Shown one piece after another: positions 1 to 64,000 of a stretch of DNA of 64,000 nt. The position numbers were made by a program, and so were the translations under genes. The stretch is from an uncultured Oscillospiraceae bacterium (GTDB taxonomy: Bacteria; Bacillota; Clostridia; Oscillospirales; CAG-382): the NCBI GenBank assembly GCA_964485815.1, contig CAZAJX010000005.1, positions 193 through 64,192 on the forward strand, written 5' to 3'. The notes beneath the pieces were generated by a model. That model was not told the origin of the DNA, searched no databases, and worked only from the letters and a program-made list of their open reading frames with translations. Numbering within the stretch: the stretch's first letter is position 1; the number at the start of each line of letters is the position of its first letter.

Positions 1-109
1 ATCATAAGCGGCAACAATAAACACGGGCACAGGATACGCCCAGGTCTTTACTCCGAAATCTTTATCACATCGGATTTTATATTTCAATCGAATAAATAAT
101 AAACCAAAC

Positions 110-138
110 TTGTATTGCAAAAGATTTTATGTTATACT
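110..138 (+). promoter_or_regulatory. putative sigma-A promoter (TTGTAT-17-TATACT with TGt extended -10)
   Basis: ttgtat at 110-115, 17-nt spacer, tatact at 133-138, about 30 nt upstream of the ATG at 167. Confidence 0.4.
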
Positions 139-166
139 ATTATCATAATAATGCAAGGAGGACAAA

Positions 167-1078
167 ATGTTAGAATTAAAAGAGTGTTGCAAAGTACCTT
201 TCCCCGAAAATCTTTTTGAGGAATACGAAGTAAAAGAAAACGCCATATACGCAAACGTAAACGCTTCCAAAGTGCTTGAGATGATGAAACGCTTTATTGA
301 TATGCACGATGAGCCTCTGTTTTTCATTTTGGAGATTCCCTGCAAGCACGAAGACGGTATTACAGAATCCAAAACGCTTGTAAATTTAGGCGAGGATAAT
401 GACGTTTATTATATAGACGGAATGAACGCTGACTTTGCAAAACAGCTGTTGGATGCAATCGGAGATGTCTTGGTAAAGGACGGTATGAACACTTTTGGTA
501 TCGGTTGCCACGAATCTTCAGAAGAGATACTGCTGGGTAAATATAACGTAATGACGGTATATACCGTGGAATCCGAAAAATACCGCGGTTTCTTTGATTT
601 ATTCGGCATAAAAAAGGTAGACTCCCTTGTTACCGCGTGGGGCACGTTTGATAAGGAACACCCCGGCGAATGCACAATATATGTGTCGAAGGAAATGGGA
701 AAAACCGTTTACGATATCCCCGAAGATTTCAAGAAATACGGAATGTATTTTTATGAGCAGAGGATTGAAGACGAAGAACTGTACAACAAGGAAGTTGTGT
801 TCGATGATCTGATAGGAAAGATCTTGCTGGTGGGAATAACCTACTATACCCACGAAAACGAGTTTATTGAGCAAAAGCAGTTTTACGGCACGGTTACCGA
901 AGCCAACGAAAATATCGTCCGTATGACGCTTAAAGACGGCACAGAGTTTACCTTGCCGCCTGATTTAAGATCAACCAAAAGAGCGCGTCCCGGCGAATAC
1001 ACACTGCGCTCGACGGGAGAAGTTGTGGTTAATCCCGATTTTCTCGCAACGTGGAATCTCACCGGAGCCAAAGAATAA
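167..1078 (+). CDS. hypothetical cytoplasmic protein, no family recognised
   Basis: 303-aa ORF. ATG preceded by AAGGAGGA (155-162). No signal peptide or TM segment. Followed by a hairpin terminator. Confidence 0.6.
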   Translation: MLELKECCKVPFPENLFEEYEVKENAIYANVNASKVLEMMKRFIDMHDEPLFFILEIPCKHEDGITESKTLVNLGEDNDVYYIDGMNADFAKQLLDAIGDVLVKDGMNTFGIGCHESSEEILLGKYNVMTVYTVESEKYRGFFDLFGIKKVDSLVTAWGTFDKEHPGECTIYVSKEMGKTVYDIPEDFKKYGMYFYEQRIEDEELYNKEVVFDDLIGKILLVGITYYTHENEFIEQKQFYGTVTEANENIVRMTLKDGTEFTLPPDLRSTKRARPGEYTLRSTGEVVVNPDFLATWNLTGAKE

Positions 1079-1083
1079 TTTTA

Positions 1084-1111
1084 GGGCTGACAGCAAGTCA
1101 GCCCTTATTTT
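1084..1111. terminator. bidirectional rho-independent terminator between convergent genes
   Basis: gggctgac / gtcagccc 8-bp stem with 5-nt loop, T-run after it and A-run before it. Confidence 0.7.
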
Positions 1112-1141
1112 ATAACATGAGTTTTGAATGGGAATATAAAA

Positions 1142-2830
1142 TCACTCTGCGTTTAACGTCATAAGCTCCCGAATATCGGTTGCACCGTTAAAAACCAGAT
1201 TTCGACACGAATTCCACAAGGTATTCATACCGTTATCAATACAGATTCTGCGCAGTTTTTCCAGATTGTTTTCCGTTAAAACCGCAGTTTTTACGTTTTC
1301 GTTCATATACATCAGCTCGTGAACTGCGATACGTCCCTTGTAGCCGGTATTATTGCAGAATTGGCATCCTTGCGGTCTTGCTATACTTATGGGCTCGTTA
1401 ATTCCCAGAATTTCCATTTCCTTGGCGGTAGTACGCCCCTTCTTTTTGCAGATGGGACACAAGCGTTTTACCAGACGTTGGGCGATAACACCGACGAGAG
1501 CATCAGCCACAAGATAATTCGGCACGCCCATATCCTCCAGACGGACGATGGCACCGGGAGCATCGTTGGTATGCAGAGTGCTGAAAACCAGATGTCCCGT
1601 AATGGCGGAACGGACGGCGATTTCCGCGGTTTCTTCATCGCGTATCTCGCCGATCATAATGATATCCGGATCCTGACGCAATATAGAACGAAGGGCAGTT
1701 GCAAAGGTCATATTTGCCTTTGTATTTACCTGTGTCTGGTTGACTCCCTGCATGGTATACTCAACGGGGTCCTCTACCGTAACGATATTGACGGTGCAAT
1801 CGTTAACCTCCTTTAGGAAAGAATACAACGTAGTGGATTTACCGCATCCCGTAGGACCCGTAAGCAAAATTATACCGTGGGGCTTGGCAAGCATTTTATC
1901 TACCACCACGTTCTCCGCCTCTGTGAAGCCGAGATCGGCACGGGTGAACTGGAAAGACGTTTTATCCAGAACTATTATAACGAATTTCTCGCCGAAAACG
2001 GTGGGCAGAGTAGATACGCGGAGATCGAATTCATTGCCGCTTACCGTCATATTGATGCGGCCGTCCTGAGGGACTCTGCGCTCTGCGATATTCATATTCG
2101 CCAGAATTTTAAGACGGGCACAAATGGAAGAATAGGCTTCTATGGGAAACTCGGCGCGCTGTTGAAGATCTCCGTCGATACGGTAGCGGACGCGGACAAC
2201 CTTTTCAAAAGGCTCTATGTGAATGTCGCTGGCACGGTACGGAATTGCTTCTTTTATGATAGAATCCACAAAACGAACCGCAGGGTTATTTATGACATCG
2301 TCCTCCTGAGGGGCGGAGACGTTCTCCACAAGACGGGATGCGGCAAACTGATCGGATTTTTCGCTGTTAAGGTCCTCCAAAGCAGAGGTGGTGGAAACCA
2401 CCGCAGAGATGGAATCGACGTAACGGTCGATCTGCGTCGGCGGGACCAATACGTATTCGATTTTGCCGCTGAAGCGGACAGCCAGCGCCGAACGGGTATG
2501 GCAGTTGAGGGGTTTACCGGTTGCTACCAGTAAAACTCCGTTTTTATCGTAGCTTATGGGAATGATCTTGTGCTTTTTGAGAAAATCATATGTAAACAGA
2601 TCGAACAAGGACTTGTCGATATCGAGCATATCGATCTCGGCGGAGGGCATACAGTAGTATTCGCCCAAAGCCTCTAATTCGGAGGTTTCGGTTATGATCT
2701 CCTTGGCAAGCAAATAGTCCCGCACGGAAATATCAAGCCGTTTACATTCCGCAAGAATACCGTCAGCTTCTTTACGGCGGACAAGGTGCTTGTATATATA
2801 AAATTGTAAAAGCTCGTAATTGGTATTCAT
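1142..2830 (-). CDS. pilB: type IV pilus / type II secretion assembly ATPase (GspE/PilB family)
   Basis: Walker A GPTGCGKST, Asp box VEDPVEY, Walker B DPDIIMIGEIRD, His box STLHTNDA, C-terminal tetracysteine CPIC...CQFC. Confidence 0.92.
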   Translation of the reverse strand: MNTNYELLQFYIYKHLVRRKEADGILAECKRLDISVRDYLLAKEIITETSELEALGEYYCMPSAEIDMLDIDKSLFDLFTYDFLKKHKIIPISYDKNGVLLVATGKPLNCHTRSALAVRFSGKIEYVLVPPTQIDRYVDSISAVVSTTSALEDLNSEKSDQFAASRLVENVSAPQEDDVINNPAVRFVDSIIKEAIPYRASDIHIEPFEKVVRVRYRIDGDLQQRAEFPIEAYSSICARLKILANMNIAERRVPQDGRINMTVSGNEFDLRVSTLPTVFGEKFVIIVLDKTSFQFTRADLGFTEAENVVVDKMLAKPHGIILLTGPTGCGKSTTLYSFLKEVNDCTVNIVTVEDPVEYTMQGVNQTQVNTKANMTFATALRSILRQDPDIIMIGEIRDEETAEIAVRSAITGHLVFSTLHTNDAPGAIVRLEDMGVPNYLVADALVGVIAQRLVKRLCPICKKKGRTTAKEMEILGINEPISIARPQGCQFCNNTGYKGRIAVHELMYMNENVKTAVLTENNLEKLRRICIDNGMNTLWNSCRNLVFNGATDIRELMTLNAE

Positions 2831-2856
2831 AGATACACCTGCTTCGGAAAGGGATA

Positions 2857-4077
2857 TCAGTATTTCAGATTTGTCATAATGGTAAGCATGGGAGAATACA
2901 CGGATATAAACAGCGTACTGACTATTACGCCCATTATAACAAGCATAACAGGTTGCAGTTTTGAAGTAAGTGAATTGAGAGAGGTTTCTACCTGATTATC
3001 AAAAAACACGCAGGAGCGCAGTAACGCATCGTCAAGATTGCCGGTTCGTTCACCTATGGTAACCATTTGAAGCATCATCTGAGGGAACAATTTATACGTT
3101 TCGAAGGCGACGGTAAGGGACATACCCTGTCGCACCTGAAATGCTGCTTCGTGAAATTTCTGTTTAAGATAACGATTGCTTATGATAACCTCTACCGCAT
3201 CCATAGCGTTGTTAAGATCCATACCGCTGGCAAGAAGCAGACCGAACGCGCGGGCAAAACGGGCGGTGAACAGATTACGCTGAACAGTCTTGACAAAGGG
3301 GATATACATTAGCAATTTATCATAGAAAAATGCACCCGATTTGGTACGGCCGATAAAAACGAGAATAAGCACGGCGATAACGATAGCGGCAAGGATAATC
3401 TGCCAATAATTCAGCATAAAATCGGACATATCGTATACTACCTTGGTAAGACCGGTAATTTCCACATTCATCCGTATCATAGCATCGCGGAACGTGGGGA
3501 TAACCCAAAGCATCATAAGAAGCACGATACCCACAGTCATAGCCAAAAGCATTGCGGGATAAGATAAAGCGCCCCTCACCTTGTTCTTTATGGCACGGTC
3601 GCTTTCGTAATAATCGGCAAGAGAAGAAAAAACAAGCTCAAATTTACCGCTTAACTCCCCTACCCGCACCATACTGCGGAAAAAGTGGGGGAATACTTTT
3701 TTGTGTTTATCCAGCGCAGCAGAAAGAAGCAGGCCGCTTTTTACGTCCTCATAAACCACCTGCAAAAGCTTGCGGAAATATGAAGAATAGGTCTGATTAC
3801 GCAGGATATCAAGACAATCCAAAATAGGAATACCCGCATTCTGCATAATAGAAAACTGACGGCAAAAGGTTGTAAGCTCTGCCAAGGATACCTTGGAACC
3901 TACAGACAGCGAAAAGAAAGAAGCCGTGGGAGTATCGTTATCGTACGCCTTGCAGGAGATCAGAAATAAACTCTGCTTTGCAAGCTGTGCCGCGAGATCG
4001 TTTTCATCATTGGCGATGAACGTGCCTTTGATCTTTTGCTTTTGCAGATTAACTGCCGTATATTTATATTTCCGCAC
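2857..4077 (-). CDS. pilC: type IV pilus platform protein (GspF/PilC family)
   Basis: 406 aa, duplicated GspF-like halves with TM segments. GTG start 7 nt after GGAGG. Sits between the ATPase and peptidase genes. Confidence 0.88.
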   Translation of the reverse strand: MRKYKYTAVNLQKQKIKGTFIANDENDLAAQLAKQSLFLISCKAYDNDTPTASFFSLSVGSKVSLAELTTFCRQFSIMQNAGIPILDCLDILRNQTYSSYFRKLLQVVYEDVKSGLLLSAALDKHKKVFPHFFRSMVRVGELSGKFELVFSSLADYYESDRAIKNKVRGALSYPAMLLAMTVGIVLLMMLWVIPTFRDAMIRMNVEITGLTKVVYDMSDFMLNYWQIILAAIVIAVLILVFIGRTKSGAFFYDKLLMYIPFVKTVQRNLFTARFARAFGLLLASGMDLNNAMDAVEVIISNRYLKQKFHEAAFQVRQGMSLTVAFETYKLFPQMMLQMVTIGERTGNLDDALLRSCVFFDNQVETSLNSLTSKLQPVMLVIMGVIVSTLFISVYSPMLTIMTNLKY

Positions 4078-4107
4078 GGCAAAGCCTCCATTTCAAAAGA
4101 TTAACAA

Positions 4108-4899
4108 TTATCCCATCAAAAGTCCCACATACCAATTCAGGATATGCTCGCCTGCCAGCATAGCGACGAGAATTCCGCCCGCTATAAAGGGGCCGAAGGG
4201 ATATTCGGTGGTCCTGTCCCGCTTTTTGACACGGTTGAGGATCACCATCACAATACTGCCCGCCACGGAGCCGATAAGAATAGCCAAAATAAGCTTTTGC
4301 CAGCCCAAAAGCAGACCTGCGGCGGCGACAAGCTTTACGTCGCCAAAGCCCAAGGCTTCACGCTTGAGAATAGCAATAGCTCCGAAATACAGCAGCGCAA
4401 ACACACCTCCGCCCACAAACGCACCGATAATATGGTCGATAGGACGGGTGTAGGAATCATAAAACATAGCGATAATGCCTGCGGCGGCAACCATCACAAC
4501 GAAGCGGTTGTAGATAAGCATATGCTCTAAATCTATGTAAAAAATACATATGAGCAAAGAGCAGACTACTGCGGAAATAACCGCATATACCGGTTCTTTT
4601 TGCCAGAACAACGCTACGGACAGCAGCCACAGCGCCATATTTGCCAACTCCACCACGGTATACCGCACGGAGATAGGCGCGTGGCACTTACGGCATTTTC
4701 CGCCCAGCATAAGCCGGGACAGCACGGGGATGTTATCGTACCACTTCAGTTTATAATTGCACACGGTGCAATGAGAGCCGGGATGAGCAAGGCTCATTCC
4801 TTGGGGCAGGCGGTAAATAACAACGTTTAAAAAACTGCCAACAGTAAGTCCCAGAAGTCCGGAAAGGATATAGACGCAAACAAGGATATAAGAATCCAT
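4108..4899 (-). CDS. pilD: prepilin peptidase (A24 family)
   Basis: N-terminal CTVC...CRKC zinc motif, polytopic membrane protein, GFGDVKL aspartyl motif, AGGAGA RBS. Confidence 0.9.
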   Translation of the reverse strand: MDSYILVCVYILSGLLGLTVGSFLNVVIYRLPQGMSLAHPGSHCTVCNYKLKWYDNIPVLSRLMLGGKCRKCHAPISVRYTVVELANMALWLLSVALFWQKEPVYAVISAVVCSLLICIFYIDLEHMLIYNRFVVMVAAAGIIAMFYDSYTRPIDHIIGAFVGGGVFALLYFGAIAILKREALGFGDVKLVAAAGLLLGWQKLILAILIGSVAGSIVMVILNRVKKRDRTTEYPFGPFIAGGILVAMLAGEHILNWYVGLLMG

Positions 4900-4919
4900 T
4901 AATATCTCCTGTAAATTGA

Positions 4920-6083
4920 TCAGAACGTATTTGCTCCGTTATAGCGGTTAAGGAAGAAAGCGCCGTATAATTCAAGGTTTTCCGCCAAAACGGGATCTGT
5001 TCCTTCCGCAAGAAGGGGAGCAAAGGTAACGCCGTGCTCTTCCTTGGATTCGTTGACCGTTTCAAACACGCCTCTGTATTCATCGGGCATATTCACGTAG
5101 ACGGTATCCATTTTTGCAAGAGAAACTATTTCACGATTACCCGAAATGAGATCCAACGCCCATTTAACGAAGACACGGAAGTTTTCGTAAACGTACTCTT
5201 CTCTGGATTGAGGAGTGGGACGCTGCATAAACTTAGGCAGCTTTCTGCCTGCCCTGCCGGATACCTCCACAGATTCGTATACAACGGGATTTTCGCCGTC
5301 GGTCTGCTCGGAAGTATCGCCGCCGTCCATTGTCAGCTGCTTTGCGCGGGCACGCTCTTTTGCGTTAAGCACTAAAAGACGGCCTGCGCGGTGGTCAAAC
5401 AAGGTGTCCTCCGCCGCCACACGGGATCTATACAGCATTCCGTAGCCGAAGGGAAGATCGTAATAACCCATAGTGCATCCGCGGACAACGAATGCAAAGC
5501 GGGAGTAATTTTCTTTTATATCCAGCAAAAGGAAAGTTCCGTTACGGAGCTTGCCGTTTAAAGCCATAGCACCGTTTACCATAGCGTTTGAAGCGAAGGT
5601 AACGCCGCCCACAGCCACGCCGTTTTCGGCAAAGACCTTGCGCAATTCATCAAGCAGATCGCGGCGGATACCTACAAGACCGAAGGTTGCCGTCTGCTTT
5701 GTCTGCTGGATAGCGTATGTCATAAGATTAAGATCGCCCGCGTTATCGTAAACATTCTCGATAGCAAGGCTCAGGGAATGCTGCATCGCCTTGCGGTGGA
5801 TAACGGGTACGCTGACCATATCCAGTAAAAATAACTGGTCGGGCAGAACGAGGGCTGCTTTCTGCAGATCCATACCCGAAGTCTTTGTTTGCTGCTTGAG
5901 CACTTTTGCAACACGATCATAAAATTCCTGATCAAAAGCGCGGGGCTTGTAATTGGAAGAAGCTGTGGAAAGCTCGCCGCCTTCATCGGATATGGCGCCG
6001 AATTTTATGGTTTCGGAAAGAGGGTCAACGGAAATGACCGCGCCCCGAACGTTATTTTTATTTCCGCGAATGTTTTCAAACAT
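4920..6083 (-). CDS. PilM-like actin-fold pilus assembly protein (divergent)
   Basis: 387 aa, no TM segments. Its position in the pilus operon and segments such as AALVLPDQLFLLDMVSVP and GIRRDLLDELRKVFAENGVAV resemble PilM. Assigned by eye only. Confidence 0.55.
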   Translation of the reverse strand: MFENIRGNKNNVRGAVISVDPLSETIKFGAISDEGGELSTASSNYKPRAFDQEFYDRVAKVLKQQTKTSGMDLQKAALVLPDQLFLLDMVSVPVIHRKAMQHSLSLAIENVYDNAGDLNLMTYAIQQTKQTATFGLVGIRRDLLDELRKVFAENGVAVGGVTFASNAMVNGAMALNGKLRNGTFLLLDIKENYSRFAFVVRGCTMGYYDLPFGYGMLYRSRVAAEDTLFDHRAGRLLVLNAKERARAKQLTMDGGDTSEQTDGENPVVYESVEVSGRAGRKLPKFMQRPTPQSREEYVYENFRVFVKWALDLISGNREIVSLAKMDTVYVNMPDEYRGVFETVNESKEEHGVTFAPLLAEGTDPVLAENLELYGAFFLNRYNGANTF

Positions 6084-6131
6084 CTGGTTATCTCGCTTCC
6101 GTTTAGGTTGATTTTTAAAAAAATACGGGTA

Positions 6132-6452
6132 TTAGTTGTATTTCCACTCCGTAATTACGCCGCCGCTGTGAGAAACGGTAAGCGTATTTCCGTGTTCATC
6201 CTCTACAGTGAAAGGAGATGCTGTCGGATGGTCTGCAATATACTCTTCCGCCATTTGGTCAAGGTTAAGGCGGGTAGTAAGCTCAAGCTCTTTTTGCTGA
6301 ATATTCCCCTTGCCTATGAGGGCGGAAGTAACCAAAAGGGTACTGCAGGCAAATACCACTAACAACACCAACAGGGCAAGTTCCATTCCAAGACCTTTAC
6401 GGTCCAAAGCCTTGCCCTTTAAGTATTTAAAATTAAATTTTGCTTTTTTCAT
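6132..6452 (-). CDS. small single-pass pilus-operon membrane protein (PilN-like or minor-pilin-like)
   Basis: Basic N-terminus (KKAKFNFKYLKGKALDRKG), then TM MELALLVLLVVFACSTLLV, then a coiled segment. The ATG at 6452 overlaps the upstream gene by 20 nt. Start uncertain (TTG at 6479 is possible). Confidence 0.5.
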   Translation of the reverse strand: MKKAKFNFKYLKGKALDRKGLGMELALLVLLVVFACSTLLVTSALIGKGNIQQKELELTTRLNLDQMAEEYIADHPTASPFTVEDEHGNTLTVSHSGGVITEWKYN

Positions 6453-6846
6453 ATATTTCTTCGTCGTTAAAATATACAACGTAATTTTCTACCTCAGTCC
6501 CTCCGTCTGCGGTACCAACTACTACCTTTACGGTTTCATCGCCCACGGACAGAGTAAAAGTATTTTCGTCCTCTGCCGCCTCAAATCCTGCGGCGGTGAG
6601 GGCTGTTTTAAGCCTTTCAAGGGCTTTCTCCCCGTCGAAGCCGTCTGCAAAGCGGATACATTCCACAGCCGTTTCGCACCCTTCCAGGGCAACGGATTTG
6701 GTAATATACTTTGCATCTGCTTTTACGGATGCGATAAGCACGCTTACTGCGGCGCCGGTAATGAGCACCACCACCGCCATTGCAACCACGACTTCTGTCA
6801 TGGAAATGCCTTTTCTGTTTTTTAAAAGCTTTTTAAGTATTTTCAT
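6433..6846 (-). CDS. minor (pseudo)pilin with class III signal peptide
   Basis: KNRKG/ISMTEVVVAMAVVVL has G-1 and E+5. ATGA overlap with the upstream gene. Confidence 0.72.
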   Translation of the reverse strand: MKILKKLLKNRKGISMTEVVVAMAVVVLITGAAVSVLIASVKADAKYITKSVALEGCETAVECIRFADGFDGEKALERLKTALTAAGFEAAEDENTFTLSVGDETVKVVVGTADGGTEVENYVVYFNDEEIYEKSKI

Positions 6847-7370
6847 TGCGCACCTGCCGTTTCACCCACACGGGGATTTACACAAAAGGTGCAGGACAAG
6901 GTTTCCCCGCTGTGCTCGTTTTCGCTTACAACGGTGCAAAACAAAAGGAAATCGCCGTTTTCTTCGTTATGCATAATCTCGAATTCTGCGCTTACAACGG
7001 TTTCCGCCCTGACGGAAAGCTCACCGTCTTCGGGCAGGGCACCGGTAACATAACCATTTGCAAAACGCAGGATATATTCTTCTCCGTCAACCGTTGCGGT
7101 GATATAGCTTGGGTCCGGTTCGCCTTCGGGAGTTTCGCCCACTTCAAACGCCGCGCCTTTGGAAACGAGTATATCCACCCATCCCTCCAGCACGCTTTCC
7201 GCCTTAAGCCTGTCCTGCAGAACGGCATCGTTGGCGGCGTTTATTTTTGTGCGCTGTGTCATATACTGTGTGAAGGAGACCACCATAACGATCATAACGG
7301 ACACGAGGACGATAGCGACCATAATTTCCGCAAGAGTGGATCCGCGGCGGTCTTTGAATCTCTTTACCAT
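6843..7370 (-). CDS. minor (pseudo)pilin with class III signal peptide
   Basis: KDRRG/STLAEIMVAIVLV has G-1 and E+5. AAGGAG RBS. Confidence 0.72.
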   Translation of the reverse strand: MVKRFKDRRGSTLAEIMVAIVLVSVMIVMVVSFTQYMTQRTKINAANDAVLQDRLKAESVLEGWVDILVSKGAAFEVGETPEGEPDPSYITATVDGEEYILRFANGYVTGALPEDGELSVRAETVVSAEFEIMHNEENGDFLLFCTVVSENEHSGETLSCTFCVNPRVGETAGAQ

Positions 7371-7410
7371 ACAGCAGTACTCCTTTCATATTGATTTTAA
7401 AAGGTTTTTT

Positions 7411-7459
7411 AATCAAGAAACACCACAACACCAGATGGGTGCGTGGTGTTTCTTTGATT
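7411..7459 (-). other. long stem-loop between the major pilin and minor pilin genes (possible attenuator or 3' stabiliser)
   Basis: aatcaagaaacaccac ... gtggtgtttctttgatt, about 16 bp with one bulge. On the pilin (minus) strand no U-tract follows it. Confidence 0.4.
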
Positions 7460-7485
7460 TTTAGCTTAAATAAGTACGCGAGGGA

Positions 7486-7875
7486 TTAGTGGTTGCCTTT
7501 GTTGAAGCAGTCTGCTACGGTGCATCCGCTTCCTTTGGTAGGAGTCATCTTGCCGCCATCGAGAAGATAATAGCAATCGGTTTCGCTAAGTTCCGTAACA
7601 GGATCACCATCAACTACGCCGCCATCAACGAGCTCGACATAGTAACCATCACTGGTCTTTACGAAACAATCATCAACATACTTACCGGATTCAGCGGTAG
7701 CAGCTACATAGTTGGTGAAGAGGTTCTTAGCTTCCTGCTTAGCAGCGGTATACTGAGCCTTTTCGATAATGTTACCGAAGGTAGGAATAAGTACTGCTGC
7801 GAGGATTGCGATAACTGCGATTACGATTACGAGCTCAACGATAGTAAAGCCTTTGCGGTTGTTTTTGTTGTTCAT
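7486..7875 (-). CDS. pilA: major type IV pilin (prepilin)
   Basis: MNNKNNRKG/FTIVELVIVIAVIAILAAVLIP is a canonical G-1 F+1 E+5 signal. AGGAGA RBS before the ATG at 7875. The upstream part of the 166-aa ORF was rejected. Confidence 0.88.
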   Translation of the reverse strand: MNNKNNRKGFTIVELVIVIAVIAILAAVLIPTFGNIIEKAQYTAAKQEAKNLFTNYVAATAESGKYVDDCFVKTSDGYYVELVDGGVVDGDPVTELSETDCYYLLDGGKMTPTKGSGCTVADCFNKGNH

Positions 7876-7976
7876 TAAACACTTTCTCCTTTTAAACTCA
7901 GGTAGATGCGCCCGTTTATTTGGAAATGCCGTAAGAATTTCCCCTCTCCATCGGAAAGGCAAAATTTTACAAAAAT

Positions 7977-8005
7977 ATTTTAACACAACCTTAGACGAGT
8001 TTCAA
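7977..8005 (-). promoter_or_regulatory. putative promoter of the pilus operon (TTGAAA-17-TAAAAT with TGt extended -10)
   Basis: On the minus strand: ttgaaa (8005-8000), 17-nt spacer, taaaat (7982-7977). Confidence 0.4.
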
Positions 8006-8192
8006 CACAAAATGTTGAATTTTTTACTTTTTCGGTAAAAAACACACAAAAGACAAGCCGGAGCATGCCCATCCACCCCAACGCTTGCAAATTATGCAGA
8101 ATAAAACCGAAAAAACTATTTACTTTTTTTACACAATGAGTTATAATAATTTGGATATTGAAAAATAAAAAAACGCAAGGAGTATCAATTAG

Positions 8193-9851
8193 ATGAAACT
8201 TTCCCCTCTCCAGACTGTAAGATATCAGTACAACCCCAAGCTCCCCGGTATGCTCAGAAACGGTATTTCCGAAATCTGTGTTAAAAACGGCGGCGCTACC
8301 GAAAGCGTTGCGGATCAGGAAAAGATAAAAGCTCTGTTCCCCAACACCTACGGCAAAAACGAGATCACCTTTGAAAAGGGCGTAAACACCTCCGAATCCA
8401 AGAAGCAGGTTGTAGGCGTTATTCTTTCCGGCGGACAGGCTCCCGGCGGACATAACGTTATCTGCGGTCTTTACGACGCTTTGAAGGCTACCAACAAAGA
8501 AAACGTTCTTTACGGCTTCAAGGGCGGCCCCAGCGGTCTGCTTGAAGACAGCTACGTTATCTTTGACGATGAATATATTAACCAGTACCGCAACACCGGC
8601 GGTTTCGATATTATCGGCTCCGGCAGAACCAAGCTTGAAACCGAAGAGCAGTTCGCAGTTGTTGCAGAAGTTTGCAAAAAGCACGGCATTAACGCTGTAG
8701 TTATTATCGGCGGCGACGATTCCAATACCAACGCGGCTGTTCTGGCAGAGTACTTTGCGGCACATAACACCGGTATTCAGGTTATCGGATGCCCCAAGAC
8801 TATTGACGGCGACCTTAAGAACGAAGATATCGAATGCTCCTTCGGCTTTGATACCGCTACCAAGACTTATTCCGAAATTATCGGTAATATCGAGCGTGAC
8901 GCTAACTCCGCAAAGAAATATTGGCACTTCGTAAAGGTTATGGGACGTTCCGCTTCCCACGTAGCTCTTGAGTGCGCTCTTCAGACCCGTCCCAACATCT
9001 GTCTTGTAGGTGAAGAGGTTGCCGCAAAGAAGATGTCTATGGCTCAGATCGCAGATTATATCGCAGATTCCGTTGCATACCGCGCTTCCAAGGGCTGGAA
9101 CTTCGGTGTTGCTATCATTCCCGAAGGTATCGTTGAATTCGTTCCCGAATTCTCCGTTCTTATAGCAGAGATCAACGAGCTTCTCGCAGGCGAAAAGACC
9201 GAAGCGTTCAACGCACTTCCTACCTGGGAAGCAAAGTATGCGTTTATCGAAAACGGTCTTACCAAGGAATCTATGGCTGTTTTCGCAATTCTTCCCACTT
9301 CCATTCAGCAGCAGCTCTTCCTTGAGCGCGATCCTCACGGTAATGTTCAGGTTTCTCTTATCGAATCCGAAAAGCTGTTCTCCGCACTTGTAGCAGACAA
9401 CCTTAAGGCTCGTAAGGCTGCAGGCACTTATAACGGTAAGTTCTCCGCACTTCACCACTTCCTCGGCTACGAAGGCCGTTGCGCATTCCCCTCTAACTTC
9501 GATGCAGACTACTGCTATTCTCTCGGCTACAACGCATTTATGCTTATCCAGTACGGCTATACCGGATATCTTTCCAAGGTTTCCAACCTCAGCCGTCCCG
9601 CAGAGGAATGGGTTGCAGGCGGTATGCCCATCACCAAGATGATGAATATCGAAAGAAGACACGGCGCAGACAAGCCCGTTATCCGCAAGGCTCTCGTTGA
9701 GCTTGACGGCGCTCCCTTCAAGTTCTTCGCTGAAAACAGAGAAGAATGGTCCAAGGATACCTGCTTCGTATATCCCGGCGCTATCCAGTACTTCGGTCCT
9801 TCCGAGGTTTGCGATACCACAACCGTAACCCTCGCTCTTGAACAGGCATAA
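8193..9851 (+). CDS. pfp: diphosphate--fructose-6-phosphate 1-phosphotransferase (PPi-dependent PFK, long type)
   Basis: 552 aa with [16 protein letters not shown] and KTIDGDL motifs. AAGGAG RBS. Confidence 0.9.
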
Positions 9852-9871
9852 AATTTTATAAACAACAAATT

Positions 9872-9904
9872 CACCCCGAGAAGCAATTTCTCGGGGTGTT
9901 TGTA
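9872..9904 (+). terminator. rho-independent terminator of pfp
   Basis: caccccgagaa / ttctcggggtg 11-bp stem followed by tttgt. The stem resembles the CACCCCAAGAAG hairpin family seen elsewhere in the window. Confidence 0.75.
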
Positions 9905-9906
9905 TA

Positions 9907-11073
9907 CTACTCAAAGCATATCGCGTATTTTTTGTTCTTGCGTAATTCGTTTTTGAAATCTTCAGGCATGTGTTTAACCTCTTTTTGCCAAAAGTTTTCT
10001 CCGAGGGGACGCAAAGTGTCTTTTTCTATGGGTTTTAAGTGTGATACCAGCGGTGCGGAATAGGAGTATTCGTACTCTTCGGAAATTTGCTCGTACTTTT
10101 TGTAATGCTCAAATCCTTTGTCGAAATATTCGAGCGCCTTTTCAAAATTCTTTGCTATATATGATTCGTAATCAGCCAAATTCATATACAGATTTCCTAT
10201 ATTTTGATGATATTCGCCGCATCTGCCGTCTTCGAAAATAGCTTCAAACAGTTTTATCAGCGCCGATTTCATTTTCGGTCTGAAATCCGAAGTGTAAAGG
10301 CTTGTTTTTGAAGCCTGAGCGTTTGAAACCGCTATGCCCAGTTCACAAAGCAATATCATAACCCGCTCGGCTTGATACCGCATCATTTCTTCGCCGGCAG
10401 CTGTGTTCGGCATTAGCATTTCCTTGCCGATGGCGATGGAACTTTGCGCTTCTGCCAACTCCTTTGCCTCCTTATATTTTCCCATTTCCATATAAAGCGA
10501 GGTCATTAGGCATATTGCTGTTTCTCGATCCTTTGGAGAAGGATTCGATTTTAACAGCTTTTCGAACGCCGATATTGATTCTTGCCAGTATGGATTTTGT
10601 GAATGGTATTCGGTATCATAACGTAAAATGCCGGATTCGCTTTTGTAATCGGTTTTCATACCGTATTTGTTGAAACCCCACGAGTAAAGCGTGTTTGCAA
10701 GCCGTAAAAGTATTCTCGGCTCATTGGGAAATTCATCAGCGGCAGTACGAAGCATATCAATACAGTTCTCAACTTCTTCCGATATACTTCCCTGATAATA
10801 GTGAAAGCCTTGGTTCGCTATAACCTTATCGGCTTTATCCAAAATGCTTTTTATTTTTTCTTCTCTGTCGGAATTGTATCCGAACAATTCGTCTATGGAA
10901 ATGTGAAAATAATTGGCAATGGCAGGCAGCATTTCCATATCGGGGTACCCGCCGTTTGATTCCCAGCGGGAGATAGCTTGGGATGTTACTCCCAACGCTT
11001 CCGCGAGGTTTTCCTGCGTGCGTCCGTCCCGCTTGCGAAGTTCACGTATTTTTTGTCCTAAATTAAGCTGCAT
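9907..11073 (-). CDS. XRE-family HTH regulator with helical-repeat (TPR-like) C-terminal domain
   Basis: N-terminus LRKRDGRTQENLAEALGVTSQAISRWESNGGYPD. ATG at 11073 preceded by GGAGG. Confidence 0.8.
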   Translation of the reverse strand: MQLNLGQKIRELRKRDGRTQENLAEALGVTSQAISRWESNGGYPDMEMLPAIANYFHISIDELFGYNSDREEKIKSILDKADKVIANQGFHYYQGSISEEVENCIDMLRTAADEFPNEPRILLRLANTLYSWGFNKYGMKTDYKSESGILRYDTEYHSQNPYWQESISAFEKLLKSNPSPKDRETAICLMTSLYMEMGKYKEAKELAEAQSSIAIGKEMLMPNTAAGEEMMRYQAERVMILLCELGIAVSNAQASKTSLYTSDFRPKMKSALIKLFEAIFEDGRCGEYHQNIGNLYMNLADYESYIAKNFEKALEYFDKGFEHYKKYEQISEEYEYSYSAPLVSHLKPIEKDTLRPLGENFWQKEVKHMPEDFKNELRKNKKYAICFE

Positions 11074-11272
11074 AAAAGCACCTCCAAATGTTGTTATCAC
11101 CGGTGTAGCTTTATTATAACAGATATTTTCACAAAAACAATTATCAATTCCTTGTTACAGACTAAACAAACCGTTGAGTTTTTCGAATATTCACAGTGCT
11201 TTGGATTATTGACTTTTAAAAAAGCACATGTTATATTAAAGACAGTAATACAATATAGAAAAGGAGCATTTT

Positions 11273-11527
11273 ATGAAGAATCGCGCCGGGATTGATGTTT
11301 TTATTAAAATCGTGCAAATGCTATCGCTTTTTGCAATTATTGTTTTTGCATCTCTGGGTATTTTCTGCGATTGGCAGCCTTCCTCAAGTATTACGTTCCC
11401 CGTTGTCGGTATTTCTTTGTTGTGTAATGCATACAACTTATGGGGCACGGAGCGTAAGCTCGCATACTGTTCCTTGGCGGTAGCCGTATGTGCTTTTGTC
11501 ACTTTTGTTGTTTTTCTTTTTATATAA
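11273..11527 (+). CDS. small hydrophobic membrane protein
   Basis: 84 aa with 3 predicted TM segments, AAAGGAG RBS, terminator downstream. Confidence 0.55.
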   Translation: MKNRAGIDVFIKIVQMLSLFAIIVFASLGIFCDWQPSSSITFPVVGISLLCNAYNLWGTERKLAYCSLAVAVCAFVTFVVFLFI

Positions 11528-11555
11528 TTATACATACCAAATATTAAATTAAAAT

Positions 11556-11586
11556 CCCGTTTGCATTTGAAGACAAACGGGGTTTT
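11556..11586. terminator. bidirectional terminator
   Basis: cccgtttg / caaacggg stem, A-run before it and T-run after it. Confidence 0.6.
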
Positions 11587-11603
11587 GACATTTATAGATT
11601 TTA

Positions 11604-12899
11604 TTATTGTCCGATAAGCTTTAAATAGTAGTTGCAATATGCATCGTTGTTGGAGGTGGATGCGGTGGCAAAGAGAATGATATCGTCAACTCCTTCATTT
11701 TTTACCAGAGGTCGTATGTCAATTTCAATATGTCTGGGATCGATAACGATTATCTTTCCGTAATGTTCGATAAGGAAAGGAACGAATGCGTTACCCGAGG
11801 ATTCCTTGATAACCAGTGCGACCTTATCGGGATCGTTTTCAGGAACTACTATCTCTGCATAAGGCTGGTCGCCGATAAGGAAGCAGGAATAGGTTTCTAT
11901 ATACGCATGCACGCAGGTATCGTACTGTCCTTTTATGTTTTTCTCGGCATCGTAATAAACCGTATAAGTGTGTTCCTTGCGGGGCATATATGCATGCACG
12001 GTGTCATAGAACGTATTTACGCGCTCGTCCTGCGCATAGATGTTGGTAAGACCGATAAATTCGGTAGTAAGTACACGGTCTTCAAAAGCGGAAAGAGGAG
12101 TAGGAGTAAGACCTATGGACTTTGCGTATTCGCAGTAAGTGTAATATGCGCCCAGCTGTGTCCAATGGAAATCACTCTTGAAAAACAGATATTCGCCTCT
12201 GTGCTTTTCGAAGGTGCTCCTCAGGTTGATATAGTTTACGTCGCCGTACATAACGGATGCCATATCGTCCAGCACCTTGCCTTGGTCGTTAAGCATCGCC
12301 TGCACATACGGGTTTTTGATATTTATGGAATTTGCGGGGTGGTTGATTACCGTTATGCGTACATCGGGAAAGGTCTGGGCGTATTTTACGTATGCATCCG
12401 CATATCTTTGGGAAACACGCTTGTTGAAATATGCCTGTGAATACGCAGCGCCGTCATACAAGAGATAACCTGAATCAATAAACTCCGCATCTCCTGCATC
12501 GGTGTATATTTCCTCGGGTACAGAAGATTCCTCGGGCTCCGATATTTCTTCAGGCTCTGATGTTTCTTCAGGCCTGGAAGTTTCCGCAGGCTTTGAGGAT
12601 TCATCCGGCTTTGATTGCTCGGGTTCCGCTTGGGAAACGGTTTGGGAAACTTCCGTTACGGATTCTTCGCTTATTTCATTTAAATTTTCGCTGTTTTCCG
12701 CGCTTGCTTCAAAAACGTTGCTTTCGGTTTGCATATTGCTTTCATCACTTTCGTCTGTTGTTATGCTGTTTTCGGAAACGGCGCTTTCATTTTTGCTGCC
12801 AGAAGCATCGGATATTTCGTTTGCCGAATTTTGAACGCATCCGAAAAGCACCGCAAAAGTAAATATTGATAAAAATAAAAACAACAAGCACTTTTTCAT
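11604..12899 (-). CDS. DHHW-family lipoprotein (AlgX/AlgJ-like SGNH fold)
   Basis: Lipobox LFGC after MKKCLLFLFL, acidic S/E/P linker, FKSDFHWT motif. ATG at 12899 with GGAG RBS. Paralogue of 47467-48702. Confidence 0.8.
   Translation of the reverse strand: MKKCLLFLFLSIFTFAVLFGCVQNSANEISDASGSKNESAVSENSITTDESDESNMQTESNVFEASAENSENLNEISEESVTEVSQTVSQAEPEQSKPDESSKPAETSRPEETSEPEEISEPEESSVPEEIYTDAGDAEFIDSGYLLYDGAAYSQAYFNKRVSQRYADAYVKYAQTFPDVRITVINHPANSINIKNPYVQAMLNDQGKVLDDMASVMYGDVNYINLRSTFEKHRGEYLFFKSDFHWTQLGAYYTYCEYAKSIGLTPTPLSAFEDRVLTTEFIGLTNIYAQDERVNTFYDTVHAYMPRKEHTYTVYYDAEKNIKGQYDTCVHAYIETYSCFLIGDQPYAEIVVPENDPDKVALVIKESSGNAFVPFLIEHYGKIIVIDPRHIEIDIRPLVKNEGVDDIILFATASTSNNDAYCNYYLKLIGQ
12510..12625 (-). 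repeat. intragenic 18-nt (hexapeptide) periodic repeat encoding KPDESS/KPAETS/RPEETS/EPEEIS/EPEESS
   Basis: Read directly from the translation and the DNA. Imperfect units. Confidence 0.6.
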
Positions 12900-12936
12900 G
12901 TTTTTACTCCTCATATTCAAGGGTTTGAGTACTGAC

Positions 12937-12965
12937 AGTTTACCATAGTTTATTTGCGTTGTCAA
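12937..12965 (-). promoter_or_regulatory. putative promoter (TTGACA-17-TAAACT with TGg extended -10) for the DHHW gene
   Basis: Minus strand: ttgaca (12965-12960), 17-nt spacer, taaact (12942-12937). Confidence 0.5.
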
Positions 12966-12999
12966 TGCACGGCGCGGGAGATGTGTATAACTCCCCGGT

Positions 13000-13530
13000 T
13001 TATTCTGCATAATGAACGAGTTCGTCCAATTCTTTGCGTTTTTTCGGTCTGAGTTTGTCGTCATCTGCGGGGTATCCTAAGGTAATAACCAATCTTACTG
13101 CGCCGTCAAGACCGCATATCTCCCGTATTTTCATATCGTCAAGCCAGCCGAGAATGCAGGTGCCCAAGCCCTGATCTGCGGCTTCTGCTGTGATATATGC
13201 CGAGAGTATGCCTATATCTATGGAACGGTAATCGTTGCCCTTTACCTTTGCGCCCAGTGCGGCGGAGGCGACGTAAGGCTTTTCGGAAATGACCAGCATA
13301 ACAGGTGCGTCTGCGGCGAATTTGTTCATTCCCATTCCCGTAACAGCCTTTGCCACACGGCAGGCGGAATCGCCTTTGCAAACGGTAATATGGTACGGCT
13401 GACCGTTGCAAGCGGAGGGTGAAAGACGTGCGGAGGCGAGGATGGCGTCCAGCTTTTCTGTTTCCACTTCCCTGCTCGGATCATAATTTCTGCAGGACTG
13501 TCGTGTTTTGGCGATTTCGGTAAAATTCAT
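13000..13530 (-). CDS. nitroreductase-family protein
   Basis: MNFTEIAKTRQSCRNYD... is a typical nitroreductase N-terminus. ATG at 13530 after GGAGGAAG. Confidence 0.82.
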   Translation of the reverse strand: MNFTEIAKTRQSCRNYDPSREVETEKLDAILASARLSPSACNGQPYHITVCKGDSACRVAKAVTGMGMNKFAADAPVMLVISEKPYVASAALGAKVKGNDYRSIDIGILSAYITAEAADQGLGTCILGWLDDMKIREICGLDGAVRLVITLGYPADDDKLRPKKRKELDELVHYAE

Positions 13531-13668
13531 AGGCTTCCTCCACGGGACATTTTTTATTATTATACCACGGGGTACACCTGTTTTCAATGAAAAGTTAATA
13601 TTGCAAAAGCGAAAAAGCTTTGATATAATAAAAATAGTTTTAAAAATACATAAAAAGTGGGGTTTGTT

Positions 13669-15336
13669 ATGAGCTTTAAAAGAATATGCGTGCTTGTGCT
13701 TGCGTTTTTAATGTGTATGGGAGTTTTGGTATCCTGCACGGAAAACGAAACGAGCAACGATGAATCGGTACAAAACGAAAGCGTTCCCGAAGAGGAGAGT
13801 AAAGAAACCATGCCCGAATACTGGGGATTTAACGATTACAAAACGACAGAAATAACAGGCGCGCCCGAGGAGATCAAGTCTTATGAAACCACGGTTACCA
13901 AGGTAAGCGACAGCAAGTACGCTATGAGCTGCCAGACCGAGGCGGGCAAGCTGACCATAACTCTGGAAGAAAGACCCTGGGGCTGCTTTAACCTTTGGTC
14001 CTGGAACCTTGTGGATAACGACGGAAAGACTCACACTTTCGCTGTGGGCGCAACGGATTTTGAATACGTACATATTCCCACCACACCCAAGGGAACTAAC
14101 GTATGGTCGGGCGGAAACCACGGAAACGAAGCCTTTTTATCCATTGATTTTTACAACGCCGAAACCGGCGAAAAGCTTGAGCTTGAAAAAGGAAAGGCTG
14201 TAACCGTAAACTCTCTCCACGTTATCGAAAAGACAAAGCTGCTTTGGTTCCCCGATGACAACAGCGACAGTATCGGCGATTACAACAACAAAAATATGTC
14301 CTATACCGACGATGACGTTTACTGCGAAATGACCAGAAAGTACACCTTTACCGGTCCGCAGATAAAGCTGAATTGCGATTATAAATACGTAAAGGACGTA
14401 TCTCACAGCCGTTCTTACACCTGTATGTTCCCTATCAATAAAAAATACGGTCTTTGGTGCGAGATGTACGATAACAGCGGCAAGCTATTGAGAACAATAG
14501 AGACGCTCAAGGTAGGCGCGGCAGACTATTCCGGCCCCTCCAATTCCGGTAATGCGGCTACACGAGCAGTAATTTACGGGTACGCCGACCCCAGATATCA
14601 ATTTGACGTAAGAGTTACCACGTACGAGGATTCTCTGGATAAATGTCAGGGTGATTACAAGACTGCATACTGGGATATGAATACCACGGATAACAAGCTT
14701 TATTTCACCAAGTTCTCCAATTCCGCAAAGAGAACCTTAGAAGCGGGAACTGAATTCCACACCGAATGCTTCTGGCTGTTCAAATACGTTGAGGATGCGG
14801 TAGCGCCCGAGATAAGCGAGCCGGAACCTACAATTCCCGACGAGGCGGAGCCTGTGGGAACTTTAGTTTCGGGCGGTAAAGAATATACCCTTTCCGGTCT
14901 TTTGGGAACGGGATACGGCAACTACACGGCAAAGCTTACCGACGGAAAATATACCTCTACCCTTACATACGATAATAACTGGTTTTCATTCTTTAACAGC
15001 GCTTCTCTTACTCCCGAGGAGCTGAACACCGAAGACGGTATCGGCTGGCTTATAATAGATCTGGGCAAGGAAACGGATATTTCCTTCCTGCGCGCCCACA
15101 TCTGTAACGGCGGTACTGCGGGAATCAACGCGCCTCACAGTGCCACAGTTTCCGTATCGAGCGACGGCGAAACGTTTACCGACGTTGCATCCCTCCCCAT
15201 TTCCACCGATGCAAGCGCCATCTACTGGACTCACGCCGAAACCGAGGGTGTAACAGGCAGATATGTAAAATTCACCTTCAAGCCCAACGGATTGTTCGTT
15301 TTCCTTAACGAAGTTGAGGTCTACGAGGCTGAATAA
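13669..15336 (+). CDS. secreted lipoprotein with C-terminal discoidin-like (F5/8 type C-like) module
   Basis: Lipobox LVSC. The C-terminal ...AKLTDGKY...WLIIDLGKE...YVKFTF... module recurs in the 1029-aa lipoprotein. Start is ATG 13669 or GTG 13657. Confidence 0.72.
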   Translation: MSFKRICVLVLAFLMCMGVLVSCTENETSNDESVQNESVPEEESKETMPEYWGFNDYKTTEITGAPEEIKSYETTVTKVSDSKYAMSCQTEAGKLTITLEERPWGCFNLWSWNLVDNDGKTHTFAVGATDFEYVHIPTTPKGTNVWSGGNHGNEAFLSIDFYNAETGEKLELEKGKAVTVNSLHVIEKTKLLWFPDDNSDSIGDYNNKNMSYTDDDVYCEMTRKYTFTGPQIKLNCDYKYVKDVSHSRSYTCMFPINKKYGLWCEMYDNSGKLLRTIETLKVGAADYSGPSNSGNAATRAVIYGYADPRYQFDVRVTTYEDSLDKCQGDYKTAYWDMNTTDNKLYFTKFSNSAKRTLEAGTEFHTECFWLFKYVEDAVAPEISEPEPTIPDEAEPVGTLVSGGKEYTLSGLLGTGYGNYTAKLTDGKYTSTLTYDNNWFSFFNSASLTPEELNTEDGIGWLIIDLGKETDISFLRAHICNGGTAGINAPHSATVSVSSDGETFTDVASLPISTDASAIYWTHAETEGVTGRYVKFTFKPNGLFVFLNEVEVYEAE

Positions 15337-15350
15337 TTAACCAAAATTCA

Positions 15351-15390
15351 AAACGCCATCGTTATTCGATGGCGTTTCGATGGCGTTTTT
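15351..15390 (+). terminator. rho-independent terminator with duplicated 3' arm
   Basis: aaacgccatcg pairs with either of two tandem cgatggcgttt copies. T-run at the end. Confidence 0.7.
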
Positions 15391-15447
15391 GAATATTAAA
15401 CCGGTTCTCCGAATAAACTTATATAAATAATTTTAAACGGAGGAAAA

Positions 15448-15978
15448 ATGAAACCAATACCTTGGAAATGGTCTGTTTTAGGTTTTTTCTTTGTGGGCGC
15501 GGCAGGCGTGCTGCTTCATTATCTGTACGATATTACAAACGGAAATTATATTGCCGCAATATTTTCGGGAGTGAACGAATCCACATGGGAGCATATGAAG
15601 CTTATGTTTTTCCCGCTGTTTGTATTTGCGCTGATACAAAGCCGGTATTTTAAGGGATACGGTAATTTTTGGTGTGTAAAGCTTTTGGGCATAATAACGG
15701 GTGTTTTTCTTATTCCCGTGCTGTTTTACACTATAAACGGCGTGTTCGGCAAAACGCCCGATTGGGTGAATATAAATATTTTCTTTGTTTGTACCGCGGC
15801 TGCGTTTGTTTTGGAAGCGATTATGTTTAAAAGAAACGCTTTCTCCTGCGCAAGCCCTCGGGTTTCCGTTGCCGTGCTGGCGGTATTTGCCGTATTGTTT
15901 GCGGTCTTTACGTTTTCACCGCCCCGCATACCCTTGTTTAAAGACCCCGTTACCGATGAATACGGAATAATTAAATAA
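15448..15978 (+). CDS. polytopic membrane protein (DUF6512-like)
   Basis: 176 aa, 5-6 TM segments, NESTWEHMKLMFFP motif recalled from the DUF6512 family. GGAGGA RBS. Confidence 0.68.
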   Translation: MKPIPWKWSVLGFFFVGAAGVLLHYLYDITNGNYIAAIFSGVNESTWEHMKLMFFPLFVFALIQSRYFKGYGNFWCVKLLGIITGVFLIPVLFYTINGVFGKTPDWVNINIFFVCTAAAFVLEAIMFKRNAFSCASPRVSVAVLAVFAVLFAVFTFSPPRIPLFKDPVTDEYGIIK

Positions 15979-16110
15979 AGTGCGGGCAGAGTGGGACAAA
16001 GGCAGGTGTTTTTTACGAAAAGCGAGCGTAGGCGTAGTAATCTACGGTAGTCGAGCTTTTCCTGAAAGCGCTTGAAAAATAAGTATTTTTCATTCCTCAT
16101 ATAAAAAACA

Positions 16111-16149
16111 AAGTATGCTTTAATTTTGAAAAGCATACTTTTTTCTTTT
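16111..16149. terminator. bidirectional terminator
   Basis: aagtatgctt / aagcatactt 10-bp stem, A-run before it and T-run after it. Confidence 0.6.
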
Positions 16150-16233
16150 GGCTATTCTTTTTTGTTCTTTTCAAGCACGTAAAGACCGACTTTGTCTTTG
16201 CTTTGAGGAGAAGCGTGGGCGGGAACGCCGTTT

Positions 16234-16857
16234 TCATTTGCGTTCGCCGGTGATAATATATCTTATATTCTCCGTTATTTCATCTTCCTTTGGATTTGAC
16301 GCAATTATGGGAAAAACAACTTCTCTGCTTTCTCTCGTGTGAGGCAGTTTCCCCGCCGATTCAAGGGCTTGCGAGAGGTGGTTGTTCTGCAAATACAAAA
16401 AACACAGTACTGCCCGCATAGTAGCTTTTTGCTTTTCATTTTGAGATAACAAAAGTCCTTTTTCGGTAAACGCTATGGCTAAAGCGGTATCGCCCTTTAA
16501 CGCAAGCACACCCGCAAGACCCAACAGCATTTCCGCGTCATTGGGATACGTGCACAAGGCATCACGGTACACCTTTTCCGCATCCTCCAACCGGTCGGTT
16601 TTCATAAATATATTTGCTTTATCGTGAATATTGTATTTTGTATCTACCGCCCTTATAGTATCCATCCCCATAAGGAGATCTATGCTTGTTTCAAAAACGT
16701 TTGCCAGGGCGGGCAGCAGCGTGATATCGGGATACGTTTCGCCCCGCTCCCATTTGGAAACGCTTTGCGGCGTTATATTCAAATAGTCCGCCACGTCCTC
16801 CTGAGTAAGGTTTTTTTGAATTCTGAATTTTCTTAAATTTTCTGCAAGATACAACAT
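16234..16857 (-). CDS. XRE-family HTH regulator with TPR-like domain
   Basis: LTQEDVADYLNITPQSVSKWERGETYPD. Paralogue of 9907-11073. Confidence 0.8.
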   Translation of the reverse strand: MLYLAENLRKFRIQKNLTQEDVADYLNITPQSVSKWERGETYPDITLLPALANVFETSIDLLMGMDTIRAVDTKYNIHDKANIFMKTDRLEDAEKVYRDALCTYPNDAEMLLGLAGVLALKGDTALAIAFTEKGLLLSQNEKQKATMRAVLCFLYLQNNHLSQALESAGKLPHTRESREVVFPIIASNPKEDEITENIRYIITGERK

Positions 16858-17119
16858 AAAACACACCGTTCCGTACGTAAAATTCAGCCGTTAAGCGGCT
16901 GTAGCTCAATTATACCTTAAGCGGACGCCCAAAGCAATAACCCATTGCTTTAATCCGATTCGCCCATAGGGTGAACATAATGTTTATATTTGTGCTTTTT
17001 CACCCCGAAATGTACCGAAAACAAAGGAGTAAACAGTAAAAAAATGTTGTGTTTTGACGTAAATTATGATAACATATATGTGAATAATTATAGTTATTTA
17101 TATTAAGGAAGTCAAATTT

Positions 17120-17872
17120 ATGTACGATCTGCAAAAAGCCAGTATGTGGAAGCGCATTTCCGCGGCTTTGTTTGATTTTATTATATTGTGTATGGCTGCT
17201 GTGGGATTTGCCGCTCTGTTATCCGCTATGCTGGGATACGACGGATACACGGCGCAAATGCAGGAATACTACGCTGAGTATGAAGAAAAGTATGATATTT
17301 CCCTTGATCTTACGGTAAACGAATACAACGCATTAAGCGATGAGGAAAAAGCAAAATACGAGGAAGCCGACAAAGAGTTCGCATCAGACCCCGAGGTGAA
17401 CAAGCTTTACGGTATGATCTTCAATCTTACCCTGCTTATAATCATTTTCGGTATACTTGCCGCATTTATACTGCTGGAGTTTATCGTTCCCCTTATTTTC
17501 AAAAACGGGCAGACTCTGGGTAAAAAAATATTCGGAATCGGAGTTATGCGGGCAGACGGTGTGAAGATAACCCCCGTACTGCTGTTTGCCCGTACCGTGT
17601 TGGGTAAATACACGGTGGAAACAATGCTTCCCGTAATGATAGCTCTGCTTATTTATTTCAACGTTATGGGAATTATCGGCACGGTTGCCATATTTGCTAT
17701 CGCTCTGGTACAGTTGATAATGGTATTTGCCACTCACGCTCATTACGCCATTCACGATAAGCTGGCGTACACAGTAACGGTGGACATTGCCAGCCAGATG
17801 ATATTCGATACCGAAGAACAGCTTTTGGAGTACAAAAAGCAAAAGCATCTTGAAAGCACGATGCGATCTTAA
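17120..17872 (+). CDS. RDD-family membrane protein
   Basis: WKRISAALFDFIIL N-terminus and KNGQTLGKKIFGIGVMRADG segment, 3-4 TM segments. Confidence 0.75.
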   Translation: MYDLQKASMWKRISAALFDFIILCMAAVGFAALLSAMLGYDGYTAQMQEYYAEYEEKYDISLDLTVNEYNALSDEEKAKYEEADKEFASDPEVNKLYGMIFNLTLLIIIFGILAAFILLEFIVPLIFKNGQTLGKKIFGIGVMRADGVKITPVLLFARTVLGKYTVETMLPVMIALLIYFNVMGIIGTVAIFAIALVQLIMVFATHAHYAIHDKLAYTVTVDIASQMIFDTEEQLLEYKKQKHLESTMRS

Positions 17873-17923
17873 ATACGTTTAAAAAATATAAAAATATACA
17901 TCCTTCAGGAAAGGCAGCGTTTT

Positions 17924-19024
17924 ATGAAAATTGTTTTAGAAAACCTGACAAAAATCTTCCCCGGTCGCAACAAAAAGAAAAACGAGGAAGTTATCGCAGT
18001 CAATGACTTTACCTTCACTATTCCGGACGGAAAGCTGATCGGTCTTCTGGGCCCCTCCGGATGCGGTAAAAGTACCACGCTTTATATGATAAGCGGTCTG
18101 CAAAAGCCCACGGGCGGAAAGATATTCTTCGGGGACGATGACGTTACCCAGCTCTCTGCCGAAAACCGCGGAGTAGGTCTGGTATTCCAGAACTATGCAC
18201 TTTATCCCCACATGACCGTAAAGCAGAACATTATGTTCCCTCTCCAGAACCTCAAAGGCGCAGACAAGCTGAGCAAAGAGGAAATGGTTGAGCGCGCATA
18301 CACCGTTGCTAAGCTGGTACAGATCGATAACCTTATGGAAAGAAAGCCCTCGGAGCTTTCCGGCGGTCAGCAGCAGCGTGTCGCTATCGCCCGCGCTCTT
18401 GTAAAAATGCCTAAGGTGCTTTTGCTGGATGAGCCACTCTCCAACCTTGATGCACGTCTTCGTCTTCAGACCCGTGAAGAAATAAGACGTATTCAGAAAG
18501 AAACGGGAATTACCACCATATTCGTAACCCACGACCAGGAAGAGGCAATGAGTATATCCGACCTGATCGTAGTTATGAAGCTGGGCGTAGTTCAGCAGAT
18601 CGGCGCACCGCAAGAGGTTTACGACGATCCTATAAATCTGTTTGTAGCAAAATTCCTTGGAACTCCTCCCATTAACGTATTCAGCGGTAAGGTAGAAGGC
18701 GAAAAGCTTTATATCGGTGATGCCGCAGTGCTTGACGTTAAGGGCGTTGAAGATCAGGAAGTAACCGTTGGCGTTCGTCCCGAAGGATTTATTCTGGATA
18801 ACGATGGTCCTCTCGTATGCAATCTTAACAGCGTTGAGGTAATGGGACGCGACGTAAGCGTGGTGTCTTCCCACGAATGCGCTTTGGTTCCCAATATCCG
18901 TTCTATTATAGATGCGGACAACAAGGTTGAAGCAAAGGCAACCGTAAGCTACAGCTTAAAACCCCATAAGGTATTCCTGTTTGCAAAAGAAACCGAACAG
19001 CGCGTACGTTTTGAGGTGAAGTAA
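17924..19024 (+). CDS. ABC transporter ATP-binding protein, CUT1 (MalK/UgpC/MsmX-like) with C-terminal regulatory domain
   Basis: Walker A GPSGCGKST, signature LSGGQQQRVAIARAL, Walker B LLLDEPLSNLD. Confidence 0.92.
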   Translation: MKIVLENLTKIFPGRNKKKNEEVIAVNDFTFTIPDGKLIGLLGPSGCGKSTTLYMISGLQKPTGGKIFFGDDDVTQLSAENRGVGLVFQNYALYPHMTVKQNIMFPLQNLKGADKLSKEEMVERAYTVAKLVQIDNLMERKPSELSGGQQQRVAIARALVKMPKVLLLDEPLSNLDARLRLQTREEIRRIQKETGITTIFVTHDQEEAMSISDLIVVMKLGVVQQIGAPQEVYDDPINLFVAKFLGTPPINVFSGKVEGEKLYIGDAAVLDVKGVEDQEVTVGVRPEGFILDNDGPLVCNLNSVEVMGRDVSVVSSHECALVPNIRSIIDADNKVEAKATVSYSLKPHKVFLFAKETEQRVRFEVK

Positions 19025-19025
19025 T

Positions 19026-19967
19026 ATGGTAGAAAGCAAACACAAATGGAAAGCGTGGTTATATCTCGCTCCCGCCATTGTGCTGCTGTTGATATTTACC
19101 GTATGGCCTATAATCAACACGCTGAGAATGGCGTTTCTGGAAGGATATAACAGTATGTACGCCGCTGCCGGCGCAACGTTCAAGTTCGGTATCGGCAACT
19201 TCAAGCAGGTGCTTGCGTACAAGGACTTCCTCGTATGTCTTAAGAACACTATGCTGCTGTGCGTACTTACAGTTCCTATTTCAACCGTTCTGGCTCTGCT
19301 TATCGCCGTTGCGCTTAACTCCATAAAGCCGCTTCAGAAAATACTGCAGACCATCTTCTTCCTGCCCTACGTTACAAACTCCATCGCTATCGGTATGGTA
19401 TTTGCCGCTATGTTTAATATGGTCGGTTCTGCCTTCGGCGGTGAAAACGAGCTGATCATTACGGCAGGTATTGTAAACAATATTATCGAATTCTTCGGCG
19501 GAAGCCATATCAACTGGATAAACTCCGGCTCCACATATACCGCAAATATCGTGGTGCTGGTGGTATACACGGTATGGAATGCACTTCCCTTCAAAATACT
19601 TATTCTGCTGGGCGGACTGCAGAGTATAAACAAGCAGTATTACGATGCCGCCCGTGTAGACGGAACCAGCAGAAGCAGAGTATTTACAAGAATTACCGTT
19701 CCCCTTCTCTCACCTATGCTGGCATACGTTGTTATTACCGGCTTTATCGGCGGATTCAAGGAATATTCCAATATCGTAGGTATATTCGGCGAGGATATGG
19801 GCCCTGCAGGCGCACCTCTCAGCCTTAACACCATGGTAGGATTTATTTACGAATCGCTTGACAGCCACCAGGGACGCGCCAGCGCGGCAGCACTTATACT
19901 GTTTGCGATCATTTTTGTTGTAACCCTTATAAATCTTTGGGTCAGCAAAAAGAAAACGCATTATTAA
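19026..19967 (+). CDS. ABC transporter permease (MalF/UgpA-like)
   Basis: 6 TM segments, EAA-type loop AARVDGTSRSRVFTRITVPLL. Starts 1 nt after the ATPase stop codon. Confidence 0.9.
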   Translation: MVESKHKWKAWLYLAPAIVLLLIFTVWPIINTLRMAFLEGYNSMYAAAGATFKFGIGNFKQVLAYKDFLVCLKNTMLLCVLTVPISTVLALLIAVALNSIKPLQKILQTIFFLPYVTNSIAIGMVFAAMFNMVGSAFGGENELIITAGIVNNIIEFFGGSHINWINSGSTYTANIVVLVVYTVWNALPFKILILLGGLQSINKQYYDAARVDGTSRSRVFTRITVPLLSPMLAYVVITGFIGGFKEYSNIVGIFGEDMGPAGAPLSLNTMVGFIYESLDSHQGRASAAALILFAIIFVVTLINLWVSKKKTHY

Positions 19968-19982
19968 GGGAGGTAAAACGCT

Positions 19983-20870
19983 ATGGCTAACCTTAAAACT
20001 ATGGGCGAGAAAAACCTCCGCAGCGTATCCGCAAAGCAATTGGTGGGAAAGACGTTTTATAAGTTCCTTGTATACGCCTTTCTTATCATTATGGCGGTAA
20101 TAGTTCTGTTCCCCTTTTACTGGATGCTTATATCATCCGTAAAATCTCTTGACGAATACCGTCTTTCCGTTCCCACCCTGTTCCCCCGCGAAATACTGTG
20201 GGGCAACTACATTCAGGCGTTCAACCAAGCCACGTTGGGCAAGCTGTTTTTGAACACCCTTTACGTCGGCGTGGTATCCACCCTGCTTTCCCTCGTTATC
20301 ACCGTGCTTTCCGCTTTTGCTTTTGCACGTCTTGAGTTCAAGGGCAAAAACGCATTGTTCGCCGCACTTCTCGGCACAATGATGATCCCCGGTGAATTGT
20401 TCACCATCACCAACTACGCCACGGTAAATGCTTTCGGATGGATGAATTCCTTTACGGTATTGATCGTTCCCTTCCTCGTAAGCGTATTTTACATTTATCT
20501 GCTGCGTCAGAACTTTATGCAGATACCCGATGAGCTTTATCTTGCCGCAAAGGTTGACGGTACAAGCGACCTTAAGTACCTTTGCAAGGTAATGATCCCC
20601 TTGGCGCTTCCCACGCTTATATCCATTACCATTCTTAAGATGATGGGTGCGTGGAACTCTTACATCTGGCCCAGACTGGTTGCAAACGATGCGGACCATC
20701 AGCTTATTACCAACGGTCTGCGCAATGCATTTACCGATGCCAGCGGCGACGTAAATATTCCCGTTCAGATGGCGGCGGTCGCCATAGTATCTTTCCCGCT
20801 GTTCCTGGTGTTCGTATTCCTTCGTAAGTATATTATGAAGGGCGTATCAAGAAGCGGTATCAAAGGATAA
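19983..20870 (+). CDS. ABC transporter permease (MalG/UgpE-like)
   Basis: EAA loop AAKVDGTSDLKYLCKVMIPLA, GGAGG RBS. Confidence 0.9.
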   Translation: MANLKTMGEKNLRSVSAKQLVGKTFYKFLVYAFLIIMAVIVLFPFYWMLISSVKSLDEYRLSVPTLFPREILWGNYIQAFNQATLGKLFLNTLYVGVVSTLLSLVITVLSAFAFARLEFKGKNALFAALLGTMMIPGELFTITNYATVNAFGWMNSFTVLIVPFLVSVFYIYLLRQNFMQIPDELYLAAKVDGTSDLKYLCKVMIPLALPTLISITILKMMGAWNSYIWPRLVANDADHQLITNGLRNAFTDASGDVNIPVQMAAVAIVSFPLFLVFVFLRKYIMKGVSRSGIKG

Positions 20871-20919
20871 CAGCCAATCCATTTTGGCATCACATATCAA
20901 AAGATCAAAGGAGAAAAAA

Positions 20920-22350
20920 ATGAAAGCAAACAGAATTATATCTTTCATTCTCGTTGCGGTTATGTGCTTGGGCGTTTTCGCTCTCACAGGCTGTAACAAC
21001 ACTTCGGTCGCTTCCGACCTCGTTATCCCCGAAAACGGATTTGACACCACAACTCCCGTAACCATTACCTTCTATCACACCATGGGCGCAAATCTTCGTG
21101 ACGTTCTCGATTATTATATCGTAGAATTCAACAAGCTTTACCCCAACATCACCGTTCAGCACGAGCAGGTTGGCTCTTACGATGACGTTCGTGATCAGAT
21201 AAAGACCGAGATCACCGTAGGCAACCAGCCCAATATCGCTTACTGCTATCCCGACCACGTTGCGCTTTACAATATGGCGCAGGCTGTTCAGACTCTTGAC
21301 GTGCTGATCGAAAGCGAGATCGAGGTCACCAGAGCAGACGGAACTACCGAAATACTCGGTCTTACCGATGCACAGAAGGACGATTTTATTAAGGGTTATT
21401 ACGAAGAAGGTCAGCAGTTCGGCGACGGACTTATGTACACCCTTCCCCTTTCCAAGTCTACCGAAGTTCTTTACTACAACAAGACATTCTTTAACAAGCA
21501 CGGTCTTACCGTTCCCACCACTTGGGACGAAATGGAAAAGCTTTGCGAAGAGATCAAAAAGATCGATCCCGACTGTATCCCTCTCGGCTATGACTCCGAA
21601 TCCAACTGGTTTATCACTCTTTGCGAGCAGAGCGGCTCTCCCTACACCAGCGCAGGCGATGATCACTTCCTCTTTGACCACCAGACCAACTACGATTTCG
21701 TTGCACGCTTCAGAACCTGGTATCAGAAGGGCTACGTAACCACTCAGGAGCTTTCCGGCGGTTACACCTCCGAACTGTTCACCAAGGCTGAATCCGAAGC
21801 AGGTAACAGCTATATGTCTATCGGCTCTTCCGCAGGTGCAACTCACCAGCGTCCCGATAAGGTTGACGAAGCTTATCCCTTTGAAGTAGGCATCGCTACC
21901 ATTCCCCAGATCAATCCCGAAGATCCCAAGGTTATCTCTCAGGGTCCTTCTCTCTGTATCTTCAAGAAGGCTGATCCTCAGGAAGTTATCGCATCCTGGC
22001 TGTTTGTAAAGTATCTTACCACCACCGTTGAATTCCAGGCTGAATTCTCTATGGCTTCCGGTTACGTTCCCGTAATCAAATCCGTAGGCGAAAACGCTAT
22101 TTACAAGAACGAATTCCTTGATAAGGCTGACGGCGGCGACTTTATTTCCGCACTCAGCGCAAAGATCTGTCTGGAGCAGGAAGACGCTTACTACACCTCT
22201 CCCGCATTCAACGGCTCCTCCACCGCCCGTGACCAGGTCGGTCTGCTTATGCAGAAATGCTTATCCGCAAACTGGGGCAGCGATGTGGAAGAACAGATAA
22301 AGAAAGCCTTTGAAGATGCTATTGCCGAATGTGAATATCAGGCAGGTTAA
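20920..22350 (+). CDS. extracellular solute-binding lipoprotein (SBP family 1), substrate unknown
   Basis: Lipobox LTGC. ATG at 20920 after AAAGGAGA. Family-1 SBP-like sequence. Confidence 0.88.
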   Translation: MKANRIISFILVAVMCLGVFALTGCNNTSVASDLVIPENGFDTTTPVTITFYHTMGANLRDVLDYYIVEFNKLYPNITVQHEQVGSYDDVRDQIKTEITVGNQPNIAYCYPDHVALYNMAQAVQTLDVLIESEIEVTRADGTTEILGLTDAQKDDFIKGYYEEGQQFGDGLMYTLPLSKSTEVLYYNKTFFNKHGLTVPTTWDEMEKLCEEIKKIDPDCIPLGYDSESNWFITLCEQSGSPYTSAGDDHFLFDHQTNYDFVARFRTWYQKGYVTTQELSGGYTSELFTKAESEAGNSYMSIGSSAGATHQRPDKVDEAYPFEVGIATIPQINPEDPKVISQGPSLCIFKKADPQEVIASWLFVKYLTTTVEFQAEFSMASGYVPVIKSVGENAIYKNEFLDKADGGDFISALSAKICLEQEDAYYTSPAFNGSSTARDQVGLLMQKCLSANWGSDVEEQIKKAFEDAIAECEYQAG

Positions 22351-22359
22351 TGAACTTAT

Positions 22360-23691
22360 ATGAACAAGATTTTTAACCAAAAGATTTATTCCCTTTTACT
22401 CGCGGTTGCTATGCTTTTGTGCCTGGCAGCCTGCGGACCCACCGATGAGGTTTCCAACCAAAGCGGTCATATCGATTACGCCGCTTCAATTACGTTGGAT
22501 ATGAACTCATCCACGCTTAAACAAGAAGTTACGGTACACGCTTATATCGACGGCGACACCACCCACTTCAAAGTTCCCTCTTCGGTTATTCCCGGCGGTA
22601 TTCTGAAAGCCAGATATCTTGCCATAAACACTCCCGAATCTACCGGTAAAATAGAGGAATGGGGAAAAACCGCGGCGAATTACACAAAGCAGGTATTGCT
22701 TGATGCACAGTCCATTATCGTTGAATCCGATGACGATAAATGGAATGCAGACTCCACCGGAAGCAGATATCTGGTTTGGGTATGGTACAAGCCTCAGGGC
22801 AGCGACCAATACCGCAATCTGAATATCGAGATACTTCAGCAGGGTCTTGCGGTTGCTTCCAATTCCGCAAACAACCGTTACGGCGAAACCTGTATGAACG
22901 CACTTAATCAGGCAAAGACGGAACAGCTGCACGTTCACTCCGGTAAGCAGGATCCCAACTTCCCTTACGGAGAGGCAACCGAGCTTACCTTGAGAGAGCT
23001 TCGTACCAAGATAACCGAATATGATAACTGCAAGGTAGCTTTTGAAGGCGTTATTACAAAGAACAACAATAACACCTGCTACGTAGAAGAATACGATCCC
23101 GAAAGCGGTCTTTACTACGGTATGACCATTTATTACGGATACAGCCTTAACGGCGCAGGTCTGCAGATACTTTCCGTAGGCAACAGAGTCCGTATAGTAG
23201 GCACGGTTCAGTATTACGAAACCGGCGGAACGTATCAGGTTTCCGGTCTGGAATATTCCATGATGCGTCCCGACGATCCCGCAAATATCCAAAAGATAAG
23301 CGACGGACACTCCCCCGCATACGTTTTGACCGATCCCGCAACATTTAATGACGGCAAGGTAGAGCTGGTTATCGACGATGCCGCTAAAACCTTCGGCTAC
23401 GCAGAGCTGGCTATTTACACCTCCGTTGAAATGACCGACCTTAAGGTAGTGGACACCTACACTACCACAAACGAAGAAAGCTCCTCCAAGGGCGCTATCA
23501 CTCTCACCTGCAAGGCAGGGGACGAAACTATTTCCGTAAGAACCATAGTTTTGTACGATGAGGACGGCAATCTTATAACGGCGGATCTTTTTGAAGGAAA
23601 GACGATATCCGTAAAAGGATTGGTAGATTACTTTGACGGAACCTACCAGATCAAGGTCTTCTCCGTTAACGATATTACGATTTCTGATTAA
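22360..23691 (+). CDS. secreted thermonuclease (staphylococcal nuclease, SNase) lipoprotein with C-terminal OB-fold-like domains
   Basis: Lipobox LAAC. YIDGDTTHFKV...ARYLAINTPES...YRNLNIEILQQGLA matches the SNase catalytic core. 9 nt after the SBP stop. Confidence 0.85.
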   Translation: MNKIFNQKIYSLLLAVAMLLCLAACGPTDEVSNQSGHIDYAASITLDMNSSTLKQEVTVHAYIDGDTTHFKVPSSVIPGGILKARYLAINTPESTGKIEEWGKTAANYTKQVLLDAQSIIVESDDDKWNADSTGSRYLVWVWYKPQGSDQYRNLNIEILQQGLAVASNSANNRYGETCMNALNQAKTEQLHVHSGKQDPNFPYGEATELTLRELRTKITEYDNCKVAFEGVITKNNNNTCYVEEYDPESGLYYGMTIYYGYSLNGAGLQILSVGNRVRIVGTVQYYETGGTYQVSGLEYSMMRPDDPANIQKISDGHSPAYVLTDPATFNDGKVELVIDDAAKTFGYAELAIYTSVEMTDLKVVDTYTTTNEESSSKGAITLTCKAGDETISVRTIVLYDEDGNLITADLFEGKTISVKGLVDYFDGTYQIKVFSVNDITISD

Positions 23692-23711
23692 TTTTGAAAG
23701 GAAAGCATATA

Positions 23712-26012
23712 ATGAAGAAATTTTTAGCAATCCTGTTGGCAGTTCTTATGTGCTGCGGTATTATGGCTTCCTGCTCGGACAAGACCGAAGGTCCCGACTT
23801 GGCAGATGCGCTTTCTTACCTCAAGAGCCTTTACAAGGACAGCGCAAAGGAAACTCCCACCGATTACGACGTTGTAGGTAAGATACTTATTAACAACACC
23901 GTAGAATTCACGGTTACCTGGGAAAGCGATAACGAAAACGTTACTGTAAAAGAAAGCAGCAGAAACGGATTTTTCACTATCGACGTTCCCGATAAGACCG
24001 AAGCGGAAATTCCTTACGTTCTCACCGCAACCATTAAGGACGCAGACGGCAACACCGAAGCCACTACCTTTGAAAAGGTCGTTCCCATTGTTGATAATAC
24101 CGCAGTAGTAAGCGCACCCGAGGAAGGCGTTGAATACGCACTTTATCTCGTTCACACCTCTCTGGGCAAAACCCTTTACGCTACTCACGAGCTCCAGAAC
24201 AACAAATTTATCGTTACCACCACCGATCCCAAGGAAGCTCCCGCTTTCTTTGCAGAGGTTGTTGAAGGCGGCTACAAGTTCTATACTATGATAGATGACG
24301 TTAAGAACTACGTTACCGCTTCCGTTGTAAAGACCGAAGAAGGAAATTACAGCAAGTATATCAATTACGGCACAGAAGGCTCCGTATGGTATTACAACAC
24401 CGAATGCAACGCTTGGATGACTATGGTTGAGGGCGGCGAATACGTAATGGGTACTTACAGCTCTTATACCACAATTTGTATTTCCGAATCCAGCTATATA
24501 ACTCCCGAAAACAGCGGTGTATCCCAGTTCCCCGCAGTTCTTATTAAGAAAGAAGCTGCAGAGAATATGGGCCCCGCCGAAGAAGTTGAGATTTACGAAA
24601 CCGCGCAGGATATCGTAAACGAGGCTTACAAGCTTGAAGCAGGCGCATACCTTTCCGGCGGACACAAGTACACCCTCACCGGTGTGATCACCAAGGTGGA
24701 CAGCGCGTACAGCGCACAGTACGGCAACGTAACCGTAACCATCGTTGTTGACGGTATGGACGATAAGCCCATCCAGTGCTTCCGTGCCTCCGGCGACGGC
24801 GCAGATATTATCGACGTTGGCAATACCATTACCGTAACCGGTCCTATCGTTAACTATGCAAAGAAGGATGATAGCGGAAATATAACCTCTACCATCATCG
24901 AAATGGAATATCCTACACTTGATTCTCACGATGCAGTAGCTTCCGATGATCCCGATGATACCTCCAAGCCCGACGGAGATACCTCCGAGCCCGAAAACAA
25001 CGATACCCCTTCCGAAGCACCCCAGAACAAGACTATAAAGGATATACTGGGCATCAAAGAAGGCAGCGAGCCTTCCTATGAAGTTATTGTAACCGGCGTT
25101 GTTGATGAGATCACCAATACCACTTGGGGCAATATGTATATCAAGGATGCAGACGGCAACAAGCTTCTTATCTACGGTCTGTACGATGCAAACGGCAACA
25201 CCAGATACGATGCTATGGCTAAAAAGCCCGCAGTAGGCGATACCGTTACCGTTCAGGCTCCCGTTTCTTTCTTTAACGGACAGGTACAGCTTAAGAACGC
25301 AAAGCTTAAAGACCTCACTTCCGGCGGCGGTTCTACTACCGATCCCGGCGATGAACCCGGCGATAATCCCAATGATACACCTGCAACCGGCAACACCACG
25401 CCTATTGCAGATATTCTTAAGTATACCGAAGGCAATGCACCTACTACCGAAATTTTCGTAAGCGGCACCGTTGTTGAAGTAGCCAGCACCACCTGGGGCA
25501 ACATTTACATAACCGACGGTAAAGGCAACAACCTCTACCTTTACGGCACTTACGATGAAGATGGCAACAGATACGATGCCTTTGAAGTAAAGCCCACAAA
25601 GGGTGATATAATCAAGGTAAAGGGCACTATCTCCTTCTTCAACGGTGTTCCCCAGATAAAGAACGCTGTTCTCGTAGAGCACACCGTAAAGGAATATGAA
25701 CCCGGCGAGCCCCAGAACGCTACTATCGCAGAAGTTCTCGCGCTTACCGATTTTATTGATCATCCCGTTATCGTAACCGGTACTATCACCAAAACCTACG
25801 GTGAGAATTGGGCTACGTACGGTAACTTCTATATTACCGACGGAAACGGCAACGAGCTTCTCATCTACGGTTTGTACGATGAGAACAACACCAGATACGA
25901 TAAGATGGACGTTCAGCTTGAGGTTGGCGACACTATCACCGTTCAGAGCGAAGTATCCTTCTATAATAAGGTTCCTCAGCTTAAGAACGCCACTCTGCTT
26001 GAAGTAGAATAA
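23712..26012 (+). CDS. surface lipoprotein with four tandem OB-fold-like (YhcR-type) modules, candidate nucleic-acid binding
   Basis: Lipobox MASC. Three about 95-aa repeats of TWGN-YI-D--GN-L-IYG-YD...FFNG-PQ-KNA-L plus one divergent copy. Confidence 0.72.
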   Translation: MKKFLAILLAVLMCCGIMASCSDKTEGPDLADALSYLKSLYKDSAKETPTDYDVVGKILINNTVEFTVTWESDNENVTVKESSRNGFFTIDVPDKTEAEIPYVLTATIKDADGNTEATTFEKVVPIVDNTAVVSAPEEGVEYALYLVHTSLGKTLYATHELQNNKFIVTTTDPKEAPAFFAEVVEGGYKFYTMIDDVKNYVTASVVKTEEGNYSKYINYGTEGSVWYYNTECNAWMTMVEGGEYVMGTYSSYTTICISESSYITPENSGVSQFPAVLIKKEAAENMGPAEEVEIYETAQDIVNEAYKLEAGAYLSGGHKYTLTGVITKVDSAYSAQYGNVTVTIVVDGMDDKPIQCFRASGDGADIIDVGNTITVTGPIVNYAKKDDSGNITSTIIEMEYPTLDSHDAVASDDPDDTSKPDGDTSEPENNDTPSEAPQNKTIKDILGIKEGSEPSYEVIVTGVVDEITNTTWGNMYIKDADGNKLLIYGLYDANGNTRYDAMAKKPAVGDTVTVQAPVSFFNGQVQLKNAKLKDLTSGGGSTTDPGDEPGDNPNDTPATGNTTPIADILKYTEGNAPTTEIFVSGTVVEVASTTWGNIYITDGKGNNLYLYGTYDEDGNRYDAFEVKPTKGDIIKVKGTISFFNGVPQIKNAVLVEHTVKEYEPGEPQNATIAEVLALTDFIDHPVIVTGTITKTYGENWATYGNFYITDGNGNELLIYGLYDENNTRYDKMDVQLEVGDTITVQSEVSFYNKVPQLKNATLLEVE
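25032..26009 (+). repeat. three tandem intragenic repeats (about 285 nt each, joined by G/D/P/T-rich linkers)
   Basis: Units start near 25032, 25401 and 25722. Roughly half the residues are identical, judged by eye. Confidence 0.7.
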
Positions 26013-26033
26013 AAACCATTCAAATAATAACAG

Positions 26034-26059
26034 CCCCGCATATCGCGGGGTTGTTTTTT
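26034..26059 (+). terminator. rho-independent terminator of the ABC/nuclease operon
   Basis: ccccgc/gcgggg stem with 5-nt loop followed by ttgtttttt. Confidence 0.7.
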
Positions 26060-26067
26060 GCAATTAC

Positions 26068-26096
26068 TTGACGAAACGGAAATAATGATATACAAT
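26068..26096 (+). promoter_or_regulatory. putative promoter (TTGACG-17-TACAAT) of the RNase gene
   Basis: ttgacg at 26068-26073, 17-nt spacer, tacaat at 26091-26096. Confidence 0.5.
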
Positions 26097-26121
26097 ATAA
26101 AGCAGAGGTGAGTGTATTTTT

Positions 26122-27288
26122 ATGGAACGGACACGCCGTTTTACTGCTTTTATAATAACGCTTGTAATTATCGTTTCCCTTTGCTCCTGCGGACAGAACG
26201 ATATACAATTATCCGAGCTGAATATAACCAACTGTGAAAATACCACTCTGGAAACGGGAATAACCCTGCTTCTTGAAACGGATGCGCCCGAGGAATTGAA
26301 GGACGATCTGTTGTGGATAGCTTCAAGCGATTCCGTTACGGTGGACGGCACGGGACTGGTAACAGCCATGGAAGAAGGAACGGCGGCGGTAACTGTAAGC
26401 TATAAAGAGCTTCGGGACACCGTAATAATTTACGTTGTTGCCCCGAGTGAGGATAAAGAAGATTTAAACCTATCTGTAAATACCGAGGCGAGAGATGCCT
26501 TTTACGGGGACAGCGACCCTGCGGACAGCTATGAGGAAGCTTTGGAAAGATCTGAAAAAGGTATACTCTCCGGTGCGGAAAAAGTGCCCGACCAAGCGCC
26601 CGTGCTCGCCCTTTATATGCCTATGAAAAACGAAATGTACATACGGAACAACGTTCCCTATTTTGCCGATGAAAACACCTACGTTGTTGTGAATTACCGC
26701 GGCGAAGAGGTGTTCAGAGTGTACCGCGGAGGGGGTTACATTACCCTTGAAGAGGTTGCGGCATACGTTTTTGCTTTTGGTGATATTCCCGCTAATTACG
26801 TTTCAAGTAAAAGGACAGACCCTAAAAACAGCATTTGGGGCGAGAATTTAAGGCTGAACCACTCCAAGTTCAGCGGCAACACAAACAAGTATCCCTACGA
26901 GCCCGAGCTTCCCGAGATAAGCGGTTGCGGCGGTAATCTGCAATACTATGAGCTTGATGTCGGCACTACGGGTACGGATTGCGACCCCAGCTACTCTATA
27001 AAAACATATAATGACGGAAAGCGTATAACCCGCGGTGCGGCACGAATCGTATACACCGCCTGCGACGTTAACGGCAACGATATTATTGATATAAACGAAA
27101 AATATCTGTTTTACACTTATAACCATTATAACGATTTTCAGGAATACCTGAATTACTACGGCGGCTGGGGAGAAATGTTCGGTAACATTACCGGCGGCGG
27201 ACAGCTTTCATCAAAAAGCTATTACAACCCCACTCCCTACGTTCCCGTTATATACGACGATATTCGCAATTACAACGAAGCAGCATAA
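26122..27288 (+). CDS. secreted lipoprotein: Big_2-like Ig domain plus C-terminal barnase/RNase N1-family ribonuclease domain
   Basis: Lipobox LCSC. LLWIASSDSVTVDGTGLVTA is Big_2-like. The C-terminus aligns by eye to barnase: FGDIPANYVS (barnase LPDNYIT), YYELDV (catalytic Glu), RGAARIVYT (RNSDRILYS), TYNHYNDF (TTDHYQTF, catalytic His). Confidence 0.72.
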   Translation: MERTRRFTAFIITLVIIVSLCSCGQNDIQLSELNITNCENTTLETGITLLLETDAPEELKDDLLWIASSDSVTVDGTGLVTAMEEGTAAVTVSYKELRDTVIIYVVAPSEDKEDLNLSVNTEARDAFYGDSDPADSYEEALERSEKGILSGAEKVPDQAPVLALYMPMKNEMYIRNNVPYFADENTYVVVNYRGEEVFRVYRGGGYITLEEVAAYVFAFGDIPANYVSSKRTDPKNSIWGENLRLNHSKFSGNTNKYPYEPELPEISGCGGNLQYYELDVGTTGTDCDPSYSIKTYNDGKRITRGAARIVYTACDVNGNDIIDINEKYLFYTYNHYNDFQEYLNYYGGWGEMFGNITGGGQLSSKSYYNPTPYVPVIYDDIRNYNEAA

Positions 27289-27296
27289 AAAGCATC

Positions 27297-27429
27297 CCCC
27301 ACAAATGCTGTTTGCATTTGCGGGGACCCCGAAAATAAAAAAAAGTACCCCAAGAAAACTATCGTTTTCTTGGGGACCCCGAAAATAAAAAATCACCCCA
27401 AGAAGATTTTTACTTCTTGGGGTTTTTGG
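27297..27429. repeat. three tandem hairpins with a 50-bp period. Two carry the GGGGACCCCGAAAATAAAAAA tail and the last acts as a bidirectional terminator
   Basis: Stems at 27297-27308/27314-27325, 27348-27359/27364-27375 and 27396-27405/27413-27422. The tail is repeated at 27322 and 27372. Confidence 0.8.
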
Positions 27430-27430
27430 T

Positions 27431-28144
27431 TTATTTAAGGCGTTCAAGAACCTTATGGTCGGTTTTATCGTAAGTGAGAGGCGTAACGGAGATATAACCG
27501 CTTAAAACCGCGTCTATATCCACGTCAAGGCTATCGAATTCCCGCATTACGGGACCGCCGAACTGCTGATATTCGTCCCCTTCCATATGAACGAACTCAT
27601 CTGTATAAAACATTTGTCCCATTCGGGTAAGGCGTATTCCCTTTGCGGGAGAATGGGGAATGTTTACGTTAAAAAGATTACCGTAGCTGAACAGAGATCT
27701 TGCAAAGAAAAACTGCAGGATCATATCAAAATACTTTGGCGCATCCATAAGGATTTCAAAATCCGTAGATACGGCAACGCCTTTTATACCGTAGCGGCTT
27801 CCTTCAAGTACTGCGCCCACGGTGCCGGAATAAGATACGTCCCAGCCAAGATTATATCCTCTGTTAACTCCCGAAATGAGGAAATCGTATTTTCCCTTAA
27901 GTCCCGTAACGGCGAACCGCACGCAGTCTGCGGGGGTAGATGCCACGCTGTAGCACTCTACGCCGTCAACAAGATTCACTTTTTTAACCTCTATACGGTT
28001 GCGGAAATCTATGCTCTGGCTTTTTGCGCTTTGCTCTGTTTTGGGTGCGACAAGAGTTACCTCCCCGAACTGCTTTGCCCAATTTGCCAAGACGGGCAGT
28101 ATGGGAGATTCGATTCCGTCATCGTTGGTTATAAGAATTCTCAT
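27431..28144 (-). CDS. surE: 5'/3'-nucleotidase SurE
   Basis: MRILITNDDG N-terminus. ATGA overlap with the upstream stop codon (alternative ATG at 28150). Confidence 0.9.
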   Translation of the reverse strand: MRILITNDDGIESPILPVLANWAKQFGEVTLVAPKTEQSAKSQSIDFRNRIEVKKVNLVDGVECYSVASTPADCVRFAVTGLKGKYDFLISGVNRGYNLGWDVSYSGTVGAVLEGSRYGIKGVAVSTDFEILMDAPKYFDMILQFFFARSLFSYGNLFNVNIPHSPAKGIRLTRMGQMFYTDEFVHMEGDEYQQFGGPVMREFDSLDVDIDAVLSGYISVTPLTYDKTDHKVLERLK

Positions 28145-29118
28145 AGCCATCCCTCGTTTTCTTGTTTGTATTTTTTGAGCAACTCGTCCGCATCCTTAAC
28201 AAGACGACGCATTTGCGCGGTATTTTTCACGTTTGCTCCTGCGGCGCAGGCGTGTCCGCCGCCGCCGTATTTTTCCGCCAGCTCGCTTACCGTAACGAAA
28301 CGGGAGCGAAGACGGACGCGGATATTATCCTCGGTTTCAATAAACGCCAGCCATATAAGGCTGTTTTTAATATTATCGATATATCCTACGCAAGCGGACG
28401 CATCCTCAATGGAAAGTCCGTATTTTTCGCGGGTCTTTTTATCAACGTAAATATAAACCACGCCGTTTTCGGATATTTTCATCTTATCGTATACATAAGA
28501 ACGGAATTTAAGGGTGTGGTATTCCTTCATATACAGATTTGCATACAGGGTATCAAGGTCTATACCAAGGTCTATAAGCATTGCCGCAAGACGAAGTGTA
28601 TCTCCCGAAACGGAGCGATACTTAAACCGTCCCGAATCCGTAACCATTCCGCAGTAGATGTAAGTGGCCGCCTGAGCGTCTATCTTCAATTCGTCCTTGA
28701 AGACACTGTAAAACTCCGCGATCATTTCGCAGGAGGAAGAGTAATCCTCCATTATCCATTCCACGTCCCCGTAAGATTCTACGGGAATGTGGTGGTCTAT
28801 TTTTACGATACTCTTGCACAGCGAAAACTTTTTGTTGGAGATACGCGCCGCAGTTGCGGTATCCACCACTATTCCCAAGGCGTCTTTATACATTTCATCG
28901 GGAATAGGCTCGTCCTCGCCGCCCAAAAAGGCAAGGTGGGACGAATAATCGGAATTGAGAAGATATATCTCCTTTTCGGGAAAAGACAATTTAAGTATTC
29001 TGTGCAATCCCTTGGAAGAGCCGATAGCATCTCCATCCGGCATCTTGTGGCGGAATATTATTATGCGGTCGTACGCCTTTATGGTGTCAAGCACCGCTTT
29101 CATTTGTTCATACTTCAT
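28141..29118 (-). CDS. DHH/DHHA1 phosphoesterase (NrnA-like nanoRNase / pAp phosphatase)
   Basis: PDGDAIGS, IDHH and GGGGHACAAG motifs. Confidence 0.85.
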   Translation of the reverse strand: MKYEQMKAVLDTIKAYDRIIIFRHKMPDGDAIGSSKGLHRILKLSFPEKEIYLLNSDYSSHLAFLGGEDEPIPDEMYKDALGIVVDTATAARISNKKFSLCKSIVKIDHHIPVESYGDVEWIMEDYSSSCEMIAEFYSVFKDELKIDAQAATYIYCGMVTDSGRFKYRSVSGDTLRLAAMLIDLGIDLDTLYANLYMKEYHTLKFRSYVYDKMKISENGVVYIYVDKKTREKYGLSIEDASACVGYIDNIKNSLIWLAFIETEDNIRVRLRSRFVTVSELAEKYGGGGHACAAGANVKNTAQMRRLVKDADELLKKYKQENEGWL

Positions 29119-29119
29119 A

Positions 29120-30052
29120 TTATTCTCCCATAGCGTTAAGATCTGCCAAAAGCTGCATAGCCTCGTCTTTATCCTTTAAGGTTGCGCCGCTTGCCTTTTG
29201 GTGTCCGCCGCCGCCGTATTTAACGGCAATAGGATTGATATTATATTTATTTGAGCGTATTTCACACAAAACGCCGTTTTCGGTTTCCGTGAAATTCACC
29301 CAGCTATGTATACCTTTAATATCCGACATAACGCCAACCATTCCGCGGGATACGGTAAAGGTATCCGCACCGCAGGAGGCAACTTCATCAAGCGTATTGT
29401 ATATATACCCTACTCCGTTTGCGGTTACGTTGATCTTCAACGTAAAGCGGGCTCGCAGTTGAACGGATGAAAGCTCGTCCGAATACAGATTGCTGTATAT
29501 ATCGTTGGCATCGAATCCTTTGGAAATGAGGAATGACGCCATTTCAAAGGTCTGGGCATTGGTGCTGTCATATCTGAATCTGCCCGAATCGGTGATCATA
29601 CCCGTATACAAGGCTTTTGCCGCTTGAGAAGAAACCTGCAGACCTGCGGTTTTCGCCATACACGCAATAAGTCCGCAGCAGCTTTCGAAGGAAGTATCAA
29701 CCACCTCTTCGTCCGCAAACTTTTGCACGAATATATGATGGTCCAGCCGTGCGGTGGCGGCGGCTTTGGAATAGCGGTCATCGCTGACAAGGGCAGGCGT
29801 AGCAGAATCAAGAATGATAGCAAGGGCGTTTTCGTACGCGCTGTCATCTATGGTATCCATATCCCCGTCCGCAATAAAGGAATAACGGGGTGTCATATCG
29901 CCTACAACGTAAACCTGCTTTTCGGGATAGGTTTCTTTTATAATATATTTAAGTCCCATCTGGCTGCCCAAAGCATCACCGTCAGGCTTTGAATGGCGGT
30001 GAATAATAACAGTGGGATATTTTTCTATAAGTTGGATTATTTTTTGAAACAT
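29120..30052 (-). CDS. DHH/DHHA1 phosphoesterase, second divergent paralogue
   Basis: PDGDALGS, LDHH and GGGGHQKASG motifs. ATG at 30052 (TTG at 30073 is possible). 1-nt gap to the next gene. Confidence 0.85.
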   Translation of the reverse strand: MFQKIIQLIEKYPTVIIHRHSKPDGDALGSQMGLKYIIKETYPEKQVYVVGDMTPRYSFIADGDMDTIDDSAYENALAIILDSATPALVSDDRYSKAAATARLDHHIFVQKFADEEVVDTSFESCCGLIACMAKTAGLQVSSQAAKALYTGMITDSGRFRYDSTNAQTFEMASFLISKGFDANDIYSNLYSDELSSVQLRARFTLKINVTANGVGYIYNTLDEVASCGADTFTVSRGMVGVMSDIKGIHSWVNFTETENGVLCEIRSNKYNINPIAVKYGGGGHQKASGATLKDKDEAMQLLADLNAMGE

Positions 30053-30080
30053 AAAAAGTGTTTTTCCTTTCAAGGCAGGG

Positions 30081-31283
30081 TTATTTATCGAAATATCCTT
30101 TGTATTCTACCTGCAACTTGCTTTCGGGGAACAGATAGTGATGTAGGCTTATGAAATAATCGTCAGTCATACTGGCGATATAATCCACTATGATCTGATG
30201 ATGATCGGAATTCTCATAGGGAATATCCCGCTTGTGGCGGTAAGAAGAATTAACGTAATCTATATGGTGGGTAAATACGGGGGACAAGCGATTATTTTGC
30301 TTGAGATCGTCAAGAAGCTGACAGTATATTTCCTCCATCATAGGCTTTACGCTGGCTTCGAACTTATCGTCCAGAGCGGCGCGGTTATATATAAGCTTAT
30401 AGTTTTCCATTTTGTACTTTCTCAGAGCGTTGAAATGCTCCTCGTCCAGCTTTATATATGGCTTTCCGTAGCTGTTTTCAATAACGTTTACCACGAGATT
30501 ATTGATTATCTCGGAATTTGCAGAGCCGATACAATCGTCAAAGGGTATATCCTCTGCGGGATTGATTATTCTTGCATCCTGTCTGTCCTTACCAAGATAT
30601 GCGATAATGTCCGAAAGACGCACCACCGCGCCCTCTAACGTTGAAGGCATTATTGATTTTGCAACGGCGGGGTCTGTATAGCATTTTTCAATAATGTCAT
30701 CAAACTCATCAAAACCGTTCACAGGCTGAGGATAATATTCCTCGCACTCGATCTCACCGTTGTGGGCGGCTATACCGTTAAGTGTCTGCAGGCTGAGGTT
30801 AAGAGGGAATATTCCGTCCAGCACGCGGACGGAGTGTATGTTGTGGTAAAAGTGCCGTCCCGTATGACCAAAAGACAGTTCATCAAGAAATTTTTCTCCC
30901 GTATGACCGAAAGGTGTATGACCGATATCATGTCCCAGAGAGATAGCTTCGATAAGATCAAGATTAAGATGAAGCGCCGCGCCGATAGTGCGGGAAATTC
31001 TGGAAACCAACTGAACGTGCAGACTTCTGCGGGTGATATCATCGTTTTTCCAAAGAGAGAACACCTGAGTCTTATCGGTATAACGGTTGTAATAGGGACA
31101 ATACATTATACGGTCGATATCGTGAGCGAAGGTAGGACGCCAAACCGTAGGCACATCTCGATCTCGTTTTTGACGCAACACAACGTCCTTGTTTTTAAAA
31201 GCGGTATCCGGATAATTTCCGGTACGGTTGGCTTCTTCTATTTTTGCGGAAACCTCTGCTGAGAGGACCTCATATTTAGACAT
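30081..31283 (-). CDS. HD-domain dNTP triphosphohydrolase-like protein (dGTPase family)
   Basis: LHVQLVSRISRTIG...SLGHDIGHTPFGHTGE motif, GGGAGG RBS. Confidence 0.8.
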   Translation of the reverse strand: MSKYEVLSAEVSAKIEEANRTGNYPDTAFKNKDVVLRQKRDRDVPTVWRPTFAHDIDRIMYCPYYNRYTDKTQVFSLWKNDDITRRSLHVQLVSRISRTIGAALHLNLDLIEAISLGHDIGHTPFGHTGEKFLDELSFGHTGRHFYHNIHSVRVLDGIFPLNLSLQTLNGIAAHNGEIECEEYYPQPVNGFDEFDDIIEKCYTDPAVAKSIMPSTLEGAVVRLSDIIAYLGKDRQDARIINPAEDIPFDDCIGSANSEIINNLVVNVIENSYGKPYIKLDEEHFNALRKYKMENYKLIYNRAALDDKFEASVKPMMEEIYCQLLDDLKQNNRLSPVFTHHIDYVNSSYRHKRDIPYENSDHHQIIVDYIASMTDDYFISLHHYLFPESKLQVEYKGYFDK

Positions 31284-31314
31284 TTGTTTACCTCCCTTTT
31301 TGGTTAAAATGGGG

Positions 31315-32625
31315 TTATATGCCGATCACCTTATATATAAGCGGCTCTTCTTCGGGTTTTACATTTCCAAAGGTTAACGCGGCCACAAGGGTACGCTCCG
31401 ATACCTCCAACGTATGCTTCCGTTCGGTATACAGCCGTGCGATAATATCGCCCTTTTTCACCTTGTCGCCCGTCTTTTTATAAAGCATTATTCCGGCTTT
31501 GGGATCAATAACATCGTCTGCTTTTTCTCTGCCTGCGCCCAAAAGCATTGCGGCAGTTCCGATCATCTCCGCGTTACAGCCCACAATATATCCGTCCGTT
31601 TCCGAAATAATATCACGGGTATATTCTGACTGACCCATAAGGGACGGATTGCGGGCGTATTCTATATTTCCGCCCTGACAGGATATCCAACGGCAAAACC
31701 GTTCAAATGCTTCACCGCTTTCAAGAACGGAAAGAACGTTGCTTTTGGCTTCTTCTATGCCGCACTTGCAGGAAAAGCTTACCATAAGAGATGCAAGAGT
31801 AACGCAAATTTCACGCAGATCATCAGGTCCGCCGCCCTTCAAAACCTCCACAGCCTCGCTTACCTCAAGCAGATTGCCGATAGCGTTGCCCAAAGGTCTG
31901 TTCATATCCGTAATAACGGCGGCAATGTTTCTGCCGTGGGATACGCCTATTTTTACCATCATCTCCGCAAGACGGATGGCGTCTGCCTTTTCACGCATAA
32001 AGGCACCGCTTCCGCATTTAACGTCCAGAACGATAGAACGTGTGCCTGCGGCGAGCTTTTTGCTCATTATAGAAGAGGCGATGAGCGGTATGGTATCCAC
32101 CGTAGCGGTAACGTCCCGCAGAGCGTATATTTTTTTATCCGCAGGGGCGAGATTTCCGCTTTGACCAATAACGGCAAGCCCTATATCCTGCACCTGATCA
32201 ATAAACTGCTTGGGAGAAAGGGTGGTATGAAATCCATCAAAGGATTCCAGTTTATCCACCGTTCCGCCGGTGTGACCCAATCCCCGACCGCTCATTTTTG
32301 CAACTATGCCTCCGCAAGCGGCAACGATAGGTGCGACGATAAGGGTGGTTTTATCCCCTACTCCGCCGGTGGAATGCTTATCCACACTGCGGTCGCCGAA
32401 AACGGAAAGATCTACCGTGTCGCCCGAAAGTGCCATTGCCTCCGTGAGGTCGAATATTTCTTCGTCCGTCATTGAATTGAAGTACACCGCCATCAGCCAA
32501 GCGGACATCTGGTAATCGGGAATATCACCCCGAGTATATGTGTTAACCATTTCGAAAAGCTCATCACGGGTAAGAGATAAGCCTCTCTTTTTCTTTTCGA
32601 TAAGGTCGTACATTCTGATAGCCAT
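31315..32625 (-). CDS. pdp: pyrimidine-nucleoside phosphorylase
   Basis: 436 aa, HSTGGVGDK motif, typical N-terminus MRMYDLIEKKKRG. Confidence 0.92.
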   Translation of the reverse strand: MAIRMYDLIEKKKRGLSLTRDELFEMVNTYTRGDIPDYQMSAWLMAVYFNSMTDEEIFDLTEAMALSGDTVDLSVFGDRSVDKHSTGGVGDKTTLIVAPIVAACGGIVAKMSGRGLGHTGGTVDKLESFDGFHTTLSPKQFIDQVQDIGLAVIGQSGNLAPADKKIYALRDVTATVDTIPLIASSIMSKKLAAGTRSIVLDVKCGSGAFMREKADAIRLAEMMVKIGVSHGRNIAAVITDMNRPLGNAIGNLLEVSEAVEVLKGGGPDDLREICVTLASLMVSFSCKCGIEEAKSNVLSVLESGEAFERFCRWISCQGGNIEYARNPSLMGQSEYTRDIISETDGYIVGCNAEMIGTAAMLLGAGREKADDVIDPKAGIMLYKKTGDKVKKGDIIARLYTERKHTLEVSERTLVAALTFGNVKPEEEPLIYKVIGI

Positions 32626-32640
32626 AGTTACTCCTCTCTT

Positions 32641-33057
32641 TTAATCCACGTTATCTTTTGTAAACGCTTCGGGAAGCAGGTTTTCAAGAGTTATTATCTT
32701 CTCTGTTTTTCCGTCAAACAAAATAATTTCAAAATCCTTCCCGCAAAACTCCGCCATTACCTGCCTGCATACTCCGCAGGGCGCGCAAAACTCGGTTACG
32801 CCATTTTCCTGCTTTCCGCCCACAACCGCAATAGCCTTAAAGCGGTTTTCTCCGTTATGAACGGCGGTGAAAAACGCCACTCTCTCTGCGCAAACTGTGG
32901 GAGAAAACGAGGCGGATTCAATATTTGCGCCCGTATATACCTTTCCCTCGACAGTAAGCAACGCCGCGCCTACGGCAAAAGACGAATACGGGCTGTAGCT
33001 TTTTTCTCTTGCCGAGATAGCCTTTTGAATTAAATCTTTATATACTGTGTTTTCCAT
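32641..33057 (-). CDS. cdd: cytidine deaminase (homotetrameric type)
   Basis: CAERVA and PCGVCRQ zinc motifs. ATG at 33057, 1 nt after the deoB stop. The upstream 61 codons of the ORF were rejected. Confidence 0.9.
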   Translation of the reverse strand: MENTVYKDLIQKAISAREKSYSPYSSFAVGAALLTVEGKVYTGANIESASFSPTVCAERVAFFTAVHNGENRFKAIAVVGGKQENGVTEFCAPCGVCRQVMAEFCGKDFEIILFDGKTEKIITLENLLPEAFTKDNVD

Positions 33058-33058
33058 A

Positions 33059-34180
33059 TTATTCACCAAGCAGATATTTGATAACGGTATCCCGTATAAC
33101 CGTAAATCCTTCGATAACGCCTTTGTTTTCGGGAACAATTCTGTTACCGTATACCAGCAGAGGAACGTATTCACGGGTGTGGTCTGTGCTGTTATCGGAA
33201 GGATCGCATCCGTGGTCCGCGGTGATGATAAGCATATCATCCTTTTGCATATTCTTCATAAATCCGCCGAGCCAAATATCAAATTCGTTTAACGCACGTG
33301 CATATCCTACGGCATCCTGACGATGTCCGTAAAGCATATCGAAATCCACGAGGTTTACAAAGCACAGCCCCGAAAAGTCTTTTTCGGCGATTTGGGATGT
33401 GATCTCCATCCCCTCTTTATTGCTGTGAGTGGGATAGGTTTCGGTTATGCCCGAGCCTGCGAAAATATCGTTTATCTTGCCTACGCCGATAACGTCAAAT
33501 CCCCTTTCTTTAAGGGTTTCGTTCATATTGCCGTGAGGAGGCTTAAGGGAAAAGTCCCGTCTGTTTGCGGTTCTGGTGTATGCGGAAGAAGTACCCGTAA
33601 ACGGACGCGCAATAACCCGTCCCACGCCGTGGTCGCCCGTTAAAATTTCACGGGCAATTCCGCAAATGCGGTACAGTTCTGAAAGAGGAACCATTTCCTC
33701 GTGGGCGGCTATCTGGAACACGCTGTCTGCCGAGGTGTAGACGATAAGCTTTCCCGTACGCAAATGCTCATCCCCGTAATCACGGACAACCTCCGTGCCC
33801 GAATAAGGCTTGTTGCAAAGGGTGCCGTAGCCTGTTTTTTCCTCAAATTCCTTTATAACGCTTGCGGGAAATCCATCGGGATAGGTGGGCATAGCTTTAT
33901 CCGAAACTATACCTGCTATCTCCCAATGTCCCGTGGTGGTGTCCTTGCCCTTGCTGAGTTCCTTAAGCTTTGCCACGGAAGCAAGAGGCGAAACCACGGA
34001 AGGAATGCAGTCCACTCCGTCGATATTTCCAAGACCGAGGGACGTAAGATTGGGTATATTCAGTATTCCCGTGTTCCAAACGCTTAAAACGGTGTTTGCG
34101 CCCGCATCGCCGAAATCGGCGGCATCAGGGGCGGCGCCTATTCCAAAAGAATCCAGAACGATTAAAAATACACGTTTCAT
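33059..34180 (-). CDS. deoB: phosphopentomutase
   Basis: MKRVFLIVLDSFGIG N-terminus. The about 373-aa length fits the family. Confidence 0.92.
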   Translation of the reverse strand: MKRVFLIVLDSFGIGAAPDAADFGDAGANTVLSVWNTGILNIPNLTSLGLGNIDGVDCIPSVVSPLASVAKLKELSKGKDTTTGHWEIAGIVSDKAMPTYPDGFPASVIKEFEEKTGYGTLCNKPYSGTEVVRDYGDEHLRTGKLIVYTSADSVFQIAAHEEMVPLSELYRICGIAREILTGDHGVGRVIARPFTGTSSAYTRTANRRDFSLKPPHGNMNETLKERGFDVIGVGKINDIFAGSGITETYPTHSNKEGMEITSQIAEKDFSGLCFVNLVDFDMLYGHRQDAVGYARALNEFDIWLGGFMKNMQKDDMLIITADHGCDPSDNSTDHTREYVPLLVYGNRIVPENKGVIEGFTVIRDTVIKYLLGE

Positions 34181-34189
34181 TTATTTTCC

Positions 34190-34906
34190 TCAAAGTGAAG
34201 TTGCAACGTTAAGAGCAATTGTCATCATATCCGTAAAAGTGCTTTGTCTTGCATCCGCATCCAACGCCTCGCCACGGAGAATATGATCGGAAACAGTACA
34301 AATTGCAAGAGCGCGCTTGCCTGCGGCGGCAGCGTTCATATACAAAGCGGCGGCTTCCATTTCCACGCCGAGAACACCCATTTTATACCATCCATCGTTA
34401 AACGCGGGGTTTGCGTTATAGAACACATCGGAAGAAAGCATATTTCCAACGTGGTATCTTACACCCAGCTTTTCCGCTTCTTCAACGGTTTTACGTAAAA
34501 GAGAATAATCTGCAATAGGTGCAAAGTTACCGCCAAGACCGTATTGCTCCTGATAAGAGGAGTTGGTGCAAGCACCCATACCGATAATAATATCACGAAG
34601 TTGAACCTGATCTGCAAGCCCTCCTGCTGAGCCGATACGGATAATATTCTCCACACCGAAAAAGTTGAACAGCTCGTAGGAATAAATGCCGATAGAGGGC
34701 ATTCCCATACCGCTTGCCATTACAGACACGGGCACGCCGTTGTATGTACCGGTATATCCTTGAATTCCTCTTACGTTGTTTACCAGTACGGCGTTATCCA
34801 AAAAGGTTTCCGCAACGAATTTGGAGCGCAGGGGATCGCCGGGCATAAGCACGGTCTTTGCGAAATCTGCCGAGGTTGCTTTAATGTGAGGTGTATGCTG
34901 ACTCAT
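34190..34906 (-). CDS. deoD: purine nucleoside phosphorylase, DeoD type
   Basis: TPHI...VLMPGDPLR...GMGMPSIGIYSYEL. ATG at 34906 after AGGAGA. Confidence 0.92.
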   Translation of the reverse strand: MSQHTPHIKATSADFAKTVLMPGDPLRSKFVAETFLDNAVLVNNVRGIQGYTGTYNGVPVSVMASGMGMPSIGIYSYELFNFFGVENIIRIGSAGGLADQVQLRDIIIGMGACTNSSYQEQYGLGGNFAPIADYSLLRKTVEEAEKLGVRYHVGNMLSSDVFYNANPAFNDGWYKMGVLGVEMEAAALYMNAAAAGKRALAICTVSDHILRGEALDADARQSTFTDMMTIALNVATSL

Positions 34907-34925
34907 AATACATATCTCCTTTTTA

Positions 34926-35594
34926 TCAATAACTGCCGTCATCGGCAAGATTTTTTGCTATTTTTACAATTCGGCTGGTACCAAGACGGTCAGCCCCCAA
35001 GGCGATAAACTCCTCTGCATCCTCCAGCGAGGATATGCCGCCTGCCGCCTTTATGCGCACACCTTTTCCGATATGCTTTGCAAACAGCGCCACGTCCTCC
35101 TTGGTGGCACCGCCCTTGGAAAAGCCGGTAGAGGTTTTGATATAATCTGCGCCGGATTCGGTAACGATATGGCACATTTTTATCTTTTCTTCCTCTGTAA
35201 GAAGACAGGTTTCGATAATTACCTTTAATATCTTATCTCCGCACGTCTTTTTAAGCTCGGTAAGCTCAAAGAGGATATCATCGTATCTTTGGGATTTCAA
35301 AAATCCGATATTTATAACCGTATCTATTTCGTCTGCGCCGTTTGAAAGAGCGTCTGCACACTCAAATACCTTTGCCGCCGTGGTGGTATAACCGTTGGGG
35401 AATCCGATAACGGTGCATATTTTTAATTTTTCGCCCACATATTCCTTTGCCTGCTTAACGTATGCGGCGGGAATACAAACGGAGGCAGTGGAATATTTAA
35501 TCCCGTCATCGCAGACAGCTTTTATCTCTTCCCAAGTCGCTGTCTGGGCAAGGAGGGTGTGATCGCATTTTTTAAGTATATCCGAAAGCTGCAT
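34926..35594 (-). CDS. deoC: deoxyribose-phosphate aldolase
   Basis: CDHTLL..., KVIIET and DYIKTSTGF (Schiff-base Lys) motifs. Confidence 0.92.
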
Positions 35595-35595
35595 A

Positions 35596-36183
35596 TTATT
35601 TAACCTCTTTTTGATTTTTTATTTTTTCTTTCCAGCATTTATGGCACATTGCGATATATCTGTCGTTACTGCCGAGGAGCACCTGCTCACCCTCGGTAAC
35701 GATATTATTATTCTCATCAATACGGGCGTTTATTATCGCCTTTGAGCCGCAGGAGCATACCGTCTTGATCTCCGCAATGGAATCCGCCAGCTCGAAAAGG
35801 CGTTTACTTCCCGTAAAAAGGTGTGCAAGAAAATCCCCGCGCAAGCCGTAACACATAACCGCTACGTTACATTCGTCTACAATTCGCCTTAATTGGTCGA
35901 TATGCGCTTCGGTGAAAAACTGACATTCATCGGAAATGACTACGTCCGCATCGGAATGATATTTTATAAAAAGCTCGTATATATCGTCATCTTTGGAAAT
36001 AGTTTCACATTCCGCTTCAAGTCCTATGCGGGAGCGGACAAGATTTTTTCCGTCCCTATCATCAATATCCGGCTTGATAAGCCAGACACGCATATTACGC
36101 TCCTCGTAATTGAATTTCGCTATAAGCGCCTGCGCTGTTTTGGATGAGCCCATCGCTCCGTACTTATAATATAACTTAGCCAT
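35596..36183 (-). CDS. tdk: thymidine kinase
   Basis: P-loop GAMGSSKT, C-terminal zinc cysteines CSCG...CHKC. ATG at 36183. The upstream 53 codons of the ORF were rejected. Confidence 0.9.
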
Positions 36184-36330
36184 TCGTTTTCCGACCGCCT
36201 TTCGCATATTCCATTTAATTATAACATATTTCATAGCAAAATAAAAGAGAAAAATTTCCGCTTTATGCAGAAATAACAAATAAAAAAAGGGAATACTTTT
36301 TTTAAATAAGCAAGAAAGGATACACAGATA

Positions 36331-36765
36331 ATGATAGAGCAAGATACTATAAAGCTGCTCCGCGAATGTGATGCGGGGGTCAAAATGGGCGTAAGCTCCA
36401 TAGAGAGCGTTTTGGATTACGTTAAGGACGATACCTTGTGGAAATATTTATCCGATTGCAAGGAAGAGCACGATGAGCTTGATGACGAGCTGCAGCAGCT
36501 TTTGGACAAATACGAGGACGAAGGAAAAGACCCTTCCCCTATCGCAAAGGGAATGTCTATGCTGAAAACGGAATTCAAGCTGGGTCTTAAAGAAAACGAC
36601 AAAACTATCGCAGGCCTTATAACCGACGGTTGCAATATGGGCGTTAAGTCCTTAAACAAATATCTTAACCAATATAAAGCGGCGGACGAGGTTTCAAAGG
36701 ATATTACAAAACGCCTTATAAACCTGGAGGAAAGACTCGCCGTGGATATACGCTCATACCTTTAA
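36331..36765 (+). CDS. hypothetical helical protein (probable four-helix bundle), no confident family
   Basis: 144 aa, charged helical sequence, AGAAAGGA RBS. Confidence 0.55.
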   Translation: MIEQDTIKLLRECDAGVKMGVSSIESVLDYVKDDTLWKYLSDCKEEHDELDDELQQLLDKYEDEGKDPSPIAKGMSMLKTEFKLGLKENDKTIAGLITDGCNMGVKSLNKYLNQYKAADEVSKDITKRLINLEERLAVDIRSYL

Positions 36766-36774
36766 AAAAGCAAA

Positions 36775-36816
36775 TCACCCCTAAAATCCTACGGATTTTT
36801 GGGGACCCCGACAAAA
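36775..36816 (+). repeat. copy of the CCCC-stem-GGGG-ACCCCGA hairpin element
   Basis: tcaCCCCTAAAATCC tac GGATTTTTGGGG ACCCCGACAAAA. Confidence 0.7.
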
Positions 36817-36820
36817 TTCA

Positions 36821-36844
36821 AGCCGTTGTCAAAGGACAACGGCT
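36821..36844. terminator. bidirectional terminator abutting the stop codon of the minus-strand gene
   Basis: agccgttgtc / gacaacggct 10-bp stem with 4-nt loop. Confidence 0.7.
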
Positions 36845-37321
36845 TTATGTTTCATTTAATCTGTGTATAAGCTTTTTAACAAAGCACCTTTTATCTATGT
36901 GCATAAAAGCGCCGATAATGCCTGTATGCGCTATTGATAATGCCACACCGGCGATGACCCACCATAAAGGTCCGTCGGTAACCAAGCCAAGCAAAATAAC
37001 TATTAACACCATCATAAGACCGCGCGTAAGATAAAACGTAATAAGTCCTTTCCAAAACGAGTATTTTACCTGCATTGAACAAGAACCGTTCGTTAACGGT
37101 TCAAGGGTAAATTCTATTCGGGGGGCAAATTTTGCGGGCTTTGGCGAAAACTCCAATTCCACGTAACGGCCTTCCATTATATCTCTGGGAACTTGGGCAA
37201 ACCGAAATCTGTGGGTATCCAAGGGTTCGAATTCAAAGCGGTAAAAGATTTCCGACCGTTCAAAATTCTTGGCAGTATCAATACATTTTTCGACTGACTT
37301 GTTAATAATAACGTTTGCCAT
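36845..37321 (-). CDS. hypothetical membrane protein
   Basis: ATG at 37321 after AAGGAG. Soluble N-terminal half and 2-3 C-terminal TM segments. Confidence 0.55.
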   Translation of the reverse strand: MANVIINKSVEKCIDTAKNFERSEIFYRFEFEPLDTHRFRFAQVPRDIMEGRYVELEFSPKPAKFAPRIEFTLEPLTNGSCSMQVKYSFWKGLITFYLTRGLMMVLIVILLGLVTDGPLWWVIAGVALSIAHTGIIGAFMHIDKRCFVKKLIHRLNET

Positions 37322-37367
37322 ACCATATGACTCCTTACACACCTGCTTGTTTTTTCGGGCGGAATTT

Positions 37368-37874
37368 TTATTTTTCTATAAAGGATATCATTTGCGCGGT
37401 TCCGAAAACGACTATACGACCGTAACGGAGGCACGCGCCGTCTTCTTCGGTTGAATTAACAAACTCCCTGCGATCTTCCTCAAAGGCAATAGCATCAGTT
37501 TCTTCAGAAAACTCGTATATATATGCCCAGCCAAAAGAAGCAGGATCGTCCTTCGGTACGCTCTGATCTGTAATGTGAACTATCCTTGTAACATCACCGT
37601 TAAGTTCAAGCCCGCTTCCGGCGATATTCTCGCATACCGATGCTATCATATCGGCATCATATTCTTGTGCATAAAATTCTTTATAATCAAGGGCTTTGAT
37701 TATATCATCGAATTTGATCATGGTTTCAGGCGCAGCGCTTTCGGCGGCGCTGATATCGGTTGAATTTGCAGATTCCATATTGGCTGAAATCTCCGAAGTT
37801 TCTTCCGTATCGCAGGCAACGAAAGACAGTACTACCGCTATAATAAGTAAAAACAAAGTAAAGTTCTTGCGCAT
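37368..37874 (-). CDS. hypothetical lipoprotein
   Basis: MRKNFTLFLLIIAVVLSFVAC lipobox, GGAGG RBS. Confidence 0.6.
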   Translation of the reverse strand: MRKNFTLFLLIIAVVLSFVACDTEETSEISANMESANSTDISAAESAAPETMIKFDDIIKALDYKEFYAQEYDADMIASVCENIAGSGLELNGDVTRIVHITDQSVPKDDPASFGWAYIYEFSEETDAIAFEEDRREFVNSTEEDGACLRYGRIVVFGTAQMISFIEK

Positions 37875-37900
37875 TTTTATTACCTCCATATATTTGTGAT

Positions 37901-38554
37901 CTATTTTTTATTACCGTACGTCAGCTTATGCTTGACCAGTTCGCTGCGGCAGTTCCAGCAGGTTCTGCTGTGAAAATTATTTGAGGTGCCGCATACGATA
38001 CAATGTCTGTGCTCGCCCTGGGGCTCGTGAACGTAAAAATTATATTTAAAGCCGTAAAAGTGATATACCTTGTCGCCAACGGAAAATTCATCGACGTGGT
38101 TTTCTATTTTGCCGGTAGCTACGTTGTGTACGCTTCCCATAAGAGTAGAGGTTATACCCATCCGTTCTTTTACGCCCAAGGATTTTGCAGTGTGCTTAAC
38201 AGTTTTTCCGTTTTTCCTTTGGATGGTAAGCACGATATTGTTTCTCTGATAACTGCCGGGCTTGCCGCCGACGAAATATGAATCCGTATTGGTTTTAATA
38301 TCTATTGCCGTGATAACGCCTTCCCAATTTGAATCAAACAAGGTGAGAGGTATTCCCGATACACCGAACGGCACGGAATATACTGCAATACCTATACACG
38401 CTATAGCGAAAGGCGGGATAAGCTCATAGGAAAATATGGTTTCCCGATAATAATACACCAAAGCGGTTATGACGGAAAACAAAAGTATGCACAGTAAAAA
38501 CCGTTTTACAAAGTTTTTTGTACGGAGCGATCTTAAGGATTCGGGAAGAAGCAT
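37901..38554 (-). CDS. hypothetical 2-TM membrane protein with C-terminal zinc ribbon
   Basis: CIVC...CWNC near the C-terminus. ATG at 38554 after GAGGTG (GTG at 38563 is possible). Confidence 0.58.
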   Translation of the reverse strand: MLLPESLRSLRTKNFVKRFLLCILLFSVITALVYYYRETIFSYELIPPFAIACIGIAVYSVPFGVSGIPLTLFDSNWEGVITAIDIKTNTDSYFVGGKPGSYQRNNIVLTIQRKNGKTVKHTAKSLGVKERMGITSTLMGSVHNVATGKIENHVDEFSVGDKVYHFYGFKYNFYVHEPQGEHRHCIVCGTSNNFHSRTCWNCRSELVKHKLTYGNKK

Positions 38555-38566
38555 AAAGAACACCTC

Positions 38567-39259
38567 TTATTTTTTCGGGCGGAATTTCTCTTTTAATTTA
38601 TCTGAGGGGCTTTCAAGAACGGGATCGAGAAGTCCCGTGGCGTTTGATGCGATAAAGGGCTCCACATCCGTATGTTCTGCGCAAAAGGCAAGCATCTGGC
38701 GCTCGTATTCGCCTTGTCTGCGGGCTTCAAAATAGCCCATATTTTTTTGATATCCCAGACTGAATGAAAGTCTGAAAAATGCGCCGGAAAGATCTTTTTT
38801 GCTGTAATTCTTTTGGGGACACACTTTGTCCGAAACGTAAAAGGTATAGGATTTGCCTATATCAATGAAAAAATGTCTTGAACGGCGGGTATACTCGAAA
38901 GAAATTCCGTAATCCTTAACGTCTTCCCAGGCAATAAATTTTGTGCGGAAGGGAGAAATACGGCTTACGCCCAACTGATCGAAAACGTACACGCACAATG
39001 CGTCTTTGGCACAATAGAAGGCGTTGTAGGCTAACACAAAGCAAGCGAAAGCAAAAAGCAACGCGGAAACGATAAAGAATGCGTATGCAAGCTTAACAGC
39101 GAGAGGCGAGGCATGCTCGGCGGGCTCATAGGTGAAAATATTGCGTATTAACTGAAACACGCCCCAAGCCGAAATAAGTGCGGTTACGGAGCATATAAGT
39201 GTTGCCGATATTCCGCCTGCACGTTCATCTATTATTTGTTTATCTGTTATATCGTACAT
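38567..39259 (-). CDS. hypothetical 2-TM membrane protein with soluble C-terminal domain
   Basis: 230 aa with two N-terminal TM helices and a GAGGCGG RBS. Confidence 0.58.
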   Translation of the reverse strand: MYDITDKQIIDERAGGISATLICSVTALISAWGVFQLIRNIFTYEPAEHASPLAVKLAYAFFIVSALLFAFACFVLAYNAFYCAKDALCVYVFDQLGVSRISPFRTKFIAWEDVKDYGISFEYTRRSRHFFIDIGKSYTFYVSDKVCPQKNYSKKDLSGAFFRLSFSLGYQKNMGYFEARRQGEYERQMLAFCAEHTDVEPFIASNATGLLDPVLESPSDKLKEKFRPKK

Positions 39260-39281
39260 TTTAAAACCGCCTCAAAATCTG

Positions 39282-39659
39282 TTATATAAAGGAATAGAAA
39301 TGCGCAAAGACCTGAGAAACCTCTTCGGGTGCATACATAACGTTGATAACGAGTATGGCGATGTAATACACGAGCGAAAATACAACCGATACACCCAGCA
39401 TAACAAGGCTTATAATAGCCAAAACTTTGCCGATCTTTACCTTGGTGCAGGTTTCACCATCGCGCTCACGACGGTAGATCCTCTCTTTCTGAAGGGTCCA
39501 CAAAGCAAGAACGAGTCCTATCAAGCCGGAGAAAAGAAGGGAAAATATACCCATTATCAACACGTTATTGGGGTAAACGGTATAATGCTTATATTCCTTC
39601 ACCTCTTCGGGAGGCGGAAGGGCGGGTTCCTCATTGTATTGATATTTATAGTTTGCCAT
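39282..39659 (-). CDS. small 2-TM membrane protein (DUF4190/dispanin-like topology)
   Basis: MANYKYQYNEEPALPPPEE... then two TM helices. Start uncertain: a TTG at 39797 would add a Pro-rich extension. Confidence 0.45.
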   Translation of the reverse strand: MANYKYQYNEEPALPPPEEVKEYKHYTVYPNNVLIMGIFSLLFSGLIGLVLALWTLQKERIYRRERDGETCTKVKIGKVLAIISLVMLGVSVVFSLVYYIAILVINVMYAPEEVSQVFAHFYSFI

Positions 39660-39797
39660 TTTTAAAAAAATACCTTTCTTTATCTTCCCCAAAGGGCTGC
39701 TGCGTTTGAGCAAGCCCTTCGGAGTCGGAGTATATACACGGCGGTTTGGCGGTGCCGCATATATTGTGGTTGGTGCCCCTGCGGGCGGGGTGATCAA

Positions 39798-41189
39798 TTA
39801 TTCAACGGCTGTGGTTTCTATTCCCGCTTCATCAAGCTTTTTGCCGAGAATGGGGGGAAGCTGCATACCTGCCATTGCGAACACCTCATCAAGAGGGGGA
39901 ACGGATTTCATCATACCGGAGATAAAGTTTGCAGTTGCGGTCTTGCCGTCGCCGCCCTGACCGCCGTCCCAAACGGTAACCTTATCGATCTTAATGCCCT
40001 TAACAGCGTCAACCTGAACACGCATAAGGTCTTCAAGCTTATCTGCAATAAGGAGCTTGAGTGCCGCTTCGGCATCGCCGCCTGCGGATTTAACGATTTC
40101 TGCAAAACCTGCGGCCTGCTTTTTAAGGATCTCTTCCAGACCGCGTGCTTCTGCTTCCATCTTTGCGTAGATAGCGTCTGCTTCACCCTTTGCTTTTCTG
40201 CGGAGTCTTTCTGCTTCTGCTTCTGCTTCCAGCTCGATCTCTTTCTTCTTTGCTTCTGCGCGTACGATTATGTCTGCTTCCAGAGTAGCCTGCTCTTTTG
40301 CACGGCGGGCTTCTTCTGCTGCTTGCTGTGCTGCATAGGATTCTTCCAGAGCCTTTGCTTCCTGAATCTTTTCTGCGGTGGTAGCGATCTTCATTGCCTC
40401 TGCCTGCTTTTCTTTAAGAGCCGCATCGGACATTGCGATCTTCATCTTGGCTTCGTTTTCACCCTGGATAGCGATAGAGTCTGCTTCGGAAACCTTGATA
40501 CGCTGTTCCATCTTTGCGTTTGCTTCACCGATAGAACCTTCTCTATCCTGCTCTGCAACGCTCTTCTTTGCATCGTTGATAGCCTTTGCAGCCGCTTCTT
40601 TACCAAGTGCTGCAATGTATCCGGATTCATCGCTTATGTCGGTTACGTTAACGTTTATAAGACGAAGACCGATCTTTTTAAGCTCGGTTTCCACGTTAGA
40701 GGAAACTGCTGCGAGGAATTTATCACGGTCGGTGTTGATCTCTTCGATATCCATGGTAGCGATAACCAGACGGAGCTGACCGAAGATGATATCCTTTGAA
40801 AGTTCCTGAATTTCGGAAAGCTGAAGTCCAAGCAAACGCTCTGCAGCGTTCTGCATTACACCGCTTTCGGTAGAGATACCAACGGTAAATCTGGAAGGAA
40901 CGTCAATACGGATATTCTGTCTGGAAAGTGCGTTCTTAAGGTCTACCTGAATGGAGATAGGCGTAAGGTCCAGGTAAGAATAGGACTGGATCACGGGCCA
41001 TACGAACTGAGCGCCGCCGTGAATACACTTGGAGCTGCGGTTGGTGCCGTCCTTGTTTTTGCCGATACGACCGTAGATAACCATGATCTTATCGGAAGGG
41101 CACCTCTTGTATCTGGAAAAGAGCCAGAGTACAAAGGACATTAAGATGAGCACTACTGCGCAAATCAAAACAATGATAATAGGGTTCAT
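39798..41189 (-). CDS. flotillin-family SPFH protein
   Basis: N-terminal TM, SPFH domain, long Ala/Glu-rich coiled coil. GGAGGA RBS. Confidence 0.88.
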   Translation of the reverse strand: MNPIIIVLICAVVLILMSFVLWLFSRYKRCPSDKIMVIYGRIGKNKDGTNRSSKCIHGGAQFVWPVIQSYSYLDLTPISIQVDLKNALSRQNIRIDVPSRFTVGISTESGVMQNAAERLLGLQLSEIQELSKDIIFGQLRLVIATMDIEEINTDRDKFLAAVSSNVETELKKIGLRLINVNVTDISDESGYIAALGKEAAAKAINDAKKSVAEQDREGSIGEANAKMEQRIKVSEADSIAIQGENEAKMKIAMSDAALKEKQAEAMKIATTAEKIQEAKALEESYAAQQAAEEARRAKEQATLEADIIVRAEAKKKEIELEAEAEAERLRRKAKGEADAIYAKMEAEARGLEEILKKQAAGFAEIVKSAGGDAEAALKLLIADKLEDLMRVQVDAVKGIKIDKVTVWDGGQGGDGKTATANFISGMMKSVPPLDEVFAMAGMQLPPILGKKLDEAGIETTAVE

Positions 41190-41236
41190 AATTTTCCTCC
41201 GAAAAAATTTATTTTTTTGTTTTTTATTTTTGTTTT

Positions 41237-41881
41237 TTACTTTTTTCTTACAACAAGAGTGGTTTCACCGCTTACACGGACGACCACCACTTCGCTTCCG
41301 GTGGGGATAGGATCGGGTTCATCGGTAACGGCATCCCGCTCTACGTAAGAGCCCTGAAGCAGTATGTGTACCTTACCCTCGCCCATTCTGGAAGGAGGAA
41401 CGGTAAGATGTACTTTGCCTGCAGTGCCTACGGCATTGCGGATGTCGATGGTTCCGTCGCTTCTAAGCTGCATTATCGCTTTGAATATAAAAGCAAGTGT
41501 AACCATCATTGCAAAGCCGCAGAGAGAAGATATGGGAAGGTTGATCCACAGTGCGACGTTCATAGATTCCAGCAGAGCACCCATCCAGCCGAATATTACC
41601 AGAAACGCTATAACGCCTCTTACGGTAAATATACGGAGTCCGTCAAGACCGTTGGGGTCTAAGTCCTCGTCAAATCCGCCGTCGTCAACGTCCGTATCTG
41701 CATCAACATCGCCTGCATCGTCGGATACGTCTGTGTCTGCTCCGTCTGCATCCGCATCGTTGCCCATACCGATAAACATAAGTATCGTCTGGACAAGGAG
41801 AACGAGAGTAGAGGGAACTGCTATGCAATAGAATATTTGCGCCACCAAGCTAAGGGAATTCCACCATTCAATAATAGCCAT
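41237..41881 (-). CDS. NfeD-like membrane protein (flotillin partner)
   Basis: TM segments flank an acidic D/G-rich loop, with a C-terminal OB-like soluble tail. Sits immediately upstream of the flotillin gene. Confidence 0.7.
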   Translation of the reverse strand: MAIIEWWNSLSLVAQIFYCIAVPSTLVLLVQTILMFIGMGNDADADGADTDVSDDAGDVDADTDVDDGGFDEDLDPNGLDGLRIFTVRGVIAFLVIFGWMGALLESMNVALWINLPISSLCGFAMMVTLAFIFKAIMQLRSDGTIDIRNAVGTAGKVHLTVPPSRMGEGKVHILLQGSYVERDAVTDEPDPIPTGSEVVVVRVSGETTLVVRKK

Positions 41882-41918
41882 AACGCTTTTCCTTTCTTAC
41901 TGTTTATATTCATTAATT

Positions 41919-42473
41919 TTAATTTAAGGTTGAGAGCAGCTCAATTGATTTATCCCGCATACGGGAAGCACCGTGAGCATAAAACATTACTACCAAAAGC
42001 TTGCAAAGCTTTTTCTTTTCGCCCGGCGCACGCTCCGTAAAGCCCTCGGCTGCGGTTTCCGCGGCGCGAAGAATCGTAGCCTCATCAATAATATCCAGCC
42101 GCGTATCAGCCAGCATATCAACGTATCGGTGATACAGCTCGTTATCGCTTATAAGATCATCATCGGGATTATCAAGCTCCCCTCCGATTATCCGTATAAG
42201 TCCGCAGATGCGTTCGATATGCAAGGAATCACGAAGCATATTTATAATAATGATACGCGCTAACTGCTGGCGTGAATACAGCCTCTTTACAGGTGAGGTG
42301 AGGAAACCTCGTTTCACCCAATTTTGTATAACGTGCGGCTCAAGTCCCGTCATAACGGAAACCTGGGAGAGTGTTATTCCCCCCGCCGCAAAAATACCGT
42401 CAAACAAAGCTTTGGAGCTTCCTTTGGTAAGGGCGCTGACCTCTATGGTAGTTCCCGGGAATGTTCCTGCCAT
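41919..42473 (-). CDS. DUF1836-like HTH-containing protein
   Basis: GGITLSQVSVMTGLEPHVIQNWVKRGFL...ARIIIINMLRD resembles DUF1836 (recalled). AGGAGG RBS. Confidence 0.6.
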   Translation of the reverse strand: MAGTFPGTTIEVSALTKGSSKALFDGIFAAGGITLSQVSVMTGLEPHVIQNWVKRGFLTSPVKRLYSRQQLARIIIINMLRDSLHIERICGLIRIIGGELDNPDDDLISDNELYHRYVDMLADTRLDIIDEATILRAAETAAEGFTERAPGEKKKLCKLLVVMFYAHGASRMRDKSIELLSTLN

Positions 42474-42513
42474 ATTTTTTACCTCCTGTGCGGTTTCTTC
42501 TTGGTACGGTTTG

Positions 42514-42542
42514 ATTGTAACACACGGTCACGTGATTGTCAA
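42514..42542 (-). promoter_or_regulatory. putative promoter (TTGACA-17-TACAAT with TGt extended -10) of the flotillin operon
   Basis: Minus strand: ttgaca (42542-42537), 17-nt spacer, tacaat (42519-42514). Confidence 0.6.
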
Positions 42543-42613
42543 TAGAAATCATAAGATTGTTTTGCGTTTCTACATATTGCACATTTTTGGGTATATGTTT
42601 TTGTGTGTAACAT

Positions 42614-42645
42614 ACAAAAAAGGAGTCTGCTTGCACAGACTCCTT
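42614..42645 (-). terminator. rho-independent terminator of the LOG-family gene
   Basis: aggagtctg / cagactcct stem, followed on the minus strand by a T-run. Confidence 0.75.
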
Positions 42646-42663
42646 TAATTGAAGTATTATTAA

Positions 42664-43245
42664 TCAGCCCTCTTTTAATTCATTCACGGAAAAATCGTTG
42701 CTTACGGGAGCTTCGATATACTCAAACAGCTTTTGCACATCGTCGGTTACCGTATAAAGTGTTCTGCAGTTTGCGTGCACGAAATTCTTTTCGATAGCCG
42801 TTTCCATCAAAGTGTTAAGCTCCGAATAATAATTTTTCACGTTGTAGATTGCTATGGGCTTATTGTGTCGGCAAAGCTGTTTGAGAGTGAGGATTTCAAA
42901 AAACTCCTCAAATGTGCCGATACCGCCGGGAACAACTATAAACGCATCCGAATTATCTTCCATAATCTGTTTGCGCTGACGCATTGTTTCGGGCTCGATC
43001 AGCTTATCGCAATGAGGGTATATTACCTCAACGTTCTCTTCCCCGAAAAATTCGGGAATAACGCCCAGAATATATCCGCCTGCGCTTTTTACTCCTCTTG
43101 CAGCCGCGCCCATAAGTCCGTTACCGCCGCCGCCGAAAACGAGAGAGTGTCCGCGCAAAGCCATTTCCTTGCCCAAAGCCTCTACCTTTTCCATATATTC
43201 GGGGTCTATTGTAGGCGATGCCGCGCCAAAAACACATATTCTCAT
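42664..43245 (-). CDS. LOG-family (TIGR00730) nucleotide 5'-monophosphate nucleosidase
   Basis: GGGGNGLMGA and PGGIGTFEE motifs. Confidence 0.85.
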   Translation of the reverse strand: MRICVFGAASPTIDPEYMEKVEALGKEMALRGHSLVFGGGGNGLMGAAARGVKSAGGYILGVIPEFFGEENVEVIYPHCDKLIEPETMRQRKQIMEDNSDAFIVVPGGIGTFEEFFEILTLKQLCRHNKPIAIYNVKNYYSELNTLMETAIEKNFVHANCRTLYTVTDDVQKLFEYIEAPVSNDFSVNELKEG

Positions 43246-43349
43246 AAATTATCTCCTTTCACACGTTAATAATTCGCTTTAACATATTATACCATAAATT
43301 TGAATGATATGATACGTTATTATTAAAATACGGTAAAATTTACGCTATA

Positions 43350-43808
43350 CTATTGATTTAACAAGTTCAGATATTCGCCGGTTTCAAAATAGCGAGTAAG
43401 CAATTCTTCAAAATTCTGCATAGTACATACGCCTATCTCTGCGTAATCGTACACACTTGTAAGATAATACATATCCTGCCATATGGGGTCATCAAAGCCG
43501 CTATTATACACAGAAACAGTATACATTATCTCGGCACAACGGGCATTTGCCAGTCTTCCCGCAGAATATTCACTGCGGAGAAACAGCCGTATACGACGGC
43601 AGGCTTCAGGTTCATCACGATCTTCACCGCTTATTTGCTCCAGATAAGAGATCAAAGCGTTTATATCGTTTCCTTTTCCTATAAGCCCCATAGTTTCTTC
43701 GCTTAGAGGATCTTCGGTTTCAAGAAGGTTATTGAACCAAGTGTCGAACTGCTCTTTATAGCCGCATTTAAGCAACAATAGTTGATAATATGCGTCGGCA
43801 CGTGTCAT
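43350..43808 (-). CDS. hypothetical protein
   Basis: ATG at 43808 after GGAAGG. No recognised motifs. Confidence 0.5.
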   Translation of the reverse strand: MTRADAYYQLLLLKCGYKEQFDTWFNNLLETEDPLSEETMGLIGKGNDINALISYLEQISGEDRDEPEACRRIRLFLRSEYSAGRLANARCAEIMYTVSVYNSGFDDPIWQDMYYLTSVYDYAEIGVCTMQNFEELLTRYFETGEYLNLLNQ

Positions 43809-43849
43809 AAAAAAGCCGCCTTCCGTATATCTCAATCTAAATGTACTTG

Positions 43850-44686
43850 TTATCTGATAATAACCTTTCCGCTTGCTTCGGGGTCATCAAAAATAAGTTC
43901 ACCGCACTCGGGAACATAAATAGTGCCCGAGCGGGGGTTTTTAATACTTATAACAGGGGTGGTTACGGTAGCCTCGACTTCGGATTTTTCGAAGGAAAGG
44001 TCGCAATCTGTCATTTCGCAGTTTATGAGCTTTAAGCCCTTGCAATAGCAGAGAGGCTGTGTACCGATGATCTCACAGTTTTCAAAGGTTACGTTTTCGC
44101 AATACCAAGCGAGATATTCGCCTTTTATAACGCTGTCCCGCACTACCACGTTCTTTGCGTGCCAGAAAGCATCCTTGGTGTTGAAAACGCAGTTTTCGAA
44201 AACGGAATCTTCTATGTACTGGAAGGAATATTTGCCGTTTAGGGTAACGCCGCTAAAATTAAGCTTGTTTGAGCGAAGCATAAAATACTCGCCCTCTACC
44301 TTGCAATCGGTCATTTCAATACCGTTTACAAACCAGCCGAATTCTGCGGAAATTACGTCGCAACCGTACATAGTTATATCCGAGCATTCGCGCAAAGCCT
44401 TTATTCCATGAAGCTTGGTATTGCCGATCTCTGCGCCGTTTGTATACCAAAGTGCCGCACGGCAAAGAGGCGTAAGCTCGCTGTGGGATATTTTAAGTCC
44501 GTCTACGTGCCAGAAAGGATAGCGGAGATTAAAAAAGCAGTTATCCACGTTGATTATTTTACATTCCTTAAAGGCGCTTTCCCCGTCCGCAGGTCCGTCA
44601 AAGGAACACTCGGACACGGTAAGAGAGGTGCTTCCGTAAAAAGCGCGCTCTTCGTCAAAGGTTTGTTTTTTTACAATGCTGCTCAT
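43850..44686 (-). CDS. DUF3737-like beta-helix repeat protein
   Basis: Repetitive about 22-aa beta-helix-like periodicity. N-terminus resembles DUF3737 (recalled). Confidence 0.7.
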   Translation of the reverse strand: MSSIVKKQTFDEERAFYGSTSLTVSECSFDGPADGESAFKECKIINVDNCFFNLRYPFWHVDGLKISHSELTPLCRAALWYTNGAEIGNTKLHGIKALRECSDITMYGCDVISAEFGWFVNGIEMTDCKVEGEYFMLRSNKLNFSGVTLNGKYSFQYIEDSVFENCVFNTKDAFWHAKNVVVRDSVIKGEYLAWYCENVTFENCEIIGTQPLCYCKGLKLINCEMTDCDLSFEKSEVEATVTTPVISIKNPRSGTIYVPECGELIFDDPEASGKVIIR

Positions 44687-44794
44687 AGGTCATCTTCTCT
44701 TTTCCTGATATTGTAAATATTATACTATGGTTTTATGAAAAATGCAACATCCCGAAAAATATTAACGGCGGGAAAAGATCCCGCCGTGTATGTT

Positions 44795-45433
44795 TTATTT
44801 TTTATCTATAGCAGATGCGATTGCGTAATAAATGGGAATGGTAACGAACAGTATCCAGTAAGGATGCCACAAGTCCCATTGCATGCCGATGATGCAGTAT
44901 AAAAACGTAACGAATACAGGGTATGCAAAATGAGAAAATTTCTTAGTACGCACGCAATCGAGCACGGAATAGTATACGGGTATGGTGATAAACACAGTCC
45001 AGGAGATATACCATCCGTCCAAAAGAAATCCCCAAAGGAGAAAAACCACCGTTGCAAAAATAGGATACGGAAGTGCGTGTAAAGCACGCAGAGTCTTACG
45101 CTTTGTATCCGCAGGCGTGCCGTCATCGCTGTAGTAAGCTTCCGCCTCTGCGTCTTCCTTATCGTCTTCGTCCTCGTATTTATCTTCATTTTCTTCGGTA
45201 TCCGCTTTCTCTGCTTTGTTAGGGGCAGGTCTGCCGATAAGCTCATCCAAAGAAATGTTATAAAGATTTGCTATGGTTATAAGATTATCAGTATCGGGCA
45301 GGGATGCTCCGCATTCCCATTTAGAAACTGCCTGACGGGATACGCCCAGCTTTTCTGCAAAGGCTTCCTGTGATAAGCCCGCTTGCTTTCTTAATTCATA
45401 TAGCTTGTTTCCAAGCGCTTCGCCGTTTGTCAT
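44795..45433 (-). CDS. membrane-anchored XRE-family HTH protein
   Basis: LSQEAFAEKLGVSRQAVSKWECGASLPD, acidic linker, 4 C-terminal TM segments. GGAGGA RBS. Confidence 0.8.
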   Translation of the reverse strand: MTNGEALGNKLYELRKQAGLSQEAFAEKLGVSRQAVSKWECGASLPDTDNLITIANLYNISLDELIGRPAPNKAEKADTEENEDKYEDEDDKEDAEAEAYYSDDGTPADTKRKTLRALHALPYPIFATVVFLLWGFLLDGWYISWTVFITIPVYYSVLDCVRTKKFSHFAYPVFVTFLYCIIGMQWDLWHPYWILFVTIPIYYAIASAIDKK

Positions 45434-45574
45434 AAATATTCCTCCTTGACGTATGTCGGTCATTAATTACAGGTTTATTTTACAACAGGAGCCCACTTTT
45501 TGCAACCGTCTTTACATAGCAATACCGCAACTTTAGGTTGCGGTACTTAAAAACGGCGTTTTTTGTGAGTTTTT

Positions 45575-45602
45575 AGGGGTGACTTTTTTCGGGGTCCCCG
45601 AG
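45575..45602 (-). repeat. inverted-orientation copy of the GGGGACCCCGAAAAAA-GTCACCCC motif
   Basis: Plus strand reads aGGGGTGACttttttcGGGGTCCCCgag. Confidence 0.65.
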
Positions 45603-45689
45603 AAAGCGTTTTTAATATATTTGTTACGTCCGTTGCGGGCGATTCGTGAATCGCCCCTACTCGCCTAAAAACCTTTCATGGGGTGTTTT

Positions 45690-46667
45690 TTAGTTTTCTC
45701 TGTCCCAGAGGATATGGTAGAAGCCGACGTAATCCTTATCCTCTGTTTTTATCTTATCGATAGCGGGACCGGGATGGCGGTTGAGCATACCCGTGAGAAG
45801 ATAGGGAATTTCATATCCCCACACAAGTCCCTGCGCCTTAAGAGGAAGCATATACTCCTGAATAAACTTCAGTACGTATACAACGTTATAGCGGGGATTG
45901 CGCAAGAAGCCCAGTATACCCTCAAGTATACAGTTGCCTGCTCCTCTGCCCATACCCATCATAGTAGCATCAAGATAACTTGCGCCGAAAGCTACGGATT
46001 CAACGGTGTTGGCAAACGCCATCTGCTGGTTGTTATGGGCGTGCATACCGATCTTTTTGCCGTACTTTTCACCAAAGGAGCAATACAACTCGGTAAGCTC
46101 GCGTACCTGCTCGGGATAAAGTGAACCGTAGCTATCCACAAGATAAATAACGTCCACCGAGCACTTGCCCAGCATTTCCAACGCCTGCTCTACGTCCTTG
46201 GAGTCTGCCGTGGAAACAGCCATAATGTTTACGCAGGTTTCGTAACCCTTGTTATGGCAATATTCAACCATTTCGATAGCGGCGGGAATGGTGTTGATAT
46301 AGGTGGCTACGCGGATCATATCGATAACGCTGTCTTTTTTATCGATAATGTCCCGCTTATAATCGGTTCTGCCTACATCCGCCATTACGGATATCTTAAG
46401 ATCGGTGTTATTATCGCCTACGATAGCGCGGAGATCCGCCTCTTCGCAAAACTTCCACTTGCCGTAAGCCTTTTCATCAAACAGATCCTTTGAAGCCTTG
46501 TAGCCGAACTCCATATAGTCCACGCCGGCCTTTATATTTGCTTCGTACAATGCTTTTACAAAATCATCCGTAAAAAAGAAATTATTTACAAGACCGCCAT
46601 CCCGAATGGTTGCATCGAGCACCTTTATATCGGGACGGTAGATCATAAGATTACCTTTTTGTGCCAT
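45690..46667 (-). CDS. DRE-TIM (HMGL-like) aldolase-family protein
   Basis: VLDATIRDGG N-terminal motif and HAHNN metal motif. GGAGG RBS. Confidence 0.75.
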   Translation of the reverse strand: MAQKGNLMIYRPDIKVLDATIRDGGLVNNFFFTDDFVKALYEANIKAGVDYMEFGYKASKDLFDEKAYGKWKFCEEADLRAIVGDNNTDLKISVMADVGRTDYKRDIIDKKDSVIDMIRVATYINTIPAAIEMVEYCHNKGYETCVNIMAVSTADSKDVEQALEMLGKCSVDVIYLVDSYGSLYPEQVRELTELYCSFGEKYGKKIGMHAHNNQQMAFANTVESVAFGASYLDATMMGMGRGAGNCILEGILGFLRNPRYNVVYVLKFIQEYMLPLKAQGLVWGYEIPYLLTGMLNRHPGPAIDKIKTEDKDYVGFYHILWDREN

Positions 46668-46755
46668 AGGTTGTTCCTCCGTAGGAAAAGTGATTATGGG
46701 CAGTATACCACATTAAAAATTAAAAATAAAGGGATTTTTTTGTTTTTTGCGTTTT

Positions 46756-47424
46756 TTATGTCATCAACATAAAGCCGATGGTGTTTATGGCGAAATTTGC
46801 AAACATATGCACAAACCACGATGTGTATATGGTTTCGTGCTTTTCGTTAAGATAATTGAATATTCCTCCGCCAACAGCGAGAGCGACAACTACCAACAAA
46901 AACAGACCTATATTGAACCAGCCGATCATCATAGCGACGTGATAAAGAGAAAACGCCACCGAGCTTATTATATACGCCGCCATACGATTAGTACCCTTTT
47001 TAAGATTCATAAACACAAAGCCGCGGAAAAAGAATTCCTCAAGCAGTGAGTTTGCGAAAGAAATATAAAGGGAAACGTATAAAAAGTTATCCTTGGTTAC
47101 ACCTGCGGTGGAAGAAAGAGAACTCACTATTCCCGAAAAATCGAAAAACGGTCTTACGGCAAAATACGCTCCGAGAATTAAAGCGTACAGTCCCACTCCC
47201 AAGGCGAGGGAAACCAAAAAGTGCTTTTTCTCGAATCGGAACAGCGTTTTAAGGGAAACGTCCCTGAAAAACAAAGAAAATAATAAAGGCAAAAGCAAAA
47301 ACAAAAGGATCTTTATACCGGATTTAACTGCATATCCCGGCTGTATAACGCCGTCCACCAGCGCCATTATTCCGCAGGAAACAACGGTTAACGCCAATAT
47401 CCCGAAAACTACGGTCTTTTTCAT
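46756..47424 (-). CDS. CPBP-family intramembrane glutamic endopeptidase
   Basis: LLEEFFFRGF, FSLYH and WFVHMFANF motifs. Confidence 0.85.
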   Translation of the reverse strand: MKKTVVFGILALTVVSCGIMALVDGVIQPGYAVKSGIKILLFLLLPLLFSLFFRDVSLKTLFRFEKKHFLVSLALGVGLYALILGAYFAVRPFFDFSGIVSSLSSTAGVTKDNFLYVSLYISFANSLLEEFFFRGFVFMNLKKGTNRMAAYIISSVAFSLYHVAMMIGWFNIGLFLLVVVALAVGGGIFNYLNEKHETIYTSWFVHMFANFAINTIGFMLMT

Positions 47425-47466
47425 TTTTGCTCCCTTCTTGTTAAGTAAAATACGCTCTTAAAGCTT

Positions 47467-48702
47467 TTAGTCTATCAGACCGGCGAAATATCTGTTCCAC
47501 GCGCCGGTATTGCCCATTGACGAGTTTACCATAAAGAGGATATCGTCAAAATTATAATCGCCAAACTTTTCGTATACGTTAAGATCGCCTGCATAGCGGG
47601 GGTCTACCACTACTATATTTCCGTAATGCTCGGTAAGGAAAGGAATACAAGCGTTGGCATAAGAATCCTTAATGATCAAAATAGATTTATCCTGATCATT
47701 TTCAGGCACGTTGATGATCATATAGGGATGATCTCCGCCGATAAACGCGGGATATCCTTTTATGGAAGTGATTATGCAGGTTTTGTAGGTTGATACACCG
47801 AAACCGCCGTGTATGGTCATCGTACACTCTTTTCTGGGCATATACGCTTCGATAGTATCGTAAAACTGTTTAACGCGGTAATCGTTGGTAAAACCGTACA
47901 TAGAGCCGATATAGTTTTCCCGTATTATCTCAATCTCGAACTCCTCAATAGGAGTGGGCTCAAGACCGATGGAACGCACGAATTCGGCATATGCGTAATA
48001 CGCACCGCGCTGTGTCCAGTGATGGTCGCTTCGGAAATAAAGGTATTCATCCAGATGATCGGTATAAATATTTTTAAGATTTACGAAATTAATATCCTCG
48101 TTGGTAATAGCCGCTTCCATTTTATCTAAAATATCGCTTTGGCTGGAAATGCGGGCATTTATCTCGGGATCGGTGATCAATATGGTAGCAAGAGGTGCGA
48201 TAACTACGTTTATACGGGATTCGGGGAAAAGCTCGGCGTATTTATCGTAAACCTCGGCATACTTGGGAGCTTGCGTGGCGCTGAAAAAGGACTGAGTATA
48301 TGCCGCGCCTTTATACAGTACGAATCCGCCGTCAAGATATATGGGCTTGCCGTCGTCAACGTAAGGCGGTAAAACGATTTCGGGAGTAGACGTTTCGGGA
48401 GCAGATGTTTCGGGAGCAGATGTTTCGGGCACGGAAACTTCGGGTTCCTCGGAAACCTCGCTTTCATCGGGCAAAGAGTCCTCGATGGATATTTCCTCGC
48501 TCACTTCATCGGAGCTTTCGGGATACACGCTTTCATCTGCGGAAACCTCTTCGGAAACAGAAACTTCGCTTTCCTCCACGCTTACTGCAGACGAATTATC
48601 AAAAAGCGATTGCTCGGGAGAAGAGAACTCATTATCCGCCACACAACCGAAAGCTAAAACAAGCAAAGCGGACGCAAGGACCGCAAGAACATACTTTTTC
48701 AT
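47467..48702 (-). CDS. DHHW-family lipoprotein (paralogue of 11604-12899)
   Basis: Lipobox AFGC, acidic S/E/P linker, FRSDHHWTQRGAYYAY motif. ATG at 48702. Confidence 0.82.
   Translation of the reverse strand: MKKYVLAVLASALLVLAFGCVADNEFSSPEQSLFDNSSAVSVEESEVSVSEEVSADESVYPESSDEVSEEISIEDSLPDESEVSEEPEVSVPETSAPETSAPETSTPEIVLPPYVDDGKPIYLDGGFVLYKGAAYTQSFFSATQAPKYAEVYDKYAELFPESRINVVIAPLATILITDPEINARISSQSDILDKMEAAITNEDINFVNLKNIYTDHLDEYLYFRSDHHWTQRGAYYAYAEFVRSIGLEPTPIEEFEIEIIRENYIGSMYGFTNDYRVKQFYDTIEAYMPRKECTMTIHGGFGVSTYKTCIITSIKGYPAFIGGDHPYMIINVPENDQDKSILIIKDSYANACIPFLTEHYGNIVVVDPRYAGDLNVYEKFGDYNFDDILFMVNSSMGNTGAWNRYFAGLID
48381..48455 (-). repeat. 15-nt tandem repeat (about 5 units) encoding PETSA-type pentapeptides
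   Basis: cgggagtagacgttt / cgggagcagatgttt x2 / cgggcacggaaactt / cgggttcctcggaaa. Confidence 0.75.
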
Positions 48703-48788
48703 ATATACAAACCTTCCATTAATTGGTAATTTCGAGTATATCACAAAGCTCTAGCAAATTCAATATACACAATAACGAGGTTAGACTG

Positions 48789-48816
48789 TTGACACTTCGT
48801 TTTTTTGTGCTATACT
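48789..48816 (+). promoter_or_regulatory. putative promoter (TTGACA-16-TATACT with TGc extended -10)
   Basis: ttgaca at 48789-48794, tatact at 48811-48816, upstream of the VOC gene. Confidence 0.55.
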
Positions 48817-48842
48817 TAAAGAAAAAGGAGTTTTTTACATAT

Positions 48843-49238
48843 ATGGGACTTACAAAAGGAATACACCACATAGCCATTAAGGCAAAAGGAATTGAGCAGT
48901 ACCGCAAAACGTTGGATTTTTACGTAAACGTTTTGGGAATGAAAACCGTGAGAAGCTGGGGCGAAGGAGATAACCTTGGCTCAATGGTGGACACGGGCAA
49001 CAGCGTGATGGAGATATTCTCAAACGCACCCGATGTGTTCGGCGAAGGCGCTTTGCGCCATATCGCTTTTGATGTTGAGGATACGGATGCCTGCATAAAC
49101 GCCGTAAAGGAAGCAGGATATACCGTAACGGTAGAGCCGAAGGACATCGTTATTCAAGCGGACGTTCCCCTTTCTGCCAGAATAGCCTTCTGTATAGGTC
49201 CTGTGGGTGAAACTATAGAATTTTTCCAAGTGAAATAA
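48843..49238 (+). CDS. VOC-family (glyoxalase/bleomycin-resistance fold) protein
   Basis: GIHHIAIKA...FYVNVLGM...RHIAFDVED. ATG at 48843 after AAGGAG. Confidence 0.8.
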   Translation: MGLTKGIHHIAIKAKGIEQYRKTLDFYVNVLGMKTVRSWGEGDNLGSMVDTGNSVMEIFSNAPDVFGEGALRHIAFDVEDTDACINAVKEAGYTVTVEPKDIVIQADVPLSARIAFCIGPVGETIEFFQVK

Positions 49239-49253
49239 AACATTAAAAAGACA

Positions 49254-49295
49254 CCGCCGCAAATAATCAGTTTTGATTACCTGCGGCGGATTTTT
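49254..49295. terminator. bidirectional terminator between the VOC gene and trxA
   Basis: ccgccgca ... tgcggcgg stem with T-run after it and A-run before it. Confidence 0.7.
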
Positions 49296-49303
49296 ATGCC
49301 TTA

Positions 49304-49615
49304 TTAAGCTTCAAGGAGCTTAAGTATCTTTTCCTTGGGAATAACACCCACGGATTTATTTACCGTTTCGCCGTTTTTCATAACAATGAGAGTGGGGATA
49401 TTGGTAATGCCGAATTGCTTTGCCAATGCGCCGTCTTTATCGACGTCTATTTTGCAAACAGCGTATTCGGGGTGCTCTGCGGCAACCTCATCAATAATGG
49501 GAGCCAGCATACGGCAGGGACCGCACCAGGTTGCCCAGAAATCGATAAGCACGGTTTTTTCGGATTTTAATACTATTTCTTCGAAATTGGAAGAATCGAC
49601 GTGAATTACAGACAT
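49304..49615 (-). CDS. trxA: thioredoxin
   Basis: WCGPC active site. ATG at 49615 after AAGGAG. Confidence 0.9.
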   Translation of the reverse strand: MSVIHVDSSNFEEIVLKSEKTVLIDFWATWCGPCRMLAPIIDEVAAEHPEYAVCKIDVDKDGALAKQFGITNIPTLIVMKNGETVNKSVGVIPKEKILKLLEA

Positions 49616-49639
49616 TTGTTTTTCTCCTTTAAACATAAT

Positions 49640-51175
49640 TTATTTTATTTCGAGATACTTTCTTAAATAAGCATCCCGTCTGGAAAGCCATTCTTTAAGT
49701 ACCTGTACGTTTCCTTCAAAGGTGGATTCGGGAGATTCATCCTCGAAATCACAATAAGGATGACTTACGCTCCAGCCCGCTTCGTTATAATTGCGGGCAA
49801 AGGTTTTTTCATAGGTTTCGCAAAGGGTATCTATATAACCGCCGTCTGCGTAAAGAGAAGCGATATTATCGGAAAGGGAAGCATACTTTTCCTTGACAGC
49901 ATCCGAAAAGAAAGCGCATTTCATAAGCGAAGCATACCATTCCTGCTGTGCCCATATGCCGGACGCGCTGTCCCAGGATTTATCGCCGTATCCGTCAGCA
50001 TTGTTATAAATATGGTATTTATCCTGAAAATAATAATGGGAAACGTTGCCCGTGGAAAGGTCCATATCCCAGATGGGACCCGCGTACAAAACTCCGCCTT
50101 TTCGGTAAAAATAGGTAGAGCCGGTAACCATATCGCAATCCTTGAGCAGCTCATGAATAATATAGGCAGATACGAAAGAATCTACATCTATAAGCTTTTC
50201 GATCTTTCCTTTGTTGCCCGATGCGATGGCATCGTCAACCTGCTTCATAAAGTCAACTATCTCTCGTTGCTGACCGTGGGAAAGCTCATTACGCTCGGGA
50301 GTATCAAAAACGTATCCCGCACCGCCGCGAAGGAAGAAATCATTTTCATCCTCAAGCAAAATGATACGCTCAACAAGAAAATCTCCGTTTTTGGTATCGA
50401 GATCCAGTGTGCCGTCGGACACGGGCTGGGTAATGAGATAGTTTCCGCACAAGGTATTATTGACATAAACATCGCAATATTTACTCTGAATGGAAGCAAT
50501 ATCGCCGCACATTGCCGAAAAATCAAACGCCAGCTTGTTGCGCATTAAGGTTTTGTCGTAATGGTTTGCAATAAGACACCACTTTCTGCCCTCGGTCATA
50601 CCTAAAACAGAAGTCTTTTCGGTAAATTTGATGTTATAAGGCTTTTTATCCGCAGTTGCGGTAGAATTGCCGCGAACACGGATGGTTATATCCTCGACTA
50701 TATCGCCGTATGAGCCGTCAACGCTATCGATAATATAGATGCGGGCATCTATATACTCTTCCCTGCCGATCTCTCGGTCTGCGTAAATATGCACCGTGGG
50801 AACATCACGGCGGGCATATTCAGCGTTTGCTTTTAAAACAAGTATTTGCTTATACAGTTCTGTGCCCTGTGAAATGCACTCGTTATCATCCTCAGGAGGA
50901 GAAATAACGAAATCATTGACTTGGGAAACCAGATCGCGATAAGAGCTATACCACTCCTCGGTATACAAGGCGCGGTAAACCCTTTCGTCTGTCAAACGTA
51001 CCAAGGCTCTGCGAAGCTCGGAAGCGGAAGAAAACTCCGGCACGGACACCTGAATGTCTGTACCCGATACGTTTTCTCCCCCAACGGAAGCATCGCTTCC
51101 CTGAGAGCATCCAAACATCAAAAACAAGGATACGCAAATTAAAATTAAAATAAAAAGTTTGTTTTTAGTTGACAT
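49640..51175 (-). CDS. CotH-family protein (atypical kinase fold), lipoprotein
   Basis: Lipobox MFGC. KPYNIKF...RKWCLIANHYDKTLMRNKLAFDF resembles CotH. Start is ATG 51175 or TTG 51193. Confidence 0.8.
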   Translation of the reverse strand: MSTKNKLFILILICVSLFLMFGCSQGSDASVGGENVSGTDIQVSVPEFSSASELRRALVRLTDERVYRALYTEEWYSSYRDLVSQVNDFVISPPEDDNECISQGTELYKQILVLKANAEYARRDVPTVHIYADREIGREEYIDARIYIIDSVDGSYGDIVEDITIRVRGNSTATADKKPYNIKFTEKTSVLGMTEGRKWCLIANHYDKTLMRNKLAFDFSAMCGDIASIQSKYCDVYVNNTLCGNYLITQPVSDGTLDLDTKNGDFLVERIILLEDENDFFLRGGAGYVFDTPERNELSHGQQREIVDFMKQVDDAIASGNKGKIEKLIDVDSFVSAYIIHELLKDCDMVTGSTYFYRKGGVLYAGPIWDMDLSTGNVSHYYFQDKYHIYNNADGYGDKSWDSASGIWAQQEWYASLMKCAFFSDAVKEKYASLSDNIASLYADGGYIDTLCETYEKTFARNYNEAGWSVSHPYCDFEDESPESTFEGNVQVLKEWLSRRDAYLRKYLEIK

Positions 51176-51231
51176 AACATTTATTACGGTCAACTCTCGT
51201 TGCCGTGTTGGTAGTATTTTCGTGCCGCTCG

Positions 51232-54200
51232 TTATCCCTTAACTACTATCTCTACCACGCATTCCTCGGATTCGCCGAGAAGGTTGTTGTAGGTGTAGGT
51301 AAACGTATCGGTTCCGGTAAAGCCCTTGTCGGGATAGTATGCAAACGTTCCGTCATCGGACAAGGAAACCGTACCGCGCTCGGGCATAGATGCAAGGCTA
51401 AAGAGCTGATACTCGTTATCGGGATTCAAGGTATCGTAATATACCGTTTCCTTGGTCGCTTCTCCGGTAAAGGTATCCTTTTTATCGGGCGTTACGTCAA
51501 GATCGCCCTTTGCGAAGTGATAAGTTGCATCGTAGAGCATACGGCAGAGGGGATCATCGGAATAGCCCATTGCGGAGATATTATCTCTATCGTTGTAATA
51601 AACGTGGATGGAATCGATATATCCGTAAACCTCGCCGTAATAGAGATACAGCATATAGTTACGTGCAAAGTGTATATCGGACATTGCTTCGCGGGTATGC
51701 TCTATCTCAACGCTCATCTTGTTATACTTGGTGAGCATTGCGGTAGAATCAAAGCGCCACAGAGGTGCTTCAAGATCAAATACAACGTTGGGCTGCATAT
51801 TTACAAAGTCAAAGCCCATTTCGTATCCGAGGAAATAACGGTTTGCGGTGTAATAAGGAATCCACCAGAAGTAGCTGCCCATATCGTGAACGATATCAGC
51901 AACCTCAGCAATAATGTGAGAATCGTCCTTGGACCAGATAACTTCCTCGTTCATCCAATAGAAGCCGCCCAATTCAAGGTTTTCATAGCCGCAATCAGCA
52001 AATTCCTGCTGGCACTTGCCAATATACCATCTGAGTATTTTTTCTCTGTCTTCGGCGGTTTTGGTGGTTTCGGGAACACCGTCGCCGTCAACGTCACCGA
52101 AATTATCTGTTTCGTTACTGATGGTAAGAATGGTAACGTATACCTGAACCTTATGGTCCTTGTAATCCTCGCCCAAAGTATCCTTTACGGTCTGAACGGT
52201 TTCCTCAAGAACGTCAAATCCGTATACGCCGTGGAAGGTGGTTTCAAACAGCCATTCCCAGTCGGACATAACAGGCACTTCGTGAGGAGCCGTGCCCGAA
52301 GGCAGAGGATTTGCGGGAAGATATGCAAAGCCATCCATAAAGGTATCCTTTATGTTGCCGTCCTCATCAAGATATGCAACGTAAGGAAGAAGCATATCCT
52401 TTTTGGGATTTTCAGCGTCTTTATCGCTGATATATACAAGGTTTATATCTTCTGCTTTAATAGGAGTGTTTTCGGTGGTAGCGTACTGCGCGTTATCGTA
52501 ATTGCTGTAGAAAATTACACTGTCTATACCGCTGTCGGCAAGACGAACGGTTTTGCCGGTAACGGCTTTGGTGCCAAAGGCTTCCATTTCGTCGAGATAC
52601 AGCCAGCCGTCTGCCTCTACGCGGAAGCGGACAAAGCGGGCAGAATAAGTCTTATCCAATTCAAATACATAATTTGCGTGGTGGTTATCTCTGACTTCGC
52701 CGTCATCGGAGGTCTTGCGGCTGCCTACCTTGTACCAGTTGACACCGTCATCGGAAAGGAAGACACCGCAGAATTTGGGGCGGTTTACAGCCCAACTGCC
52801 GTATTCAAGGAAGCTGAGCACCAATTTATCCACAGAGGATACCTTGCCCAGATCGTAAAAGAAGTTATATCCTTTGCCGCCGAACATATAGAAGTATTCG
52901 CCGGAAGCGCGATCGGTAGAAGCGGCACGCTTACCGTCGGTAAGTGCGGTGTTGGTAGCGGGTGAGGTATTTTTGGAGTATGTAAGGATATCTGCATAAT
53001 GAACTGCCGAAACGTGCATTTCCACGCCCTTGAGCAGGTTCTGATACTTGGTGTAATCGGTTTCGGTTGCAGACCAGAATTCATCCTCTGTAACAACGGG
53101 AAGATCAAGAGGAGGATACATCTCGTTAAGCACCTTATCGGAATAGCCTGCAAGTACCTCTATTTCTTCTACCCAGAAAGCGCCTGTTCCGCCGAATTCA
53201 AAGCGAACCTGCTTCACATTTACATACTCGCTGAGGATAAGAGTATATGCGAAATGAGTTCCGCCCGCAGGAGCGTATACTCTGCCAAGCAAAACGAAAT
53301 CCTTGCCATCCTTGGAGCCGTAAACGTCCACGTAATCGGGATAAGCGATATCGGGACCAATGCCCATAGCGTGAACGCGGAAGCCGAATACGTTATCGTA
53401 GCTTTCGCCCAGATTAACGGTTATCTTGGGAGCGCTTCCGTCTTTGCCCTTGAAGCCTACCCAATAATCCTCACCGAAGAAACGTCCCGTGGGGTTTCCG
53501 TCGGTAAGTAAGGTTTTTAAATTCTCATCATACTTTTCGCCTGCGGCGGGAGCGCGATCGTCAAAGCTGCAATCGGAATACGAATAAGACTTGCTGTACG
53601 CAATATTTGCGGAAACCAGATAATCCGCCTTTTCGGAGGTGGAAAGAGCTTTCCAAGCGGTTTTATCTATATTTTCGTTTTTGTATGCTTCGAGAGTTGA
53701 CGCACTCGTATTCTTTGCGGGAACGTCTGCGTATACCTCGATCTCATCTAAAAAGAAGAATGCGGACGTAAGATATACACGTATCTTAAGGTACCTGTAA
53801 TCAACGGGCTTTTCCAGCAAAAGAGTTGCGGTACAAATGCTTCTGTCTGCTTTGGGAGTGAAATAAACGGTATCCAGACCTTCCCAGTCCTCGCCGTCAT
53901 TAGAACCGCTGATTCGGATATGGGAGGGTAATTTTACTCCGTCGGAATAAAATTCAAAGGCACGAACGGATATTTCGGTAAGACGTTTGCCGTCATCGCC
54001 CAGATCAAGTATAAACTGTCCGTTGGATTCAAAGCCCACCATTCTCGCGTCGGTATAATGAACATAAGTATCGGGAGTTTTCTGACCGTCGGTAAGCTGT
54101 TGTCCGCAGTAATCCTCATATCTGGTGGATGCGGGAACAAGGGACTTATAAGGTTTGCCAACGCTCACAAGCGTTCTGTTTGCGTTTTCGGGATCGTATG

Positions 54201-54321
54201 ACACTTCACCATCACCTGAGCTTTCGTTAACGTTCGTGCTTTCTTCATTAGGTGTTGTGCAAGAGCAAAAAACAAACAACACCGCAAGGAAGAGCGAAAG
54301 TATTCTGACAAAGCGTTTCAT
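51232..54321 (-). CDS. 1029-aa multidomain lipoprotein: three discoidin-like LTDG modules, a DUF4855-like domain and a C-terminal Ig-like domain
   Basis: Lipobox FCSC. LTDG-containing modules recur three times. The DUF4855 assignment is recalled, not tested. Confidence 0.75.
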   Translation of the reverse strand: MKRFVRILSLFLAVLFVFCSCTTPNEESTNVNESSGDGEVSYDPENANRTLVSVGKPYKSLVPASTRYEDYCGQQLTDGQKTPDTYVHYTDARMVGFESNGQFILDLGDDGKRLTEISVRAFEFYSDGVKLPSHIRISGSNDGEDWEGLDTVYFTPKADRSICTATLLLEKPVDYRYLKIRVYLTSAFFFLDEIEVYADVPAKNTSASTLEAYKNENIDKTAWKALSTSEKADYLVSANIAYSKSYSYSDCSFDDRAPAAGEKYDENLKTLLTDGNPTGRFFGEDYWVGFKGKDGSAPKITVNLGESYDNVFGFRVHAMGIGPDIAYPDYVDVYGSKDGKDFVLLGRVYAPAGGTHFAYTLILSEYVNVKQVRFEFGGTGAFWVEEIEVLAGYSDKVLNEMYPPLDLPVVTEDEFWSATETDYTKYQNLLKGVEMHVSAVHYADILTYSKNTSPATNTALTDGKRAASTDRASGEYFYMFGGKGYNFFYDLGKVSSVDKLVLSFLEYGSWAVNRPKFCGVFLSDDGVNWYKVGSRKTSDDGEVRDNHHANYVFELDKTYSARFVRFRVEADGWLYLDEMEAFGTKAVTGKTVRLADSGIDSVIFYSNYDNAQYATTENTPIKAEDINLVYISDKDAENPKKDMLLPYVAYLDEDGNIKDTFMDGFAYLPANPLPSGTAPHEVPVMSDWEWLFETTFHGVYGFDVLEETVQTVKDTLGEDYKDHKVQVYVTILTISNETDNFGDVDGDGVPETTKTAEDREKILRWYIGKCQQEFADCGYENLELGGFYWMNEEVIWSKDDSHIIAEVADIVHDMGSYFWWIPYYTANRYFLGYEMGFDFVNMQPNVVFDLEAPLWRFDSTAMLTKYNKMSVEIEHTREAMSDIHFARNYMLYLYYGEVYGYIDSIHVYYNDRDNISAMGYSDDPLCRMLYDATYHFAKGDLDVTPDKKDTFTGEATKETVYYDTLNPDNEYQLFSLASMPERGTVSLSDDGTFAYYPDKGFTGTDTFTYTYNNLLGESEECVVEIVVKG

Positions 54322-54490
54322 TGGGTTACCTCTCTCTGCCGCATCTGATTCGGCATATTTATATACATTATATATTTTACCTTGTTTTTAACAAAAAGTC
54401 AACACAAAAAGACCTCACTTACAATCTCAGACCGACATAAACTGAAGTAAGCGCAAAAAGCGCAAGGAAAGTAAAGGAGAAAAAGATTTA

Positions 54491-55345
54491 ATGGCAACAT
54501 TTTCAAATACCGCCACGTTATCCTACAGCGGCGGTACTGTAAATTCAAATACCGTATTCGGGACTATACAAGAGGCCCTTACCATAACCAAAACGGCTGT
54601 AAACGAGAATTACACCGTAGGCGATACCGTAACCTATATCGTAAGCCTGGTAAATAACGGCAGCAGCGATCTGAACGGCGTGAACGTTACCGACGATATG
54701 GGCAGTTATCTGTGCAACGTAACAACGGTATATCCGCTGGAATACAACGAGGGCAATGTTAGATATTATGTAAACGGGACTCTTCAGGATGCCCCTACCG
54801 TAACACAAAACGGAAACGTTGTTTTTTCCGGTCTTACCGTCCCCGCAGGGGGTAATGCTATGCTGATATACGAAGCAACGGTTACACGCTACGCACCGCC
54901 CCAAAGCGAAGGTCAGATAAACAACACCGCTACGGTGTGCGGTATATGCATTAACACCTGCATAAGCGATACCGCTACCGTAACCGCCACCGATGAACCC
55001 AGACTTTCTATATGCAAAGCGGTTTCTCCTGCGGTGGTAAACGCAAACGGCACGCTGACTTATACCTTCACCATACAAAACACGGGCAACGTGGAGGCTG
55101 TCGCTACGGACAACGTGGTGATAACGGACATTTTCGATCCCGTTTTGAATATAACCTCCGTGGTCTACAACGATACCCCCTGGTCCTCTCCCGCAAACTA
55201 CACCTACAGCAATATTACGGGACAGTTCACCACGGGAGTCGGTCAGATAACCGTTCCCGCCGCCACCTACGAGCAGGACGCCACCTGCGGTTGGATGGTA
55301 ACTCCCGGTGTAAGCACCCTTACCGTAACGGGAACAATTCAATAA
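54491..55345 (+). CDS. two-domain DUF11 (conserved repeat domain) protein without signal peptide
   Basis: LTITKTAVNENYTVGDTVTYIVSLVNNG...VNVTD and LSICKAV...GTLTYTFTIQNTGN...VVITD. Strong AAAGGAGA RBS. Confidence 0.75.
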   Translation: MATFSNTATLSYSGGTVNSNTVFGTIQEALTITKTAVNENYTVGDTVTYIVSLVNNGSSDLNGVNVTDDMGSYLCNVTTVYPLEYNEGNVRYYVNGTLQDAPTVTQNGNVVFSGLTVPAGGNAMLIYEATVTRYAPPQSEGQINNTATVCGICINTCISDTATVTATDEPRLSICKAVSPAVVNANGTLTYTFTIQNTGNVEAVATDNVVITDIFDPVLNITSVVYNDTPWSSPANYTYSNITGQFTTGVGQITVPAATYEQDATCGWMVTPGVSTLTVTGTIQ

Positions 55346-55351
55346 CAACAA

Positions 55352-55391
55352 TCACCCCAAGAAGTCTAACGGCTTCTTGAGGACCCCGACA
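55352..55391 (+). repeat. degenerate copy of the CCCC-stem-GGGG-ACCCCGA element
   Basis: tcaCCCCAAGAAG tctaacgg CTTCTTGaGG ACCCCGACA. Confidence 0.65.
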
Positions 55392-55393
55392 GC

Positions 55394-55422
55394 AAAAAGA
55401 GCAGATAAAATCTGCTCTTTTT
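55394..55422. terminator. bidirectional terminator
   Basis: agagcagat / atctgctct stem with 3-nt loop, A-run before it and T-run after it. Confidence 0.7.
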
Positions 55423-55424
55423 GG

Positions 55425-57044
55425 CTATTCAGGGAGAATGTCCGTAAACATTAAAAGGTTTGTGGTAACCGCTTCCCTTGATGTAACGGGGTTGAAGGTG
55501 CCGTCGGCATACAGAATGTCCATTACCATCATGGCGACGGCGTTACCGATAAAGCCGCCGACAGCGTCGGCAGTGACCATATCGTGCATTTGCTCGGGAT
55601 ATTGGTTACAGAGGATTGATGCATATTCAAGAGCGAAGGGAGCGACTTTTTCCTTATAGCTTTCTTCAAGCGCGGGAATCTTGGCGAAAAACTCGTTATA
55701 GCCGCCCTTGACGAGCATTATGTTAACCTTACCATCTTCGGTAATAAACTCTCTTTCCTTGAGGCGGGCAAACTTTTCCGCATTTGCTTCGTTTTTGGTA
55801 AGAGTGCCGTTCAAAAGCTCGTATACGTATTCGTAATCCGAGGTAAGGTTGTTTTCCCAATGTCCCTTACGGGATGAAAGACGGGAATCTATGGACCATG
55901 AATATAGCGTGGGATACTTATCCGACCAGCGGTTCATACTGCCGCATGACCAGTAATTATATACCGGAAGCTTGGATACATAATCGGGATCGGAAGGCTT
56001 CATATCACATTCAATGTATGCGAAAAAATCTCCGCCTGCGGTGGTTTTGATTTTATATTTGTCCAAATTTCTGTACAGCGAAATGCCGCATTTATTTCCT
56101 ATTCCATAGAATATTGCCGCCGCTTCAAAAAGCTGTCTGTTTCCGCTTGGGATATATAGGTCGGTTACATCCTTAACAGACTCAATGACTTTAGGCGCAT
56201 ATTCCTTTGCAAGAACCTCAGCAAGGGAAAGCTGAAGTGTTCTTTTCTTGTCCTCAAGTTCCAAAGAATAAGTTTCGGGAGAAAACCTGACGTATGTGGT
56301 ATATCTGCCGTCGGACTGCTTTGCAAGGAATCCGTTTTCTTCCAGAAAAGCAACCTTATCCTCGATATACACAGGAGTAACGCCAAGCTCTTCGGCTATT
56401 TCTTCAAGATTTCTGGGCTCAAAATACACGCTGTAAACTATATTGCAGTTAAGCTTATCGCCGAGATAAAACTCGGGACCACTGTTTGCGCCCGGATTTC
56501 CGCCGTGTCCGAACACAACGGGAACATAAGGGGATATGCCAAGTTTTCCTATTTTTCTTTCCATTGTAAAACTCTCCTTTAATTCGTTTCTCGCTTTGTT
56601 GAGATGCCACTTTACGGTACCCTCGGGCATATTCAAAGCTTTTGATATGGTGGAAACCGATTTGTTTTCGTAATAAAACATATAAACTATCTTGCGGCGT
56701 GACTTTGTGAGAAAAGCTACCTCTCTGCGAAGACGGAAAAGCTCTTCATCAGGGTCTTCAAGCGAGTAATCCTCGTAATACGGTAATATTACGTTATCCA
56801 GAGAAACGCCCTCTTGCTTTTTCTTGCGGGAAACGTACTTTGAATAGGTATAATGACTTATACGCCAGATATAGCCTTCTATATTGGCAATATCGTCCGC
56901 TTTAAGGAGGGAAAGATATACCTCCTGCACGATATCCGATGCCATATCCTCTGCCTCATCAAAGGAAAAGGACTTTTTTACCGCAAAGCCGTAGATCTTT
57001 TGCAGATATTCGGTTATGATCTTGTCTGCTTTTTGTTTATCCAT
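55425..57044 (-). CDS. sigma-70 family (ECF-like) sigma factor fused to an uncharacterised C-terminal domain of about 370 aa
   Basis: Region 2 DIVQEVYLSLL and region 4 HTH VSTISKALNMPEGTVKWHLNKAR lie within the first about 170 aa. Confidence 0.8.
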   Translation of the reverse strand: MDKQKADKIITEYLQKIYGFAVKKSFSFDEAEDMASDIVQEVYLSLLKADDIANIEGYIWRISHYTYSKYVSRKKKQEGVSLDNVILPYYEDYSLEDPDEELFRLRREVAFLTKSRRKIVYMFYYENKSVSTISKALNMPEGTVKWHLNKARNELKESFTMERKIGKLGISPYVPVVFGHGGNPGANSGPEFYLGDKLNCNIVYSVYFEPRNLEEIAEELGVTPVYIEDKVAFLEENGFLAKQSDGRYTTYVRFSPETYSLELEDKKRTLQLSLAEVLAKEYAPKVIESVKDVTDLYIPSGNRQLFEAAAIFYGIGNKCGISLYRNLDKYKIKTTAGGDFFAYIECDMKPSDPDYVSKLPVYNYWSCGSMNRWSDKYPTLYSWSIDSRLSSRKGHWENNLTSDYEYVYELLNGTLTKNEANAEKFARLKEREFITEDGKVNIMLVKGGYNEFFAKIPALEESYKEKVAPFALEYASILCNQYPEQMHDMVTADAVGGFIGNAVAMMVMDILYADGTFNPVTSREAVTTNLLMFTDILPE

Positions 57045-57159
57045 TTTATTAACTCCGACGCCGTTTGACTATATAGTGGAGAAGTTTTACAAAAGGTTGG
57101 CGAATGTTACAAATATTTTTAAAATTTTTCCCACGGCGTTTTTCCGTGGGAAATTTATA

Positions 57160-58386
57160 TTATTTAGGTGCGCGTTTGCGAGTGAGATATACGTCCAGTT
57201 TTTCTTTTATACCGTCGGGAATCTTTTTGTCCACGGGGCAGAGCGCCGCGTTTGCCATACGGGAGGTAAAGGCGGTTATAAACTCAACATCCTTTTCCAT
57301 ATGCTCGCCCTTCATAACAGCCATGGTATCGTAGCTGTTGTGGATGGTGGCGGTGTTATTGGGTGCGATACGGGCAAAAGAAACTGCAGGCACGCCCTTA
57401 TCCGCAAAGGGGGTGGAATCGCTGGAATATACGTCCTGACGGGTGGCAATACCGAAGCCGTATTCGGATGCGTAGTAGTTTATATAATGTACCAGCGCTT
57501 CCTCGGCGGTACAGCAGGCGATAAATTTACCCATAATACAGCCGATCATATCCAAGTTTATGTTGAGTGCGATCTTTTCCAATTCGCTTTCGTGAGAAGC
57601 GGTATATGCCTTTGAGCCCAAAAGCCCTCTCTCTTCGCTTCCGCACCAAACAAAGCGCAGACCGTATCTGTGAGGATTATTTACAAAATGCTCGGCTACG
57701 CCCAGAATTCCGATACTGCCCGACATATTGTCGTATGCGCCCTGAGAAAGCGATGTAGAATCGTAATGAGCGGTAAGGACTATGTATTCGTCGATCTCGC
57801 CGGGCATATCCAGCACTACGTTGCGGGAAACGCCTGCGTATTCATCCTGCTCAACAACTATCTTTGCGGTTTTCACGCCCTCGTTGATGATACGGATAGC
57901 ATCCTTTGCATTGATGTTTACGCCAAGTATTTTATCGCCCTTGCTTACGTGGGGACGTAATTCTCTCTGGTCTATATCTTTATCGACATAATTCGCGTTT
58001 CCGTCATAGGTGATAAAGCCTGCCGCGCCCGCTTCGAATATATCACGGTACATCCAGTAGCCCATATAACCGTCAACAAGTACTATCTTGCCCTTGCAGA
58101 GAGAAAGGGAATATTTATCCGTATTGGTAAGGTAATAAAGGGGTGCTTCGATCTCTCCGCTTCCGCACAAAAGATATCCCTTGCAGGTTATCTCTTCCCC
58201 GTCGGCATACAGCTTTGCGTTTTTGATAGTTGCCATAGAAACTTCAAAATCTTCTATTTTAGCCTCAAGTCCCATTTCGGCGCAAAGACCTTTTATGTAT
58301 TCGGCACATCTCAATTCCGCATCGCTTCCGCCCATACGGACATACGCGGTGTCTTCAAAAATTTTCATTATCTTTTGTGTATTCAT
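57160..58386 (-). CDS. M28-family metallopeptidase with PA-like insert
   Basis: LTAHYDS, DNMSGS and GSEERGLLGS motifs. AAGGAG RBS. Confidence 0.82.
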   Translation of the reverse strand: MNTQKIMKIFEDTAYVRMGGSDAELRCAEYIKGLCAEMGLEAKIEDFEVSMATIKNAKLYADGEEITCKGYLLCGSGEIEAPLYYLTNTDKYSLSLCKGKIVLVDGYMGYWMYRDIFEAGAAGFITYDGNANYVDKDIDQRELRPHVSKGDKILGVNINAKDAIRIINEGVKTAKIVVEQDEYAGVSRNVVLDMPGEIDEYIVLTAHYDSTSLSQGAYDNMSGSIGILGVAEHFVNNPHRYGLRFVWCGSEERGLLGSKAYTASHESELEKIALNINLDMIGCIMGKFIACCTAEEALVHYINYYASEYGFGIATRQDVYSSDSTPFADKGVPAVSFARIAPNNTATIHNSYDTMAVMKGEHMEKDVEFITAFTSRMANAALCPVDKKIPDGIKEKLDVYLTRKRAPK

Positions 58387-58399
58387 AAATATTGCTCCT

Positions 58400-59851
58400 T
58401 TAATCCTTTAAAAATTCATTAATCTTGGGGAAAATCTGCTTTTGAAGTTGGGGGATGGTATCACGGGTAGTCCAGCTGCACCAGTATGTATAACCGCCGA
58501 GAGTAAGCGAGCGGGGTGTGGCAACGTAGCTGTAATATCCATCGCATTGGTCAAGGGGAATTGTTTTTGAGCCGGTAAAGGTAGCTCTTAACCATGTGGT
58601 AAGTTCCACAAGGCTTTCGCCCGGCACGCCCACAAAAAGATATTCGCCGAACCGCACGCAGGGAATATCGATCTCCACTTCCCTCTTTGCAAGGGTATCA
58701 TCGTCAAATCCGCAGATATCGAACACCATCGGTCCGTTATATATGGCCTTGTAATAATCGTCCACAGCGCGCTTTACCTGTGCGGGAGTTTTGGAAGGAT
58801 CGGTCTTGTAAGTATCAAAGGTGTTTTTCGCCGCTTCGATCTTTTCCCATTGACCGTTGCGGGCATCATCTACCGTTTTCGGCATATCGTCCCGCATAGG
58901 AACGGTTACCTTGAAGGTTTCGGTACGCAAAAAATCCGCGTTTTTCAAAGGACGGCGGTTCTTGCGGAATTCTTTGGAAATTTTATCCGCAATAGAAAGT
59001 CCTATCCGCTTGCACTCTGCGTCGCTGGAAATAAAATCGTCGATTCCGTCATAGCCTTTTTTGGTGGTAAGGTCTGCGCAGGGGCCGTTCATATAAATGG
59101 ACGTGCCGCCGAACTCTTCTTCCAGATTTTGGGAAAGATAGCCGGGCCAATCGAAATCATAGCGGTACATCTGCGCTTTTCCTTCTACGGGGCGAAGCTC
59201 AAACAGCACGGCTACATCGGGATGGGCGGCAAAGCGGGAAACCGAGCCCATCACTTTACCTTCCATATCCTTGAAAAGGAACATATATGCCAGAGGATCG
59301 TTTTGGTTATCGAAATAAAGAGGCTCTTTTAAGGTTTCAAGGCGAGGGCGGTAGTCCTGCAACAGCATTATACCCTCGTTATTGGTGCAGGGCTTGCCGT
59401 TCTTATCAAAGCCCATACCCGTCCACACGGTTACACCGCCCAAGCCTTCCACGTATTGCTCGCGGTTGAAGGAATAATCCGTGCCCATATACGCCTCCGC
59501 CACCTCGCAGGTGAAGGGGACTGCAGAGGATTTCATTTTGTTTACCTCTTGGGAAACGCGGTGGATTATCGCATCCAATCCGTTATGTATGGAAAGTCCG
59601 CCGGGTGCGGCGTGAAGCTGTAATTCGTGGAAAACGATGCTCTTTTCGGGGATGCCGCATTTTTCCGACACGGATTTGCGGAAAGCGCGGGTGTCGGTTG
59701 CCCAGGTAAGTCCCGTATCAAATACGCAGAAAAGCACCTGCTCATCTCCCGAACGTATATACATAAGACGGCAGTAAAGGTCTGTATGGAAATCCCACAC
59801 GGGTTCAAATGCTCCCTTAAGGGATATTTTGGAAAAGCTGCACTCACTCAT
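58400..59851 (-). CDS. hypothetical cytoplasmic protein (possibly neutral-ceramidase-like fold)
   Basis: 483 aa, AGGAGG RBS. VGVPGE segment near the C-terminus. Family guess is weak. Confidence 0.6.
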   Translation of the reverse strand: MSECSFSKISLKGAFEPVWDFHTDLYCRLMYIRSGDEQVLFCVFDTGLTWATDTRAFRKSVSEKCGIPEKSIVFHELQLHAAPGGLSIHNGLDAIIHRVSQEVNKMKSSAVPFTCEVAEAYMGTDYSFNREQYVEGLGGVTVWTGMGFDKNGKPCTNNEGIMLLQDYRPRLETLKEPLYFDNQNDPLAYMFLFKDMEGKVMGSVSRFAAHPDVAVLFELRPVEGKAQMYRYDFDWPGYLSQNLEEEFGGTSIYMNGPCADLTTKKGYDGIDDFISSDAECKRIGLSIADKISKEFRKNRRPLKNADFLRTETFKVTVPMRDDMPKTVDDARNGQWEKIEAAKNTFDTYKTDPSKTPAQVKRAVDDYYKAIYNGPMVFDICGFDDDTLAKREVEIDIPCVRFGEYLFVGVPGESLVELTTWLRATFTGSKTIPLDQCDGYYSYVATPRSLTLGGYTYWCSWTTRDTIPQLQKQIFPKINEFLKD

Positions 59852-60028
59852 TCAAAACGCCTCCTTTTAACGAGTTTATTTAATTGTAGCACAAAAGAAG
59901 CGGCTTTTCAATCGGTTTTTCCAATTCAAATCAACCGTTGCGTGAATAAATATCCGCGCCGATTGCTTGAATAAGCGGTTTTTGTATGTTATACTTATTC
60001 TATATTACTATGAGAGGCGTGGTGCGGT

Positions 60029-61549
60029 ATGGAACTTAATCTTTCGGAAAACATACGGGAAATGCGAAAAGCACGGGGAATAACCCAGACGGAGCTTGCC
60101 CAAAGCCTTTCCGTAACACCTCAATCGGTCAGCCGTTGGGAAACGGGACAAGCCTACCCCGACGTAGTACTGTTGCCAAAGATTGCAAAGTATTTTGACG
60201 TAACGTTGGACGAATTGATGCTGGGTCTGGAATCCTCCCTGACCATATACCGCAAGGAGTTTATCGAAGCATCCAAGGCGGTGCACAGCGAAAACACTTT
60301 GGAAAACCGCAAGCGTGTGTGCGATATACTTGAGGTGCTTACCCGTGAAAAGCCGAGAGAGTATATGGTGCTGTATTTCACTAACCTTATGGTGATGAAA
60401 AACGAATACGATAACGTATCCGAAAGCAGGCTGGACGATTTGAGAGAACAGCTCTGCGAAATGATCAATAACCTGCCCTTGGGGGAAAAGTGCGTTTCGC
60501 TTGTAAGCATTATCCGCAGCGAAGACGAAGATAAATTGGATATATGGAAAAGCTTTTGCCCTGAAAGATACGCATTCACCACCTGGGACGATTATTTGCT
60601 CCAAAGATACGCAATGACGGGGGATAACAAAAAGTGGAACGCTGTTCGGCAGAACGCCACCTACGAGCTGGTTTCCAAGCTGTTAAACCTGCTTTCCGAA
60701 GAAAGCCGCGGCAACAGCGGATCAGCACAAAGCTGTTTTCTGCCTAATCCCAACGAATATTACCGCGCATCACTAAAGGTTATCGATGCATTTTCGGACA
60801 CGGAAAACGATATACTCCTTCCCCTGCGCATACAGCTTGAATTCGGTCTGGCAAGAGCGCTGTTCATGGAAGGACAAACCGAAGAGGGCTTTGAGCATCT
60901 GGCGAACACGAAAAGATATATACAGTTTTTCTGGAGCGCGAGAAACGGCGAACCTTTAACGGGAAGCGAGCCTTTTATGGACACTGTTTCCTGCGAGGTA
61001 CACGACGAGGAAGCCGTTACCTGTATGCTCAACGTATGGAAATACGATTCCTGCCTTGAATTTGATTCGGTAAGGGAGGATAAACGGTTTATCGAATTTT
61101 TCGATTACGTTAACGGTCTGTTCCCCAGCACCAGAGGGTTTGTAACCGTAAAGGACGGAAAGGACATTCCCTACGATGAATCGGAATTTGCTCGTCTTGT
61201 GGATATAGCCAACGAGGAGCTGAAAAAGAAAAGCGCAACCTATATGACTCAGGCGGTGGTGTTTAAGACCGAAAAGGGAAATATATACCACACCGTTATT
61301 TCCGACACTCTGGCAGACACGGAATCCGACGCACTGCTTAAAAAAATGAAGCATAACTGCGACACACATATAGAAAGCATAGTTTGCTGTTGGGAAGGCG
61401 GATGTGTGGATATCCCCTCCTATGACTTGCGGCAAAAGCTTATAGCCCTCGACCGCAGAAACAAGGACGCGCTCATACTTTTGCAAGGGCTTGACAGATA
61501 CATTGTAAAAGAGCTGGAAATATTGATGCCGCCCAAAAAGAAAAATTAA
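60029..61549 (+). CDS. XRE-family HTH protein with C-terminal region of about 440 aa
   Basis: ITQTELAQSLSVTPQSVSRWETGQAYPD. Paralogous N-terminus to 9907, 16234 and 44795. Confidence 0.8.
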   Translation: MELNLSENIREMRKARGITQTELAQSLSVTPQSVSRWETGQAYPDVVLLPKIAKYFDVTLDELMLGLESSLTIYRKEFIEASKAVHSENTLENRKRVCDILEVLTREKPREYMVLYFTNLMVMKNEYDNVSESRLDDLREQLCEMINNLPLGEKCVSLVSIIRSEDEDKLDIWKSFCPERYAFTTWDDYLLQRYAMTGDNKKWNAVRQNATYELVSKLLNLLSEESRGNSGSAQSCFLPNPNEYYRASLKVIDAFSDTENDILLPLRIQLEFGLARALFMEGQTEEGFEHLANTKRYIQFFWSARNGEPLTGSEPFMDTVSCEVHDEEAVTCMLNVWKYDSCLEFDSVREDKRFIEFFDYVNGLFPSTRGFVTVKDGKDIPYDESEFARLVDIANEELKKKSATYMTQAVVFKTEKGNIYHTVISDTLADTESDALLKKMKHNCDTHIESIVCCWEGGCVDIPSYDLRQKLIALDRRNKDALILLQGLDRYIVKELEILMPPKKKN

Positions 61550-61569
61550 TATTTTTGCGTAAAATCCTA

Positions 61570-61598
61570 TTGACAAGTGTATATTCAGGTGCTATAAT
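61570..61598 (+). promoter_or_regulatory. consensus sigma-A promoter TTGACA-17-TATAAT
   Basis: ttgaca at 61570-61575, exact 17-nt spacer, tataat at 61593-61598. Confidence 0.75.
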
Positions 61599-61604
61599 TC
61601 ATTA

Positions 61605-61903
61605 AAAGTGAATATTTAAACCGTTGAAGCGGAGATAAAAACAAAACACGCCTTTACAGAGAGCCTGCGCAGCTGAGATGCAGGCAAGAACCGGTTTGTT
61701 AAATGGACCGCGGAGGGCGCAGTCAAATGTGCATATACAGCACAGAGTATTCTGCGACGTGTGGGCATACGTCAGTTGCCGGGGATATGAAGTATCCCGC
61801 AAAGCGCACAGAGCTTTCTCTGTGAAACAAGGTGGCACCGCGAATAAAAGCATAGTTATTCGTCCTTGGCAGACAGTATATTTCTGCCAAGGATTTTTAT
61901 TTT
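61605..61903 (+). promoter_or_regulatory. T-box riboswitch leader, probable tRNA-Trp specificity
   Basis: AGAGAG at 61658-61663, distal-loop GCTGAGA at 61672-61678, candidate specifier UGG-A at 61704-61707, T-box AAACAAGGTGGCACCGCG at 61825-61842, terminator ccttggcaga/tctgccaagg plus atttttatttt at 61864-61903. Confidence 0.85.
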
Positions 61904-61919
61904 AAAAGGAGAAGATAAA

Positions 61920-61961
61920 ATGCTGTTGACAAAACGATGGCGCAGATGCATTTTCATCTGA
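61920..61961 (+). CDS. candidate 13-codon leader peptide [13 protein letters not shown]
   Basis: ATG 7 nt after AAGGAGA, one Trp codon, stop 31 nt before the trpB ATG. No other support. Confidence 0.25.
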
Positions 61962-61992
61962 ATTCAACACATATCAAAAGGAGAAAAACAAA

Positions 61993-63210
61993 ATGAAATT
62001 TAACGGAATCGATTTCGATACATATTTAAAAAACTACCCCGATGAAAAGGGATACTTCGGAAAATACGGCGGATCTTACATATCTCCCGAACTGCAAAAG
62101 GCGATGGATGAAACCACCGAAGCTTATTTCACCATTTGTAAATCCAGCAAGTTTATAAGCGAATTGCGCCGCATACGCAAAGAATTTCAGGGCAGACCTA
62201 CCCCTATCTCACATCTGGAACGCCTTTCTACCTCCCTTGGCAACGTTCAACTTTACGTTAAAAGAGAGGACCTTAACCACACGGGCGCACACAAATTAAA
62301 CCATTGCATGGGCGAAGCTCTGCTTGCTAAATATATGGGCAAAAAGAAGGTTATTGCGGAAACGGGCGCAGGACAGCACGGTGTTGCTCTTGCCACCGCC
62401 GCCGCATATTTCGGCTTGGAATGCGATATTTATATGGGAAGCGTGGATATCAAAAAGCAGGCTCCCAACGTAGCGAGAATGAAAATTCTCGGCGCAAACG
62501 TAGTAGAAGTTACCCACGGGCTTGCAACTCTGAAAGAAGCGGTTGACGCGGCTTTTGACGCATACGCAAGAGAATACAAAGATGCCATTTACTGTATCGG
62601 CTCTGTTGTAGGTCCTCACCCCTTCCCTATGATGGTAAGAGATTTCCAGAGTGTTGTAGGTATTGAAGCTAGGGAGCAGTTTATTGAAATGACAGGCGAA
62701 CTGCCCGATGCAGTCGTTGCCTGCGTTGGCGGCGGCTCAAACTCTATGGGTATGTTTTCCGGATTTCTCAATTACCCCGTAGATATTTACGGTGTTGAGC
62801 CCTTGGGCAGAGGCACCGCCTTGGGCGACCACGCCGCAAGTCTGCAATACGGCTCCGAAGGCGTTATGCACGGTTTCAACAGCATTATGCTTAAAGACGA
62901 AAACGGCGATCCCGCCCCCGTATATTCCGTGGCAAGCGGTCTGGACTACCCCTCTTCCGGTCCCGAGCACGCATTTTTGCACGATCTGGGCAGAGTAAAA
63001 TACGACGTGGTTTCCGATGAGGAAACCATAGATGCATTCTTCACCCTTTCCAGACTGGAAGGCATTATCCCCGCTATCGAAAGCTCTCACGCCGTTGCAT
63101 ACGGCATTAAGCTGGCAAAGACTATGGGTAAGGGTTCTGTGCTCATCTGTCTTTCCGGCAGAGGCGACAAGGATATGGACTTCATAATTGAAAAATACGG
63201 CATAAGATGA
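61993..63210 (+). CDS. trpB: tryptophan synthase beta subunit
   Basis: [24 protein letters not shown] (PLP Lys) and GGGSNSMG motifs. AAGGAGA RBS. Confidence 0.9.
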
Positions 63211-63254
63211 TTTTGATACTTCAATAAAAGCCGTTAGGAATCACGGAGGTATTT

Positions 63255-64000
63255 ATGAAAAGAATTTTATCTATTGTTCTTGTGCTTATATGCGTTTTGC
63301 TTTCTTCCTGCGATCACGAAAACACTTCTGTCGGCGAAGAAGTGAATTACAGCGAGGTGTTGGGAACGGCGCAAAAGTTTATTGATGACGGCAACTACGA
63401 GGATGCGTATAAGACTTTATACAGCATTTGCGATTATCCCAAAGCAAAAGAAATGCTTGCCGATTTCAAGGTGCTCCCACTCAATACCGCGGGTAACGGA
63501 TCTGCAAAAGCGAAGCCGAGCTTCTATATTTGTGAATATACCTATGATGAAAACGGTGTGCTTTTGAGTAAAGAGGAAAAGCTTTCCAATGACGTTACCA
63601 AAACCTACACTTATACCTACGACGAAATGGGAAGATTGCTGAAAGAGGCTGTTAAAAAGGTATCTCCCTACAACAGCTCCTACGATTCGGCAAGCAAGAC
63701 AAAGACCGAAAACGGCAGTATAGAATATACGTATAACGAACAGGGCGACGTTATAAATAAATATGTTATTGAAGCTATCGGATTGCCATATAACGATGAG
63801 TATATATATGAATATGACGATAGCGGCAAGAAAATATCGGTATATAGCCTTACTGAAGATGAAACCACTTATTTCACCTATAACGAGCAAGGTCAGCTTA
63901 TTAAGGAAGAAGACGAATACGGTTCGGTGCATAGTTTCGAATATGACCAAAACGGAAACCTTGTAAAAGAAACCTTGGGATCCGGAGGCGTGGTCGAATA
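63255..64000 (+). CDS. YD-repeat (RHS-family-like) lipoprotein, 3'-truncated by the window end
   Basis: Not in the ORF track because it has no stop. My translation gives MKRILSIVLVLICVLLSSC (lipobox), then repeated YTYDENG/YTYDEMG/YTYNEQG/YEYDDSG/FTYNEQG/FEYDQNG. GGAGG RBS. Confidence 0.7.
   Translation, partial: MKRILSIVLVLICVLLSSCDHENTSVGEEVNYSEVLGTAQKFIDDGNYEDAYKTLYSICDYPKAKEMLADFKVLPLNTAGNGSAKAKPSFYICEYTYDENGVLLSKEEKLSNDVTKTYTYTYDEMGRLLKEAVKKVSPYNSSYDSASKTKTENGSIEYTYNEQGDVINKYVIEAIGLPYNDEYIYEYDDSGKKISVYSLTEDETTYFTYNEQGQLIKEEDEYGSVHSFEYDQNGNLVKETLGSGGVVE

Follow-up and report, generated by a model that had tools for sequence, protein, structure and literature searches.

Does a stretch of Clostridia DNA that carries nuclease, ABC importer and nucleotide breakdown genes side by side encode one unit for using environmental DNA and RNA, and if so, in what form would the nucleic acid enter the cell? 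An original prediction had read an 18-kb block within the 64,000-nucleotide window (the whole stretch analysed, to which all coordinates refer) as such a unit. The substrate that crosses the membrane was left unstated in that reading. The DNA belongs to an uncultured gut or rumen bacterium that probably falls within the order Oscillospirales.

Gene content and operon structure

An open reading frame check together with Pfam and NCBIfam profiles confirmed all 17 predicted genes at their positions, with the families as proposed. The plus-strand operon had been described as ABC importer, SNase and OB lipoprotein genes; these are present, but the description omitted an RDD gene that lies 51 nt ahead of the ATPase gene on the same strand, with no terminator found in that gap.

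17120-17872, plus strand: RDD-family membrane protein, first gene of the plus-strand operon (PF06271, E=3.9e-15)
17924-19024, plus strand: ABC ATPase of the MalK/UgpC type (ABC_tran, E=2.5e-37; C-terminal OB_MalK/CysA_C matches)
19026-19967, plus strand: ABC permease 1, UgpA/MalF-like (BPD_transp_1; top NCBIfam match UgpA)
19983-20870, plus strand: ABC permease 2, UgpE-like (BPD_transp_1; top NCBIfam match UgpE, E=1.8e-31)
20884-22350, plus strand: substrate-binding lipoprotein, UgpB/GPC/UpG-binding branch of CUT1 (SBP_bac_8, SBP_bac_1; lipobox LTGC)
22360-23691, plus strand: lipoprotein with an SNase domain and, C-terminal to it, two OB-like domains (PF00565, 39 bits, cutoff 21; lipobox LAAC)
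23694-26012, plus strand: OB lipoprotein; the N-terminal region is conserved and rich in beta structure, and four OB-fold domains are present (AF2 model; lipobox MASC)
26034-26050, plus strand: terminator-like hairpin with T-run, 5' of the RNase gene (consensus match only)
26068-26096, plus strand: promoter-like TTGACG-17-TACAAT ahead of the RNase gene (consensus match only)
26122-27288, plus strand: lipoprotein made up of a Big_2 domain, a middle region that is conserved, and a barnase-like domain at the C terminus (Big_2 match; lipobox LCSC)
27296-27423: convergent gap with three terminator-like hairpins, of which the last is bidirectional

The T-run hairpin followed by the promoter-like sequence supports the earlier claim that the RNase gene is separately promoted. 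By the lipoboxes in their translations, the binding protein (probable start 20920), the SNase-OB protein, the OB array (probable start 23712) and the Big_2/barnase-like protein are predicted surface lipoproteins; both alternative starts are as called in the related locus L084. The RDD protein has about three hydrophobic segments, and R12, D19, NGQTxGKK and H212-D213 are conserved among 68 sequences.

The minus-strand operon encodes the predicted cytoplasmic steps.

27431-28150, minus strand: SurE 5'/3'-nucleotidase, cytoplasmic (PF01975, E=4.4e-46; TIGR00087, 154.5 bits against a cutoff of 135.1)
28141-29118, minus strand: NrnA-like DHH/DHHA1 phosphodiesterase (a) (DHH and DHHA1; B. subtilis NrnA 5j21, E=1.1e-62)
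29120-30073, minus strand: NrnA-like DHH/DHHA1 phosphodiesterase (b), probable start 30052 (DHH and DHHA1; NCBIfam NrnA, E=6.2e-68, under cutoff)
30081-31283, minus strand: HD protein resembling dNTP triphosphohydrolases (HD and HD_assoc; top PDB match 2dqb, E=6.7e-26)
31315-32625, minus strand: pyrimidine-nucleoside phosphorylase Pdp (TIGR02644, 560 bits against 409)
32641-33057, minus strand, coordinates corrected: cytidine deaminase Cdd, 138 aa (TIGR01354, 141 bits against 114)
33059-34180, minus strand: phosphopentomutase DeoB (NF003766, 503 bits against 256)
34190-34906, minus strand, coordinates corrected: DeoD-type purine-nucleoside phosphorylase (NF004489, 337 bits against 230)
34926-35594, minus strand: deoxyribose-phosphate aldolase DeoC (TIGR00126, 226 bits against 117)
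35596-36183, minus strand: thymidine kinase Tdk, first gene of the operon (NF003300, 231.5 bits against 195)
about 36218-36226, upstream of tdk: extended -10 (TGTTATAAT), read directly from the sequence

With real start codons picked, the gaps in this operon are 1, 19, 9, 1, 15, 31, 7-28 and 1 nt, plus one overlap of 4-10 nt, so that the largest gap is the 31 nt given before. SurE, Pdp, Cdd, DeoB, DeoD, DeoC and Tdk score over the curated NCBIfam cutoffs, and the HD protein matches NCBIfam dGTPase models under theirs. Catalytic motifs are present in SurE (NDDG and SGVNRGYN) and in both NrnA-like proteins (DGD, DHH and GGGH). No signal peptide was seen in the translations of either NrnA copy, SurE or the HD protein, and no shared operator or riboswitch linking the plus- and minus-strand operons was found.

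Conservation across related loci

The locus was compared with 83 related loci from other species. All 66 loci with enough flank have the RDD gene immediately before the four ABC genes, and these ahead of the SNase gene, and an OB lipoprotein homologue lies 3' of the SNase gene in 69 of 70. A SurE-NrnA-NrnA triad is found within 10 kb in 42 of 55 loci, with none within that distance in the other 13. HD (16/55), deo/tdk (12/55) and barnase-like RNase genes (10/55) are additions restricted to some lineages. The conserved core thus consists of the RDD gene, the four ABC genes, the SNase and the OB lipoprotein, plus SurE-NrnA-NrnA. Because this block is conserved in 83 loci from other species, the arrangement is not a chance one. 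The idea of a scavenging unit holds up, but the 18-kb block is not a single conserved unit; its two halves do co-occur in relatives, generally so only for the SurE/NrnA part.

The triad is scattered across the SNase tree, and its linkage persists in related loci while the remaining flanking genes vary. In L057, the binding protein, SNase, OB, NrnA, NrnA and SurE genes follow one another on one strand, with 33 nt between the OB and NrnA genes and a 4-nt overlap of the two NrnA genes; in L045 and L083, too, importer/nuclease and triad genes point the same way. The locus type occurs widely among gut Clostridia, in at least 583 species genomes, and its carriers are commensal gut and rumen MAGs. 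A different reading has the surface nucleases act in competition, in the remodelling of biofilms or on a host (for example by breaking down eDNA matrix or NETs, as pathogens do), with the importer and catabolic genes adjacent only by accident. Homologous mycoplasma SNase lipoproteins have indeed been described as cytotoxic or virulence factors. However, the universal operon linkage of nuclease and importer, the frequent linkage of NrnA and SurE, and the commensal carriers make such a role extremely improbable.

Surface nucleases and the OB lipoprotein

The catalytic motif of the SNase domain is present. In the SNase lipoprotein, D66, R85, T91, E93 and R136 correspond to D21, R35, T41, E43 and R87 of S. 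aureus nuclease, while the Ca2+-ligand D40 is replaced by N90, an Asn that is invariant across the family. Weak OB matches are present at residues 226-294 and 395-438. For the OB lipoprotein, Pfam also gives weak OB matches only, but the AF2 model (pLDDT 83.9) confirms an OB array. Its top Foldseek matches are CST-ssDNA (6w6w) and Teb1 AB (3u58; prob 1.0, E=3.5e-5), with BRCA2-ssDNA, Cdc13 and POT1 also in the top list; as modelled, the protein structurally resembles ssDNA-binding OB arrays.

The assignment of the last lipoprotein to the barnase family gains from invariant E277, R304, R308 and H335-Y336, which align with barnase E73, R83, R87 and H102-Y103. However, PF00545 (Ribonuclease) matches it at E=0.0023, under the Pfam cutoff, and we therefore grade the call as probable rather than established. 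The same profile matches 29 of 34 family members at E<=0.01, every one under cutoff, and a structure search matched the Big_2 domain and not the barnase domain.

The binding protein and its ligand

Ugp proteins are the top named matches for all four ABC parts (UgpC, under its equivalog cutoff, UgpA, UgpE and UgpB). Among PDB entries, the 7c0x/7c0f series ranks first for the binding protein (E=2.7e-22) and UgpB second (1.9e-10). We take 7c0x/7c0f, whose PDB molecule name is 'sugar-binding protein', to be the Thermus dinucleotide-binding protein. PMC12718374 describes the T. thermophilus protein as one that binds uridylyl-3'-5'-phosphoguanosine, places it in a group with UgpB and the GPC-binding protein of M. 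tuberculosis, and cites Chandravanshi et al. (FEBS J 2021) for this UpG (U3G) protein as a CUT1 ABC component. Identity to the Thermus protein is low; judged by eye, about one aligned position in four is identical over some 310 residues.

Y99, S192, S315/S316 and Y394 of the binding protein align with Y42, S121, S247/S248 and Y323 of E. coli UgpB. This Tyr/Ser/Ser/Tyr phosphate-coordinating tetrad is invariant or nearly so among 80 orthologues, while the glycerol-specific UgpB residues W169, E66 and R374 are not retained in the alignment with orthologues. The Thermus protein, the closest solved relative, shares the tetrad positions and likewise has no UgpB Trp clamp; its other ligand contacts differ here (N83 to D, Y248 to H or Y, T242 to S). 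Judged from sequence, the tetrad does not single out one phosphodiester, and glycerophosphodiesters or mononucleotides would fit too.

The Ugp matches and the conserved tetrad would suit phosphate scavenging of the Ugp type, in which the importer takes glycerophosphodiesters or other organophosphates and the nucleases mainly free phosphate esters, the goal being phosphorus and not carbon, nitrogen or nucleotide salvage; SurE and NrnA would also release phosphate or phosphomonoesters. We consider this very unlikely, as the UgpB glycerol residues are not conserved, the binding protein is nearer to the UpG-binding protein than to UgpB, and the locus has no Pst, PhoU or UgpQ genes. Moreover, the importer's constant companions are a nuclease and an OB protein predicted to bind nucleic acids, and nucleoside catabolism and tdk are fused to the locus in the present lineage.

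The same scavenging locus might instead import unphosphorylated nucleosides or (deoxy)ribose after complete extracellular breakdown, with NrnA and SurE as inherited housekeeping neighbours. Sugars are the usual cargo of CUT1 systems, nucleosides are what the deo gene products work on, some neighbourhoods (13/55) have no triad, and Wasmund et al. inferred nucleoside/nucleobase transport for Izemoplasma ABC systems (PMC8289736). Yet the locus encodes no secreted nucleotidase or phosphatase able to make nucleosides outside the cell, and the binding protein is a member of the phosphate-ester branch that has kept the tetrad. The NrnA-NrnA-SurE genes share the importer's operon in L057, and in related loci their linkage outlasts changing flanks; this explanation is in our view rather unlikely.

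We infer that phosphorylated di- or oligonucleotides are imported and then pass through cytoplasmic NrnA, SurE and Deo steps. Import of phosphorylated fragments would be required by this pathway because NrnA, SurE and the HD protein have no signal peptides, and it is supported by the relatives of the binding protein and its conserved phosphate tetrad.

Comparison with known systems

The claim that no described locus joins such parts was too strong, since comparable loci have been published (PMC8289736, PMC8397711, PMC10470597, PMC4045577); by our comparison, the present locus appears to be a fuller version of loci known from wall-less bacteria. The mycoplasma 'putative nucleotide transporter operon' joins an ABC transporter to an SNase lipoprotein and a lipoprotein that binds DNA (PMC4045577), as in M. 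bovis MBOVPG45_0307-0311, M. gallisepticum MslA with MGA_0676 and ABC genes, and M. hyopneumoniae mhp379 (PMC4045577, PMC12115388). Likened by description, both have a surface lipoprotein (there binding ss and ds DNA), an SNase-type lipoprotein (there Ca2+-dependent) and a CUT1-type ABC transporter (there annotated 'oligosaccharide'), and both are proposed to supply nucleic-acid fragments to the importer. M. bovis also has deoC and pdp a few kb away from the nuclease-ABC operon. Unlike the mycoplasma operons, the present locus encodes a canonical binding protein of the Ugp-like kind, has an OB-fold array replacing MslA/P81 and an RDD protein, and is tightly linked to two NrnA genes and SurE; the present lineage adds a barnase-like RNase and a complete deo/tdk operon, and the host is a walled Clostridia bacterium.

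'DNA-degradation loci' are known from Ca. Izemoplasmatales (Wasmund et al. 2021, PMC8289736; Zheng et al. 2021, PMC8397711), and a nucleic-acid-degradation locus of Hujiaoplasma nucleasis encodes NrnA, an extracellular RNase and ABC transporters (PMC10470597). DNA or RNA induces such loci in cultured strains (PMC8397711, PMC10470597), and they too are read as units for external DNA/RNA use. The likeness, again by description, lies in secreted nucleases beside 3'-5' nucleases or NrnA, phosphohydrolases and ABC transporters. In contrast to the present locus, they include Pst phosphate transporters, EddB or a lamin-tail-domain nuclease, none of which was seen here, and the Izemoplasma ABC systems are read as nucleoside/base importers whereas ours is Ugp-like with a phosphate tetrad. 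The RDD protein, the OB-array lipoprotein and the fused deo/tdk operon are further differences.

E. coli ugpBAEC-ugpQ offers a parallel in logic, as a phosphodiester is imported and then hydrolysed by a cytoplasmic phosphodiesterase, although the diesterases here are of the NrnA type and not UgpQ. B. subtilis YhcR, a surface-anchored protein with OB folds and SNase domains, is a sugar-nonspecific nuclease yielding 3'-nucleotides. By description it shares the surface OB and SNase fusion with our SNase lipoprotein, but it is sortase-anchored, has its own 5'-nucleotidase domain and is not known to share an operon with an ABC importer.

Proposed pathway

At the membrane, DNA or RNA would be held by the OB-array lipoprotein together with the SNase lipoprotein's own OB domains, and the SNase domain would cut both nucleic acids into short fragments; in the present lineage the barnase-like lipoprotein may cut RNA too. 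By the established chemistry of SNase, its products are 3'-phosphorylated mono-, di- and oligonucleotides with 5'-OH. Homology and gene context suggest that the phosphodiester-branch CUT1 binding lipoprotein captures di- or short oligonucleotides and that the Ugp-like importer carries them inward, alongside the conserved RDD protein. In the cytoplasm, in a presumed order, the two NrnA-type phosphodiesterases would yield mononucleotides, SurE would strip 5' or 3' phosphates, Cdd, Pdp and DeoD would produce bases and (deoxy)ribose-1-phosphate, and DeoB and DeoC would pass the sugar to central metabolism. Tdk would salvage thymidine, and the HD protein may trim deoxynucleotide pools.

Counting against this scheme, the textbook NrnA substrate differs from the SNase products, all SNase family members have Asn at D40, and the triad is missing within 10 kb in part of the neighbourhoods (13/55); to these are added the lack of a shared operator or riboswitch, the barnase domain under the Pfam threshold and the low identity to the Thermus protein. 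With these points weighed, we hold with moderate confidence that this is a nucleic-acid utilisation locus of a gut/rumen Clostridia bacterium, which would join cutting at the surface, Ugp-like import and cytoplasmic breakdown.

Gene content and transcription signals

The 18-kb stretch from 17924 to 36183 had been proposed as one unit for foraging on nucleic acids. The finding is real and coherent, and 'nucleic-acid utilisation locus' is the description that suits it best. An ORF map and profile searches located every gene of the original prediction. The minus-strand operon consists of tdk, deoC, deoD, deoB, cdd, pdp, an HD/HD_assoc gene, two DHH/DHHA1 genes and surE, with seven of the encoded proteins above NCBIfam curated cutoffs, and the gaps of 31 nt or less described for this operon hold once the real start codons are chosen. 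The plus-strand operon had been drawn incompletely, as an RDD gene at its start was overlooked; it is separated from the ATPase gene by 51 nt in which there is no terminator. The plus-strand genes are as follows.

Plus-strand genes of the locus
17120-17872 (+), RDD-family membrane protein, first gene of the importer operon
17924-19024 (+), ABC ATPase of the MalK/UgpC type (profile searches)
19026-19967 (+), ABC permease (profile searches)
19983-20870 (+), ABC permease (profile searches)
20884-22350 (+), SBP_bac_1/8 binding protein (profile searches); signal peptide with lipobox LTGC
22360-23691 (+), SNase protein with two weak C-terminal OB matches; signal peptide with lipobox LAAC
23694-26012 (+), OB protein of 772 aa with weak OB matches; signal peptide with lipobox MASC
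26122-27288 (+), protein with Big_2 and sub-threshold PF00545 matches; signal peptide with lipobox LCSC

On the 3' side of the OB gene, a hairpin with a T-run is followed by a TTGACG-17-TACAAT motif ahead of the gene at 26122-27288 (the RNase gene), which fits the earlier suggestion that this gene is separately promoted. The convergent gap of 142 nt holds three similar G+C-rich hairpins in tandem at 27296-27423, each followed by a T-run. Their sequences include CCCCAAGAA... and CCCCGCAAA..., with the spacer 'GACCCCGAAAATAAAAAA' repeated, and the trio looks like a small duplicated terminator unit. The predicted hairpins and the promoter-like motif fit the proposed transcription units. When the three promoter regions were searched for an operator common to them, just AT-rich 8-9-mers at chance level came up, and no riboswitch or leader was found with Rfam at an E-value of 1 or less over 16000-37000. 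The HTH_3 and TPR gene at 16234-16866, divergent from the RDD gene, is probably not the regulator of the locus, being found beside it again only in L084, a related locus from the same species. It is one of three HTH_3 paralogues in the window, of which 9907-11100 (-) and 16234-16866 (-) have TPR and 60029-61549 (+) has no detected TPR.

Distribution and conserved core of the locus

Close relatives of the SNase lipoprotein number in the thousands, and those with a name are assigned to 'Clostridia bacterium' or 'Ruminococcaceae/Oscillospiraceae bacterium'. When one genome per species was scanned, relatives were found to be encoded in at least 583 species-level genomes. The best 80 of these are mostly gut or rumen MAGs of Oscillospiraceae, Faecousia, Acutalibacteraceae and Christensenellales, with a few labelled Lachnospiraceae, Bacilli, Mollicutes or Sphaerochaetaceae.

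We compared the window proteins by tblastn with 83 related loci in other genomes, taking upstream counts from loci with at least 6 kb upstream and downstream triad counts from loci with at least 8.5 kb downstream. In 66 of 66 loci the genes for the RDD protein, the ATPase, the two permeases and the binding protein lie upstream of the SNase gene, and in 69 of 70 an OB-protein homologue follows it. Of 55 loci, 42 have the triad of SurE and both DHH/DHHA1 genes within 10 kb downstream; the HD gene is found in 16 of the 55, one or more deo or tdk genes in 12 and the Big_2/RNase gene in 10. The 184.8-kb contig of L084 has the same gene arrangement as the window. Neighbours beyond the block vary from locus to locus, and unbiased ORF clustering across the 83 loci added no other partner that is widely conserved, several of the apparent clusters turning out to be shadow ORFs on the antisense strand.

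Very long antisense ORFs are also present in the window, at 23724-26063 (-), 22507-23730 (-), 17936-18874 (-), 20905-21846 (-) and 28162-29133 (+), and the 772-aa OB gene is mirrored over its whole length by one of 779 aa. These ORFs lie opposite real genes, recur as 'shadow' clusters in related loci and can mislead gene callers; codon usage is probably their cause.

Mapped on an SNase protein tree, the triad occurs in all parts, with absences here and there, and the deo/tdk extension is found mainly in the window's clade. In most loci the triad and the plus operon converge, as they do in the window; in L045, L057 and L083 they are co-directional. Locus L057 (8596-15338, +) encodes the binding protein, SNase, OB protein, NrnA, NrnA and SurE in this order on one strand, with 33 nt from the OB to the first NrnA gene and a 4-nt overlap between the two NrnA genes, and its importer, nuclease, NrnA and SurE genes are predicted to be a single operon. 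Similarly, NrnA-NrnA-SurE directly follows the OB-lipoprotein gene on the same strand in L045 (8536-17301, +). Loci without the triad have unrelated downstream genes instead (Trk, an Mg-chelatase-like protein, a BCAA ABC system or a histidine kinase), and a search downstream in these loci found no nucleotidase module replacing it. From the locus counts, the tree and the gene orders, we conclude that the importer and surface proteins together with the NrnA-NrnA-SurE triad make up the conserved functional unit. The 18-kb block originally drawn is not conserved as one unit: the core is wider in including the RDD gene and narrower in that the deo and tdk genes are optional. The window carries the most extended form of the locus.

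Surface lipoproteins

The SNase lipoprotein matches PF00565 with 39 bits (cutoff 21, E=1.2e-9) and thermonuclease in the PDB with an E-value of about 1e-4. Its D66, R85, T91, E93 and R136 align with D21, R35, T41, E43 and R87 of S. aureus nuclease and are invariant in the family. The catalytic Arg35/Glu43/Arg87 set, together with Asp21 and Thr41, is kept, but the Ca2+ ligand Asp40 is not, its place being taken by an Asn90 that is also invariant. Nuclease activity is likely. The AF2 model of the OB protein (pLDDT 83.9) has a beta-rich N-terminal half followed by four OB-like barrels, and its best Foldseek matches are ssDNA-binding OB arrays (CST, Teb1, BRCA2, Cdc13 and POT1).

The evidence for a barnase-type domain in the RNase lipoprotein is mixed. 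The window protein scores 18.9 bits against PF00545, under the curated cutoff of 24, and 29 of 34 family members match at an E-value of 0.01 or less (best 3.6e-4) with none above the cutoff. E277, R304, R308 and H335-Y336 are invariant in the 34 sequences and align with barnase E73, R83, R87 and H102-Y103, and the alignment of the domain with barnase has a z of 3.4, with 1 of 300 shuffles equalling its score. Alignment of the family with barnase by hhalign covers only 22 columns (residues 208-229, on helix 1) at a probability of 4%. The C-terminal domain of the AF2 model (pLDDT 50-80) has a helix and strand order compatible with barnase. A search of PDB sequences with the family HMM profile for barnase relatives found Big_2 relatives only, and Foldseek with the full-length model, searched for a barnase fold, returned Ig-like domains only. 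The assignment to the barnase family made originally is backed by the catalytic Glu/Arg/Arg/His in order, but not by the profile score, the PDB profile search or Foldseek; the C-terminal region is a probable barnase-type domain with insertions. Between Big_2 and this domain, residues from about 120 to 200 form a conserved region of two helices and then four strands, with no family match and with invariant residues that include A134, S136, E139, R143, P156 and P160.

Cytoplasmic enzymes

Both NrnA copies (28141-29118 and 29120-30073) have DHH and DHHA1 domains with DGD, DHH and GGGH motifs. The first matches B. subtilis NrnA (PDB 5j21) with E=1.1e-62; the NCBIfam NrnA model gives the two copies 246 and 229 bits, under its cutoff of 350. 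SurE exceeds the equivalog cutoff of TIGR00087 (154.5 against 135.1 bits) and has the NDDG motif, and Pdp, Cdd, DeoB, DeoD, DeoC and Tdk each score above their NCBIfam curated cutoffs. The closest structure to the HD protein is 2dqb, deposited as a putative deoxyguanosinetriphosphate triphosphohydrolase. An anti-phage dGTPase role was considered for this protein and rejected, as it reaches 71 bits with the anti-phage model, whose cutoff is 400, a far weaker match than with the housekeeping-type dGTPase-like models. No signal peptides were found in the NrnA copies, SurE or the HD protein.

The importer and its predicted cargo

The MalK-type ATPase, two BPD_transp_1 permeases and the SBP_bac_1 binding protein share one operon, and their best named matches are UgpC, UgpA, UgpE and UgpB. 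All are under the equivalog cutoffs, so the system is not an Ugp orthologue. Among solved structures, the binding protein is closest to the 7c0x/7c0f series (E=2.7e-22), with UgpB of E. coli and mycobacteria coming next. We take the 7c0x/7c0f entries to be the dinucleotide-binding protein that Chandravanshi et al. (2021) described from T. thermophilus. According to a later article (PMC12718374), the protein of that study binds uridylyl-3'-5'-phosphoguanosine (UpG) and groups with UgpB and the glycerophosphocholine-binding (GPC-binding) protein of M. tuberculosis, and the phosphate is held by two Tyr and two Ser in all three.

With the window protein and eleven orthologues set against the Thermus sequence and UgpB of E. 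coli in one alignment, Y99, S192, S315/316 and Y394 of the binding protein align with UgpB Y42, S121, S247/248 and Y323, and with Thermus Y58, S129, T242/S243 and Y316. This tetrad is invariant across 80 orthologues, save that Y99 is W in five. The Trp169/Trp172 clamp with which UgpB binds glycerol is not kept, nor are Glu66 and Arg374; the aligned residues in the family are S/A/G, F, P and G. At the positions mutated in deposited Thermus variants, the aligned residues are identical or similar: S stays S, T becomes S, N becomes D, and Y becomes H or remains Y. Combined with the linkage of cytoplasmic NrnA and SurE at the operon level, the binding-protein evidence points to phosphorylated di- or oligonucleotides as the probable imported cargo. 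The ugpBAEC-ugpQ system follows the same logic as that proposed for the locus. Were the substrate nucleosides instead, the locus would amount to a salvage and catabolism cluster of an ordinary kind, if an unusually complete one.

The RDD protein family, encoded by the first gene of the importer operon, has conserved R12, D19, NGQTxGKK and H212-D213. A fuller reading, to which we give somewhat less than even confidence, is that the plus operon encodes a dedicated di-/oligonucleotide importer, in which the Ugp-like ABC system has the RDD protein as an obligatory partner and is fed by an SNase/OB surface complex, with the NrnA paralogues specialised for the 5'-OH/3'-phosphate ends left by SNase and barnase. 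The OB 'nucleic-acid-binding lipoprotein' would then compare with surface glycan-binding proteins in polysaccharide utilisation loci.

Other features of the window

About 8 kb upstream of the locus, a T2SSE ATPase, a T2SSF platform protein, a prepilin peptidase (A24) and unannotated ORFs at 1142-4899 (-), possibly extending to about 9914, look like a type IV pilus or competence-pseudopilus-like cluster. Two DHHW/AlgX-like (SGNH-type) proteins are encoded at 11604-13064 (-) and 47467-48744 (-), with CotH (49640-51193) and a 1029-aa DUF4855/F5_F8_type_C/Big_9 protein (51232-54321) nearby, which suggests surface-polymer modification. Upstream of the gene for a PLP-dependent enzyme (PALP, 61993-63210) there is a T-box leader at 61615-61870 (+) that scores 95.1 bits, which exceeds the gathering score.

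Comparison with described loci

The original prediction knew of no described locus joining these parts. No earlier description of this locus family in gut Clostridia was found in a literature search of incomplete coverage, but comparable loci have been described in mycoplasmas and other bacteria. In M. bovis, genes 0307-0311 are a putative nucleotide transporter operon with ABC parts annotated 'oligosaccharide', a lipoprotein of a nuclease family and lipoprotein P81 (PMC4045577), and deoC and pdp lie a few kb away. MslA, the M. gallisepticum homologue of P81, binds DNA, whether single- or double-stranded (PMC4045577). According to a review, mycoplasma nuclease and ABC genes form operons. The window binding protein weakly matches the NCBIfam mycoplasma P68 lipoprotein family (E=4.4e-5).

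The ABC systems of DNA-degradation loci in Izemoplasmatales have been interpreted as nucleoside or base importers (Wasmund 2021, PMC8289736). DNA/RNA induces such loci in two cultured wall-less bacteria (Zheng et al., PMC8397711, PMC10470597), and one of them has an extracellular RNase, NrnA and ABC transporters (PMC10470597). The window locus resembles these in having secreted nuclease(s) beside an ABC transporter, small-oligonucleotide nucleases and phosphohydrolases. In contrast, their Pst transporter and LTD or EddB-type nuclease were absent from the window locus and its flanks in Pfam scans. Relative to the described loci, the window locus adds a Ugp-like binding protein with the phosphate tetrad, an OB-array lipoprotein, an RDD protein and a tandem NrnA-SurE module, and its lineage adds the fusion to a complete deo/tdk operon and the barnase-like RNase.

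Significance for gut and rumen Clostridia

Dietary, host and microbial DNA and RNA are plentiful in gut and rumen. Which anaerobes consume these nucleic acids, and in what chemical form, is poorly known, and the locus family, with its at least 583 species-level genomes, provides a concrete candidate in which a canonical ABC importer would take up phosphorylated oligonucleotides. Its bona fide binding protein could settle the cargo of the homologous-looking mycoplasma nuclease-linked ABC transporter, a long-open question. The tandem NrnA paralogues gain a first functional context, and the RDD-family protein may gain its first consistent one. If the importer reading is true, uptake of intact phosphorylated nucleic-acid fragments would be a trait of hundreds of Clostridia species in gut and rumen, which would challenge the common assumption that nucleotides need dephosphorylation outside the cell.

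Follow-up and report, generated by a model that had tools for sequence, protein, structure and literature searches.

A candidate nucleic-acid utilisation locus, annotated as a sugar transporter, in an uncultured gut Clostridia bacterium

Mycoplasma agalactiae co-transcribes its SNase MAG_5040 with genes for a lipoprotein resembling a substrate-binding protein (SBP; P80), for an ATPase and for two permeases, a system proposed to import nucleic-acid precursors (PMC3585158). The MslA/mhp379-type operon of M. bovis and M. gallisepticum has been termed a putative nucleotide transporter operon (PMC4045577). A Mycoplasma precedent of this kind, a nuclease gene linked to ABC transporter genes, had been mentioned in a preliminary description of the DNA studied here, and both reports show that it is real. 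In Candidatus Izemoplasmatales, so-called DNA-degradation loci place extracellular nucleases beside ABC transporters and phosphohydrolases and also encode large proteins that bind nucleic acids and contain lamin-tail domains (Wasmund et al. 2021, PMC8289736). For Thermus thermophilus, a dinucleotide-binding ABC protein (PDB 7C0F) is available together with a mutant series (Chandravanshi et al., FEBS J 2021, as cited in PMC12718374). This protein was crystallised with uridylyl-3'-5'-phospho-guanosine. The ligand had come along from the expression host during purification, which makes its physiological meaning uncertain. Here we describe a gene cluster that is annotated as a sugar transporter and recurs in hundreds of gut species, and that looks instead like a system for the capture, cutting, import and breakdown of DNA and RNA. 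It lies in a window of 64,000 nucleotides, the whole stretch of DNA that was analysed, and we assign a probability of roughly 0.6 to the reading that positions 17120-36342 serve an uncultured, Oscillospiraceae-like gut Clostridia bacterium as a nucleic-acid utilisation locus whose importer takes up short phosphorylated nuclease products, most likely dinucleotides or small oligonucleotides. Its closest known analogue appears to be the Mycoplasma SNase-ABC 'nucleotide transporter' operon.

Positions 17120-26012 of the plus strand form a single tightly packed operon of seven genes, which encode, in this order, an RDD-family membrane protein, a UgpC/MalK-type ATPase, two permeases, an SBP lipoprotein, a lipoprotein with an SNase domain and OB folds, and a lipoprotein with four OB folds. 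The preliminary description had delimited a unit of five genes, from the ATPase to the SNase gene, with gaps of 1-49 nt and no terminator until 26034. Its ORF positions match the window exactly, and the gaps measure 1, 15, 49 and 9 nt. The five-gene unit is real but the operon is larger, with the RDD gene (17120-17872), 51 nt upstream of the ATPase gene, and the gene of the 766-aa multi-OB lipoprotein (23712-26012), 20 nt downstream of the SNase gene and ahead of the terminator, also belonging to it. The first convincing plus-strand terminator is indeed located at 26034-26059, where an intrinsic terminator (CCCCGCATATCGCGGGG followed by TTGTTTTTT) ends the operon; upstream of it, only weak hairpins within genes are found. 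The SBP gene starts with an ATG at 20920, with GGAG 8 nt upstream. Lipoboxes are present in the SBP (LTGC), the SNase protein (LAAC), the 766-aa protein (MASC) and an accessory lipoprotein encoded beyond the terminator (LCSC).

The ATPase (17924..19024, plus strand) is of the UgpC/MalK (CUT1) type and carries a C-terminal regulatory domain (ABC_tran, E 2.5e-37; CysA_C_terminal, 30 bits; OB_MalK, 26.9 bits), with UgpC as top NCBIfam match, below the cut-off (343 bits vs 432). Permease 1 (19026..19967, plus strand) is MalF/UgpA-like (BPD_transp_1, E 2.6e-18; top NCBIfam match UgpA) and permease 2 (19983..20870, plus strand) is MalG/UgpE-like (BPD_transp_1, E 1.3e-13; top NCBIfam match UgpE, E 1.8e-31). 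The SBP (20920..22350, plus strand), a candidate binder of di- or oligonucleotides, matches SBP_bac_8 (E 6.6e-36) and SBP_bac_1 and reaches 57.8 bits with the UgpB model, whose cut-off is 411. For all four importer parts, Ugp models are the top NCBIfam matches, yet all score far below the equivalog cut-offs. The RDD-family protein (17120..17872, plus strand; PF06271, E 3.9e-15), which shows three hydrophobic segments, is possibly an accessory subunit of the importer; relatives at 37-38% identity carry its gene three times in tandem. In public annotation, the SBP is called just 'extracellular solute-binding protein'.

As suggested in the preliminary description, the structure of the SBP was predicted, and the fold of the AF2 model (pLDDT 85, pTM 0.84) best matches the Thermus dinucleotide-binding protein. 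In a Foldseek search of the PDB the top 25 matches are all this protein (E 4e-24, TM-score 0.8 when normalised to the target), followed by UgpB and oligosaccharide binders with scores just slightly weaker. Likewise, phmmer places the Thermus protein first among solved proteins (E 2.5e-22, compared to 2e-10 for UgpB). Hence, by sequence and modelled fold, the closest solved structure is that of a dinucleotide-binding protein and not of a sugar binder. Since the identity is just 21-26%, and since members of the Thermus family occur in Deinococcota only and lack a neighbouring nuclease gene, the two proteins are remote homologues and not orthologues. We compared the eight pocket positions that are mutated in the deposited Thermus structures. 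Here, Y56, F79, N81, S127, Y224, T240, Y246 and Q274 of the Thermus protein correspond to Y87, Y110, D112, S180, Y282, S303, H309 and Q341 of the window SBP (YFNSYTYQ in Thermus, YYDSYSHQ in the window, YYDSYSYQ in the clade). Four of these are identical and four are similar or polar substitutions, with Y246 to His and N81 to Asp counting against a shared ligand, and the BLOSUM62 sum is 30, where randomly drawn sets of positions give 9.6 ± 8.1 (P about 0.01). According to this sequence comparison, the four aromatic stacking positions of the dinucleotide pocket (Y87, Y110, Y282 and H/Y309) are all retained. Of 120 close homologues, 113 keep the signature YYDSYS[YH]Q, as do most of 150 representatives, while a relative at 31% identity, which lies in a sugar gene context, lacks it.

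The SNase surface lipoprotein (22360..23691, plus strand; PF00565, 39 bits vs a cut-off of 21) consists of a nuclease domain at about residues 54-194 and two subsequent OB folds, for which the OB Pfam matches are sub-threshold. Equivalents of the SNase residues D21, R35, T41, E43 and R87 are present, and these residues are conserved in 76-78 of the 80 aligned sequences (the window protein and 79 orthologues); the metal ligand D40 is Asn in the window protein and in most orthologues. The 766-aa surface lipoprotein (23712..26012, plus strand), for which we propose a role in nucleic-acid capture, contains beta-rich N-terminal domains and four OB folds at about residues 319-407, 457-536, 581-658 and 686-765 (tRNA_anti_2, 30.9 bits; tRNA_anti-codon, 29.5 bits). 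Its AF2 model (pLDDT 87) matches the ssDNA- or RNA-binding OB proteins Teb1, POT1, CST, RPA32 and the LysRS anticodon domain with a Foldseek probability of 1.00, and the length of the protein varies from 220 to 2544 aa across orthologous loci. The accessory lipoprotein (26122..27288, plus strand), whose gene has its own promoter-like site at 26068-26096 and is found in just 13/80 loci, combines Big_2 (E 6e-5) with a probable barnase/RNase N1-T1-type domain (PF00545, E 0.0023, below the cut-off); two weak collinear BLASTP pieces align it with barnase, including YTYNHYNDF vs KTTDHYQTF. Among the locus genes scanned, neither a secreted nucleotidase or phosphatase nor a Bmp/PnrA-type nucleoside SBP was found, which points to dephosphorylation after import.

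Orthologues of the SBP occur in at least 589 species genomes, and gene neighbours were counted in the best 80 of these loci, all from different species genomes. In each of the 80 loci, the SNase gene directly follows the SBP gene. The other core genes are present throughout wherever the contig extends to their position (RDD 65/65, ATPase 66/66, permease 1 70/70, permease 2 75/75, multi-OB 73/73). Because it recurs in 80/80 orthologous loci of different species genomes, the SBP-SNase adjacency exceeds chance. The SNase gene also adjoins the SBP gene in all three relatives with about 35-38% SBP identity whose contigs extend past the SBP; their loci repeat the architecture, with 1-2 SBPs, 1-2 SNases, LTD domains, and DHH and Inositol_P (pAp-phosphatase-type) genes. 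In addition, SBP and SNase are fused in a single 993-aa ORF, present on two independent contigs. The linkage is therefore not confined to one genome; the preliminary description had named such uniqueness as counting against a ligand derived from nucleic acids.

Convergent to the transporter operon lies a ten-gene operon on the minus strand (27431-36342), encoding SurE, two NrnA-like proteins, an HD hydrolase, pdp, cdd, deoB, deoD, deoC and tdk. Its last gene encodes a SurE 5'/3'-nucleotidase lacking a signal peptide (27431..28150; TIGR00087, 154.5 bits vs a cut-off of 135), found in 35/80 loci. The two tandem NrnA-like DHH/DHHA1 phosphoesterases (28141-29118 and 29120-30073), which are cytoplasmic, pass the DHH and DHHA1 Pfam thresholds and display DHH and GGGH motifs in their translations, while reaching 246 and 229 bits with the NrnA model, under its 350-bit cut-off. 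Among the 49 loci in which at least 9 kb of sequence follow the start of the SNase gene, 35 have this pair and about 30% lack it nearby. The dGTPase-like HD-domain phosphohydrolase (30081..31283; PF01966, with dGTPase models matching below their cut-offs) is encoded in 19/80 loci. The genes pdp (31315-32625), cdd (32641-33057 or 33240), deoB (33059-34180), deoD (34190-34906 or 34948), deoC (34926-35594) and tdk (35596-36183 or 36342) each pass at least one NCBIfam curated cut-off, with Pfam in agreement, and are variably attached in other loci. The gaps are -23 to 31 nt and therefore indicate one operon, save for a 182-nt overlap of the cdd and deoB ORFs that is gone with an internal Met start; for cdd, deoD and tdk the gaps were computed from the longest ORFs, whose true starts are likely internal Met codons. 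No shared operator or riboswitch joining the two convergent operons was found.

Gene content, conservation, fold and pocket-residue similarity were computed, while the enzymatic and binding steps and the size and charge of the cargo are those that we infer. The lipid-anchored four-OB-fold protein would capture DNA or RNA outside the cell, and the lipid-anchored SNase+OB nuclease would cut it to short fragments, with a contribution of the barnase-like RNase in some genomes. SNase-type enzymes leave 3'-phosphates. The SBP lipoprotein may bind, and the CUT1-type importer (ATPase and two permeases, perhaps with the RDD accessory) may take up, short phosphorylated nuclease products, which by sequence and model are most likely dinucleotides or small oligonucleotides. 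In the cytoplasm, the two NrnA-like phosphoesterases would split the oligonucleotides, SurE and the HD hydrolase would strip phosphates, and Pdp, DeoD, Cdd, DeoB and DeoC would feed the nucleosides to central metabolism, with Tdk salvaging thymidine. The earlier suggestion of a nucleic-acid-derived ligand is, as a candidate, supported by the Thermus match, the kept pocket residues and the adjoining NrnA/SurE/deo operon; among the ligands then named, phosphorylated di- or oligonucleotides fit the context better than free deoxyribose does.

The alternative that survives best retains the scavenging role with monomers (3'-/5'-mononucleotides, nucleosides, deoxyribose) as cargo and the NrnA-like enzymes acting mainly as pAp-phosphatase-like 3'-phosphatases. 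SNase-type nucleases are known to yield many 3'-mononucleotides, both SurE and the HD hydrolase are enzymes of the nucleotidase type, and Inositol_P (CysQ-like 3'-phosphatase) genes adjoin distant relatives. Single-nucleotide import has moreover been proposed in the Mycoplasma model (PMC4045577). We nevertheless regard monomeric cargo as unlikely, given the four retained aromatic stacking positions and the two NrnA-type oligonucleotide-degrading paralogues conserved beside the operon. Nucleoside importers normally rely on Bmp/PnrA SBPs, of which none was found among the locus genes scanned. Much less probable still is a standard CUT1 importer of sugars or oligosaccharides, beside which the nuclease and OB proteins would be merely co-located and serve e.g. 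eDNA biofilm matrix remodelling or defence. Although all four transporter parts fall into sugar-type families by Pfam and NCBIfam, many PDB relatives bind oligosaccharides and the public annotation names just a solute-binding protein, the SNase linkage holds in all 80 loci and persists to 35% identity, the fusion exists, the pocket signature fits a dinucleotide binder, unlike the sugar-context relative, a nucleotide/nucleoside catabolic operon adjoins, and no glycoside hydrolase lies in or beside the operon among the locus genes scanned. Equally slight is the probability of a locus for general phosphate scavenging, in which a Ugp-like system would import glycerol-3-phosphate or glycerophosphodiesters and the nuclease would do no more than free phosphate. 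UgpBAEC of E. coli and M. tuberculosis shares the CUT1 class and subunit types and has a phosphate-ester ligand, its models lead the NCBIfam matches of the four parts, and UgpB structures are next-best by sequence and, by fold, among the next-best, just behind one oligosaccharide binder; yet the equivalog cut-offs are missed by far, the neighbours serve nucleoside catabolism, a context of nucleic-acid and not glycerol metabolism, and none of the locus genes scanned encodes a glycerophosphodiesterase, an enzyme for the catabolism of glycerol-3-phosphate or glycerol, a Pst component or a Pho regulator. An apparatus for DNA uptake or surface-DNA processing in genetic exchange is scarcely credible, as the OB-fold DNA-binding surface proteins and the nuclease recall early competence steps but ComEC, ComEA, ComF and pilus genes are absent from the locus, binding-protein-dependent importers with MalF/G-type permeases carry small solutes and the neighbouring deo operon is catabolic.

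Read as a nucleic-acid utilisation locus, the cluster shares features with several known systems. The YhcR-type surface nucleases of Bacillus subtilis combine extracellular OB folds with an SNase domain and act on DNA and RNA; YhcR carries its own 5'-nucleotidase domain and is not known to be linked to an ABC importer, whereas dephosphorylation in the window system appears to be cytoplasmic. The Thermus SBP is similar in its pocket, with eight positions conserved or similarly substituted, four aromatic ones among them, but its operon comprises two permeases and the SBP only, without the nuclease found here, and the window SBP exceeds the Thermus protein by about 70 residues and is a lipoprotein. 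The likeness to the Izemoplasmatales loci is one of gene content, with LTD-domain genes also standing beside distant relatives of the window SBP; their transporters were read by the authors as nucleoside or nucleobase importers (PMC8289736), unlike the cargo proposed here. With the Mycoplasma operons (M. agalactiae MAG_5030-5070, M. hyopneumoniae mhp379, M. gallisepticum MslA/MGA_0676, M. bovis MBOVPG45_0307-0311) the locus shares, by gene content, a surface SNase lipoprotein together with an SBP-like lipoprotein, an ATPase and two sugar-type permeases, and one member of the clade weakly matches the model of the mycoplasmal P68 lipoprotein (E 4.8e-13). The function proposed in Mycoplasma is the import of nucleic-acid breakdown products as putative substrate. 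In contrast to Mycoplasma, the host is a gut Clostridia bacterium with a cell wall, the gene order runs from the transporter to the SBP and then the nuclease, and the locus adds an RDD membrane protein and a conserved multi-OB lipoprotein with a proposed role in capture. Moreover, its physical linkage to NrnA/SurE/deo genes suggests catabolism for nutrition beyond mere auxotroph salvage.

The transporter locus comprises a seven-gene operon on the + strand (17120-26012), whose genes are separated by successive gaps of 51, 1, 15, 49, 9 and 20 nt. It encodes an RDD-family membrane protein (17120-17872; PF06271, E = 3.9e-15), an ABC ATPase (17924-19024; ABC_tran, E = 2.5e-37, with a MalK/CysA-type C-terminal domain), permease 1 (19026-19967; BPD_transp_1, UgpA/MalF-like), permease 2 (19983-20870; BPD_transp_1, UgpE/MalG-like), a solute-binding protein (SBP, 20920-22350; SBP_bac_8 and SBP_bac_1), a protein with a staphylococcal nuclease (SNase) domain and two OB folds (22360-23691) and a 766-aa multi-OB protein (23712-26012; tRNA_anti_2 and tRNA_anti-codon matches). 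Ribosome-binding-type motifs precede the starts at 20920 (GGAG) and 23712 (AGGAAA), and the operon ends in a terminator at 26034-26059 (CCCCGCATATCGCGGGG, then TTGTTTTTT). The tight run of ABC, SBP and SNase genes reported in the preliminary description, with no terminator until 26034, is hereby confirmed by the ORFs, their gaps of 1-49 nt and the terminator itself; the transporter unit is larger than described there, including the RDD gene upstream and the multi-OB gene downstream. By Pfam and NCBIfam the system is a CUT1-type importer (TC 3.A.1.1), with a MalK/UgpC-type ATPase, a MalF/MalG-like permease pair and a family-1 SBP. UgpC is the top NCBIfam match of the ATPase, with MalK also among the top matches, and its C-terminal regulatory domain scores 30.0 bits with CysA_C_terminal (cut-off 29.7) and 26.9 bits with OB_MalK (cut-off 27). 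The signal peptides of the SBP, the SNase protein and the multi-OB protein end in lipoboxes (LTGC, LAAC and MASC, respectively), so that all three should be membrane-anchored and face outwards. Stop-free ORFs of up to 779 aa also run antisense (- strand) over the operon genes (23724-26063, 22507-23730, 17936-18874 and 20905-21846); these are most likely shadow ORFs resulting from codon composition, not genes.

Among PDB sequences, the SBP matches best the 7C0F series (phmmer, E = 2.5e-22), i.e. entries of a dinucleotide-binding protein of a Thermus thermophilus ABC transporter and its mutants, followed by UgpB at about 2e-10 and, more weakly, by sugar binders. The structure prediction that the preliminary description had proposed for this protein gives the same answer. 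The AlphaFold2 model (pLDDT 85, pTM 0.84) is closest in fold to the Thermus protein, which accounts for the first 25 Foldseek matches in the PDB (E = 4e-24, target-normalised TM-score 0.78-0.81), a cyclic-maltosyl-maltose binder and UgpB coming next. Membership in the UgpB family itself was rejected on score (57.8 bits against an equivalog cut-off of 411). Identity to the Thermus protein amounts to 21-26%, and the two are not orthologues. With the Thermus protein as query, the matches listed were almost exclusively Deinococcota down to about 34% identity, one Bipolaricaulota MAG being the exception. The Thermus context adds no support, because the operon there contains only two permeases and the SBP. 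The ligand of the Thermus protein reportedly co-purified from the expression host. The structure paper is among those cited in PMC12718374.

The pocket residues of the Thermus protein (Y56, F79, N81, S127, Y224, T240, Y246 and Q274) were inferred from the titles of the PDB entries and the sequences of the mutants and were compared by alignment only, using phmmer and MAFFT, both of which give Y87, Y110, D112, S180, Y282, S303, H309 and Q341 as equivalents. The window SBP thus reads YYDSYSHQ where the Thermus protein reads YFNSYTYQ, four positions being identical and four substituted (F->Y, N->D, T->S and Y->H), at a background identity of 26% and with a change of character at two of the eight positions (N->D and Y->H). 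The BLOSUM62 sum over the eight positions is 30, compared to 9.6 ± 8.1 for random eight-position aligned sets (P about 0.01). The signature YYDSYSHQ is retained in 113 of 120 close homologues, and the commonest form among 150 representatives, YYDSYSYQ, is closer still to the Thermus pattern. As far as alignments can tell, the window SBP appears to share its pocket pattern with the dinucleotide binder and may function in a similar way, as a remote relative outside the orthologous group of the latter.

The SNase domain is assigned to PF00565 by gathering score (39 bits, cut-off 21) and by its catalytic residues: D21, R35, T41, E43 and R87 of staphylococcal nuclease have conserved counterparts. 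At the position of the calcium ligand D40, 70 of the 80 aligned sequences have Asn and 6 have Asp. The 766-aa protein has no significant sequence match in the PDB. Its AlphaFold2 model (pLDDT 87) combines four OB folds with N-terminal domains rich in beta structure, and the low pTM is expected because of this beads-on-a-string architecture. The OB folds are visible only in the model, a BLAST self-comparison of the sequence detecting no repeats at E <= 1e-3. Confident Foldseek matches of the model are single-stranded nucleic-acid binders, namely Teb1, POT1, CST, RPA32 and the LysRS anticodon domain. Good conservation is restricted to roughly the N-terminal half of the protein (50-65% identity across about 50% of the query), and orthologues range from 220 to 2544 aa among the orthologous loci, a spread typical of surface proteins that evolve fast.

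Directly beside the transporter operon lies a convergent ten-gene operon on the - strand (27431-36342), on which the preliminary description was silent. It encodes SurE (27431-28150, above the TIGR00087 cut-off), two NrnA-like DHH/DHHA1 phosphoesterases (28141-29118 and 29120-30073), a dGTPase-like HD hydrolase (30081-31283) and, between 31315 and 36342, pyrimidine-nucleoside phosphorylase (pdp), cytidine deaminase (cdd), phosphopentomutase (deoB), DeoD, DeoC and thymidine kinase (tdk), each of these six scoring above at least one curated NCBIfam cut-off. ORF-to-ORF gaps range from -23 to 31 nt, except for a 182-nt overlap of cdd and deoB, an artefact of choosing the longest-ORF start. The NrnA-like paralogues reach 246 and 229 bits with the NrnA equivalog model, both under its cut-off of 350; 29120-30073 scores above the Pfam cut-offs for DHH and DHHA1, and the DHH and GGGH (GGGGH) motifs are found in the translations of both. 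No signal peptide was found in the proteins of this operon, and neither a secreted nucleotidase or phosphatase nor a nucleoside-binding protein of the Bmp/PnrA type was found among the genes and proteins of the locus that were scanned. Given this gene content, together with the lack of a secreted phosphatase and of a Bmp/PnrA-type SBP, the region 17120-36342 reads as one neighbourhood for the uptake and catabolism of nucleic-acid breakdown products.

Between the two operons, a further lipoprotein gene (26122-27288, +) encodes a Big_2 domain and a probable RNase domain of the barnase/N1-T1 type. It is preceded by a promoter-like site at 26068-26096 (TTGACG-17-TACAAT). The RNase assignment scores 18.9 bits with PF00545, under the cut-off of 24, and draws on a weak but collinear BLASTP match to barnase, including the NHY motif of the catalytic His, and on E...RG..RIVY...NHY motifs visible by eye; a sequence search of the PDB gave no significant match. 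The gene is accessory, occurring at 13 of 80 orthologous loci. Three successive strong hairpin-plus-T-run sites, two of them with the common arm CCCCAAGAA, occupy 27296-27423 between the RNase gene and SurE and are probably bidirectional terminators for the convergent operons. No operator common to the regions upstream of the RDD gene, the RNase gene and tdk was found, shared words being chance 9-10-mers only. A whole-window Rfam search at gathering score gave no match near the operon, and none was found at E <= 1 over 16100-18000; the only match is a T-box leader at 61615-61870 (+; RF00230, 95.1 bits) upstream of the ORF 61993-63210. The HTH_3+TPR gene at 16234-16866 (-) was rejected as operon regulator, since it is present at 1 of 80 orthologous loci. 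It is one of three paralogous HTH_3 regulators in the window, the others lying at 9907-11100 (-) and 60029-61549 (+); two of the three have TPR repeats. No nucleic-acid-related genes were found in the scanned regions of 36.8-64 kb and 7.9-16 kb. Two DHHW-family proteins (11604-13064, -; 47467-48744, -), two F5/8-type-C domain surface proteins (13657-15336, +; 51232-54321, -), one of them with DUF4855, and a CotH kinase-like protein (49640-51193) are cell-surface or polysaccharide-related and outside the transporter finding.

The conservation of the linkage was surveyed with one genome per species, at least 589 genomes containing a relative of the SBP. The best 80 of these, with 65-83% SBP identity, are MAGs from gut and rumen. 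They bear the labels Oscillospiraceae, Acutalibacteraceae, Faecousia, Lachnospiraceae, Ruminococcus and others, which may be unreliable for MAGs. Gene presence was determined by tblastn of the window proteins against the 80 loci, counting those whose contig reaches far enough. Hereby, the SNase-OB gene is located directly 3' of the SBP gene at 80/80 loci, and the multi-OB gene (73/73), permease 2 (75/75), permease 1 (70/70), the ATPase (66/66) and RDD (65/65) are present wherever there is room. The NrnA pair was found at 35 of the 49 loci with at least 9 kb downstream, and the attachment of SurE, HD and deo genes is variable. Several of the 80 MAGs bear spirochaete labels (Sphaerochaetaceae, Ornithospirochaeta, Bullifex or Spirochaetales); at loci L056, L061, L062, L066 and L072 such MAGs have the entire operon, with an SBP identity of about 70%, which points to horizontal transfer between gut bacteria or to mis-binning.

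The comparison was extended by searching 1.84 billion representative proteins, which gave 448 clusters (50% identity) at E <= 1e-30. Around the representative P0229 (38% identity, Bacilli MAG) we found DHH/DHHA1, Inositol_P, three RDD, ATPase, two permease, SBP and SNase genes as well as genes for a 710-aa protein and an LTD protein. The P0278 locus (37%) contains three RDD genes, ATPase, two permeases, two SBPs, SNase and an 830-aa OB protein, and that of P0269 (35%) contains SBP, SNase, a 665-aa protein, a second SBP and an LTD-SNase protein, while the P0289 contig (41%) shows ATPase, two permeases and SBP and then ends. The RDD gene, invariant in the close clade, is thus present as three tandem paralogues in relatives of 37-38% identity (L082, 4226-6776; L085, 2884-6606); RDD-domain proteins are at least mentioned in papers on Mce transporters. 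The three SNase-linked distant relatives all read YYDSYSYQ or its Y->F variant YYDSFSYQ; P0271 (31%), which lies in a sugar context (AraC, BNR_4 and GFO oxidoreductases) with no nuclease, has a different set of pocket residues. In P0150, SBP and SNase domain are joined in a single 993-aa ORF (L092, 562-3543), a link of the Rosetta-stone type. Metagenomic fusion ORFs can be artefacts of assembly or gene calling, although this one was recovered from two independent contigs. Further fusions in the SBP clade are P0162 (SBP and OB fold) and P0137 and P0258 (N-terminal BspA-type LRR or Listeria-Bacteroides repeat domains). A 33%-identity SBP relative with a different pocket signature (L081, 8783-9916) is located directly 3' of a fused NT5C (5'(3')-deoxyribonucleotidase)-guanylate kinase gene, with DeoC and a xanthine/uracil permease nearby, a hint that SBP clades close to this one may have nucleotide-related ligands as well.

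Taken together, closest fold, pocket pattern and locus context support, on computational grounds, the earlier suggestion of a ligand derived from nucleic acids, and the SNase linkage, which would have spoken against it had it been unique to this genome, extends to 80/80 loci, to distant relatives and to the SBP-SNase fusion. We put the probability that the importer carries nucleic-acid-derived solutes at roughly 0.85. From the observed gene content, conservation and pocket pattern and the predicted folds we infer the following route. The OB proteins would capture DNA or RNA at the cell surface, where SNase would cleave it. Enzymes of the SNase family release 3'-phosphorylated mono-, di- and oligonucleotides. 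The SBP would bind the short products for ATP-driven import, the two NrnA-like enzymes would cleave the imported fragments, SurE and the HD hydrolase would dephosphorylate them, and the deo enzymes would carry out phosphorolysis and pentose catabolism. Import of phosphorylated di- or oligonucleotides is favoured over that of nucleosides, because the scanned genes of the locus include neither an extracellular phosphatase nor a Bmp/PnrA-type nucleoside-binding protein, because NrnA recurs and CysQ-type 3'-phosphatase genes (Inositol_P) are found in distant relatives, and because four aromatic pocket positions are conserved; we consider this more specific reading somewhat better than an even bet. 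A competence apparatus was rejected, since the scanned genes of the locus include no com genes. Tentatively, and at slightly less than even odds, the locus may be the type example of a widespread, hitherto undescribed nucleic-acid utilisation locus of gut Clostridia (and of gut spirochaete MAGs), in which a CUT1-derived importer would take up intact 3'-phosphorylated di- or oligonucleotides made by the OB capture protein and SNase and consumed by the paired NrnA and deo enzymes, with RDD as a new class of accessory subunit.

To our knowledge, the uptake of phosphorylated nucleotides and oligonucleotides as bacterial nutrients is poorly understood, the sole structural lead being one Thermus SBP without genomic context. 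In abundant Clostridia of gut and rumen, the present locus would supply a conserved and complete pathway, open to testing, that leads from capture to catabolism, and it suggests dietary, host and microbial DNA and RNA as a source of carbon, nitrogen and phosphorus for the organisms carrying it. If this holds, the YYDSYS[YH]Q clade, with about 450 clusters (50% identity, E <= 1e-30), would constitute a bacterial oligonucleotide-binding family now annotated as sugar binders; the annotation "sugar ABC transporter" would have to be changed in hundreds of cases, and the pocket signature could be used to recognise the clade. In public annotations the proteins of the locus are called only "extracellular solute-binding protein" or "hypothetical protein". 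Our literature search found no description of such a system in Clostridia and, for Firmicutes, no described oligonucleotide importer or NrnA-linked transporter.

The closest functional analogue is the SNase-ABC operon of Mycoplasma, which comprises an SBP-like lipoprotein (P80/MslA), SNase, ATPase and two permeases. The same architecture, an SNase surface lipoprotein and an SBP lipoprotein with ATPase and two permeases in one operon, is found in the window. The function of the Mycoplasma operon has been a hypothesis since 2007. In M. agalactiae it is a single transcript and was proposed to import nucleic-acid precursors (PMC3585158; see also PMC4045577 and the review PMC12115388); nucleotide uptake by M. 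mycoides is still without an assigned gene (PMC6609329). A model of the mycoplasmal lipoprotein P68 gives weak matches only, to the window SBP (E = 4.7e-5) and to P0229 (E = 4.8e-13). In Candidatus Izemoplasmatales, nucleases are paired with ABC transporters in 'DNA-degradation loci' (PMC8289736). Nuclease-coupled CUT1-like importers are already known as a kind, and the type found in the window is widespread in gut Clostridia. It differs from the known systems in its walled gut Clostridia host, in the additional conserved RDD protein and multi-OB lipoprotein, in its physical linkage with a complete NrnA/deo catabolic operon and in a pocket signature that would tie its SBP to the Thermus dinucleotide binder.
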